Assembly (NCBI GenBank): GCA_002269645.1
Contig: NIVC01001343.1
Location: 62,001 to 126,000 of the forward strand
Direction of reading: 5' to 3'
Origin: Macrostomum lignano
Lineage: Eukaryota
Length of the DNA: 64,000 nucleotides
This document shows positions 1-64,000 of this stretch, piece by piece. Each line of letters begins with the position of its first letter. Positions within the stretch are counted from its first letter, which is position 1. A program made the position numbers and the translations under genes. Under the pieces are notes generated by a model. That model worked only from the letters and a program-made list of their open reading frames with translations, did not search any database and was not told the DNA's origin.

Positions 1-99
1 GGGACCAAGCGACTTTTCGCAAAAAACAGAGCCACCCCTCCGCCCCCTCCCGAGTCTTTACCCTCTAGAATCCCCACAAAATTTCTGGTTGCGCTACTG
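1..99. mobile_element. Right end of another MITE of the CAGTGGCG family, truncated by the window edge
   Basis: TTTCTGGTTGCGCTACTG (82-99) is the reverse complement of a degenerate CAGTRGCGYARCCAGRAA TIR and is preceded by C-rich subterminal sequence. Confidence 0.45.
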
Positions 100-821
100 G
101 TTGAGTTGACTTTGTCGCTCGCACTTTACGCGATCGGTTGTTCGTCAATTGTTGTCATTGCGCAGCAGCGGGATGAATATCGAGAAGCGCTCTGATTGGA
201 TAATTTGCACTTGACTTGGCTATTTAGATTGAGATGGCTATCAACTTGAGTTGGGTATTGTGCGCTACATGACTGGGAAAACCTATTTAATCTGATTTCT
301 CAGTTAAAAGCATGAGTACTGATCTGAACCTAAAACACCTAATGCACATTGACATTGTACACACGCAGGTTAGGTCTTCCGAGCCCACAATTCCGTACTC
401 TGCAGGATCGAAAAGTGTACAGTTCAGTTGATGAAGATACTATCATGTGACATCAACAATCAACAGAGGTCCAGACACCACACTAAGAATGATTTGTTGA
501 AAAGGCACATTAACAAACAAAAAGATCTAAATGTAACACGTACAGCAGCTAGGGAGTTCAAAAGCTGGAATTTTCCTGCATGGAAATAAGAACACAAATG
601 TAAATAATCCGACGATATGCAAAGTTTCGAGCTTTATGAAGTTTCCTGTCTTCAAGGATATGAAATTTCGAGATTGTGGTGTTGACCCGTACAGCTAGCA
701 ATCACGATTTACATGTAGCCAAAAACAAACAGTGTTGTCGTGTTGTGTAACTACCAGGTAAAAGAACACAGACAGGAACGTGGAATCCAAACTATTCACT
801 CTCTAGAAACATTGTGCAAAA

Positions 822-3800
822 TTATAACGGTTTAATCTTCATTTCAATTGACTTAAGCGAATAATGCGGTCCTTTCCAAGTCTTCCAGACGATACCATCG
901 CACTTCTTGTTGGGTATTGCTCCGCCCTGATAGTATTGACCAGTGGGATTCGCTCGATAGCACGAGAAGTACCAGAAACCGCCGCGAAAGCGTTTAGCGC
1001 AGTTGCCGCCAAATTTAGTATCAACAAGATCATTGTCCGAGTCGAAGGTGCTGAACGACGCGTTCGAGTGGCTGCCTAGCGAGTCGCCGACGCTTGCGTC
1101 GCCATGGAAACGGTCCACGATAAGCTTGTAGTTGTACTGTTTGCCAAAAACAAAGAAGCGATCGTAGTTGACATGCTTGACTAAACCCTCCCAGTCTTCC
1201 AGAACCACCCACAGCTGGTATTCGCGTCTAGACGTCATCTCGGCAAGTGCATCCAGTCCGAGAAAGTGCTCGCCCGACGGATCTAAAAATAGGATTAAGC
1301 AAAGTGTATTTTTAACATTCTGCATGGTACGTACGTAACACTTAAAAACGTCTGTAGCGTTCTTGCATTAGCAAGTGTTTAGGTGTAAGTGTGCTATGGG
1401 TACATGTACTCTGTACATGTACATGGATACCAAATAATAGCTATATAGACCCTCATAAGTTACTCAGACCTTCATAGTCGTGACGCATAGCACCAGGGGT
1501 AGCCAGGATCTTTCTTTCATTAGTAGGGGGATGTTTGGCATCTCAGTGGCGTAGCCAGGAATTTCAATTGGGGGGGGGGGGCAGGTTGGCCTGGCTGGCC
1601 ATGCCTTATGCCATTGCCACTTCTGGCGCAGCAGGCACTCATTTTGGCGCCGCAGGCACTCATTTTAGCGCCGCAGGCACTCAATTGCCTCATGGTTTTT
1701 GGTACCCGCCGCGCCCAACCCCACCCCCCTCAGGCGATTGGGGGGAGGGGGGGGGCGCGGCCCCCCTGCCCTCCCCTGGCTACGCCACTGTGGCATCTTG
1801 ATCAACAAAGCAGATGAAGTTTTGAAGAAGTTGAGTTACCATGCAATGACATTGCTTAACCTGTCTTTGCTATACTCAGCAACAGTCACAAGTTCCACCC
1901 TCCAAGCGAGATGAATTTTTTTCACTATTGCTAGTGACGCAACTTACTTCGCACGTGCAAAGCTTAATTATTGCCTTTGCCACCTGGGGCTGGGGATGGT
2001 TTGGGTCTGCCGATGCCGATGCCGTTAGTCAACTGAAAGAACAGCTACAGCTGCACACTCTGCGCCGGCCTTCCCGATCCTCAGACATGAATCCCATCGA
2101 GCATGTCTGAGATTTCCTAAAATTCTGCGATCGAAAAGAAAATTCACCACAACAGAATGTTGCGGAGCTGCGTCATGCCTTTGAAAACGCTTGGCGGCAG
2201 CTTCCCCAGGACTTTCTGCGGCCCCTCCTTTTCCTGGGAATGCAACCCAGAGTCGCCGCACTTCTGCGTGCGGGGGATCCCACACGCGTTATTAAGCATC
2301 GCGATTCTAACTCAAGATTGCAAAAAAAACTGTTATGATTTTGTGCGAATGAGGTTTATTATTGATTCAATCAACTCTCCCTTCCTCGCGGCGTGCCGGC
2401 GGCTTATTTACGTAACCGAAGGGTTGAATTGTGAGTGCAAAGTTGTCGCAAACAGTGAGAAAATTTTCATCTCGCTCGGAGGGTGGAACTTTTGACTGTT
2501 GCTGAATGCTGAGTATAGATTTAATGGGCGATGGGCAAGATAATATACTCGTAGTTATAGTAATACCCTAAAGGAAGCCAAATTAAAAGCCTCAAACTTT
2601 TTGAATTGACGTCTTGTTAGATTTGTTAGTTATTGTTAGATTTTTTTATTTTTATTTAACTGTGGAGCAAATCAATGACATTTGGAATTTTACTGTAGGA
2701 GACCGAGTTGATCCACACGTTACATTACCTTTTATGTAAATTATATTGCATGATCTTTGCGGTCAGCAAATTACATGTACACTCACTCAGCAACATGTTA
2801 AAGTTTCCACTCCAAAACCAGTGGTCATTGGTCAACTTTCCTCAGATCTGAGATTCTCAGCCCCAAGTGACGCAATTCACACTCCACGCGTCCGCGGGCT
2901 CGTATGGGCTGATTTCGCAATCAAGCTGATATGACGAAAAATAACCTGATATTAGTGTATTGTCAATGATAACATTAAGATTTAATTAATTCATTCATTC
3001 ATTATTCACTGGCTTCAGGGTGGAAACTTTAACATGTTGCTGAGTGTATAGCTACTGTACACCCAGGTGTAAAACTGAATATTAAAGATGGCTCCTAAGA
3101 TTTCAAAAGATTTCATAACGTGCAGAATGCAGATGCTAGAAATTGTTTTTGAAATCATACGTCACGTCACTCGTCAGTGTGGCCTGAGTAAACTGGAGAG
3201 CTTCTGATCCAGTTTAAAGGCCGGTTAGAACTGGTTCTGAGAACACACCATCTTTTCCTTCCCTCAAACTGAAAAAAGTCAGTGAACTATGGGGGTAAAC
3301 AAGAAGCGTCTTCTCGCCCAGATTTACCCCCTCCCCCATCTATATGTACACTCAGCTGTGTACATTCATTTCTTGCACGCGAACCTTAAAATAGCCTTTT
3401 CGTATCTCTCTCTCTCTCTCTTTCTCTCTCTATCTATTATATCACGCTTAAAGCGCGTGACACGAAGTAAACTTTACATTGCGACGCGAGTGACCTTCAA
3501 AGGGGACCGTTTTACGCACTTACTTATCAGATAATTTTAGTGTGGGATCTCATAATGTAGTAAAAAGTCCTTTGCGAAACATTTTTTACATTTTAGGAAA
3601 CAGTCAAATTGGATTTTATACAACTGTCGGTACTTTCTGTCTGTCCTTTCCTGATACTAAAATGCATCAAAGAAAAATGAATCGATACAATTCTCATTTA
3701 GTTACCCATGCTGAAGTAACTTTAGCTATGCCTATGCCTATGCGATATAAACGTCAACCTTTACGCATTGATTTATTGAATGAAGTATTTTACATGTACG

Positions 3801-6800
3801 TTCGATAACAAAAACAATATCACAAATAAAGTCAAGTATCTAATAGCTATATGTTGGGCCTTTAAGTGATATTTAAATGCATTTCAGTGATAATATATAT
3901 AGCTACAGAAAAAGCTAGCCTACAATACAATACATGTACCTACCTACCTACCTTACCTACCTACCTACTACCTACCTACCTACCTACCTACCTACCTACC
4001 TACTACCTACCTACCTACCTACCTACCTACCTACCTACCTACCTACCTACCTACCTACCTACCTACCTACCTACCTACCTACCTACCTACCTACCTACCT
4101 ACCTACCTACCTACCTACCTACCTACCTACCTACCTACCTACCTACCTACCTACCTACCTACCTACCTACCTACCTACCTACCTACCTACCTACCTACCT
4201 ACCTACCTACCTACCTACCTACCTACCTACCTACCTACCTACCTACCTACCTACCTACCTACCTACCTACCTACCTACCTACCTACCTACCTACCTACCT
4301 ACCTACCTACCTACCTACCTACCTACCTACCTACCTACCTACCTACCTACCTACCTACCTACCTACCTACCTACCTACCTACCTACCTACCTACCTACCT
4401 ACCTACCTACCTACCTACCTACCTACCTACCTACCTACCTACCTACCTACCTACCTACCTACCTACCTACCTACCTACCTACCTACCTACCTACCTACCT
4501 ACCTATCTACTACCTACCTACCTACTACATACCTACCTACTACCTACCTACCTGCCTGTTTGCCTGCCTGCCGGCCTGACGTCTACTCACCCCACATGCC
4601 TACTCTGCCTACCTATATGGGTGTACACGCGTAACCTTCCTAAAAATACGCATTAAACAATTCCGCTGGCAATTTCGCTAAAGAGTCAAACAAAGAAGAT
4701 CAAACAAAGAGTTCCACCCTTCCTAGTCCTAGCTCTTTGTCTAGTCATCGCGTCAATGTTGGTCTCATTCTGATTCTATACTAATAGATAAAATCGGAAT
4801 TCAAACCCACAAGAATTCAATTTCTGCGCTTGTAGTCTATCATCATTCGCTACGCTCAATTGCCTCCTGTATTCGAAATATTGAGAGTTGGGGAAAGGAA
4901 AATTAAATGCCGAGGTGAATAAATAAATAAATCAAAAAAGTCAGAACTGTGACTGCAGGCTGAGTCAGAAATGAATTTGACTGTTTTAGCTCACAACTCC
5001 ACTCAACTATGCAATTTGTTTTGTTCGGATTTAGTGTAATGGGTACTATCACTCACTCGCAAGTAGCGTTCGCAGGAATTTTAATTACTGGGGCAGCAAC
5101 CCTAAAATATAAGGGGCGCCAGTTTTTACCTGCGTCTTGGTGAGCACCCCTTGTCGCTTGTTGGGTGCCCCTGTCAGTGCATGGGCGCCCCTCTGTCTCT
5201 CGGTGGACACCCCTATCCCTCGGTGGACACCCCTATCTCTCGGTGGACACCCCTGTCTCTCGGTGGACACCCCTGTCTCTCGGTGGACACCCCTGTCTCT
5301 CGGTGGACACCCCTGTCTCTCGGTGGACACCCCTGTCTCTCGGTGGACACCCCTGTCTCTCGGTGGACACCCCTGTCTCTCGGTGGACACCCCTGTCTCT
5401 CGGTGGACACCCCTGTCTCTCAGTGGACACCCCTGTCTCTCGGTGGACACCCCCGTCTCTCGGTGGACACCCCTGAAAATGCCTCTCGGTGGACATCCCT
5501 GTATCTTATTCCAGTAAATGCTAAGTCTAAGAGGTGGCAAAAGTTCAGTTCCTGTCAACTCCTTTCATTCAGTTTTTGGAGGATTTTTGTGGGGTCGATT
5601 GGGGGGGGGGGCGCGAGCCCTGACTGCGTATACGCCACTGCTTGCTCGTACGACGTTAGTCCCATTCAAACAAAAAGCTATTATTCATCGATAGGTCACC
5701 CGTTACCCGTGTCGAGCCGTGATGATAAAGAAAAGTGAAGACTGAATACTTCCCTTAAGATTTGTCAAGATATTACTCTTTTTCATTCTAGTATTTTTTC
5801 AATAACCTGAGCTGTTTGTCGCGTACTGCGAAGCTTGGTCCAATTTGAAATCACTGTCTAGCCTAGTTTTTAGATCCTAAACTTGCAATACTAATTGCAG
5901 AGATTACTACTATACTACTATTAGTAGACTTTAGAGACTAGTACTCTACATACACCTTTCTAGCTGTCGCCCTCTCTGTAGCTGTCGCCCCTCTAGCTGT
6001 CGCCCCTCTGTAGCTGTCGCCCCTCTAGCTGTCGCCCCTCTGTAGCTGTCGCCCCTCTAGCTGTCGCCCCTCTGTAGCTGTCGTCCCTCTGTAGCTGTCG
6101 CCCCTCTGTAGCTGTCGGTTCCCTCTGTAGCTGTCACCCCTCTGTAGCTATCGCCACTTGTAGCTGTCGCCCCTCTAGCTGTCACCCCTGTAGCTGTCGC
6201 ACCTCTAGCTGTCGTTCCCTCTGTAGCTGTCGCCCCTCTGTAGCTGTCGCCCCTCTGTAGCTGTCGCCCTCTGTAGCTGTCGCCCCTCTGTAGCTTTCGC
6301 CCCTCTGTAGCTGTCACCCTTCTGTTGCTGTCACCCCTCTGTAGCTGTCGCCCCTCTGTAGCTGTCGCCCCTCTGTAGCTGTCGCCCTCTGTAGCTGTCG
6401 CCCCTCTGTAGCTTTCGCCCCTCTGTAGCTGTCGCCCCTCTGTAGCTGTCGCCCCTCTGTAGCTGTCGCCCCTCTGTAGCTGTCGCCCCTCTGTAGCTTT
6501 CGCCCCTCTGTAGCTGTCGCCCCTCTGTAGCTGTCACCCCTCTGTAGCTGTCGCCCCTCTGTAGCTGTCGGCCCTCTGTAGCTGTCGCCCCTCTGTAGCT
6601 TTCGCCCCTCTGTAGCTGTCGCCCCTCTGTAGCTGTCGGCCCTCTGTAGCTGTCGTTTCCTCTGTAGCTTCCGTTCCTTTTATAGCTGGCATGCTCGTAA
6701 ACAACAAGGGCCTGCTTTCAAGCTACAAGTTAATGCAAAGAAATACTCTCACTCTAAAGCAAAAACACTCTAGCTTGCTTACCACCAAATCCGCTTCGAT

Positions 6801-9675
6801 ATTCGGTCCAATTCCGAAAAAAGTCGGTTTTTCCGTCGCTTCGACTCAAAATATATGTCCAGCCTTCGTTTCGCATGTCGCAGCGCACCTGTACCGGTTT
6901 TGTCAAGCCCAGATTAGTTGAGAACACGCCATCGGAAAGGTCTGACGCAGAATCGCGTTGCTTGGTTTTCTCTTTGGCGTAGATGTCGGAACAGTCTGTG
7001 AAGAGTTTTCATGTATTCATGTATTTCATGTATTCATGATAAGACAAGTTGGTACACATTAGTAAAACCTACTGAAGTATCACAATAGTCAGTTTTAAAG
7101 CCTCTGGTGCAAAAGCCCCCCCCCTCGGTGTTTCCGGCCAACTCAAAATGAAATGGCACCCCTTAAAATAAAATGGCACCCTCTCAAAATGAAATGGTGA
7201 TTTTCAAAATGAAGTGGCACTTCTCAAAACAAAACAACACTCCTCAAAATGAAATGGCACCCCCTCTAAATGTGATAGCACCTCCCTTCACAATTGATGA
7301 TCCCCTTGAAATATTGGTCCATTTGGTGGCACAAAAACGTCGAATCCTAAAGACTTCAGAGAACTATTTTTCATAGATTTTTCATTCATAAAGTGACAAC
7401 CTTCTTTACGAGTACATAGATGTATTATTACAGGGTTCATTATGAAACACAGACGTACCAATAATATTTGGAAGCGTGGCATCTGCAGCGTTGGGCATAT
7501 ATTGCTGGCGCTGATGCTCAGTATGGCGCCGCTGCTCCAAGTCTGCATGCCCAGGTAACCGTACTGCACCATCGGGGGCATCACCGGATGCGCCATTGCT
7601 GCCTCATCCGCAAATCTACGATCTCGCATGTGCTTTAGCTGACTAGCCACTTGTCTGATCCTGCGCTCCAGTCTAGCAGTTCGGATGCGATCTCGTTGGC
7701 TGGCTGACTCAGCCTGAGCTCGTGATATGTTCAGCTTCATCTCGCAGGTTGCCAACTTGCGCATTGTTGCGGACTCCAGGTTGCGCATTCGTTGGATTAA
7801 TTTGCGATTCAGCTGCGCCATCTGAACAATTATCTGAGTTAATCTGCTTTCTAATTCGTGCAGTTTTGGACTCTGCATAACGCTGCTTTGGTCTCTCTGA
7901 GAAGTCGTATTAAGCGCTTTGTCAATTCGATTGTTCAAACTATCAACTCTTCGTGACAGATTCAGCACCGACTCAACTGAAGCTGCTCGCTGACTAAGAA
8001 GACTGTCGTACAGTTTTTCCATGAAAATCGAGCTGGTCAAAGATTCAATCTGGTTGGTAGCAGAGCCGGTATCAGTTGCAACAGGAGCTGCGTGTTCATT
8101 GGAAGAGTCGTTCTGAGGTAAGTGTTGCTTCTCGGCAGTTGGCTCACTAGCCGACTGAACCGTTTGATTGGATTCAGTCTGATCCTGTCTCTTATTGTGA
8201 GCATCTTGTCGTATTCTGGTTGGCAGTTCAGTTTCTTGCAGCTCGCCGCCCAGCATATGCTGCTCTGTTGATCCAACGGCTGCTGGGCTACCACTGCTCA
8301 CCTTGTCACCGATGAACTGAAGCTTAGTTGCAATGGGATCGTCTAGCGGATTTCTGTTAGCAACGATGTCGCCATCAAGGCTAATAAATTTTGCTGCGAA
8401 TATGCACATCGACCGAGTCGTGTTGCGAAATGATACCTTGCATTGAAGGCACGATACAGTGAAGCCATTGACGTCTTCAGCAGCGGTTCCCTGCTTTGAA
8501 TGCTCCATCAAATGCAGAGTATCAACTTCAGAGGAGTTTACTGGATCCAAAACACTTTGCCGCGCCGATTCTCGTAAATTTATTGAAAACAGAACTTCGC
8601 AAAAACGTGGCAAGCTTTGGTTTGAGTGCTGACTGGGACATTTTGTGCAGAGGCTTGCAACATCTCGACTAGTCGATGAAGTTTCTATTGCCTTTTTTGG
8701 AAAGCTAGATAATTTTATTTTGTGAAAAAGGTGACAAAACCAGAAAGAGGTTAATCGATTTGGAAGCTTCGAGCTTGTAGTGGAACATTGCTGCAGCCAT
8801 TTTTTTGCTTCGGTAACATTCGCTGCCTGATTTAAGCTGGCGTTTAGGTAGAGTTTTTTCTGGGTCCCATTGGGCAGCTCTCTTGAGTGATTACTGAACT
8901 CTGGTGTAGCAGCTGAGGAGTTCATTGTGCTTACATGGTTACTTTTAGTTTCATTGGTTAAATTTTTCTTCTCGGGTTGCAGTGGAGTTTCAGCACTGTC
9001 TTTACTGTTTCTAACCTGATGCTGATTTTGTGAGTTTTCTTCTAATTGATGCTTCTGGGGTTCCGGTTGCTTTTGTTCTTGCGGTTGCTGCTGCTGTCCA
9101 GTTGGCTGCTGTTGTTGTGCTTGTGGGTTTTCCGTCTGCTTTTGTTTTTGCTCACCATCTTCTGGTTGCTGCTGCTTTGACTGCTCTTCCACAGGCTGCG
9201 CCTGCCTCTCCGTTGACGCATTGGAGTCCCACTCGTCCGGTGACCGACTTCGTTTCCCAGCCTCATCGACCGCATCAAGCAGATCGTCATTTTGAGAATC
9301 TCCTCTTGAGGACAAATCTCTGTCGTCCTTGTCGACCTCGTCTCGCTCTCTGTTGTGTCTCCTTGTTTTCTCTTCTTGTCGATTTTTGATTTCACGTTTA
9401 CTAACCCGGTAGCGACTTTGTTTAAACGACCGTTCCAAATCGGCTTCCTTGTGCACGGCTCGTAGAAATGAGCATTTGATTAGTTTTTCTCGCGATTGCA
9501 GACTTACCAGCAGCCTGCTCTTGGCGTAGCTGGACACATCCAGCCTGTTCACAGGCATGTCGTTGTCTGTCAGCCAGCGCTCCACGTCGCAAAACTGCTC
9601 ATAGCAACTGGAGAGCTTGGCACACTGAATCAGGATGCAGCAGAGCAAACCGACAACGAACTTTTGCGAGTCCAT
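822..9675 (-). CDS. Secreted angiopoietin-like / fibrinogen-related (FReD) protein; coding exons 9675-7459 (1-nt frame break near 7602), 6995-6783, 1282-822
   Basis: ATG at 9675 gives MDSQKFVVGLLCCILIQCAKLSSC (signal-peptide-like), then Q-rich, N-glycosylation-site-rich and coiled-coil regions. The exon at 6995-6783, translated by hand and absent from the ORF track, reads DCSDIY...VQVRCDMRNEGWTYILSRSDGKTDFFRNWTEYRSGFG. It joins in phase 1 (G|GTAAGC ... TTTTAG|AT) to DPSGEHFLGLD...FSTFDSDND...CAKRFRGGFWYFSCYRANPTG...GIVWKTWKGPHYSLKSIEMKIKP*, a canonical fibrinogen C-terminal domain. Confidence 0.85.
1544..1790. mobile_element. hAT-type MITE (247 bp)
   Basis: Perfect 16-bp TIRs CAGTGGCGTAGCCAGG ... 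CCTGGCTACGCCACTG, flanked by a perfect 8-bp TSD TGGCATCT (1536-1543 and 1791-1798). Contains an internal 21-bp triple repeat. Confidence 0.9.
2040..2516 (+). pseudogene. Decayed Tc1/mariner transposase 3' end plus right TIR remnant
   Basis: Reads LRRPSRSSDMNPIEHV*DFL...PQQNVAELRHAFENAWRQLPQDFLRPL...MQPRVAALLRAGDPTR, matching the Tc1 WP..SPDLNPIEHVWD motif and the ...GGHTRY* terminus, with a stop and a frameshift. Confidence 0.75.
2780..3046. mobile_element. Tc1/mariner-derived MITE (~267 bp) with TA flanks
   Basis: ~40-bp inverted repeats CACTCAGCAACATGTTAAAGTTTCCAC...CCAGTG versus CACTGG...GTGGAAACTTTAACATGTTGCTGAGTG, with TA on both outer sides. Confidence 0.75.
3937..4552. repeat. (CTAC)n microsatellite, ~150 units, in FReD intron 2
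   Basis: Directly visible; explains the spurious YLPT ORFs. Confidence 0.98.
5060..5640. mobile_element. Older hAT-type MITE of the same TIR family carrying an internal 20-bp minisatellite
   Basis: Left end CAAGTAGCGTTCGCAGGAATTTT resembles CAGTGGCGTAGCCAGGAATTTC; right end ...GCGTATACGCCACTG. Degenerate 8-bp TSD CTCACTCG / CTTGCTCG (6 of 8 match). Confidence 0.65.
5188..5500. repeat. 20-bp minisatellite CCCTGTCTCTCGGTGGACAC
   Basis: About 15 near-identical tandem copies inside the MITE at 5060-5640. Confidence 0.95.
5960..6668. repeat. 17-bp minisatellite TAGCTGTCGCCCCTCTG
   Basis: About 40 tandem copies ending ~115 nt from the FReD exon 2 donor. Confidence 0.95.
7143..7265. repeat. Short degenerate repeat CAAAATGAAATGGCACCC in FReD intron 1
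   Basis: 4-5 imperfect copies. Confidence 0.7.
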
Positions 9676-10726
9676 ACAGCTACAGGTAAGAATTTTCAAA
9701 ATAGTCAACTACAAATAATCCTGGTTACGTTGGCCTTTGGCTTCTCGAAGAACCTTATATGAGATACCAAAACTCCCACGCGTCCCGTGTGTGGAAGGGA
9801 TTTAAACAGTGTATTAGGAGGGGTGGACGCGAACACGCGGCTTAATACTCGTGTAGTTTGCCACGCCGTCACGATACTACAGCTGTTAACGAACAGCAAA
9901 TTGGCAGTAACTGTTCAGACAGTTTAGCTCTCTATTTCGCAGAATGCATGGATAGGAGAGAGAGACAGAGAGAGAGAGCTGCTGGCAACAGCTGTAGCTT
10001 CACCCTCTCGCCACCCCACTCCAAAGCCGACCACGTCAGATGTCTGCAACCGCCACCGCGGCAGCTGAAGAACAATATACAGCTAGCTAGCTGAAACAAT
10101 GGCCGCAACTGTACACGCCAGGCATTTAGCTTTGCGAGTACAGTTTTCTGTGGAGAGTGGAGCAAGTACATTGCTGGCGGGGGCAGCTTTGGGGAAGAGT
10201 GCGCCCCCCGGGGGAGGGATATTCGTCTGACAACATAGAAAAGCGGGGGGGGGACAGTGGCCGTGGAGCTAGGGATAGGGATAGATTTCTAAAGCCAATG
10301 CTTATGACACGTGGCAATCTTTGATTTGTCTCTGAACGCAAAAAGTTAATCTATTATGTCTTATGTCATTTGAAAAATATGGTCTGTGGTCGGGACGCAG
10401 AGGGGGTCGGGATCTAAGAGTTAATAAGTTCATGGGTTGACAACTGGAAGGTGGAGCAAGGAGGTGGAGGCGGAATAAATGCGGAAAAATCTGAAATTTG
10501 TTGCTTTCTTACATCCTCGTAGCGGTGAAAATGCAGTAAAAGGTATCTGCTTACCGAAAACAAGCAAAGCAAGTAGTGACTTTTCATGGGTATCTAGATA
10601 CAGTTTTGTTTATTTATACGCTCGTATTTTACATTTACTCCGCATTGTTTGACAATTCCTTTAACCTGAAAGCTAAAATAAGGAAAATCTGCTTTACCCA
10701 ACAAACGACGAGCTGTCTTAACAAAA

Positions 10727-12436
10727 ATGTCTGCGAATTCACCGCATGAAGAGCCGGAGACGGGCAGCAATCCCAACTTGTCTTGCAGCTCACGAGGATG
10801 TAGAAATATGTCAGCTGGCGTGGGCCCAGTGTCCAATCTGCCTCTGTGCTCCTATCATCTGGAGCGCGACGTGAAAAAGGCAGGCGATATGCTGGCTAAA
10901 CTGCTTCGCAACCTGCGCTTGATGAGAGAGTCAAACGATAGACAGCAGTCACTGAAGCAGGAGTACGACTCGTTGACTTTGCAGCTGGCCGAAGTGCAGG
11001 CGACTTTCGATGCCATGCGAGACAGCATCGAGCAGTGGTCGGACACAGTGATGTCGCAGATGCAGCGGGCGCAGGATTCCGTAGCCGGCAAGCTTAGCGA
11101 TATGACCGAGGCGACCGACTGCGAGAAGGAGCTGACTCTTGCCGGCAACAGCGGCGACAACCAACGCATCGTGGAACTGTTAAACTCAACCGAGCTGTGG
11201 ATAGACGAGGCCAACGAGAGGTCAGCTGAATATCTTCGCACCAAGGGATCTACCAATCATCTGCCGGTTGCAGTGAAGCAGCTGCATCAGCTGATTGATA
11301 GTCAAATTGCCCACGTTGCTCAGGTGAATTCAGTTGCACCAGATCTTGCGAATGCACCTGGGCCCAGTCTGCAGCCACTGCATCCCGCCATCTCGGTCGA
11401 ACACAGCCGTTCTTCTGGTCAACAGCGGCAACCTACAGCTCCACCGGCTCCGACGGCTGCGCCGCCACCTCCACCGCAGCAGCCGATTGGTCGTCTTGTA
11501 GGTTCGATTGAATCCCTCACTAGCGAACCCTACCACGTAGCTGTGTGCACCAACACGGCTGGGTTCGTGTGCGACTCGAACAACCGAATAGTTAAGGCAA
11601 TCAGTTCTACGAATCAGCAGTTTCCATTGCCTCAGCCGGCTATCTTTGTCTCATTCCTTCCCGAGTGCATCGACTACCTGGCAGTGACGTCACTCACCGG
11701 ATACGATAAAGTTTGCTTCCAAAGCAACCTGGACTGGTCAGTGTGGATCAACGGGCTCCAGTGCGACAGTGCGCTTCAGTTGCTATTTATAGCCCAGGCC
11801 AATACCGTGACTGTGACCAATCTGGACGGCGAAGTGACCAGGGTGATCTCCGCCGGCAGCCTGGGCATGCCAATCGACTGGATTAGCAGCATCGCAGTCT
11901 CGGACAGCCAGGTGTTCATTCTTGACATCGGCAACAACTGCATCATCAGCGTTGACAGGGTGCTAGGCAAGGTGAATTTCTTAGTCGGCGGCCAAGAAAG
12001 CGGCGGCATCAACGCTGACGAGATGCACGAATTGGCTCTGCACGCCGACAACCTGCTGATCGTGACAAGAAGCGGACAGGTGCGCCAGCTGAGCCTGTCG
12101 GACCCGAGCCGCCGGCTTGGCAGGCTGCCCGTCGGCTTCCAACGGCCTCCGTGGAAAATGGCGGCTGACAGAACCGACAGGCTGCTGCTGTACGGCAGCG
12201 ACCCGGCGAGCAGCTCGGTGCGAATGCTCAGCATAGACGGTGATGGAGCTTTGCAGCTGCAGCAGCACCAGCAGTTGCCATCTCTAGCTGAATTTTGCAG
12301 CTCAACGTATGGCGCTTCGGTCACTTTAAAACGTCCACAAGGAGTAGCTGTGACCAAGCTGCCAGGTGACTCAGCCAGGTGCCTAGTGGTTGCGGACAGC
12401 GTCCAGATGAGACTGCTGGTGTACGAAATCCTGTGA
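10727..12436 (+). CDS. Intronless coiled-coil + NHL/beta-propeller repeat protein (TRIM-NHL-like, no RING)
   Basis: 569-aa ORF with GC-rich coding-like composition. N-terminal C-x4-C-x15-C-x2-H, heptad-rich helical region (about aa 45-190), Pro/Gln linker, then NHL-like blades (PYHVAVC...FVCDSNNRIV; ISSIAVSDSQVFILDIGNNCI; RPQGVAV...LVVADSVQMRLLVY). Domain call is by motif recognition only. Confidence 0.7.
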   Translation: MSANSPHEEPETGSNPNLSCSSRGCRNMSAGVGPVSNLPLCSYHLERDVKKAGDMLAKLLRNLRLMRESNDRQQSLKQEYDSLTLQLAEVQATFDAMRDSIEQWSDTVMSQMQRAQDSVAGKLSDMTEATDCEKELTLAGNSGDNQRIVELLNSTELWIDEANERSAEYLRTKGSTNHLPVAVKQLHQLIDSQIAHVAQVNSVAPDLANAPGPSLQPLHPAISVEHSRSSGQQRQPTAPPAPTAAPPPPPQQPIGRLVGSIESLTSEPYHVAVCTNTAGFVCDSNNRIVKAISSTNQQFPLPQPAIFVSFLPECIDYLAVTSLTGYDKVCFQSNLDWSVWINGLQCDSALQLLFIAQANTVTVTNLDGEVTRVISAGSLGMPIDWISSIAVSDSQVFILDIGNNCIISVDRVLGKVNFLVGGQESGGINADEMHELALHADNLLIVTRSGQVRQLSLSDPSRRLGRLPVGFQRPPWKMAADRTDRLLLYGSDPASSSVRMLSIDGDGALQLQQHQQLPSLAEFCSSTYGASVTLKRPQGVAVTKLPGDSARCLVVADSVQMRLLVYEIL

Positions 12437-13061
12437 CGATTCGAAAATCAACGGTTAACTCGCGACGTTAAAACCTAAAAAAGGCGTGCTAAGTAGGATT
12501 TATTGTAGTATTATTTTTAACCCAGCATATGATTTGAACAGTTCTTAGTGCTCACTTTCACTTCAAATTTCATATGCCAATTAATAAAAATAAGGAATCA
12601 ATTTGACTTCGCTGTCTGGGCTTTTCATTTAATCTATCATAGACTGAAAGTGAAAATTTGTTGAATTATATAACTGTTTATATATTTCTACATCCAGGAC
12701 TAAATCAAAGATTTGTAACTGTCTCACGGCAATTTTTTGCACTGGCCTCTTGAAGTTAATACTTTCAACGTCTACTTAGATAAAAGCGCAACTGTGTCCT
12801 GGCTGACAGGTTGGTTTTTTGAATAAAATTGTGTCGATACAAAAGGAAAGTGACAGGCAGTTGTGAAACGCTACTGAGCCAGAGAGAAGGAGAGTCCAAA
12901 GGGCTGCACAGATAAGCGAAGAGAAAGCAAAAAAAGAAGCTCAAAAAACTTTTTTAGCCATTCTTCCCCCCAAAAACCGAGACGAACTAAGCAACCACGG
13001 GCAGAACTGTTTTTGAACAAAATTTCTGTAAAACTGTTTTTTGACAATAAAATCTAACGTA

Positions 13062-28809
<15,748 letters not shown>

Positions 28810-29744
28810 CGAATAAAGAATCAGTAGCACTAAACATATACAAGTTTCATATTTTCCATAATAACGTTCATAAAAAAACAGATAAAACTAACAAAGCAAA
28901 AATTACTTTCCGTTTTCCTGACTTCTGACTTACAAGAATCGGCCAAGACAACAAAAATTAACAGTAGCCTCCAACTGTACTACTTGTGGTAGCAATAACA
29001 GAAGCGTTAATATCTGTGCAATTTATTTATAAATTAATACGCTTGTTGAAATTTACTTGGGCACAACATAAAGCGAAGAAGCGACATGAATTGACCCAAT
29101 AAATTATAGCTTTTAATGCTTGTCATGACAACGCAATTTTCGGGAAAAAAAAGCCGAAACAAACTACTACTAAGTAGACACGATGAAGAACTAACTAGCC
29201 AAAAACTCAATTAACTACCTTACTCTCACGTTAGCATACAAGGTAAAAGTATCAATAAATAGAAACGATAAAAGCGCTGGCAGTTGCGAGCTCAGGGCCA
29301 GAGAACGGTCACACAAAAAAATTAAAAAGCCATGCGCTTAAAGCGCTACTTTACTGTTATATAAGTAGCAATATCGAAGTAATCTAAATAGCAATAGCAG
29401 CCAACACCAAATGTACATGCAGCAGGCGGTAGGGAGCTGCAGAATTAAAAACGAGATTTGCAGGGGATGACTGAAAAGAAGTGCTTGAAAACGAAAATGC
29501 GAACAATATACCGAACAGAAATGTGTTTAAAATTATTGTTTCATAGATGTTTTTTGTTACAATTTGGGTAAATTGAATCAGCTGGATCAGAACACAACGA
29601 ATAACAGACAAAGAAAGCTGTTTAGCAAGGAGAGTTGCAATTATAATATATTCACTTTTAAATATAGCGACATTTTTCTTTTCTCTATTACAGGTGAGCA
29701 TTAACCGTCTTACGACTCAAAACTTAAGGGGGCAGATTCCTAGG

Positions 29745-30015
29745 TGGGGCCATACTTTGTGAGGCGGATTCCTGTGGGGGCGGATTTTCTGGGGGTGGAC
29801 TTTGTGGGGCGGATTCTTTGGGGGCGGATTCTCGGAGGGGGGCGGATATTTCAGAGGGTAGATGGTTAGGGGGCGGATTCTTAGGGGCGGATTTTTAGGG
29901 GGCGGATTCTTAGGGGCGGATCTCTAGGGGGCGGATTCTTAGGGGCGGATTTTTAGGGGGCGGACTCTCGTTGGGGGGCGGATATCTCAGAGGGCAGATT
30001 ATTAGAGGGGCGGAT
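29745..30015. repeat. GGGGCGGATT(C/T)T GC-box repeat, copy 1
   Basis: About 15 imperfect copies between the convergent GRL and Rab4 3' ends. Confidence 0.9.
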
Positions 30016-30132
30016 AAAAGCTGGATAACAGATTGCGCATCTATCGAGGTTTCAGTTACAGAAAAAGAAAACAGGATTCACAGGCAATAAAAGTTCATCT
30101 ATGAAATGTAGGGCGGCACACCCGGTGGCAGC

Positions 30133-33100
30133 TCAGCACTGACAGTTGTCCAGCGGCCCGCCGCTGTGGTCGCCAGCGCCGCCGCCGCCGCTGCCGCCAA
30201 GGCTCCGAGACCTGCCCGAGAAGGATCCGGCGGTGAACTGCACACCGGATCCCAGCCTCTCCGGATCTACTTCGCCAGACTCAATCTTCGACAAGATCGC
30301 CCTGGCGCAGTGCCCGAACGCGTCTTCAACATTTTCTCCAGTCTTGGCGGAAGTTTCCAGGAAAAGCAGGCAGTTCTGCTGGGCAAACTGGGACGCCTCC
30401 ATCAGGGTGACTTCGCGATCGGCGTCTAGATCGCGTTTATTGCCAATCATCACGATGGCGATGTTGGGGCTGGCCAGGCTGCGGGCATCGCTCAGCCAGT
30501 TGCTCAGCGCGTTGTAGGAATCGCGGGAGGTCACATCGTAGACTAGCAGGGCCCCGGCCGCGCCCCGGTAATAGGATCTGGTCACCGACTTGAACCGCTC
30601 CTGACCGGCCGTGTCCCAGATCTGGGAGGGGCCAGGGGTTGAGACACGTTGCTAGGGTGGATATCAGCTTAGCACTCCCGATAATCTTGTCTACCTCTTC
30701 GTGTCTACTATCTCTTGTCTACCTCTTCGTGTCTACTATCTCTTGTCTACCTCTTCGTGTCTACTATCTCTTGTCTACTGCTTCGTGTCTACTATCTCTT
30801 GTCTACATCTTCGTGTCTACTATCTCTTGTCTACATCTTCGTGTCTACTATTTCTTCTTTACTCATTTGTGTCTACTATCTCTTGTCTACCTCTTCGTGT
30901 CTACTATCTCTTGTCTACTGCTTCGTATCTACTATCTCTTGTCTACCTCTTCGTGTCTACTATCTCTTGTCTACATCTTCGTGTCTACTATCTCTTGTCT
31001 ACCTCTTCGTGTCTACTATTTCTTATTTACTCATTTGTGTCTACTATCTCTTGTCTACTGCTTCGTGTCTACTATCTCTTGTCTACTGCTTCGTATCTAC
31101 TATCTCTTGTCTACCTCTTCGTGTCTACTATCTCTTGTCTACCTCTTCGTGTCTACTATTTCTTATTTACTCATTTGTGTCTACTATCTCTTGTCTACCT
31201 CTTCGTGTCTACTATCTCTTGTCTACTGCTTCGTATCTACTATCTCTTGTCTACCTCTTCGTGTCTACTATCTCTTGTCTACATCTTCGTGTCTACTATC
31301 TCTTGTCTACTGCTTCGTGTCTACTATCTCTTGTCTACATCTTCGTGTCTACTATCTCTTGTCTACCTCTTCGTGTCTACTATCTCTTGTCTACATCTTC
31401 GTGTCTACTATCTCTTGTCTACCTCTTCGTGTCTACTATCTCTTGTCTACCTCTTCGTGTCTACTATCTCTTGTCTACTGCTTCGTGTCTACTATCTCTT
31501 GTCTACCTCTTCGTGTCTACTATCTCTTGTCTACCTCTTCGTGTCTACTATCTCTTGTCTACCTCTTCGTGTTTACTATTTCTTCTCTACTCATTTGTGT
31601 CTACTATCTCTTGTCTACTCCTTTGTGTCTACTATCTCTTGTCTACTCCTTCGTGTCTACTATCTCTTGTCTACCTCTTCGTGTCTACTATCTCTTGTCT
31701 ACCTCTTCGTGTCTACTATCTCTTGTCTACCTCTTCGTGTCTACTATCTCTTGTCTACTCCTTCGTGTCTACTATCTCTTGTCTACCTCTTCGTGTCTAC
31801 TATCTCTTGTCTACTCATTTGTGTCTACTCTCTTGTCTACATCTTCCTGTTTACTATCTCTTGTCTACTGCTTCGTGTCTACTATCTCTTGTCTACCTCT
31901 TCGTGTCTACTATCTCTTGTCTACCTCTTCGTGTCTACTATCTCTTGTCTACCTCTTCGTGTCTACTATCTCTTGTCTACTCATTTGTGTCTACTCTCTT
32001 GTCTACATCTTCCTGTATAATATCTCTTGTCTACCTCTTCGTGTCTACTATCTCTTGTCTACATCTTCGTGTCTACTATCTCTTGTCTACTCCTTTGTGT
32101 CTACTATCTCTTGTCTACCTCTTCGTGTCTACAATCTCTTGTCTACTCCTTCGTGTCTACTATCTCTTGTCTACCTCTTCGTGTCTACTATCTCTTGTCT
32201 ACTCCTTCGTGTCTACTATCTCTTGTCTACCTCTTCGTGTCTACTATCTCTTGTCTACTCATTTGTGTCTACTCTCTTGTCTACATCTTCCTGTTTACTA
32301 TCTCTTGTCTACTGCTTCGTGTCTACTATCTCTTGTCTACCTCTTCGTGTCTACTATCTCTTGTCTACCTCTTCGTGTCTACTATCTCTTGTCTACTCAT
32401 TTGTGTCTACTCTCTTGTCTACATCTTCCTGTATATTATCTCTTGTCTACCTCTTCGTGTCTACTATCTCTTGTCTACCTCTTCGTGTCTACTATCTCTT
32501 GTCTACTCCTTCGTGTCTACTATCTCTTGTCTACATCTTCGTGTCTACTATCTCTTGTCTACTCCTTCGTGTCTACTATCTCTTGTCTACTCCTTCGTGT
32601 CTACTATCTCTTGTCTACCTCTTCGTGTCTACTATTTCTTATTTACTCATTTGTGTCTACTATCTCTTGTCTACCTCTTCGTGTCTACTATCTCTTGTCT
32701 ACTGCTTCGTATCTACTATCTCTTGTCTACTGCTTCGTGTCTACTATCTCTTGTCTACCTCTTCGTGTCTACTATCTCTTGTCTACTGCTTCGTATCTAC
32801 TATCTCTTGTCTACCTCTTCGTGTCTACTATCTCTTGTCTACATCTTCGTGTCTACTATCTCTTGTCTACTGCTTCGTGTCTACTATCTCTTGTCTACAT
32901 CTTCGTGTCTACTATCTCTTGTCTACATCTTCGTGTCTACTATCTCTTGTCTACCTCTTCGTGTCTACTATCTCTTGTCTACCTCTTCGTGTCTACTATC
33001 TCTTGTCTACTGCTTCGTGTCTACTATCTCTTGTCTACCTCTTCGTGTCTACTATCTCTTGTCTACCTCTTCGTGTCTACTATCTCTTGTCTACCTCTTC

Positions 33101-36100
33101 GTGTCTACTATCTCTTGTCTACCTCTTCGTGTCTACTATCTCTTGTCTACCTCTTCGTGTCTACTATCTCTTGTCTACTCATTTGTGTCTACTCTCTTGT
33201 CTACATCTTCCTGTATAATATCTCTTGTCTACCTCTTCGTGTCTACTATCTCTTGTCTACATCTTCGTGTCTACTATCTCTTGTCTACTCCTTTGTGTCT
33301 ACTATCTCTTGTCTACCTCTTCGTGTCTACAATCTCTTGTCTACTCCTTCGTGTCTACTATCTCTTGTCTACCTCTTCGTGTCTACTATCTCTTGTCTAC
33401 TCCTTCGTGTCTACTATCTCTTGTCTACCTCTTCGTGTCTACTATCTCTTGTCTACTCATTTGTGTCTACTCTCTTGTCTACATCTTCCTGTTTACTATC
33501 TCTTGTCTACTGCTTCGTGTCTACTATCTCTTGTCTACCTCTTCGTGTCTACTATCTCTTGTCTACCTCTTCGTGTCTACTATCTCTTGTCTACTCATTT
33601 GTGTCTACTCTCTTGTCTACATCTTCCTGTATAATATCTCTTGTCTACCTCTTCGTGTCTACTATCTCTTGTCTACCTCTTCGTGTCTACTATCTCTTGT
33701 CTACTCCTTCGTGTCTACTATCTCTTGTCTACATCTTCGTGTCTACTATCTCTTGTCTACTCCTTCGTGTCTACTATCTCTTGTCTACCTCTTCGTGTCT
33801 ACTATTTCTTATTTACTCATTTGTGTCTACTATCTCTTGTCTACCTCTTCGTGTCTACTATCTCTTGTCTACTGCTTCGTATCTACTATTTCTTGTCTAC
33901 CTCTTCGTGTCTACTATCTCTTGTCTACATCTTCGTGTCTACTATCTCTTGTCTACTGCTTCGTGTCTACTATCTCTTGTCTACATCTTCGTGTCTACTA
34001 TTTCTTCTTTACTCATTTGTGTCTACTATCTCTTGTCTACCTCTTCGTGTCTACTATCTCTTGTCTACTGCTTCGCATCTACTATCTCTTGTCTACCTCT
34101 TCGTGTCTACTATCTCTTGTCTACATCTTCGTGTCTACTATCTCTTGTCTACCTCTTCGTGTCTACTATTTCTTATTTACTCATTTGTGTCTACTATCTC
34201 TTGTCTACCTCTTCGTGTCTACTATCTCTTGTCTACTGCTTCGTATCTACTATCTCTTGTCTACTGCTTCGTGTCTACTATCTCTTGTCTACCTCTTCGT
34301 GTCTACTATTTCTTATTTACTCATTTGTGTCTACTATCTCTTGTCTACCTCTTCGTGTCTACTATCTCTTGTCTACTGCTTCGTATCTACTATCTCTTGT
34401 CTACCTCTTCGTGTCTACTATCTCTTGTCTACATCTTCGTGTCTACTATCTCTTGTCTACTGCTTCGTGTCTACTATCTCTTGTCTACATCTTCGTGTCT
34501 ACTATCTCTTGTCTACCTCTTCGTGTCTACTATCTCTTGTCTACATCTTCGTGTCTACTATCTCTTGTCTACCTCTTCGTGTCTACTATCTCTTGTCTAC
34601 CTCTTCGTGTCTACTATCTCTTGTCTACTGCTTCGTGTCTACTATCTCTTGTCTACCTCTTCGTGTCTACTATCTCTTGTCTACCTCTTCGTGTCTACTA
34701 TCTCTTGTCTACCTCTTCGTGTTTACTATTTCTTCTCTACTCATTTGTGTCTACTATCTCTTGTCTACCTCTTCGTGTCTACTATCTCTTGTCTACTCCT
34801 TTGTGTCTACTATCTCTTGTCTACTCCTTCGTGTCTACTATCTCTTGTCTACCTCTTCGTGTCTACTATCTCTTGTCTACCTCTTCGTGTCTACTATCTC
34901 TTGTCTACCTCTTCGTGTCTACTATCTCTTGTCTACTCCTTCGTGTCTACTATCTCTTGTCTACCTCTTCGTGTCTACTATCTCTTGTCTACTCATTTGT
35001 GTCTACTCTCTTGTCTACATCTTCCTGTTTACTATCTCTTGTCTACTGCTTCGTGTCTACTATCTCTTGTCTACCTCTTCGTGTCTACTATCTCTTGTCT
35101 ACCTCTTCGTGTCTACTATCTCTTGTCTACCTCTTCGTGTCTACTATCTCTTGTCTACTCATTTGTGTCTACTCTCTTGTCTACATCTTCCTGTATAATA
35201 TCTCTTGTCTACCTCTTCGTGTCTACTATCTCTTGTCTACCTCTTCGTGTCTACTATCTCTTGTCTACCTCTTCGTGTCTACTATCTCTTGTCTACATCT
35301 TCGTGTCTACTATCTCTTGTCTACTCCTTTGTGTCTACTATCTCTTGTCTACCTCTTCGTGTCTACAATCTCTTGTCTACTCCTTCGTGTCTACTATCTC
35401 TTGTCTACCTCTTCGTGTCTACTATCTCTTGTCTACTCCTTCGTGTCTACTATCTCTTGTCTACCTCTTCGTGTCTACTATCTCTTGTCTACTCATTTGT
35501 GTCTACTCTCTTGTCTACATCTTCCTGTTTACTATCTCTTGTCTACTGATTCGTGTCTACTATCTCTTGTCTACCTCTTCGTGTCTACTATCTCTTGTCT
35601 ACCTCTTCGTGTCTACTATCTCTTGTCTACTCATTTGTGTCTACTCTCTTGTCTACATCTTCCTGTATAATATCTCTTGTCTACCTCTTCGTGTCTACTA
35701 TCTCTTGTCTACCTCTTCGTGTCTACTATCTCTTGTCTACTCCTTCGTGTCTACTATCTCTTGTCTACATCTTCGTGTCTACTATCTCTTGTCTACTCCT
35801 TCGTGTCTACTATCTCTTGTCTACTCCTTCGTGTCTACTATCTCTTGTCTACCTCTTCGTGTCTACTATCTCTTGTCTACCTCTTCGTGTTTACTATTTC
35901 TTCTCTACTCATTTGTGTCTACTATCTCTTGTCTACCTCTTCGTGTCTACTATCTCTTGTCTACTCCTTTGTGTCTACTATCTCTTGTCTACTCCTTCGT
36001 GTCTACTATCTCTTGTCTACCTCTTCGTGTCTACTATCTCTTGTCTACCTCTTCGTGTCTACTATCTCTTGTCTACCTCTTCGTGTCTACTATCTCTTGT

Positions 36101-38419
36101 CTACTCCTTCGTGTCTACTATCTCTTGTCTACCTCTTCGTGTCTACTATCTCTTGTCTACTCATTTGTGTCTACTCTCTTGTCTACATCTTCCTGTTTAC
36201 TATCTCTTGTCTACTGCTTCGTGTCTACTATCTCTTGTCTACCTCTTCGTGTCTACTATCTCTTGTCTACCTCTTCGTGTCTACTATCTCTTGTCTACCT
36301 CTTCGTGTCTACTATCTCTTGTCTACTCATTTGTGTCTACTCTCTTGTCTACATCTTCCTGTATAATATCTCTTGTCTACCTCTTCGTGTCTACTATCTC
36401 TTGTCTACATCTTCGTGTCTACTATCTCTTGTCTACTCCTTTGTGTCTACTATCTCTTGTCTACCTCTTCGTGTCTACAATCTCTTGTCTACTCCTTCGT
36501 GTCTACTATCTCTTGTCTACCTCTTCGTGTCTACTATCTCTTGTCTACTCCTTCGTGTCTACTATCTCTTGTCTACCTCTTCGTGTCTACTATCTCTTGT
36601 CTACTCATTTGTGTCTACTCTCTTGTCTACATCTTCCTGTTTACTATCTCTTGTCTACTGCTTCGTGTCTACTATCTCTTGTCTACCTCTTCGTGTCTAC
36701 TATCTCTTGTCTACCTCTTCGTGTCTACTATCTCTTGTCTACTCATTTGTGTCTACTCTCTTGTCTACATCTTCCTGTATAATATCTCTTGTCTACCTCT
36801 TCGTGTCTACTATCTCTTGTCTACCTCTTCGTGTCTACTATCTCTTGTCTACTCCTTCGTGTCTACTATCTCTTGTCTACATCTTCGTGTCTACTATCTC
36901 TTGTCTACTCCTTCGTGTCTACTATCTCTTGTCTACTCCTTCGTGTCTACTATCTCTTGTCTACCTCTTCGTGTCTACTATTTCTTATTTACTCATTTGT
37001 GTCTACTATCTCTTGTCTACCTCTTCGTGTCTACTATCTCTTGTCTACTGCTTCGTATCTACTATCTCTTGTCTACCTCTTCGTGTCTACTATCTCTTGT
37101 CTACATCTTCGTGTCTACTATCTCTTGTCTACTGCTTCGTGTCTACTATCTCTTGTCTACTGCTTCGTGTCTACTATCTCTTGTCTACATCTTCGTGTCT
37201 ACTATCTCTTGTCTACATCTTCGTGTCTACTATCTCTTGTCTACCTCTTCGTGTCTACTATCTCTTGTCTACCTCTTCGTGTCTACTATCTCTTGTCTAC
37301 TGCTTCGTGTCTACTATCTCTTGTCTACCTCTTCGTGTCTACTATCTCTTGTCTACCTCTTCGTGTCTACTATCTCTTGTCTACTCCTTCGTGTCTACTA
37401 TCTCTTGTCTACCTCTTCGTGTCTACTATCTCTTGTCTACCTCTTCGTGTCTACTATCTCTTGTCTACTGCTTCGTGTCTACTATCTCTTGTCTACCTCT
37501 TCGTGTCTACTATCTCTTGTCTACCTCTTCGTGTCTACTATCTCTTGTCTACTCCTTCGTGTCTACTATCTCTTGTCTACCTCTTCGTGTCTACTATCTC
37601 TTGTCTACTCCTTCGTGTCTACTATCTCTTGTCTACATCTTCGTGTCTACTATCTCTTGTCTACTCCTTCGTGTCTACTATCTCTTGTCTACTGCTTCGT
37701 GTCTACTATCTCTTGTCTACATCTTCGTGTCTACTATCTCTTGTCTACCTCTTCGTGTCTACTATCTCTTGTTCACCTCTTCGTGTCTACTATCTCTTGT
37801 CTACCTCTTCGTGTCTACTATCTCTTGTCTACTGCTTCGTGTCTACTATCTCTTGTCTACTCCTTCGTGTCTACTATCTCTTGTCTACCTCTTCGTGTCT
37901 ACTATCTCTTGTCTACCTCTTCGTTTCTACTATCTCTTGTCTACTCTTTCGTGTCTACTATCTCTTGTCTAACTCTTCGTGTCTACTATCTCTTGTCTAC
38001 CTCTTCGTGTCTACTATCTCTTGTCTACTGCTTCGTGTCTACTATCTCTTGTCCACCGTCTTTTATCTATCTTATCTTGTCTACCCTTTCATGTCTTCCC
38101 TCTCCCGTCTACTCTCTCCTGTCTACCGTCTCGTCCACTCTACTGTCTACCCTTTTATAGACACTCTTCTCTACTTCTCTTCTCATAATCTCTCCTGACT
38201 ATGCTCATCATTTACCGCCCTGAGCATCACCTGCAGTTTCACAGTCCGACCATTCACGTCGATAACTTTGCTGCCAAACTCCACTCCGATTGTGTGCGAC
38301 GAATCGGCCTTAAATTTTCGCTCAAGAAACTGGTGCAACAGACAGGATTTACCTGTGCCAGCTGAACCAATTATCAAAAATTTAAACAGGTACTCGTAGG
38401 GATCAGTTGAAGAAGCCAT
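30133..38419 (-). CDS. RAB4: Ras-related GTPase Rab4, 225 aa; exons 38419-38231 and 30621-30133
   Basis: [24 protein letters not shown]...[10 protein letters not shown]...KLQ|[29 protein letters not shown], plus GNKRDL, ETSAK and a C-terminal CQC prenylation motif. The P-loop GSAGTGKS is typical of Rab4. Phase-0 intron CAG|GTGATG ... CCCAG|ATC. Confidence 0.95.
30685..38060. repeat. ~7.4-kb 28-bp minisatellite CTACTATCTCTTGTCTACCTCTTCGTGT filling the Rab4 intron
   Basis: About 260 copies. The unit is a diverged 14+14 dimer and gives stop-free ORFs in all three plus-strand frames. Confidence 0.98.
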
Positions 38420-39057
38420 CTTTGCCTAATAGTTGTTCTTTAATTGGATTAAAATAAGCTGAAAAAAGAATGAAATAAAAATAAAAATACATTAACGCTA
38501 CTTGCAGTAGAGAAACGAATATTAAAGCTAATATAATACAATTAGGAAAAAATACAATATCACGTTTCATACTACTGCTGCTTACACTAAGTAGTACTAT
38601 GAAATACGATATGCAAATTCTTCCAATTAAAAATACAGTAATTAAAATTGAGACAACTTTTTAAACTACAAATGCCTTTCACAAAAAAAAATTTTTGCAT
38701 CAAATGCCTTCATTTATAGGAGTTTTACTTATCGAAATTTTAAAATTTAATTTTAACTCCCCATCGAAGACATTAAAACACAGTGCCATTGGTATAAATT
38801 ACAAATGCTTATTCGATACGAGAACAGTGCAAACACACAAACCAAAAATATCATAACGTAGAAACAAACTTTCTATACATATCGTCATGAGCAAATTAAT
38901 AAAGTTAATTTTCGATACATACCGTCAGTAAAAAAAGCCTAAAATGCATATTTTGCAATAAACACAACACACTCGAACCGCTACTCGTATTTAACGGGTC
39001 ATTGAAGCTAAGTGTAGAAAAAGTACTTGATTCATATCGAAGATAAGTATGGAAATA

Positions 39058-39410
39058 ACTTTTCGATACATATCGGCAGAGAAAATATGCAAAATAACCT
39101 ACTTTTATAGCAAATATAAATAATGATACTTTTCGATACTTATTTGAAGAAAATGCATGCAAAATAACCCCACTTTTCGATACATATCGGCAGAAAATGT
39201 ATACAAAATAACCCCACTTTTCGATACATATCGGCAGAAAATGTATACAAAATAACCCCACTTTTCGATACATATCGGCAGAAAATGTATGCAAAATAAC
39301 CCCACTTTTCGATACATATCGGTGGAGAAAAATATGCGAAATAACCCACTTTTCGATACATATCGGCAGAGAGCGTATGTAAAATAACCAACTTTTCGAT
39401 ACATATCGGC
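39058..39410. repeat. 44-bp minisatellite (TACATATCGGCAGAAAATGTATACAAAATAACCCCACTTTTCGA) between POLE4 and Rab4
   Basis: Period 44 (39181, 39225, 39269); about 8 copies. Confidence 0.9.
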
Positions 39411-39423
39411 AACTAATAATTGT

Positions 39424-39882
39424 CTAAAAGGTACCATCAAGGAAAGAAAATACCGGATGCCAGTTAATAGCCAGTTCAACGTCCTTCTTCGTGACAGTCT
39501 TTCGTTTGCTTTTTACAGCAAAATCGTGGGCAGCTTTGCCCAACTGTTGAATAAACAATTCCGTCGCTTTGGCAACCGCTAGCACGGCTTCTTTATTGAT
39601 CAGACGCGTGTCTGGATCGGCTTTCATAATTAGCTTCATCTTGCTGACCGGTAGGCTGGACAGTTTAACAACTTCATTCTCTTTTTCTGTTTCTGCTAAA
39701 ATAACCGGCTCAGACTCTGGTTCTTCTTCATCCTCGACCAGTTTTTGTCCAGTTTCGATGTCCATGGCCTCGCATTGTTGGTTGTCGTCTTCGTCTATTC
39801 GTTGAGCAGCTTCGAACGGAGTGTCCTCCTTTGGCGTCTCCGTTTCGGTTTCGATGGGATCGGCGTCTGGCTCTGCCGACAT
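39424..39882 (-). CDS. POLE4: DNA polymerase epsilon subunit 4 (H2A-type histone fold), single coding exon, 152 aa
   Basis: LSSLPVSKMKLIMKADPDTRLINKEAVLAVAKATELFIQQLGKAAHDFAVKSKRKTVTKKDVELAI...FSFLDGTF matches the POLE4 pattern (KADPD, KRKT, F.FL.GT C-terminus). It is preceded by an acidic N-terminal tail. Confidence 0.85.
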   Translation of the reverse strand: MSAEPDADPIETETETPKEDTPFEAAQRIDEDDNQQCEAMDIETGQKLVEDEEEPESEPVILAETEKENEVVKLSSLPVSKMKLIMKADPDTRLINKEAVLAVAKATELFIQQLGKAAHDFAVKSKRKTVTKKDVELAINWHPVFSFLDGTF

Positions 39883-40019
39883 GGACTGCAGTCATGTGAA
39901 AGAGAAAAATAACAGCATATTTTACTTTTCGAATGTCGATAATACGCTCGTAGAAAAGAAAATTCTGATACATGTACAGTTTTGCACCACCGGATTCACG
40001 GAATCCGCCAGATCTGCAA

Positions 40020-40625
40020 GGGATTCTCAGGAGGCGGGTTCTCACGGATGGGGGGGGCGGATTCTCACGGATGGGGGCGGATTCTCACGGATGGGGGGCG
40101 GATTCTCACGGATGGGGGCGGATTCTCACGGATGGGGGCGGATTCACACGGATGGGGGGCGGATGCACACGGATGGGGGGCGGATTCTAAGGAATGGGCG
40201 GATTCTCAGGGTAGGGGGCGGATTCTCAGGGTAGGGCGGATTCACACGGATGGGGGGGCGGATTCTCACAGATGGGGGGCGGATTCTCACGGATGGGGGC
40301 GGATTCACACGGATGGGGGGCGGATGCACACGGATGGGGGCGGATTATCAGGAATGTGGCGGATTCTCAGGGATGGGGGCGGATTCTCACGGATGGGGGC
40401 GGATTATCAGGAATGGGGCGGATTCTCAGGGATCGCGGTAGATTCTCACGGATGGGGGCGGATTCTAAGGAATGGGCGGATTCTCAGGGTAGGGGGCGGA
40501 TTCTAAGGAATGGGTGGATTCTCAGGGTAGGGGGCGGATTCTCAGGGAAGGGGCGGATTCTCACGGATGGGGGCGGATTCTCAGGGTAGGGGCGGATTCT
40601 CACGGATGGGGGGCGGATTTTCAGG
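40020..40625. repeat. GGGGGCGGATTCTCACGGAT repeat, copy 2 of the GC-box family
   Basis: About 29 copies of a 20-21-bp unit starting ~140 bp upstream of the POLE4 ATG. Confidence 0.92.
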
Positions 40626-41159
40626 GTGCAAGGTTGGGGCGTTTCAGGAGGGCTACGGCTACGGCTACGCCCCCCCCCCCTAGCCTCTCAGATGAATGGA
40701 GCAGACAAGGCAAAAAATGAGTCAGAGTTCTCTGCAAGTTTTTTCTAAGCCTACAAGCTATACATGTAATAGCTGCCCTTTCACGATAGCATAGTAAATG
40801 TACGAAGGCAAGTCATTTACTAATTTAACGTCGCGTGCAGAGAACAGAGAACACACTATAATATAAACAGGCAGGCCGGCAAAGTTTTATGAGCATCTCT
40901 TCTAGGATCAAAGCGACATCAAAGAAGAAACTGCCCGCTGAGAAAGAAACAAGATAATGAAGCTATCTCAGAAGAGCAGGCTAAAAAAGCAGGCAAATTG
41001 TCACGAATGCCACAATGCGAGTTAGCAGGCGAGCTTTTTTGGGAAACCATTAAAGATACCAGCGTAGTTCTATCTTTTTTCCAGGAAACTTAATCCTAGC
41101 CGATGCTCTCTGTGTCAATCATGCTCATTTGCTTGAATATGACAGATTAAGAACAGCTT

Positions 41160-41612
41160 TGTGCTTTTGTGACCTTGGAATGCCATAGTGTACATCGTGA
41201 CCTTGGAATGCCATAGTGTATATTGTGACCTTGGAATGCCATAGTGTACATTGTGACCTTGGAATGCTAGTGTGTACATTGTGACCTTGGAATGCTAGTG
41301 TGTACATTGTGACCTTGGAATGCCTAAGTGTAAATTTTGATCTTGGAATACCAGAGTGTACATTGTGACCTTGGAATGCCTGAGTGTACATTGTGACCTT
41401 GGAATGCCTGAGTGTACATTGTTACTTTGGAATGCCGGAGTGTACATTTTGATCTTGGAATACCAGAGTGTACATTGTGACCTTGGAATGCCTGAGTGTA
41501 CATTGTGACCTTGGAATGCCAGAGTGTAAATTTTGATCTTGGAATACCAGAGTGTACATTGTGACCTTGGAATGCCTGAGTGTACATTGTGACTCTGGAA
41601 TGCCTGAGTGTG
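41160..41612. repeat. 28-bp minisatellite GTGTACATTGTGACCTTGGAATGCCTGA
   Basis: About 16 copies between calcineurin B and POLE4. Confidence 0.92.
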
Positions 41613-42036
41613 CATTAATGACATTTGTTTTAATTTTAACATCTACATCTAAGACTGAAACAAATAAAGCTTGACTATTAAGGAAATTAAATCATAGACA
41701 GACTCATAACAGTTATTAATAAATTTATTTTAAGTTTACAATCTAAAAAATAGGAGTACAACAATGAATCCGCAAGCTAAGACTAAAATTCTAATTTTAT
41801 GATTACAAAATCAACTGTAAAAGTACACTGTGCAAGAATAGATAAAGCTACAAAGACGCACACATTAAACAGGCTACAAGCTCTAAGTTTTGTTGTTGTA
41901 ATAAATCAAAGAAACATTAAAAAAGACGAAAAATTATAATTACATAAACATTGCGAAATACTCATTAATTCTGCCTACCGAACATCAACTAAAGAAATTC
42001 AACGTCTTTTTTTTGCGAGAAGTAAAATTAAGAAAA

Positions 42037-45000
42037 TCAGACATCGATGGTCATTTTCTTGTGCACATCGAGGGAGCCGACAATGTCGCAGAATTCAGCG
42101 TAAGAAATTTTTCCGTCACCGTCTTTGTCAGCAAAAATGATTGTTTTATTAACAATCTGCTGCAGTTGAGCGTCTTTCAGATTGCTGCCAACCATCATCT
42201 TCAGCACCTATGAAATTGTTCAGGTAGTTTCGCGATTAATGAGACACATTTGAGATGTCACTTGAGTAGCATTTCAGACACATTTGAGATGTCATTTGAG
42301 TAGCATTTCAGACACATTTGAGATGTCTCTTGAGTAGCATTTCAGACACATTTGAGATGTCATTTGAGTAGCATTTCAGACACATTTGAGATGTCTCTTG
42401 AGTAGCATTTCAGACACATTTGAGATGTCTCTTGAGTAGCATTTTAGACACATTTGATATGTCACCTGAGTAGCATTTCAGACACATTTGAGATGTCATT
42501 TGAGTAGCATTTCAGACACATTTGAGATGTCACTGAGTAGCATTTCAGACACATTTGAGATGTCATTTGAGTAGCATTTCAGACACATTTGAGATGTCAT
42601 TTGAGTAGCATTTCAGACACATTTGAGATGTCATTTGAGTAGCATTTCAGACAAATTTGAGATGTCATTTGAGTAGCATTTTAGACAAATTTGAGATGTC
42701 ACTTGAGTAGCATTTCAGACACATTTGAGATGTCATTTGAGTAGCATTTCAGACAAATTTGAGATGTCATTTGAGTAGCATTTTAGACAAATTTGAGATG
42801 TCATTTGAGTAGCATTTCAGACAAATTTGAGATGTCACTGAGTAGCATTTCAGACACATTTGATATGTCACTTGAGTAGCATTTCAGACAAATTTGAGAT
42901 GTCACTGAGTAGCATTTCAGACACATTTGAGATGCCTCTTGAGTAGCATTTCAGACAAGGTTGCGATGCCCCTGAGCAGTCCCTGAGATACTCAATATTT
43001 CACAGAGCATACAAAGTGCCCTAAGCAAGCCTCACCTGAAAGAGCTCCCCATTGCTAATGAAGCCATCCTTGTCCATATCGTAGATTCGAAACGCAAAAC
43101 GCAGTTTAGCCTCTTTGTCGCCTCTGACAGAGAATTGCGACATGCCTAAATTGAAGGGAAGTGAGAGTATTTTAAATCACTTTGTGCTTCTCAATAACTG
43201 CATAAATCCCATTATATCAACCGGGAGAGAATTTCTCTTAGGTCTCATCTAGATAAATCGGGTAAGAATTTCACCAGCCTCGTAGGAGAATTTGGTGAGA
43301 ATCTCACCAGCCTCATGGGAGAATTGAGTTAGAATCTCATCAGTCTCATAAAATGGGGTGAAAATGGGAGAATCGGGTGAGAATCTCATCACTCTCATAG
43401 GAGAATCAGGGGAGTATCTTATCAGTCTGATGGAATGGGGTGAGAATCTCACCAGTCTCATAGGAGACTGGGGTGAGAATTTCATCAGTCTCATAGAAGA
43501 ATGGGGTGAGAATCTTTTCAGTCTCATAGGAGAATGGGGTGAGAATCTCACCAGTCTCATAGGAGAATCGGGCGAGAATCTCACCAGTTTCATTAGAGAC
43601 TGGGGTGAGAATCTCATCAGTCTCACAGGAGACTGGGTGAGAATCTTTTCAGTCTCATAGGAGAATGGGCTGAGAATCTCACCGGTCTCATAGGAGAATG
43701 GGGTGAGAATCTCACAGTCTCATAGGAGAATGAGGTGAGAATCTCATCAGTCTCATAAAAGAATCGGGTGAGAATCTCATCAGTCTTATAGGAGAATCGG
43801 GTGAGAATCTCATCAGTCTTATAGGAGAATCGGGTGAGAATCTTATCAGTCTCTTGAATATCGTAGGAGAAAAAATGCAGTTTATTCAATACAAACCCTG
43901 GAATTCCAAAGGGAAGATGTTTAACCAAAGCCCCAGTAACTGTCAATCATAGTAAACAGTGCCACTAGCTTAGGACGCTCCGGCATATCAGCATAGACAA
44001 TATCGCATACACAAACTGTCTATATATACAAATTGGTAGAGAGACCAGAAGTTAGGCTAGAGAAAGACGAAAAGCTTCCAACGGCTTGATGATGACTTTT
44101 TGGATGCCAGTCTTGAAACCTTTTCTCTTTTTCTTATATATTCATTGCGCCGACCTAGCAACTTCCTTGTATAGGTTCTGCTAGACCTTCCTTCGTGCCC
44201 TCATCTCCCCCTCTCTCTCCTGTTTCTTCCTTCAATAGTTCAAGCACAAAGTCGATCGCTTTACTTTTTTAACATTAAAGCCCTTCGATCCGCACCAGGA
44301 AAGGATAAGGAAGGGAGGAGAGAGGAGAAGAGATGCGGGAGAGAGAGGGGGCGAATGGAGAGGATAAATAAGTGAAAAAATCCCCGCAAACAAGCCATAA
44401 TCAGTGCGTGTTCGCAAACCGAAGTTCCTGCTTCCTAAGCCTTCGCTTTTTTGCTTTCTTTTTCTGCGCCCGCCTATTTGGCCAAGATTTCCTGCATGGC
44501 TTCAATCCTATTTCTGTTTAAGCGGATTTAAGCTTCGTTAAACTGGCTAAATTAGGTTTTGGAAGCTGATTATTGTTAGGATAATACTTGATTCAGTGCT
44601 GGCTACATTGGGGAAGGGGTGAAAGATTTGATGCTGGGGTTGGTGTACATTGGGGAAGGGGTGGAAGATTTGATGCTGGGGTTGGTGTACATTGGGGAAG
44701 GGGTGGAAGATTTGGGGCTGGGGTTGGTGTAAATTGTGGAAGGGGTGGAAGATTTGATGCTGGGGTTGGTGTACATTGGGGAAGGGGTGGAAGATTTGGG
44801 GCTGGGGTTGGTGTACATTGGGGAAAGGGTGGAAGATTTGGGGCTGGGGTTGGTGTAAATTGTGGAAGGGGTGGAAGATTTGATGCTGGGGTTGGTGTAC
44901 ATTGGGGAAGGGGTGGAAGATTTGGGGCTGGGGTTGGTGTACATTGGGGAAAGGGTGGAAGATTTGGGGCTGGGGTTGGTGTAAATTGTGGAAGGGGTGG

Positions 45001-46717
45001 AAGATTTGATGCTGGGGTTGGTGTACATTGGGGAAGGGGTGGAAGATTTGGGGCTGGGGTTGGTGTACATTGGGGAAGGGGTGGAAGATTTGAGGGTTTG
45101 GGGTTGGTGTACATTGAGGAAGGGGTGAAAGATTTTAGACAGGGTTCGGTGTAAATTCTATAGCTTTAAGTTTGGGCAAATGCTTATCTTTAAAAAACAA
45201 GTTTGGTGTATTCTAAGATTTAAAAGTTCAAAACTCAGTTTTTTAGTAAAAAAAGAAGCGATGGAATAGGAAAGAAATAGAACCAGGCACAGCAGCTTCC
45301 TTTAGATCTAAACAATGACTTGATTATTATTACTATTATTTTTTTGCAACTGAAAGCATTCGAACGAAGTCTAGCAAGCTAGCAAAAGTACAAGCTCAGC
45401 CTAAACAGATGTTAGAAAGCTGGAACCGCGGGCTAATGGATATGGGAAGAAACGACAGGGGGACAAGACGACAGACAGGAGAAAGTGAGCAACAGGGTAT
45501 AGGGGATCACGAAATGAAGCCAAGCGTGTAGACAGAAAGACGGTGAAGCTGTTATAACACTTTATAATAATAAGTACGTAATATTCACTATATACAATCG
45601 TGAACAAGACATTTTATGTTTGAAAAAAACTACAACTAAAAAACTACAACACAAAATAATTAGGTATTAGGAGTCATTGGAGCGCGAGTAGTCATAAAAG
45701 CGCCACATACTAGTGTACTCGCATATGCATACGAAAGTCCAGCGCAGCAATTAAACAACAATTCCAGTTCAAATTGCCTTTACGTAAGTAAAACTTTAGT
45801 AAGAAAAAGATAAAGCAAAGGAATAAGGGGGAAACATACTTAATCTCACACTGAGATGAGATTACATGCTCAATCTCACACTGAGATGAGATCACATACA
45901 CATACCCAATCTCACACTGAGATGAGATCACATACACATACCCAATCTCACCCTGAGATGAGATCACATACCCAATCTCACCCTGAGATGAGATCACATA
46001 CCCAATCTCACCCTGACATGAATTCACAGACCCAATCTCATCCTGAGATGAGATCACATACCGATCTCAACCTGAGATGAATTCACAGACCCAATCTCAT
46101 CCTGAGATGAGATCACATTCCCAATCTCACCCTGACATGAATTCACAGACCCAATCTCATCCTGAGATGAGATCACATTCCCAATCTCACCCTGACATGA
46201 ATTCACAGACCCAATCTCATCCTGAGATGAGATCACATTCCCAATCTCACCCTGACATGAATTCACAGACCCAATCTCATCCTGAGATGAGATCACATTC
46301 CCAATCTCACCCTGACATGAATTCACAGACCCAATCTCATCCTGAGATGAGATCACGGACCCAATCTCACACTGAGACGAGATCACATACCCAATCTCAC
46401 CCTGAGATGAGATCACATACCCAATCTCACACTGAGATGAGATCGCAGACGCAGAACCAGAGATGAAACAGCAGCAAGACAAACTCACCCTGAATAAACT
46501 CTTTAAAATCGACCTCTCCATTCTGATCAGTATCGAAGATGTCAATCACTCGCTGCACCAGCGGGTTCTGCTGCAACTCAGGCAGCCGCAGGAACTCTTC
46601 AATGCTCAGCGAGCCGCTGCCATCCAAGTCGATCTTCTTAAACCGTTTACCCAACCGTCGGAGTTCTTCGCTATCAAAATGAGCGCACAGTTCCGGAATG
46701 GAAAGTTCGCTACCCAT
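42037..46717 (-). CDS. PPP3R1: Calcineurin subunit B, 169 aa; exons 46717-46489, 43145-43036, 42207-42037
   Basis: MGSELS (myristoylation motif)...[56 protein letters not shown]|[36 protein letters not shown]|[56 protein letters not shown]. Four EF-hands. Exons 2 and 3 were translated by hand and have canonical splice sites. Confidence 0.97.
42243..42958. repeat. 34-bp minisatellite GAGTAGCATTTCAGACACATTTGAGATGTCATTT (calcineurin B intron 2)
   Basis: About 21 copies filling most of the 828-nt intron. Confidence 0.95.
43265..43855. repeat. 33-bp minisatellite GAGAATCTCATCAGTCTCATAGGAGAATGGGGT (calcineurin B intron 1)
   Basis: About 18 imperfect copies. Confidence 0.9.
44598..45150. repeat. 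42-bp G-rich minisatellite GGGGTTGGTGTACATTGGGGAAGGGGTGGAAGATTTGATGCT (calcineurin B intron 1)
   Basis: About 13 copies. Confidence 0.93.
45838..46445. repeat. 30-bp minisatellite ATCTCACACTGAGATGAGATCACATACCCA with a 60-bp dimeric core (calcineurin B intron 1)
   Basis: About 20 copies; perfect 60-bp period at 46061-46330. Confidence 0.93.
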
Positions 46718-46967
46718 CTTTCAGCCAGAGAAGAGAGGCGGGGGAAGAAGACGACAGAACTGCAAAAGCCCCCGTCTGTTGCTTTCGGCTTGCCAGGAAT
46801 AGTAGAAGAAGCGGGGAAAGGTGCAATATAAAGCGGCAAGATGGATGCGTTCTACTGGCTCGTGTTTCCCACCAACCAAAGAGGCCTAGAAACAGAAGCC
46901 CGCGGAGTGACTGCTCCTGTCTAAGCCACTGCTTTCCAATCCCACATAATTCTAGACTGGCGTAGCG

Positions 46968-47775
46968 TAAACTATAGCTTAAACTGCAGCTTAAACTGAA
47001 GCTTAAACTGTAGCTTAAACTGCAGCTTAAACTGTGGCTTAAACTGTAGCTAAAACTGCAGCTTAAACTGTAGCTTAAACTGTAGCTAAAACTGAAGCTT
47101 AAACTGTAGCTTAAACTGATCTTAAACTGTAGCTTAAACTGATCTTAAACTGTAGCTTAAACTGTAGTTCAAACTGTAGCTTAAACTGTAGCTTAAACTG
47201 TAGCTTAAACTGTAGCTTAAACTGAAGCTTAAACTGTAGCTTAAACTGATCTTAAACTGTAGCTTAAACTGATCTTATACTGTAGCTTAAACTGTAGTTC
47301 AAACTGTAGCTTAAACTGTAGCTTAAACTGTAGCTTAAACTGTAGCTTAAACTGAAGCTTAAACTGTAGCTTAAACTGATCTTAAACTGTAGCTTAAACT
47401 GATCTTATACTGTAGCTTAAACTGTAGTTCAAACTGTAGCTTAAACTGTAGCTTAAACTGTAGTTCAAACTGTAGCTTAAACTGTAGCTTAAACTGTAGC
47501 TTAAACTAAAGCTTAAACTAAAGCTTAAAATGTAGCTTAAACTGTAGCTTAAACTGTAGCTTAAACTAAAGCTTAAACTAAAGCTTAAACTGTAGCTTAA
47601 ACTGTAGCTTAAACTAAAGCTTAAACTAAAGCTTAAACTGTAGCTTAAACTGTAGTTCAAACTGTAGCTTAAACTGTAGCTTAAACTGTAGCTTAAACTA
47701 AAGCTTAAACTAAAGCTTAAAATGTAGCTTAAACTGTAGCTTAAACTGTAGCTTAAACTGAAGCTTAAACTGCAG
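46968..47775. repeat. 12-bp minisatellite GCTTAAACTGTA
   Basis: About 67 copies between RETSAT and calcineurin B. Confidence 0.95.
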
Positions 47776-48214
47776 ATTTAGCTTTTAGTTACGGAAAATC
47801 GGACATGTGTTAGCTAAACAGAACAGCAGTCAGGCCCGCAGAGGTTCGGGAAGGAGTTGCTAATCCAGAATCTGGTTCTGCATCTCCTTGCCAAACTGGC
47901 CAATAAGGAGAAAGGAAGAGAAAAAAGCAAGACAGAAGGCCGATGGCTATAAAAATAGGTAGAATATAATTTCTTTCCCTATGCAGCAGGGAAAGAAAAA
48001 CAAGGTTGAAGATTAGAAAATTGCAATGATTAACGATCGATGTATATGATTTGCTGATGCCAAGATATTGTGTATGAAACAGAAGTTTTTACCCTTAAGG
48101 TTGTTTATACAAAAATATTTTTCTAGATATAAAATACTTTTATACTACTTAGTGTGATTAGGTAGCAATAATAATCTAGCTGACAATAATAACTGATAAT
48201 TGATTACACCTGCC

Positions 48215-48330
48215 CCAACTGGACCCGATGTGCAACCGACAGCTCAGCCGCAGCTATGGGGGGTCGCCACACACGCCCTCAATTACCTCAGCCAATGCTG
48301 GCACCCATTTTACAGCTGGGTGAACTGAAG
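48215..48330 (+). mobile_element. Possible degenerate SINE fragment
   Basis: GCTGGCACCCATTTTACAGCTGGGTGAACTG resembles central-domain motifs common in metazoan SINEs. No tRNA head recognised. Confidence 0.3.
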
Positions 48331-48734
48331 ATTCAGGTTTATAAAATTTTCCCAGAATAATTGTAACAACTTCTTCTGTCTCGTAACAAGCCTTACAAAC
48401 TTATCCTAATAAAACCGAACAGTTAAATTAAGGCAGACACAAGACATATTTAATAATAATCGTTAACAAGTGGAAAAATTTGTTCCAAAGGTTAGGGTAA
48501 CACGTGCAGCGCTATGGTATAAATATGAGAAATTGACTAATTAAAAAAATTACGCGTAAGTACTTTTACGCGAAAAAATGACTTGTCATCAACAATAGAC
48601 TAAATACAAAAGAACGTTTGTACTATTATAGTTCAAATTAGAGGAAGAAAAGCTAGTAACAAAAATTGGGCGAGAAAGTAAAAAAAGTTTGTTAAACTAG
48701 AGAAAATATAGTTGTTAACTTTCAGCCTATTCAA

Positions 48735-48870
48735 AAGCGCTACATACTAACCACAGTCAACTCTGCTTAACTTTTAGCCTACTCAATAGCGCTACGTACT
48801 AACCACAGTCAACTCTGCTTAACTCAGCCTACTCAATAGCGCTACGTACTAACCACAGTCATCTCTGGCT
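48735..48870. repeat. ~52-bp triple repeat (AGCGCTAC.TACTAACCACAGTC...) just 3' of the RETSAT stop
   Basis: Three imperfect copies. Confidence 0.75.
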
Positions 48871-48968
48871 TAACCTACAGCCTATTAGTTAGCGAAACTT
48901 GCTATAAATGTAAATCAATCAAGTACATCGCGTACTACAGTGACCACAAGCTAGCCATAAATCAATCA

Positions 48969-51900
48969 TCATTCGGCCTTCGGTCGTTCCCGGCGCAGGA
49001 TGCCCTTAGCGTCGGCTTGAATGAGTTTGGCCAGATCGGCAATCAGATTGCGATTCAGAGCGGCAGAAGCGCACAACAGGCCGCCCATCATGCCGCCAAC
49101 GAAGCCGCAGATGGCCACGTCTTGGCCAGTGAGCAGGAGTCCCGGCGGGCCCATCTCCGGCCGCAGTTGAGCGCACGAATCCGGAGCTAAGCGACTGAGG
49201 CTGTGGTCTAAGCCGTAGATTTCGCCGCGTGGCGAATTGATGTAGTGCTGGTTGGTGAGCGGCGTGCCCACCTGGGAGGGGGGAGGTGAGACAGGAGGGG
49301 CTCAGGTGTTATGCACTTCTATGTGTTCCTGGTGACAAATCCTGGCCTGCTTAATTAATCTGGGGGATCTAGTAGCTTACCCCGGAGGATCAGGTAGCTT
49401 ACCCTGGGGATCTGGTAGTTTAATCTGGGAGGCTGGTAGTTTATTCTGGGAGGCTGGTAGCTTAATCTGGGGATCTGGTAGCTTAATCTGGGGGATCTGG
49501 TAGCTTAATCTTGGGATCTGGTAGCTTAATCTGGGGGATCTAGTAGCTTACCCCGGAGGATCAGGTAGCTTACCCTGGGGATCTGGTAGTTTAATCTGGG
49601 AGGCTAGTAGTTTATTCTGGGAGGCTGGTAGCTTAATCTGGGGATCTGGTAGCTTAATCTGGGGGATCTGGTAGCTTAATCTTGGGATCTGGTAGCTTAA
49701 TCTGGGGGATCTAGTAGCATACCCCGGAGGATCTAGTAGTTTATTCTGGTGATCTGGGGATCTGGTAGTTTAATCTCGGAGGCTGGTAGTTTATTCTGGG
49801 ATGCTGGTAGCTTAATCTGGGGATGTGGTAGCTTAATCTGCGGGATCTGGTAGCTTAATCTGGGGATCTGGTAGCTTAATCTGGGGGTCTGGTAGTTTAA
49901 TCTGGGGGATCTAGTAGCTTACCCCGGAGGATCTGGTAGTTTATTCTGGTGATCTGGGGATCTGGTAGCTTACTCCTGGGGATCTGGTAGTTTAATCTGG
50001 GAGGCTAGTAGTTTAATCTGGGAGGCTAGTAGTTTAATCTGGGAGGCTGGTAGTTTAATCTGGGAGGCTAGTAGTTTAATCTGGGAGGCTGGTAGTTTAA
50101 TCTGGGAGGCTGGTAGTTTAATCTGGGAGGCTAGTAGTTTAATCTGGGAGGCTGGTAGTTTAATCTGGGAGGCTGGTAGTTTATTCTGGGAGGCTGGTAG
50201 CTTAATCTGGAAATCTGGGAGGCTGGTAGCTTAGTCGGGGGATCTGGGAGGCTGGTAGCTTAATCTGGGGATCTGGGAGGGGTGAAAGCTTCATCTGGGA
50301 ATCTGGGAGGGTGAAAGCTTTATCTGGGAATCTGGGAGGGTTGAAGCTTCATCTGGGAATCTGGGAGGGTGGAAGCTCTTTTTATCGGTGATGCGGTAGA
50401 TTAATTGAAAGGATCTGGAAATGTCAAGATCTGTAGTGATGGTGGCCCAGCAACAAGGAAGAATTAACAATGCCCCCTTCCCAAAGCCTCACCTGAAACA
50501 GTTCGACTTCAAGATCGGCCACAGCCGGTACCTGGCACTTGACCAGCTCCCACATCCGCCTGCCGATAGCGTTCTTCAACTCGTTATAATCTCTGCCCCT
50601 GTGACCGCTGCGGCCCTCCTGATACTGGCTGAACCAGTCCCAGTTCGCGAAGGTGACAATCGCACAAGTCAGCCGGTCATCTCCGCGCCTCCTCGGCCAG
50701 CTGGGATCCTTCAGCGAGGGAAACGAAGCGAATAGCAGAGGCGGATCAGCCGCTGCGGCCTCCTGAGGATCAAGGCTAAGATAGGCATTAACAATCGACT
50801 GCAGATCCACAGTCTCAGCCGCTGAGCTGTCAGACGGAGAAAGCAGCCACAGATTGCGACCGCGGATGTCGTCAAATGCCGGATCAGTGGAGGCGCACCT
50901 TCCCGGAGGCAGACGCAGTCCGATGAACACAGACATTGCGCCGTGGCCGGAGCGGAGCTGGCAGTCGGTTAGGGTTCGGGGAATTCGAGACCTGCCAGGT
51001 TTGCCAGGTGTGGTGTACTCATTTAGTGCACGCGTACTTATGAGGCGAACTTGTGTATAATGCTGCTTGCTATGTTGAAACTTCTCTCCACTCTCCCAGA
51101 TTCGGCTACCGCCCTCCCAGATTAAGTTGCCACCCTCCCAGATGAAGCTACCCTCCTCTCAAATTAGGTTGCCACCCTCCCAGATTAAGCTGCCCTCCTC
51201 TCAGATTAAGCTACCACCCTCCCCAGATTAAGCTACCGCCCTCCCAGATTTGGCTACCAGATTAGACTACCGCTCTCTCTCTTAAATTCCTTCAAAGTGT
51301 CTAAAGCATCCTAAACTGTGTCTAAAGTGTCCTAAACTGTGTCTAAAGTGTCCTAAACTGTGTCTAAAGTGTCCTAAACTATGTCTAAAGTGTCCTAAAC
51401 TGTGTCTAAAGCATCCTAAACTGTGTCTAAAGTGTCCTAAACTGTGTCTAAAGTGTCCTAAACTATGTCTAAAGTGTCCTAAACTGTGTCTAAAGCATCC
51501 TAAACTGTGTCTAAAGTGTCCTAAACTGTGTCTGAAGTGTCCTAAACTATGTCTAAAGTGTCCTAAACTATGTCTAAAGTGTCCTAAACTGTGTCTAAAG
51601 CATCCTAAACTGTGTCTAAAGTGTCCTAAACTGCGTCTAAAGTGTCCTAAACTATGTCTAAAGTGTCCTAAACTGTGTCTAAAGTGTCCTAAACTGTGTC
51701 TAAGACTCTAAAGTGTCCAAAACTGTGTCTAAAGTGTCCTAAACTGTGTCTAAAGTGTCCTAAACTGTGTCTAAAGCATCCTAAACTGTGTCTAAAGTGT
51801 CCAAAACTATGTCTAAAGTGTCCTAAACTGTGTCTAAAGTGTCCTAAACTGTGTCTAAAGTGTCCTAAACTGTGTCTAAAGTGTCCTAAACTGTGTCTAA

Positions 51901-54900
51901 AGTGTCATAAACTGTGTCTAAAGTGTCCTAAAATATGTCTAAAGTGTCCTAAACTGTGTCTAAAGTGTCCTAAACTATGTCTGAAGTGTCCTAAACTGTG
52001 TCTAAAGTGTCCTAAACTGTGTCTAAAGTGTCCAAAACTGTGTCTAAAGTGTCCTAAATTATGTCAAAACTATGTCTAAACTATGTCTAAAGTGTCCTAA
52101 ACTGTGTCTAAAGTGTCCAAAACTATGTCTAAAGTGTCCTAAACTGTGTCTAAAGTGTCCTAAACTATGTCTGAAGTGTCCTAAACTGTGTCTAAAGTGT
52201 CCTAAACTGTGTCTAAAGTGTCCAAAACTGTGTCTAAAGTGTCCTAAATTATGTCAAAACTATGTCTAAACTATGTCTAAAGTGTCCTAAACTGTGTCTA
52301 AAGTGTCCAAAACTATGTCTAAAGTGTCCTAAACTGTGTCTAAAGTGTCCTAAACTGTGTCTAAAGTGTCCTAAACTGTGTCTAAAGTGTCTTAAACTAT
52401 GTCTAAAGTGTCCTAAACTGTGTCTAAAGTGTCCTAAACTATGTCTAAAGTGTCCTAAACTATGTCTAAAGTGTCCTTAACTATGTCTAAAGTGTCCTAA
52501 ACTGTGTCTAAAGTGTCCTAAACTGTGTCTAAAGTGTCCTAAACTGTGTCTAAAGTGTCCTAAACTGTTTCTAAAGTGTCTTAAATGCATGTAGTGTCTC
52601 GAATGTGTCTCAACCATACTAAGACCATAAAAAGGCTTACAATAATATAATATTTCCCACAAGACTCACTTCTCCAACGCAGTCTGAGGCAGCAGTTTAG
52701 CAGTATTAATCAGCCCGGCATCAGAGATGATCAGCGGGGCCAGAACAGTGTATTCACCATCTGACCTTTGCACTGTGACGCCAACCGCTCTACCAGTAGT
52801 TTCGTTGCACACAATAGACGACACTGGGGCTCGAACCAAGGCCCTACCGCCAGCTTTTTCAATGACTGGCACGGAGCAGAATGAAATTTCGCTAGGGCCG
52901 CCAATAGGGTAGAAGCCGCCCTGACGAAGGAAGTGATTCAATAGTAGCGCGTGCAGCACTACGGAGGTTTCACCTGGCGGTGTGCCGTAGTCGCCGAAAC
53001 AATAGGCCAATGTACTTTTCAGCGATTCGCTGGAGATGTGCTGGTCTAGGTATTGCTTCAGGCTGATGTGCAGGTAGCTGAGCAGGGGATAGGGGATTGT
53101 GGCCATAGCAGGTCATGTAAAAAGAAGACGAACTTTGTACACAGAAAACATATAGTCATAGAGAAGAGTCATAGGGATAGAAAGGCTCATACAGAGACTA
53201 TAGTCATAGAGTCATATCAGGTCATAGAGATAGAAAGGCTCATACAGAGACTAAAGTCACAAAGAGTCATATCAGGTCATAGGGATAGAATGGCTCATAC
53301 AGAGACTAAAGTCACAAAGAGTCATATCAGGTCATAGGGATAGAATGGCTCATACAGAGACTAAAGTCATACAGGTTATTGACAGGTCTGACAGGTTATT
53401 GGGAGAGAAAGGCTCATAAAGAGGCTATAGTCTCAAAGAGTAATATCAGGTCATAGGGATAGAATGGCTCATACAGAGGCTATAGTAATGGCTCGAAGCG
53501 CAAGTTATGACTTATGACAACAGCAATGCGGTCATACATAAAGAAACGCTCATACACTAAAAAAGGTCATATAATAGAGCTCATGCAGTACGTATCTCAG
53601 TACAAGCCAGGTAAACTACTAAAAGTAGCCTAATACTCACCGAAAATAGGCTGAAAACAAGCCGCATAAGCCAGACTTGATCAGCAGCCTAGCCAAAGGC
53701 AATGGCAACAATTTCAATCCCCAATAGAGCTTTGAGCCGCGTTTCAATCGATCTAGCAGACTGAAAAACGCCTCGATACCAGCTGCATCGTCTGGCCACT
53801 CCTGAGCCAGACGCTTGGCGAACTCTTTCCGATCGCCAGTCACCAGTACGCTGCGATTCTTGCCGCCGCCATCGACGCAGCCAACAATCACTCTGTCAAA
53901 GTCGACATCCAAAGGCTGCCACATCAGTTTACCATCGGTTAGCTGATCAGCTAGGCAGCGTACAAACGACCCGGGTCGCATCTCGCCAATATAATGTATA
54001 CCAACATCGAATTCGTAGCCTTTATCAACGAAAGTGTGACAACAGCCGCCAATAACGTCGTGCTGTTCCAATACTAGCACTCGTTTGCGAGCCCTAGCCA
54101 ATAGGGTGGCCGCGGTTAGACCGCCAATGCCGGAGCCAATCACAATGGCGTCTAGGCGCTCGGGTATGCGAGACCCCGTGAAGTTTTGGCGTAGGACAGA
54201 ATCGCGAGCGGACTGCACAGTTTGGAGGGGGATGGGGGTTCAATTGCTAAAAATAGATTAGATGTACACCCAATGCTATATGAGATAAAGCATATCAACG
54301 TTATCAGTCAGCCATAAAACGCCAGCGCAACACCTCGCCCAAGTCCTCTACCCCACTCTGCTATCAGTCAGCCATAAACCCCAGGCCCAGCGTAACACCC
54401 CGCCCAAGTCCTCTACCCCACTCTGCTATCAGTCAGCCATAAACCCCAGGCCCAGCGCAACACCTCGCCCAAGTCCTCTATCCCACTCTGCTATCAGTCA
54501 GCCATAAACCCCAGGCCCAGCGTAACACCCCGCACAAGTCCTCTACCCCACTCTGCTATCAGTCAGCCATAAACCCCAGGCCCAGCGTAACACCCCGCCC
54601 AAGTCCTCTATCCCACTCTGCTATCAGTCAGCCATAAACCCCAGGCCCAGCGTAACACCCCGCCCAAGTCCTCTACCCCACTCTGCTATCAGTCAGCCAT
54701 AAACCCCAGGCCCAGCGTAACACCCCGCCCAAGTCCTCTACCCCACTCTGCTATCAGTCAGCTACAAATAAGTTGAGACTTAATACAATTAAGTTTAAGG
54801 CATCTTCACAGTAATAGACGAACCTGATTGTTGATAACATCATCCGCGGTTCTCTCTGGTTTTTTAACCAGTAAACTAGGCAGTACAAACGGATTCCTAC

Positions 54901-55009
54901 CAGGCTTCTTGCCATAAATAGTAATGCTAATTACGTATAGAACAATATAAAGAGACAGGCCAATAACTCCAACAAGCCACATTGAAATCGAGATTCCAAA
55001 TAACGCCAT
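48969..55009 (-). CDS. RETSAT: All-trans-retinol 13,14-reductase (retinol saturase; phytoene desaturase-type FAD oxidoreductase), ~655 aa; exons 55009-54824, 54212-53641, 53077-52670, 50991-50493, 49271-48969
   Basis: N-terminal hydrophobic anchor, then PGRNPF, LDAIVIGSGIGGLTAA (dinucleotide-binding), VLEQHDVIGGCCHTF...EFDVGIHYIG, GGFYPIGGPSEI, SFPSLKDPSW, GTPLTNQHYINSPRGEIYGLDH and GQDVAICGFVGGMMGG. Splice phases 0, 2, 2, 0 are all compatible. Confidence 0.93.
49352..50378. repeat. ~21-bp minisatellite GGATCTGGTAGCTTAATCTGG / GGGAGGCTGGTAGTTTAATCT (RETSAT intron 4)
   Basis: About 45 imperfect copies. Confidence 0.92.
51095..51270. repeat. Inverted copy of the intron-4 repeat (CTCCCAGATTAAGCTACC) in RETSAT intron 3
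   Basis: About 7 copies, reverse-complementary to GGTAGCTTAATCTGGGA. Confidence 0.8.
51295..52582. repeat. 21-bp minisatellite AAACTGTGTCTAAAGTGTCCT (RETSAT intron 3)
   Basis: About 60 copies; source of the spurious CPKLCLK ORFs. Confidence 0.96.
53150..53470. repeat. 55-bp minisatellite (TCATAGGGATAGAATGGCTCATACAGAGAC...) (RETSAT intron 2)
   Basis: 5-6 imperfect copies. Confidence 0.85.
54300..54762. repeat. 65-bp minisatellite (GCTATCAGTCAGCCATAAACCCCAGGCCCAGCG...) (RETSAT intron 1)
   Basis: Period 65 (54360, 54425, 54490); about 7 copies. Confidence 0.93.
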
Positions 55010-55834
55010 TTTGCTTTAATCTGTAAATGAAATAAACAAAATATGTTGATAGTGTTGTTATTTCACTGAGCTTTCTAGATGATAGTAAATATTGGTGCTG
55101 ACTAGTTATAAATATAGACTAAAGCTACTACTAAATATAAAATCACAAGTAGTCTAATAGAAAAAACTGGAAAAACAAAGTCTTAAGGACACTTGTGTTG
55201 CAAAAACATCGAATTAAGGACGGATTAAGGTTTTTAGATTATTTAGCTCGTATTTATTAATCTGACAAAAAAGGAATCAATAATAAAAATCATTTTAAAA
55301 TAACACATTTCAATTCAATTAGGAATAATCAATATAGTCGCAATAATAGCTGAATTGCAAATGTTGAAATAACACAGACAGATACAAAAATCACACATCT
55401 TGAAATCAAAATAACTTTGAAAAGTAAGGCATAAACAATAACAACACACGGATTATTTAATCAGGTGCAGTTACAAGATAATTGCTTGCGAAATAAGAAT
55501 ACTTATTAGCACAGCTATCAGAAAATTGTTGGAAAAACATCTAGCTAGTATTATGGAAATTTTTCTCTCATCTTTTCCTCTATCTATAAATAGACCAAAA
55601 AAGCAGACTCTGGGAAAATATACATGGCTGTCTAGATAACACAAATATGTAAAAACTATAAACTAATAACTATTCGAAAAACAGGCAAGGTCGGGTAAAT
55701 AGGGAAGCTACAGGTTGTATAAAAATAGTTCTAAAAAAACTGCCTTATTAAAGCAACGACAGAGGAAGACAAGGATAAACATTTATAACCCTTCACCATT
55801 TCTAGTAGGCGTGCACATGCCCAGCTTCCTCAAA

Positions 55835-56185
55835 TCCTTCAGAGACGGCGCCACAACTCCCCTCAGATCCTTCAGAGACGGCGCCACAACTCCCCTCAGA
55901 TCCTTCAGAGACGGCGCCACAACCCCCTAAGATCCTTCAGACGGCGCCACAACTCCCCTCAGATCCTTCAGAGACGGCGCCACAACCTCCTCAGATCCTT
56001 CAGAGACGGCGCCACAACCCCCTAAGATCCTTCAGACAGCGCCACAACCACCCCTCAGATCCTTCAGAGACGGCGCCACAACTCCCCTCAGATCCTTCAG
56101 ACGGCGCCACAACTCCCCTCAGATCCTTCAGACGGCGCCACAACCCCCCCCCCTCAGATCCTTCAGAGACGGCGCCACAACCCCT
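55835..56185. repeat. 33-bp minisatellite CAGATCCTTCAGAGACGGCGCCACAACTCCCCT
   Basis: About 10 copies between SMKR1-like and RETSAT. Confidence 0.92.
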
Positions 56186-56492
56186 AAGTCAGAAGTCTTT
56201 ATAAAAGCATCAAAGCTGTTTTACAAAAAGTACAAAACAGCGCAGATTTTAGAAGTTAAACACACTACTACGCTACTGAAAGCTACATACGAAAAAGTAC
56301 ATGTTGTACAAAAAATAAATTTACATCACAGCAGATAAAAAGGTTCTAAAAATTGAGCACTCGTTAAAATACTACAGTGTACAGGCAGTGGAAAATCTAG
56401 CGTGCCTACTAAAAGTAGTGTAAAAAAGTCACGAGTTGAATTCGAATTTAAAAATTCTGTCACTAAAATCTCACATTTTAAGTGCAAACTTT

Positions 56493-56768
56493 TCACTTCT
56501 TCTTTTTCTTTCCTTTTTTGCCTTTCTTGCCTTTCTTCTTTGAAGTGCTCGGTCTGCTAGCAAAGCCGCGCAATTCCAAAGCATCAACGACTCCGTGAGC
56601 AATCATGTAGATGTTCTCCATTGCTGCTGGGGACATAATGTCCACTACAGGCTTCTCAGCTTTAGCGGCCGCAGCCGATTTGCCACGCTTTTTGCCAGAC
56701 TTTTTGCCAGATTTTTTGCCAGACTTTTTGCCGCCAAGGCGGCCGCCAGCGGATTTGGCTTTGCGCGG
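56493..56768 (-). CDS. SMKR1: Small lysine-rich protein 1-like (91 codons + stop; no start codon in this exon)
   Basis: Hand translation: [91 protein letters not shown]. The core VDI.SPAAM.N.Y.IAH.V.D.L.LRGF is the SMKR1 motif as I recall it. Preceded by the acceptor ...CCCACCCCACAG|. Missed by the ORF track because it has no upstream start codon. Confidence 0.85.
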
Positions 56769-56837
56769 CTGTGGGGTGGGCGTTGAAAATGGGATAAGGA
56801 AATCGATATGCTGGTTTAAAGGTGATCGCTAATCTAC

Positions 56838-58525
56838 AGATGCTTAATCTCCACTAATCCATTGAAGCCTAATCTCCACTAATCCACTGATGCTTAATCT
56901 CCACAAATCCACTGATGCTTAATCTCCACTAATCCACTGAAGTCTAATCTCCACTAATCCACTGAAGCCTAATCTCCACTAATCCACTGATGCTTAATCT
57001 CCACTAATCCACAGATGCTTAATCTCCACTAATCCACTGAAGCCTAATCTCCACTAATCCACAGATGCTTAATCTCCACTAATCCACTGAAGCCTAATCT
57101 CCACTAATCCACTGAAGCCTAATCTCCACTAATCCACAGATGCTTAATCTCCACTAATCCACTGAAGCCTAATCTCCACTAATCCACTGAAGCCTAATCT
57201 CCACTAATCCACTGAAGCCTAATCTCCACTAATCCACAGATGCTTAATCTCCACTAATCCACTGAAGCCTAATCTCCACTAATCCACAGATGCTTAATCT
57301 CCACTAATCAACTAATACTTAATCAGCACCAATTCACTGATGCTTAATCTGCACTAATCCACAGATGCTTAATCTGCACTAATCCACTGGTGCTTAATCT
57401 CCACTAATCAGCTGATGCTTAATTAGCACCAATTCACTGATGCTTAATCTACACTTATCCACAGATGCTTAATCTCCACTAATCAACTGATGCTTAATTA
57501 GCACCAATTCACTGATGCTTAATCTGCACTTATCCACAGATGCTTAATCTGCACCAATCCACAGATGCTTAATCTGCACTAATCCACTGGTGCTTAATCT
57601 GCACTAATCAACTGATGCTTAATTAGCACCAATTCACTGATGCTTAATCTCAACCAATCCACAGATGCTTAATCTCCACTAATCCACTGATGCTTAATCT
57701 GCACTAATCCACAGATGCTTAATCTGCACTAATCCACAGATGCTTAATCTGCACCAATCCACAGATGCTTAATCTCCACTAATCAACTGATGCTTAATCT
57801 GCACTAATCCACAGATGCTTAATCTGCACTAATCCACAGATGCTTAATCTGCACCAATCCACAGATGCTTAATCTGCACTAATCCACTGGTGCTTAATCT
57901 GCACTAATCAACTGATGCTTAATTAGCACCAATTCACTGATGCTTAATCTGCACTAATCCACAGATGCTTAATCTGCACTAATCCACTGGTGCTTAATCT
58001 CCACTAATCAGCTGATGCTTAATTAGCACCAATTCACTGATGCTTAATCTACACTTATCCACAGATGCTTAATCTCCACTAATCAACTGATGCTTAATTA
58101 GCACCAATTCACTGATGCTTAATCTGCACTTATCCACAGATGCTTAATCTGCACCAATCCACAGATGCTTAATCTGCACTAATCCACTGGTGCTTAATCT
58201 GCACTAATCAACTGATGCTTAATTAGCACCAATTCACTGATGCTTAATCTGCACTAATCCACAGATGCTTAATCTGCACTAATCCACTGGTGCTTAATCT
58301 CCACTAATCAGCTGATGCATAATCTACACTAATTCATGGATTCTTATTCTGCACTAACTCATGGATGCTTAATCTCAACTAATCCACTGAAGCCTAATCT
58401 CCACCAATCCACAGATGCTTAATCTGCACTTATCCACAGATGCTTAATCTCCACTAATCAACTGATGCTTAATTAGCACCAATTCACTGATGCTTAATCT
58501 GCACCAAACCACAGATGCTTAATCT
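56838..58525. repeat. 25-bp minisatellite TGATGCTTAATCTCCACTAATCCAC
   Basis: About 67 copies immediately upstream of the SMKR1-like acceptor; the left and right halves use different variant sets. Confidence 0.96.
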
Positions 58526-59308
58526 AGAGTATATAAATCCATCAATGCTAAATTTACAATACTCTAGATGTTCAAGATCCTAGCAATATACAAGAACTTT
58601 GGTATTTTATATCAGGTTTAATGTATTCTAATACAAACTTTAGAAAAAAAGTGGCATAAAAATTTGGCAAAATTTTATTTTTTCAATGCTTTATTCACTG
58701 GTACAACCTTAATTGCTACCATATTCTTAGTCTACAATTTAATTGAACAATATCTCTAACAATATTGCTCACTTTTACAAATATAACCAATGAGCAACAA
58801 TAGATTCAAAGCTATTAATCTTTTTTGACATTAAAAAACAATATTTTGATCCTAATATTGAATAAAGAAATATTTTTTTCAAATAATTATAGATGAAAAA
58901 TGGGTTATAAACTAAGTAATAGAAATTGGAACCCTAAATAATAATATAGGCCTATTCTAGGCCATTATATATATAAAGTATCCACATATAATAGGAATTC
59001 AGTAAACATAGTAGAAACATATAGTTTTATAATAAATTCAATACTATAAAAGCCACAACTGGGGTAAAATCAGGGTTCAACAATAAAAAATTACTATAAT
59101 ATATACTATAATGTATTTTAGAACTAGAAAAAAGGTTAAAAACAGGGTATAACAACTTAGATTAAGTCATTTTAATAAATTTTGTTGAATTAAAAATTAA
59201 ATACAAAAGAGTATTTCGATGTCTTGCAAATGTAATAGGCCTTAATTTTTACTATGAAGTTTCTTAGAAAATTGTATTTTTAAATACTATTGTTATATTA
59301 TGCAAATA

Positions 59309-60048
59309 TAGTGATGGATGAAAATTATTTTTCAAATCGAAATCGAAATCAAAATTTTTGGGTCCTTAGAATCAAAATTGAAATTGAAATTGAAATCAAA
59401 ATCAAAATTTTTGAGCTTAACAAATTTTTACTTTTTCGCTAATCATGCAAAAAGGTTAACACCTTGTCTCTGCATGTATGAGCTTACATGTTTTATAAAA
59501 AGTATCTTTGATATGTTTAAACCAGAATACTTACGATTTAACTTACTTTAAAAATATGAAATAGAAAATGCTGGTATATTATGTATTATACACTTGTACA
59601 TAGAAATATAGTAGAAGTTGTATTATACTTCACCAGTGTTTAAGCTGAAGATCTAGATATGAGTAGCCTATATCCATTTGATTAAGGCTTTAGGTCTTTA
59701 GCCAATTAAAATCCATGCCGATGAGTTTAGCCAGTGGGCTTGTAGAGGTTGAGGTGGGTGCAGCACAAGGCCTGGAACAGTGTGTGCCCCACACAATCTT
59801 CTTGTAGAAAAGGCGATTTTCACCTCCCCACTGAGTCTTAGAACCACACTTCCTTTCACTTCCTATAGATTTTCTTTCTCGTATAGCATGATCATCAATG
59901 TCTAAATTGTTAAAATGTAACCAAAATTTCAAAATGATTTTTGATGAATGGTGTTGAAATTCGAAATTGAAATCTAAATTATTTTGATGCAAAATTAGTT
60001 TTGAAATTTGGAATATCAAAATCAAAATCGAATTTTGATCCATCACTA
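59309..60048. mobile_element. Non-autonomous hAT-type element (740 bp)
   Basis: TIR TAGTGATGGAT(G/C)AAAATT at both ends, subterminal AAATCG/AAATCA repeats and a perfect 8-bp TSD TGCAAATA (59301-59308 and 60049-60056). Confidence 0.85.
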
Positions 60049-62591
60049 TGCAAATATAAAAATATTTCTTATATTTAATATATTCTGTACATTATGCATA
60101 CCATTGTTTATTTTAAATAGTAGGAAAAATTATACTATAAGAGGCCAATTAAAGTTCAAGAATAATAAACTCATTTCCTTTCCTTGTTTTATTCAGCTTT
60201 TTAAAGCTTTTCACTTTGTGTCCTCCAGTCACTCTATTTAAAATCAAAAGTCAATCAGCCTCAAAGCTTGTATTTGCTCTTGTACTACTTATTTTGAGTA
60301 GTAGATAGTGCCTTAAAAGTAGCTCCAAGACTAGGAGAATTTAATCCATTTTAAGAGAATGAGAACTATAGATTTAGAATCTAGAAAATTGCCTTGAAAG
60401 GCTGACTACCTACTAGAGGGTAGAATGGTCCAGATAAGTCCAGTCTAAGAAACCCACCTCAATGCAGAATATCCTATAAATAAGCCGTGATCCTCTGATC
60501 CTGAGAACGCCCAGGACTAAGAAAAATCCCTTTAGAAGAGTAGACTAAAGACTAGAGGTAAGGGATATATTGCCATTAGACCACTTAGGCTAAAAGTACA
60601 TATGCTATCAGTAAAAGTACATTCATGCACTACTAGTAAAATATATATATGAAATCAATAAAGGTATACAAAAGACTAATAAAAGGAGAAAGCTGAGAAA
60701 CCCTTATTAGAACATTGGTTGCAGCAGTAAGATATTTATAGTAAGAACCATAACACTTGTAACAACTTAGTAACAGCTGTGGAATTATTTTAGAAGGTAG
60801 AAATAACCCATTTATCACAAATTCATTAAAATAATTTTAAAAGTAAAAGTTTAAAAGTTTAATTTTAATTATACTTTAATTATACATTTATATAGATAAC
60901 TACATATTAATATCTAAAAATAAGATTAAAAAGATTCAGGCACAGATCTAGAAAATTTTGAAGAGGGCATAAGTTACTAAATAGCTCTGCTTTGATTATT
61001 TAATCTTATAAATATAAGATACATTTACTTTAAAAAAACAGACCTATGATTAGGAAAATATAGGGTATTGTTTCCCATATAAGAAGATGAAAAAATCAAA
61101 CTCAAGTGGGTACATATTTGCTGCACCCTTTCTAAAGTCTACAAGTCTAAAGTCTAAAATCTACTGATAGATTTTAATAGTAAAATAATATATTTTAGCA
61201 GCTAAAACAAAAGAAAAAGATGTTTTCATTATATTAGAATTTGTTAGCATTAGAATTGAATTAGAACATATTAATGTTTATCAAAAACATTATATTAGTA
61301 ACATTTATTAGATTTTTCAAAAAATTTGCAAGTGATTTGCAAGAAAAAAATCATTTGCAAACAAAAAAACACAAATAATCTGGGATCTAGTGATAGTCAA
61401 ATTGGCAAAAGATGATCTGGCAATAGATTTTAATTGTAGATTTTATTGATTTCAGATCCAAAAAAACTTAACATGAATATAGTTGTTATTTAATTTTATA
61501 TATACTGGTAGCATTATAAAGAATTCTATTTAAGATAGCCAGTATCTTCTTTAATAACATTTCTGTATACTATATAGTCAGGATCATGGCATATTTACAC
61601 TAGAACAAATCCTATAAAAAGTTTGATTATGCTATGTGCCAAAACTATTCCTATCAAAAAACTTTGCTTGTGCCATGTATTATAAATTTTTGAAAATGCA
61701 AAAATCAGTAATTTTCCATTTGAAAAATACAGTTAAAACTTATATTTGAATCTATTTCATAGAAAATACAATGTTAACATAAATTAATTTAAAAAGCTAT
61801 CAACAAAGTGCTAATAAAAAGAAATTACTTGCTAAGTTTCTATCAGAGAAAATATTGTCTTATTGGAAGTTTTTGTCTTCCACCATACTGCGCCAGAATT
61901 TTTATCTTGCCTGCTATTATGCTAGTGCAGCGCATGTCTAACCCCCTTTTGCATTGCACTAGAATTTTCTATAAAAGGCCATCTCCCTAATTATAGTTGC
62001 ACTTTTGACATAATTTTAGGTGTCACAGCAAACATTTTAATAATAATAATATTAATTTAATAATAATAATGTTTTAGATAGGCCTAAGAAAACTAGAAAG
62101 TGGCTTTTATTAGCTATGATCTATATGAGAGTAATTGAAATCTAGCCTCTGGGACTAGGCCTAATGTCTAATGCCATTGGGATTATGGATCTAATTTTTT
62201 CTATTAGGAGGCCTATAATACCTAGATATTGCTTATAATATTTAAATATATTATAAGACTACACTGAGACTTTCACAGTTCTAAAAGCAGTGTCATTGTC
62301 ATAAGTCTAAAAAGAAATCATCAAAACAAGGAAAAAACAGGCCTAGATGGTAAAATTCGTCAGCTGAAGGGCTACGCCCATTTGGCATTGCTATCCCTCT
62401 CTTTTGGATGGGCATTGGCACAGGTTACACTAAATTTATCAACATCTATAAAATTTTGTTATTTCATTAAGCTTTCTAGATGATAGTAAATGTTGGTGCT
62501 GACTAGTTAAAATATAGACTAAAGCTACTATTAAATATAAGATCACAAGTAATCTAATAGAAAAAACTGGAAAAACAAAGTAGCTAAGCAA

Positions 62592-62815
62592 TATCTAGCC
62601 AGACAATATCTAGCCAGACAATGTCCAGCCAGACAATGTCTAGCCAGATGATATCTAGCCAGACAGAATCTAGCCAGACGATGTCCAGCTAGATGAACAA
62701 AGCTGGATGTCCAGATGATGTCCAGCCAGACGGTGAACCAGATTATTTCTAGCCAGACGATGTCCAGCTAGACGGTGAACCAGATTATCTCCAGCTAGAG
62801 GATATCTAGCCAGAT
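62592..62815. repeat. ~20-bp degenerate repeat ATCTAGCCAGAC.ATG
   Basis: About 10 imperfect copies. Confidence 0.75.
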
Positions 62816-62939
62816 GGTGTTCAGCATGAGATAGAACTTGAAGTGATTGAAGTGTAGGTTTAATATTATGAATTTAAGGGTTTTTTAAAGGCTATTGAAT
62901 ATTTAAATGCTATTGCAGCATTTGGCTATTTAATGCAGC

Positions 62940-63325
62940 AGATGCAGGACCTATGGGTGTGCAAGGTATATGAATATGCAAAAGCCACTTGGCTGGACCA
63001 CTCAATTTGGTGTTGATGACATTCACAAGCGGAGCACGTGAAGAAACAATGAGGTTGAAGGCTGGCACTGTCATTTGAAGACCCGCGCCTACGGCCTACA
63101 GAGGCCAGTTACAGCTGTACGTGCTATTTGAACTGCTCCACAAAGAGGCTCTGTTGGCAGACGTACAGGCCCAGCTTGTTCTGCAGGGCAAAAATGGCCA
63201 AGGAGTGAAGCGTGCTAAATATCATCAAATTATAGGCGATTGATTGAAATCACTGTACCACAGGTATGACGATTAGGAGCTGACACCTGTGGAGCTTCTC
63301 TGAAGGTGCAGCATGCTGCATTGAA
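62940..63325 (+). pseudogene. Decayed MULE-type transposase C-terminal fragment
   Basis: Across stops and frameshifts it reads YEYAKATWLDHSIW...RNNEVEGWHCHLK...LYVLFELLHKEALLADVQAQLV...KYHQI...LTPVELL*RCSML, matching the RTNN.VEGWH motif of MULE-like transposases. Confidence 0.55.
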
Positions 63326-64000
63326 TTTTAGTTTTTTACTTCTTTACTCTTATTGTTTCTAAAATATAATCTTGTTTCTAAGAACTCTTTTTGTTTTGTT
63401 TTAACTGCAATTTTAACTTTATATTTTTGCATAAACAATGAATACACAAATAACCATGGGTTTGTATAACCATGCATTCGCCTTCGTTTTACTTTCGAAA
63501 TTGGCTTTCATATTTTTTAATTTCATTTCTTCTGTATATTTTTGAGACTGCGTCTGCATGGATATTGGACAGGCCTACTCAGATAACCGAATTCGTCAAC
63601 AGTGCCTAGGTAGCCGAATTCGTCAACAGAGTTGACGAATTAAATTTTGACGAATTCGGTGGCACCCACTGGCACTACAATACATTGATAAGGCTAAGAT
63701 AAAAATATAGCATATATATAGGCCTAGGCCCTAGCCTACGGCTACAGGTCTCCTCTGCATTTTCGATTAGCTGACACACTTAATAGCCCTAATAAAATAT
63801 AAATAAAAAAACCAGCGACCAGCTCATTGCTAACAATTTCAAGCTGACATCGAATTGGCTACTACCACTTGGCAATGGCAATAGATATCATGGACTGGTC
63901 ATCGCGCCTAATTTTTCTTAACTATTGCCAGTTAAAAAAAATGAATATTTCCTAGAAGAGTGACTTATTAAGAATAAAAACATAAAAAATATTGGTATAT

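Follow-up and report, generated by a model that had tools for sequence, protein, structure and literature searches.

The minus strand of a 64,000-nt stretch of the Macrostomum lignano genome (the window) carries five unrelated genes head-to-tail, encoding an SMKR1-like protein, RETSAT, the regulatory subunit calcineurin B (CNB), a POLE4-like histone-fold protein and Rab4. They probably form a spliced leader (SL) trans-spliced cluster of the operon type known in this species. The first gene appears to be a clear example of a conserved protein for which the spliced leader alone would hold the start codon. The single M. lignano SL, CGGTCTCTTACTGCGAAGACTCAATTTATTGCATG, is 35 nt long and ends in AUG; 30% of genes are trans-spliced, the figure for human-conserved genes being 45%, about 15% of genes are assigned to operons, and ~60% of trans-spliced genes lie outside operons (PMC5730564, PMC8629364). 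Predicted operons have two genes in 75% of cases, three in 18% and a maximum of nine (PMC8629364, PMC5730564). An earlier note on this DNA, made from its letters, had guessed an SL trans-splicing organism, and rightly so, given the species, its 35-nt SL and its documented operons.

The window is identical to the M. lignano Mlig_3_7 scaffold NIVC01001343.1, and its locus is one of three paralogous copies (the window, B and C). Because these are 95-100% identical in unique DNA, their conserved gene order is not independent evidence and footprinting across them is without power. The five genes named in the earlier note are real and intact as gene models (Table 1), with family assignment by Pfam, by SMKR1 homologues and by comparison with POLE4. 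The predicted RETSAT, CNB, POLE4 and Rab4 products are exact GenBank proteins of M. lignano, and an exact-protein look-up returned these four from the GenBank genome alone, with no transcript contigs. Coding exons occupy 55009-54824, 54212-53641, 53077-52670, 50991-50493 and 49271-48969 in RETSAT, 46717-46489, 43145-43036 and 42207-42037 in CNB, and 38419-38231 and 30621-30133 in Rab4, whose intron of 7609 nt is nearly all 28-bp minisatellite (30685-38126). Neither the gene models nor the GenBank gene tables of the three copies place an opposite-strand gene inside the cluster, and the five genes are adjacent, in the same orientation and uninterrupted, as operons are delimited in PMC8629364. 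All three copies are bordered by a gene-free AT-rich region on one side and a convergent 7tm_7 gene on the other, and in none is there an annotated gene besides SMKR1 within 10 kb upstream of RETSAT. The 25-bp minisatellite ahead of SMKR1 recurs in the paralogous copies with differing copy numbers, and an 8.6-kb (TCTA)n array follows the hexamers beyond Rab4. No SL RNA gene, Rfam family or tRNA was found in the window. With regard to synteny in other species, a word-index search with POLE4 returned its own cluster alone, an ENA long contig with an SMKR1 homologue had no RETSAT neighbour, and RETSAT matches in other Macrostomum species were rejected as orthologues, being orthologous to a different paralogue. 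Gene IDs and names of the cluster had no match in the supplements of the M. lignano papers.

Table 1. Features of the cluster in transcriptional order, in window coordinates; a slash marks the splice point
Feature	Position	Strand	Basis
AT-rich gene-free region (28% GC) preceding the cluster, with candidate promoter and outron start	58526..62500	-	
25-bp minisatellite, 68 copies, directly upstream of the SMKR1 acceptor; presumably within the outron	56829..58525	.	tandem-repeat scan
AG acceptor of the SMKR1-like exon (cccaccccacAG/CCGCGC); putative SL trans-splice site	56769..56770	-	
SMKR1-like cistron, single exon, 91 codons plus stop, without genomic ATG	56493..56768	-	homologue comparison
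33-bp minisatellite, SMKR1 3′ region/spacer 1	55828..56181	.	
AATAAA, candidate poly(A) signal of SMKR1, 232 nt upstream of the RETSAT acceptor	55253..55258	-	
RETSAT acceptor TTACAG/, 11-nt leader	55021..55026	-	
RETSAT (all-trans-retinol 13,14-reductase-like), 655 aa, 5 coding exons, minisatellite-rich introns	48969..55009	-	GenBank, Pfam
CNB acceptor TTGCAG/, 42-nt leader	46760..46765	-	
CNB regulatory subunit, 169 aa, 3 coding exons	42037..46717	-	GenBank, Pfam
AATAAA, candidate poly(A) signal of CNB, 307 nt past the stop codon	41724..41729	-	
POLE4 acceptor CTGCAG/, 3-nt leader; used by chimeric UniProt model A0A1I8FFL7	39886..39891	-	
POLE4-like histone-fold protein, 152 aa, single exon	39424..39882	-	Pfam, POLE4 comparison
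Rab4 acceptor TTTCAG/, 39-nt leader, motif-matching candidate	38459..38464	-	
Rab4, 225 aa, 2 coding exons	30133..38419	-	GenBank
ATTAAA (29117) and AATAAA (29027), ~1.0-1.1 kb past the Rab4 stop codon; candidate unit end	29022..29117	-	

The SMKR1-like gene is missed by standard gene callers and is unannotated in GenBank on NIVC01001343.1. Between the upstream stop codon and its exon there is no in-frame ATG, and joining the ATG of the SL to the exon gives MPRKAK..., homologues starting with MPxKxK or MKKK. The features that mark an SL-AUG-initiated ORF (slORF) occur together here: an SL ending in AUG, an acceptor in frame directly ahead of an ORF without its own AUG, and a product matching full-length homologues. 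In copies B and C the GenBank CDS of SMKR1 is a single 5′-partial exon whose first base directly follows the AG, and a CDS starting exactly there is what the TBONE pipeline yields when it cuts a transcript at an SL-read peak. This constitutes an indirect but specific trace of SL addition at the SMKR1 acceptor. The initiator AUG would then be supplied by the SL (M-PRKAK...). Use of the 3′-terminal AUG of a flatworm SL for the initiator methionine is described by Cheng et al. 2006 (J Biol Chem 281:733; cited through PMC9851317 and PMC12582326). The likeness to SL-AUG initiation in that work is that the SL ends in AUG and the SMKR1-like ORF follows in frame right after the acceptor, the difference being that the system of Cheng et al. 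is Schistosoma mansoni and that the corresponding translation in M. lignano is predicted from sequence. No mention of the SL AUG as initiator was found in the M. lignano papers (PMC5730564, PMC8629364), and hypothetical SMKR1 and POLE4 proteins extended by the SL AUG were absent from the protein collection.

At RETSAT the trace is of a different sort. The acceptor sequence abutting the 11-nt leader differs among the copies: the window has CATTTACAG, copy B has CATTTACTG and copy C has CATTGCATG. The version of copy C is identical to the final 8 nt of the SL, and that of copy B is overwritten toward the SL 3′ end. Because Mlig_3_7 was Pilon-polished with STAR-mapped RNA-seq and the SL 3′ end is imprinted at this point, SL-bearing reads probably ended at the RETSAT junction, and SL addition there is likewise shown indirectly, by a specific trace. 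Polishing appears to have written the 3′ end of the leader into the reference at a trans-splice site, the destruction of the AG in two of the three copies being a reference error, and such imprints are also usable as a minable mark of trans-splice sites. Other SL-like matches were set aside: 8-mers of the SL 3′ end also match at 1840-1847 (-) and 2745-2752 (+), with the frequency expected by chance and no gene context, and a 9-mer match in copy B sits within the 44-bp repeat of spacer 4. Near the candidate hexamers no poly(A) imprints from RNA-seq polishing were seen.

The acceptor positions and leader lengths given in the earlier note are exact (0 nt for SMKR1, 11 for RETSAT, 42 for CNB, 3 for POLE4, and 39 or 6 for Rab4). 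Its description of an acceptor just before each start holds for four of the genes and fails for SMKR1, where the genome has no start codon. The published trans-acceptor motif of M. lignano is [T/C]TNCAG, or YTNCAG (PMC5730564, PMC8629364), and it occurs within 51 nt upstream of all four genomic start codons, the background being 8% of minus-strand ATGs in the window. The acceptors exceed chance, with a joint chance of about 4e-5. At SMKR1 the acceptor, CCACAG, has the AG and lacks the full motif. With the SL added, CNB would gain a uORF of 13 codons that begins at the SL AUG and stops 3 nt short of the ATG, and for POLE4 the SL AUG would be in frame, giving M-S-M-S-A-E.... It would also be in frame at the alternative Rab4 acceptor, TTAG/ at 38426 with its 6-nt leader, which is used by UniProt A0A1I8I0T3. 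In PMC8629364 the downstream gene of each operon pair has to be SL trans-spliced; of the four downstream genes here RETSAT has the specific trace, and the motif makes the CNB, POLE4 and Rab4 acceptors candidates for SL addition.

A pyrimidine tract and AG near a start codon cannot by themselves separate cis- from trans-splicing, and flatworm acceptors are often common to both modes (PMC12582326). The acceptors might accordingly be the 3′ ends of ordinary 5′-UTR cis-introns, with non-coding first exons in the spacers and neither trans-splicing nor an operon, which the earlier note had considered equally simple for any one gene. For CNB, POLE4 and Rab4, which have no direct SL trace, this alternative keeps some probability; upstream GT sites there, as at RETSAT, are too frequent to inform on cis donors. 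For SMKR1 and RETSAT, however, it is effectively excluded: a cis-intron at SMKR1 would call for an upstream exon with ATG at its end, yet no consensus ATG/GTRAG donor occurs in the 7.2 kb upstream and its GenBank CDS is the single 5′-partial exon described, and RETSAT carries the SL imprint. Given also the frequency of trans-splicing among human-conserved genes, cis-introns throughout are very improbable.

The stop-to-start gaps are as earlier claimed (1483, 2251, 2154 and 1004 nt), and the view that much of them is tandem repeat is partly right, the share of TRF repeats in the four spacers from stop codon to acceptor being 24%, 44%, 48% and 29%. These raw spacers of ~1.0-2.2 kb fall to 1117, 1227, 1109 and 680 nt when TRF repeats are subtracted. 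In M. lignano operons generally repeats inflate spacers, the repeat-adjusted mode being ~100 bp and the cut-off 1 kb; the published account has no figure for where spacers of about 0.7-0.9 kb sit between the modes (PMC5730564, PMC8629364). Measured from candidate poly(A) hexamers, from which the poly(A) sites are guessed, the repeat-adjusted distances to the next acceptor are estimated at 232, 878, about 700-800 and 287 nt, all four below that cut-off. The hexamer behind the first of these is the sole canonical one conserved across all three copies of spacer 1. Spacers 2 and 3 (~0.7-0.9 kb with repeats removed) are well above the operon mode and have room for promoters.

The prefix of a gene name such as Mlig006136g5 denotes a cluster of assembled transcriptional units in the published annotation. 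POLE4 and Rab4 of copy C are Mlig006136g5 and g6, and Rab4 of the window is Mlig006136g2, which indirectly places the two genes in a common transcriptional unit. RETSAT and CNB have prefixes of their own, as does POLE4 in copy B, the published assembly having left these unjoined. Older UniProt models (A0A1I8FFL7, A0A1I8I0T3) fuse CNB with POLE4 and Rab4 at the acceptors given above, via cryptic donors. These chimeras come from an indel-rich older assembly, of which the frameshifted stretches in one of them are typical, and they may be ab initio artefacts. Chimeric gene models serve as operon indicators in parasitic flatworms (PMC12582326), and the M. lignano fusions via downstream trans-acceptors resemble them. 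As a separate point, StringTie-type units can merge neighbours via overlapping UTRs.

An alternative is a mere neighbourhood, in which all five genes undergo SL trans-splicing and each has its own promoter and private outron. The large share of M. lignano trans-spliced genes unassigned to operons is in keeping with it, as are the separate unit names of RETSAT and CNB and the ~0.5-0.9 kb of unique DNA ahead of the CNB and POLE4 acceptors, which includes a TATA-like TTTATAT ~70 nt before that of CNB. It is nevertheless rather unlikely: POLE4 and Rab4 have a common prefix, just ~230 nt separate the SMKR1 hexamer from the RETSAT acceptor, all four repeat-adjusted spacers are estimated to be below the published cut-off, and five co-oriented genes in a row would arise by chance in ~1/16 of cases. 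The polycistronic unit proposed in the earlier note is partly supported, by the SL traces at SMKR1 and RETSAT, the shared POLE4-Rab4 prefix and adjusted spacers estimated at under 1 kb, with the unit names of CNB and RETSAT and the frequency of trans-splicing outside operons counting against it. One five-gene polycistron is plausible, at slightly less than even confidence; division into two or three shorter polycistrons, e.g. SMKR1-RETSAT and POLE4-Rab4, is unlikely.

Under the operon reading, transcription by RNA polymerase II would begin ahead of the SMKR1-like gene, the AT-rich region past the 25-bp minisatellite being the probable site, and would continue across at least some and probably the whole of the ~27-kb cluster. 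Cleavage and polyadenylation at each 3′ end would release the cistrons, and the 35-nt leader would be joined on at the AG acceptor that lies 0-42 nt ahead of the following ORF, the leader's terminal AUG doubling as start codon for the first cistron. The poly(A) sites and the single promoter are putative. The long spacers would be short operon spacers inflated by fast-evolving minisatellites. The fullest version, with one ~27-kb polycistron, kilobase minisatellite-filled spacers that vary in length among near-identical copies, and a first cistron wholly dependent on the leader for its start codon, is advanced tentatively and is somewhat doubtful. If true, 3′ end formation and SL addition would be up to ~1.8 kb apart, unlike the tight coupling in nematode operons.

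With M. lignano operons as described (Wudarski et al. 2017, PMC5730564; Ustyantsev & Berezikov 2021, PMC8629364) the cluster shares species, assembly, the one SL and the YTNCAG acceptor, together with conserved housekeeping-type genes on one strand and repeat-inflated spacers estimated at less than 1 kb after repeat removal. It differs in that five genes is at the rare end and the estimated spacers of 230-880 nt are above the ~100-bp mode. The parallel with Caenorhabditis elegans SL2-type operons would be in a polycistronic pre-mRNA of unrelated, mostly housekeeping genes, resolved by 3′ end formation and SL trans-splicing; C. elegans, however, has a dedicated SL2 for downstream genes and ~100-nt spacers, whereas M. 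lignano has one SL and the raw spacers here contain minisatellites, so that the cluster is not an operon of that class. With operons and SL trans-splicing already genome-wide in M. lignano, the importance beyond annotation is low. Nevertheless, the locus is a concrete test case, as a long, five-gene, repeat-inflated candidate in an animal in which transgenesis works, and could serve to probe the maximum distance from poly(A) site to trans-acceptor that is compatible with operon function.

The POLE4-like open reading frame (ORF) has one exact occurrence in the gene index, on contig NIVC01001343.1 of GCA_002269645.1, whose positions 62001-126000 are identical to the window, and the encoded proteins bear GenBank names of the form BOX15_Mlig..., Macrostomum lignano. 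NIVC01000000 is the Mlig_3_7 assembly (Wudarski et al. 2017, PMC5730564) of this free-living flatworm, which has one spliced leader (SL) of 35 nt, CGGTCTCTTACTGCGAAGACTCAATTTATTGCATG, and the trans-acceptor motif [T/C]TNCAG (PMC5730564; PMC8629364). The earlier note, which had guessed at both the type of organism and SL trans-splicing, was correct in kind, the source being M. lignano with its single SL. Gene models were rebuilt on the window minus strand for all five genes of the cluster (Table). The RETSAT, calcineurin B (CNB), POLE4 and Rab4 products are identical to GenBank proteins and their Pfam domains match these identities, while the SMKR1-like product has 37 homologues, several titled 'small lysine-rich protein 1'. 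Against an approximate human POLE4 sequence, the POLE4-like protein shows 41% identity over the entire histone fold, and its PDB neighbours are of the NF-YC/Dpb3 class.

Table. Features of the window, with spacer measurements (lengths in nt; the last column runs from candidate poly(A) hexamer to acceptor and is repeat-adjusted)
Feature	Window position	Strand	Description	Stop-acceptor	TRF repeats	Hexamer-acceptor
SMKR1-like	56768-56493	-	single exon, 91 codons + stop			
RETSAT	55009-54824, 54212-53641, 53077-52670, 50991-50493, 49271-48969	-	655 aa			
Calcineurin B	46717-46489, 43145-43036, 42207-42037	-	169 aa			
POLE4-like	39882-39424	-	152 aa			
Rab4	38419-38231, 30621-30133	-	225 aa			
Spacer SMKR1-RETSAT			AATAAA at 55258, kept in all copies	1471	354	232
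Spacer RETSAT-CNB				2208	981	878
Spacer CNB-POLE4				2150	1041	about 700-800
Spacer POLE4-Rab4				964	284	287
(TCTA)n microsatellite	20049-28636		8.6 kb, ~2150 units, directly downstream of cluster			
7tm_7 chemoreceptor-like ORF	16119-17213	+	convergent on cluster			
Fibrinogen C-terminal domain exon	822-1325	-				
Long ORF	7288-9708	-	806 aa, no Pfam match			
Long ORF	10727-12436	+	569 aa, no Pfam match			

At RETSAT the SL has left a trace in the reference. The cluster locus exists as three near-identical copies with the same gene order in each, in the window, on NIVC01001407.1 (copy B) and on NIVC01000567.1 (copy C), and a comparison of the 70-nt stretches ahead of the start codons shows the acceptor itself to differ at RETSAT only; upstream of Rab4 there are a few substitutions, with the AG retained. 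At the RETSAT acceptor (window equivalent 55021-55029) the sequences are CATTTACAG (window), CATTTACTG (copy B) and CATTGCATG (copy C), the AG being destroyed in the latter two (locus positions 9982-9990 in each). Right-justified at the junction, copy C has ATTGCATG, the 3′-terminal octamer of the SL, abutting the 11-nt RETSAT leader, and copy B has the SL base at position -2 (a single A>T). Ordinary divergence is rejected for copy C since the four successive substitutions are all to SL bases, in otherwise ~97% identical DNA. The most likely origin is polishing: Mlig_3_7 was polished by Pilon with Illumina DNA reads and STAR-mapped RNA-seq (Wudarski et al. 2017, PMC5730564), and because the genomic acceptor is already SL-like (ATT...G), SL-bearing reads could align through the junction at the cost of few mismatches and be 'corrected' into the reference. 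Retro-conversion from SL-bearing cDNA is less likely. Under either origin, mRNAs with the SL joined at window 55021/55020 would have had to exist. No such imprint is present at the other four acceptors in the copies compared; the sequence upstream of these does not resemble the SL, so none would be expected. Ustyantsev & Berezikov (PMC8629364) describe something comparable, a trans-spliced gene whose 5′ end carries SL sequence in the assembly. Genome-wide, imprints of this kind could serve as searchable marks of trans-splice sites, and they should be flagged as reference errors.

SMKR1 presents a different type of evidence. Its exon opens CCG CGC AAA directly after cccaccccacAG and spans the full length of the homologues, whose N-termini are MPSKAK, MPGKRK, MPKKSA or MKKKSG. 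Upstream of the exon its frame is open as far as a stop codon at 56831 and contains no ATG, and no ATG/GTRAG donor (slash, splice junction) is found in the 7.2 kb upstream. The terminal ATG of the SL, if joined to the exon, gives a protein starting MPRKAK.... In copies B and C, GenBank has a single-exon SMKR1 CDS of 91 or 94 residues whose first base is directly after the AG. That annotation derives from transcripts cut 5′ at SL-read peaks (TBONE pipeline), on which TransDecoder was then run; a trans-splice site whose AUG is carried by the leader would be expected to give just such a 5′-partial ORF starting at the acceptor. These four results point the same way, to an initiator AUG supplied by the SL, with translation from it predicted; use of a flatworm SL AUG as initiator is described as established in Schistosoma (Cheng et al. 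2006, as cited in PMC9851317 and PMC12582326). On NIVC01001343.1 the SMKR1-like gene (window 56493-56768, minus strand) is unannotated in GenBank and its counterparts in copies B and C are annotated as 5′-partial CDSs, a gene without a genomic start codon being one that ordinary gene callers overlook.

Among the five genes, the reading frame after SL addition is diagnostic for SMKR1 only. At POLE4 the SL AUG is in frame (M-S-M-S-A-E...), at CNB it opens a 13-codon uORF ending 3 nt upstream of the ATG, at RETSAT an out-of-frame, overlapping uORF of 30 codons, and at Rab4 an 11-codon uORF from the acceptor at 38459, being in frame from the alternative at 38426. The acceptor coordinates and leader lengths (0, 11, 42, 3, and 39 or 6 nt) in the earlier note are borne out, and its observation is non-random: YTNCAG lies ≤51 nt upstream of 4/4 genomic start codons of the cluster and of 8% of ATGs across the entire minus strand of the window, a background that gives a joint chance of ~4e-5. 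At two of the five genes (SMKR1, RETSAT) SL addition has good support, and at CNB, POLE4 and Rab4 it is likely. Plain 5′-UTR introns are a very improbable reading of the acceptors. SL is detectable on transcript contigs where data exist, as a Macrostomum RETSAT-paralogue contig shows: Logan contig SRR30276804, from another Macrostomum species and encoding the orthologue of a second RETSAT paralogue, starts (nt 1-14) with CAATTTATTGCATG, so the 3′ end of the M. lignano SL is common to at least one other species. A 1082-nt Logan genomic contig, SRR24204725, contains CNB exon 1 of a related genome or paralogue, with a TTTCAG acceptor 58 nt upstream of the ATG, AATAAA ~350 nt farther upstream, and a leader sequence that is itself not conserved.

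Whether the genes are also co-transcribed is a separate matter. The stop-to-start gaps measure 1483, 2251, 2154 and 1004 nt, in agreement with the earlier estimates. In M. lignano, operon spacers are, according to the authors, inflated by tandem repeats and transposons, with a mode of ~100 bp once repeats are subtracted and a cut-off of 1 kb (PMC8629364). Tandem repeats make up 24-48% of spacer length here, each spacer has one or two canonical poly(A) hexamers, and the repeat-adjusted distances, as measured from candidate hexamers, are in 4/4 spacers below the published cut-off and above the mode. Unique blocks are 95-100% identical among the three copies, and differences in repeat copy number account for the variation in spacer length (SMKR1-RETSAT, 1483, 1870 and 2093 nt; CNB-POLE4, 2154, 2244 and 3871 nt), a pattern that fits the repeats being neutral filler.

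Mlig_3_7 gene names carry a six-digit prefix for a cluster of assembled 'transcriptional units' (95% identity) and a.gN suffix for genes cut from them. In copy C, POLE4 is Mlig006136g5 and Rab4 Mlig006136g6, and window Rab4 is Mlig006136g2; with the prefix Mlig006136 common to both, at least one assembled unit held POLE4 and Rab4 together. Two older UniProt/WormBase-type models are chimeras in which a cryptic donor, located within the final codons of one gene, is joined to the acceptor of the next one downstream: in A0A1I8I0T3, POLE4 (...INWHP, cryptic GT donor) is joined to Rab4 at TTAG/GCAAAG ATG, and in A0A1I8FFL7, the end of CNB (...KKMTID) is joined to POLE4 at /TCC ATG and continues into Rab4 by a frameshifted splice landing mid-exon 1. 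Transcript assemblers fuse neighbours whose UTRs overlap. This, the frameshifted stretches in one of the two chimeras, and the separate unit prefixes of RETSAT, CNB and copy B POLE4 make the support from prefixes and chimeras for co-transcription weaker than it looks. Chimeric gene models serve as operon indicators in parasitic flatworms (PMC12582326), and assembled units tend, per the authors, to break at repeat-rich spacers (Ustyantsev & Berezikov, PMC8629364). Co-transcription of POLE4 and Rab4 is supported and that of SMKR1 and RETSAT plausible. A single five-gene polycistron, as the earlier note proposed, can be held tentatively; that all five are trans-spliced with each independently promoted is somewhat unlikely, as are several shorter units. 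The cluster falls in a class already catalogued genome-wide in M. lignano. No opposite-strand genes are annotated inside it; its upstream flank (28% GC) is free of genes for at least 7 kb, and the giant (TCTA)n array and the convergent 7tm_7 gene lie downstream.

Some other features of the locus concern annotation and repeats. Copy C RETSAT (NIVC01000567.1, locus 10001-16044) is represented in GenBank by Mlig002530g1, a truncated form of 395 aa, although tblastn recovers each of the five exons intact; the truncation is probably due to an acceptor mis-annotated at exon 4. In Rab4, 15 nt downstream of the exon-1 donor CAG/GTGATG, a second donor, GCG/GTAAAT (window 38216-38231, minus strand), looks stronger. 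Splicing from this second site in older UniProt models puts VMLRA inside the conserved motif KLQIWDTAG; the site may be an alternative donor or a decoy. The single Rab4 intron, filled by a 28-bp minisatellite (window 30685-38126, 267 copies, 7.4 kb), is 7609 nt in the window; its counterparts in the two paralogous copies measure 723 and 1708 nt, which implies very recent growth or shrinkage of the array. Arrays just after Rab4 (29763-30015) and just before POLE4 (40033-40623) have the same GGCGGATTCT-type core, with periods of 15 and 20, and appear to be one dispersed minisatellite family.

What the first reader, a model, noticed from the sequence alone, without database searches (positions are those of the whole stretch)
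56493..56831. SMKR1-like ORF has no start codon and begins exactly at a splice acceptor: possible spliced-leader-supplied AUG
Seen: on the minus strand a conserved SMKR1-type frame starts at CCG (Pro) right after ...CCCACCCCACAG| at 56769. An in-frame TAG lies 21 codons upstream (56831-56829) with no ATG in between, and the first internal Met is residue 45. Established: SMKR1 proteins begin Met-Pro-x-Lys (from memory), and flatworm spliced leaders end in AUG, which can act as the initiator Met. Inference: trans-splicing here would give an in-frame M-PRKAKS, so the protein's first codon would come from the SL RNA. The competing explanation is a cis-spliced ATG-only exon; the best candidate is AACAATG|GTATGC at 60104-60102, about 3.3 kb upstream.
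Basis: partly seen in the sequence, partly recalled or inferred. Interest (0 to 1): 0.8.

Follow-up and report, generated by a model that had tools for sequence, protein, structure and literature searches.

The report
Flatworm SMKR1 gene with split start codon
This is the main coding exon of the Macrostomum lignano version of a small lysine-rich gene (SMKR1); its start codon lies on a separate upstream piece of RNA in many animals, so the missing ATG is inherited, and sequence alone cannot say whether this flatworm supplies it from a normal upstream exon or from its spliced leader.

Summary
A 91-codon SMKR1-type frame (56768-56496, minus strand; stop 56495-56493) starts at CCG directly after ...ccccacag|. 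An in-frame TAG lies 21 codons upstream, with no ATG between, and the first internal Met is residue 45.

Two results change how it should be read.
1. The window is Macrostomum lignano, assembly Mlig_3_7, contig NIVC01001343.1 (20,459 bp, 100% identical). This flatworm trans-splices about 30-39% of its genes to a 35-nt spliced leader (SL) that ends in ATG.
2. The missing ATG is ancestral to the gene family. In annotated SMKR1 genes of an oyster, a snake and an annelid, exon 1 ends in ATG|GT and exon 2 starts at the homologous acceptor. More than a dozen other species show the same junction.

So the AUG is almost certainly delivered by splicing onto this acceptor. Which donor delivers it is unresolved:
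- a cis exon, about 0.55. The only plausible candidate is ATG|GTATGC at 60104-60102.
- the SL, about 0.35, possibly alongside a cis exon.

No RNA evidence could be reached. SL-supplied start codons are already documented in flatworms, so this is at most a new instance of a known mechanism.

The parts
56493..56768 (-). Exon 2 of the M. lignano SMKR1 orthologue. It holds the whole CDS except the initiator codon: 91 codons (56768-56496) plus the stop TGA (56495-56493).
   Evidence: Translation. Homology to SMKR1 proteins (best E = 3e-15). Alignment. Contains an in-frame 12-bp repeat encoding (KSGK)n at 56679-56732.
56769..56812 (-). 3' splice acceptor: AG at 56770-56769, last six bases CCACAG, with a pyrimidine-rich tract upstream. 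It is homologous to the intron-1 acceptor of SMKR1 genes in other animals.
   Evidence: Sequence. Homologous acceptors followed by CCN/GGA/GCT in L003, L004, L005, L002, L008 and L009. It does not match the [T/C]TNCAG motif reported at 44% of M. lignano SL acceptor sites (PMC8629364).
56829..56831 (-). In-frame TAG that closes the frame 21 codons upstream of the acceptor. There is no ATG between it and the acceptor.
56829..58525 (-). 25-bp minisatellite, about 68 copies, filling most of the sequence just upstream of the acceptor. It lies in the intron or in the outron (the stretch removed when an SL is added), depending on the model.
   Evidence: Tandem Repeats Finder. Sequence. No GTRAG donor occurs inside it.
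59310..60047 (-). 738-bp MITE (non-autonomous DNA transposon). It has 17-bp terminal inverted repeats (16/17 match) and a 10-bp target-site duplication ATATTTGCAT. It is inserted 54 nt downstream of the candidate ATG|GT donor junction.
60096..60104 (-). Best candidate for the end of a cis exon 1: ATG (60104-60102) followed by the donor GTATGC (60101-60096). Unproven.
   Evidence: It is the only one of six ATG|GT sites in the 7.2 kb upstream with A at +3 and G at +5. It is not of the GT[G/A]AG type seen at about 65% of M. lignano donors. The hypothetical intron is 3332 nt, or 887 nt once the MITE and minisatellite are removed.

Best explanation
This is the M. lignano orthologue of SMKR1, a two-exon gene with a split start. 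In this family the initiator ATG is the last three bases of exon 1. A phase-0 intron follows it, and exon 2 carries all the remaining codons. The frame at 56768-56496 is exon 2 and the AG at 56770-56769 is the conserved intron-1 acceptor. The lack of an ATG is therefore inherited gene architecture, not an anomaly. The most likely source of the AUG is still a short cis exon (5' UTR plus ATG) spliced to this acceptor. The only plausible candidate in the window is ATG|GTATGC at 60104-60102. It would be separated from exon 2 by an intron of originally about 0.9 kb, later enlarged by a MITE and a 1.7-kb minisatellite. Shown: the homology, the acceptor position, the conserved exon structure in other animals, and the species. 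Inferred: that exon 1 survives in this species, and where it lies. Flatworms often use one acceptor for both cis- and trans-splicing, so SL-spliced copies encoding the same protein may coexist.
For: (1) In annotated orthologues, exon 1 ends ATG|GT and exon 2 holds the rest of the CDS: Saccostrea cucullata (...GATATG|GTATTT ... TTTTATAG|CCTGGA), Candoia aspera (...ACTATG|GTAATG ... CTCACAG|GGAGGC) and Dimorphilus gyrociliatus (...AATATG|GTTTGT ... TCAATAG|CCAAAG). (2) At least 14 ORF-caller proteins from unannotated genomic contigs read straight through the acceptor as '...Q|P...'. Annotated or mRNA-derived versions of the same or closely related proteins start 'MP...': P0177 versus P0007/P0178, and P0033 versus P0025/28/34/37-40. 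(3) Two assembled contigs that read as spliced transcripts carry ordinary 96-nt and 155-nt 5' UTRs running into ATG|CC. (4) Further genomic loci have an ATG|GT 130-530 nt upstream of the homologous acceptor, including a perfect caccATG|gtaagt in the closest homologue's locus. (5) The window candidate ATG|GTATGC scores at least as well on a generic donor matrix as the three verified donors: 1.11 versus -0.11, 0.22 and -0.09. Its repeat-adjusted intron of 887 nt is close to the M. lignano mean of 1.1-1.4 kb (PMC5730564). (6) A non-GTRAG donor is used in the neighbouring RetSat gene (CAG|GTTCGT). (7) The acceptor CCACAG lacks the YTNCAG motif typical of M. lignano SL acceptors.
Against: None of the six ATG|GT sites in 7.2 kb has the GT[G/A]AG donor found at about 65% of M. 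lignano introns. None of the four GTRAG donors upstream has an in-frame ATG. One moderately good ATG|GT among about 10 expected by chance is weak evidence. No promoter or transcript evidence supports an exon at 60.1 kb. The species has an SL ending in ATG that makes a cis exon dispensable, and roughly 45% of its human-conserved genes are trans-spliced (my calculation from the figures in PMC8629364). Four co-oriented conserved neighbours carry SL-type acceptor motifs just upstream of their ATGs.
Confidence: 0.55

Rival explanations
1. SL-supplied start codon. The pre-mRNA starts somewhere upstream of the acceptor without a usable 5' splice site. The 35-nt M. lignano SL (CGGTCTCTTACTGCGAAGACTCAATTTATTGCATG) is trans-spliced to the AG at 56769, and its terminal AUG becomes codon 1, giving M-PRKAKS... 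In evolutionary terms, the SL would have taken over the role of the ancestral ATG-only exon 1. This may be the only route or may coexist with cis-splicing.
For: The window is M. lignano (100% identity over 20,459 bp to GCA_002269645.1 NIVC01001343.1; RetSat best hit). The SL ends in ATG and is added to 30-39% of genes, with enrichment among genes conserved with human (PMC8629364; PMC5730564). PMC10468722 notes that the final ATG is a likely start codon. In S. mansoni more than 40 cDNAs need the SL AUG (Cheng et al. 2006, as cited in PMC9851317). The SL AUG is in frame here by construction, and the exon has no other AUG before residue 45. There is no consensus ATG|GTRAG donor in 7.2 kb upstream, and no GTRAG at all in the 2 kb next to the acceptor. 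Four co-oriented neighbours (RetSat, a calcineurin-B-like gene, POLE4, Rab4) each have YTNCAG within 3-42 nt of their ATG; chance is about 0.002. The repeat-adjusted SMKR1-RetSat spacing is about 0.8-0.9 kb, under the 1-kb operon criterion of PMC8629364.
Against: There is no SL-junction read or transcript; every route to RNA data failed. The start-less exon is fully explained by the ancestral structure, so it adds no support. The acceptor CCACAG lacks the T at -5 of the SL-acceptor motif. A plausible cis donor exists at 60102. Even if the gene is trans-spliced, the SL could join upstream of a retained exon 1.
Confidence: 0.35
2. The exon is not translated from its 5' end. Either translation starts at the internal Met45, giving a 47-aa protein, or this copy is a decaying paralogue that has lost its first exon.
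For: Two near-invariant family residues are replaced: Y56 to M, and the Trp of the RGFxW motif is absent (RGFASRP). M. lignano carries many duplicated genes (PMC5730564). No protein with this sequence is on record.
Against: The frame is open for all 44 codons upstream of Met45 and encodes the Lys/Ser/Gly-rich N-terminal region found in every homologue. It begins exactly at the conserved acceptor with the conserved Pro. The core and the C-terminal tail are intact, with no frameshift or premature stop.
Confidence: 0.07

Closest known systems
SMKR1 (small lysine-rich protein 1) genes of other animals, e.g. Saccostrea cucullata, Candoia aspera, Dimorphilus gyrociliatus, Lamellibrachia satsuma, Protopterus annectens
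   Same: Small Lys-rich protein with an N-terminal K/S/G-rich stretch, the core D-[IL]-[LM]-x-P-x-A-M-x-N-x-Y-Y-I-[AS]-H...L-x-x-R-G-F, and a KKKGKKGKK tail. The gene is split right after the ATG by a phase-0 intron, and exon 2 usually starts with Pro.
   Different: Exon 1 is not identified here. Two near-invariant residues are changed (YY to YM; the Trp after RGF is missing). The upstream intron or outron is swollen by a 1.7-kb minisatellite and a MITE. The host organism has an AUG-terminated SL that could replace exon 1.
SL-AUG-initiated mRNAs of flatworms (Cheng, Cohen, Ndegwa and Davis 2006, J Biol Chem 281:733; 'slORFs' in PMC9851317)
   Same: The organism is a flatworm whose SL ends in AUG. 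The recipient exon is open from the acceptor, in frame with the SL AUG, and has no AUG of its own near the 5' end.
   Different: Those cases rest on cDNAs carrying the SL. Here there is no RNA evidence, and a cis alternative is predicted by the gene's ancestry.
Acceptor sites shared between cis- and SL trans-splicing in flatworms (PMC12582326)
   Same: A first-intron acceptor next to the start of the CDS is the kind of site reported to be used by both pathways (on average 66% of SL acceptor sites also show cis-splicing). Here both pathways would encode the same protein.
   Different: That survey covered parasitic flatworms, not Macrostomum. Dual use at this site is only a possibility.

Membership tests
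SMKR1 (small lysine-rich protein 1) family | Significant sequence similarity to named SMKR1 proteins | tested here: met
   40 hits, best E = 3e-15. Named 'small lysine-rich protein 1' in Saccostrea (5e-14), Protopterus (4.7e-9) and Candoia (1.2e-7). No Pfam model exists or matches.
SMKR1 (small lysine-rich protein 1) family | Conserved core (D-I/L-L/M-x-P-x-A-M-x-N-x-Y-Y-I-A/S-H ... R-G-F-x-W) flanked by Lys-rich N- and C-terminal regions | tested here: inconclusive
   the invariant A50, Y55, H59, R68, G69 and F70 and the Lys-rich tail are present. Near-invariant Y56 is Met, and the near-invariant Trp after RGF is absent.
SMKR1 (small lysine-rich protein 1) family | Gene structure: ATG is the last codon of exon 1, a phase-0 intron follows, and the rest of the CDS is in exon 2 | tested here: inconclusive
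   The exon-2 side is met: the acceptor is at the homologous position. Exon 1 is not identified; the only candidate is at 60104-60102.
Flatworm mRNAs that use the SL 3'-terminal AUG as initiator | The organism has an SL RNA whose leader ends in AUG | tested here: met
   The window is M. lignano Mlig_3_7. The SL sequence ends ...TTGCATG (PMC8629364).
Flatworm mRNAs that use the SL 3'-terminal AUG as initiator | The SL AUG is in frame with the ORF, and there is no in-frame AUG in the recipient exon upstream of the conserved coding region | tested here: met
   the ORF begins at the first base after the AG, the upstream frame is closed by TAG with no ATG, and the first Met is residue 45.
Flatworm mRNAs that use the SL 3'-terminal AUG as initiator | SL-containing transcripts joined at this acceptor | not testable with these tools
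   No M. lignano reads or transcripts for this gene could be reached. Exact look-ups were negative, metagenome scans were empty, and supplements do not mention SMKR1.
Flatworm mRNAs that use the SL 3'-terminal AUG as initiator | No cis exon supplies the AUG | tested here: inconclusive
   There is no ATG|GTRAG in 7.2 kb, but one plausible ATG|GTATGC. Sequence beyond window position 64000 was not seen.

The most novel reading that the evidence does not exclude
In Macrostomum lignano the ancestral ATG-only coding exon of SMKR1 has been lost, and the spliced leader's terminal AUG now serves as the start codon at the old intron-1 acceptor. That would be a clean case of an SL replacing a coding exon. 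The gene's ancient 'ATG|intron' layout would have made the switch possible without changing a single residue. It would also explain why the gene seems to be missing from M. lignano protein annotations.
Probability: 0.35. Interest if true: 0.55.

Novelty: new member of a known kind. Interest (0 to 1): 0.35.

Why it matters
1. Annotation. No protein with this sequence is on record for M. lignano. The likely reasons, which are inference, are that the coding exon has no ATG and the product is shorter than 100 aa. Gene finders that ignore the SL's ATG, or ATG-only exons, will miss genes like this in flatworms.

2. Evolution. SMKR1 has a start codon separated from the rest of the CDS by an intron in molluscs, annelids and vertebrates. 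In a lineage whose SL ends in AUG, such a gene can move between cis- and trans-supplied start codons with no change in the protein. That makes it a convenient test case for how SL trans-splicing takes over first-intron acceptors, and for whether the conserved SL AUG is maintained by genes that depend on it.

3. Limits. SL-AUG initiation has been documented in flatworms since 2006, so even the positive outcome would add an example, not a principle.

Tried and rejected
- **Rfam scan of the window**: 0 hits, so no SL RNA gene is present.
- **Search for the M. lignano SL 3' end in the window**: only chance-level matches with 3 mismatches.
- **Early species identification misled me.** The word-indexed protein search found nothing for a 569-aa ORF and only about 50%-identical hits for a RetSat exon, none from Macrostomum. 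I provisionally ruled out Macrostomum. The exhaustive HMMER search and an exact protein look-up overturned that. The word index is lossy.
- **An acoel origin** was considered after PMC9911081. It was dropped because that SL does not end in AUG, and the species was then settled.
- **Exact look-ups of six forms of the SMKR1 protein** (MPRKAKS..., PRKAKS..., MSPAAM... and three others) in the contig and protein collections: none is on record.
- **Two scans of JGI metagenome contigs** for exon sequence: none found.
- **Supplements of three M. lignano papers** searched for SMKR1: nothing. A fourth paper has no held supplements.
- **The repeat finder on 54.8-64 kb** was swamped by the minisatellite. 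I replaced it with a self-BLAST.
- **GC-AG donors after ATG**: no convincing site.
- **GTRAG donors with an upstream in-frame ATG**: none.
- **An upstream operon partner on the minus strand within 7 kb**: none. The only coding-like stretch (62.9-63.3 kb) is a frameshifted MULE-type transposase remnant on the plus strand.
- **Caveat on the donor scores.** The donor scoring matrix uses generic metazoan frequencies that I set from memory. It is a rough guide only.

Full report
**1. The observation**

On the minus strand, the frame from 56768 to 56496 encodes [91 protein letters not shown], with the stop at 56495-56493. It begins at CCG immediately after cccaccccacag, whose AG is at 56770-56769. 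The same frame is closed by TAG at 56831-56829, 21 codons upstream, and holds no ATG in between. The first internal Met is residue 45.

The frame is a genuine homologue of 'small lysine-rich protein 1' (SMKR1). There were 40 hits, the best at E = 3e-15, with named proteins from Saccostrea, Protopterus and Candoia. Pfam has no model for it. An alignment shows the family's Lys-rich N-terminus, its core (...D-I-L-S-P-x-A-M-x-N-L-Y-Y-I-A-H...R-G-F-x-W) and its KKKGKKGKK tail. The window's protein keeps the invariant residues, but it has Met for the near-invariant second Tyr and lacks the Trp after RGF.

**2. Which organism**

The first searches were unhelpful. A 569-aa ORF had no hits. A RetSat exon gave only about 50%-identical hits, none from a flatworm.

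I then spliced the neighbouring retinol-saturase-like (RetSat) gene by hand and ran it against 1.84 billion representatives.
- The best hit by a wide margin (519 bits, against 388 for the next) is a Macrostomum lignano protein, UniRef A0A1I8J5P6.
- A second M. lignano entry, A0A1I8FN95, matches the window at 82-92% identity even in out-of-frame stretches. It is therefore a frameshifted model of this same gene from the older ML2 assembly.

Finally, the 152-aa POLE4-like ORF (39882-39424) is recorded exactly in NCBI GCA_002269645.1, the Mlig_3_7 assembly of M. lignano, on contig NIVC01001343.1. The 20,459 bp fetched around it are 100.000% identical to window 49882-29424, with no gaps. The window is therefore that contig, and window coordinate = record coordinate - 62,000.

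M. lignano performs SL trans-splicing.
- Its 35-nt leader is CGGTCTCTTACTGCGAAGACTCAATTTATTGCATG, which ends in ATG (PMC8629364).
- It is found on 30-39% of genes (PMC8629364; PMC5730564) and is enriched on genes conserved with human.
- From the figures in PMC8629364 I calculate that about 45% of human-conserved genes are trans-spliced.
- The flatworm SL AUG is a documented initiator. More than 40 S. mansoni cDNAs need it (Cheng et al. 2006, as cited in PMC9851317, and PMC12582326).

**3. The missing ATG is the family's normal architecture**

I mapped three annotated SMKR1 proteins onto their genomic loci.

| Species | End of exon 1 | Intron | Start of exon 2 |
|---|---|---|---|
| Oyster, Saccostrea cucullata | ...GATATG\|GTATTT | 924 nt | TTTTATAG\|CCTGGAAAG |
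| Snake, Candoia aspera | ...ACTATG\|GTAATG | 618 nt | CTCACAG\|GGAGGC |
| Annelid, Dimorphilus gyrociliatus | ...AATATG\|GTTTGT | 49 nt | TCAATAG\|CCAAAG |

In all three, the last codon of exon 1 is ATG, the intron is phase 0, and exon 2 holds the rest of the CDS.

The same junction shows up indirectly in many other species.
- ORF-caller products from unannotated genomic contigs read through the acceptor as '...FQ|PGAPKKK', '...SQ|PAGHKSGK', '...PPQ|PGKAKKSAG' and so on. Annotated or transcript-derived versions of the same or closely related proteins start 'M|PGAPKKK' (Lamellibrachia) or 'M|PAGHKSGK'.
- Two assembled contigs that read as spliced transcripts have ordinary 96-nt and 155-nt 5' UTRs running into ATG|CC.
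- Three more genomic loci show acceptor|CCN or GCT, with an ATG|GT 130-530 nt upstream. One is caccATG|gtaagt, 530 nt upstream in the locus of the closest homologue.

So 'no start codon, begins at an acceptor' is what an SMKR1 exon 2 looks like in animals that have no SL at all. The observation by itself says nothing for or against SL use.

**4. Cis exon or spliced leader in M. lignano?**

Only sequence-based evidence was available.

*Donors.* In the 7,232 nt upstream that the window holds, there are six ATG|GT sites; base composition predicts about 10.
- None has the GT[G/A]AG donor found at about 65% of M. lignano donor sites (PMC8629364).
- The four GTRAG sites present have no in-frame ATG.
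- There are no convincing ATG|GC sites.
- The only site with a reasonable donor (A at +3, G at +5) is ATG|GTATGC at 60104-60102.
- On a rough generic matrix it scores 1.11. The three verified orthologue donors score -0.11, 0.22 and -0.09.
- The adjacent RetSat gene uses a non-GTRAG donor, CAG|GTTCGT.

*Intron size.* The implied intron is 3,332 nt. It contains a 738-bp MITE with a 10-bp target-site duplication (60047-59310) and the 1,697-bp minisatellite (56829-58525). Without these it is 887 nt, close to the species mean of 1.1-1.4 kb (PMC5730564).

*Acceptor.* It reads CCACAG. The motif enriched at M. lignano SL acceptors is [T/C]TNCAG, found at 44% of sites, and this acceptor lacks the T at -5.

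*Neighbours.* The next four genes downstream on the same strand are RetSat, a calcineurin-B-like EF-hand gene, POLE4 and Rab4. Each has a YTNCAG 3-42 nt upstream of its ATG.
- The background rate is 0.0046 per nt, so the chance of 4 out of 4 within 50 nt is about 0.002.
- Two non-conserved genes in the window have none.
- This fits a cluster of trans-spliced conserved genes with SMKR1 at its upstream end.
- The repeat-adjusted SMKR1-RetSat spacing is about 0.8-0.9 kb, just inside the 1-kb operon criterion of PMC8629364.

*Upstream genes.* No upstream gene lies on the minus strand within the window. The only coding-like stretch is a decayed MULE transposase on the other strand.

*Weighing.*
- I estimate the donor evidence mildly favours the SL, by a likelihood ratio of roughly 1.6-2.
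- I estimate the acceptor motif mildly favours cis, at about 0.7.
- The two nearly cancel, so the estimate rests on priors: about 45-60% that this conserved gene is trans-spliced, times about 0.6 that the SL joins at this acceptor and not upstream of a retained exon 1.
- My estimates are about 0.55 that a cis ATG-terminated exon is the main source of the AUG, about 0.35 that the SL supplies it at least in part, and about 0.07 for an internal start or a decaying copy.

These numbers are judgement, not measurement. In parasitic flatworms, on average 66% of SL acceptor sites also show cis-splicing (PMC12582326), so both routes may operate here. Both would give the same protein.

**5. Attempts to get RNA evidence**

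All failed.
- Exact look-ups of several forms of the protein, in the contig collection and the 15-billion-protein collection, were negative.
- JGI metagenome scans for exon sequence were empty.
- The supplements of three M. lignano papers do not mention SMKR1.

The gene therefore appears to be unannotated as a protein in M. lignano. That would be expected for a 92-aa product whose genomic ORF has no ATG; this is inference.

**6. Comparison with what is known, and verdict**

The gene is a new, apparently unannotated member of the SMKR1 family, with the family's usual split start. The proposed mechanism, an SL AUG acting as initiator, has been an established flatworm phenomenon since 2006. A positive result would add an instance. 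Its one point of interest would be evolutionary: an ancestral ATG-only exon replaced by the SL with no change in the protein.

Its two alternative readings are exactly the two that remain, and the decisive test is a simple count of junction reads in existing M. lignano RNA-seq. Interest is moderate to low, at 0.35.

Noticed in passing
window 1-64000 (29424-49882 verified): The window is Macrostomum lignano assembly Mlig_3_7 (GCA_002269645.1), contig NIVC01001343.1, with window coordinate = record coordinate - 62,000. 20,459 bp are 100% identical. Genes annotated in that stretch are RetSat (655 aa), an EF-hand protein (169 aa), a POLE4-like protein (152 aa) and Rab4 (225 aa), all on the window's minus strand.
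   Followed up: yes
55026-55021, 46765-46760, 39891-39886, 38464-38459 (minus strand): Four co-oriented conserved genes (RetSat, a calcineurin-B-like gene, POLE4, Rab4) each have the M. lignano SL-acceptor motif [T/C]TNCAG 3-42 nt upstream of their ATG; chance is about 0.002. They are probably SL trans-spliced, possibly as polycistronic units. The POLE4-Rab4 spacer is about 1 kb and mostly tandem repeat. Two non-conserved genes (starts at 9674 on the minus strand and 10727 on the plus strand) lack the motif.
   Followed up: partly
39891-39880 (minus strand): If the SL joins at CTGCAG|TCC ATG TCG upstream of POLE4, the SL's own AUG is in frame two codons upstream of the annotated start (AUG UCC AUG...). 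That would give a possible two-residue N-terminal extension. At RetSat, 11 nt lie between the acceptor and the ATG, so the SL AUG is out of frame and would open a short overlapping uORF.
   Followed up: no
59310-60047: A 738-bp MITE with 17-bp terminal inverted repeats (AGTGATGGAT[C/G]AAAATT) and a perfect 10-bp target-site duplication ATATTTGCAT. The duplication length fits a Mutator-like element, and the perfect duplication suggests a recent insertion.
   Followed up: yes
about 62850-63350, plus strand: A frameshifted remnant of a MULE/Mutator-type transposase (motif NNEVEGWHCHLK, followed by ...LQLYVLFELLHKEALLADVQAQLVLQ). I recognised it by eye from six-frame translation and did not confirm it with a profile search.
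   Followed up: partly
62456-62581 and 55055-55181: A 127-bp dispersed repeat, 94.5% identical and in the same orientation. One copy lies 46 nt upstream of the RetSat start codon; the other lies 5.7 kb upstream of the SMKR1 exon, next to a 15-bp tandem array. It could be a transposon fragment or a duplicated promoter-proximal segment.
   Followed up: partly
20000-28700; 30640-38200; many smaller arrays: Very long simple repeats: about 8.7 kb of (TCTA)n and a 7.5-kb minisatellite inside the Rab4 intron. Many 21-65-bp minisatellites also sit in introns and spacers, for example 65 bp x 6.8 in RetSat intron 1 and 21 bp x about 60 in a later RetSat intron. This fits the report that 15% of the M. 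lignano genome is simple or tandem repeat.
   Followed up: partly
window 49005-54227 (RetSat gene): UniProt A0A1I8FN95, named 'Sema domain-containing protein' (M. lignano, ML2 assembly), is a frameshift-ridden model of this RetSat gene. Its odd stretches equal alternate-frame translations of the window. A0A1I8J5P6 is a 48%-identical paralogue.
   Followed up: yes
58526-64000: A block with 31% G+C and a CpG observed/expected ratio of 0.36, against 0.55-0.75 elsewhere in the window. AGGCCT occurs 9 times in this 5.5 kb, out of 13 in the whole window. Unexplained.
   Followed up: no
L002 5466-6000 (ENA ERZ26052287, unknown animal): The closest SMKR1 homologue, P0001, was called from an internal ATG. 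The locus shows caccATG|gtaagt 530 nt upstream of aactag|CCA ATG AAG, so the true protein probably starts M-P-M-K-K-K. That would extend the conserved split-start structure to this species too.
   Followed up: partly
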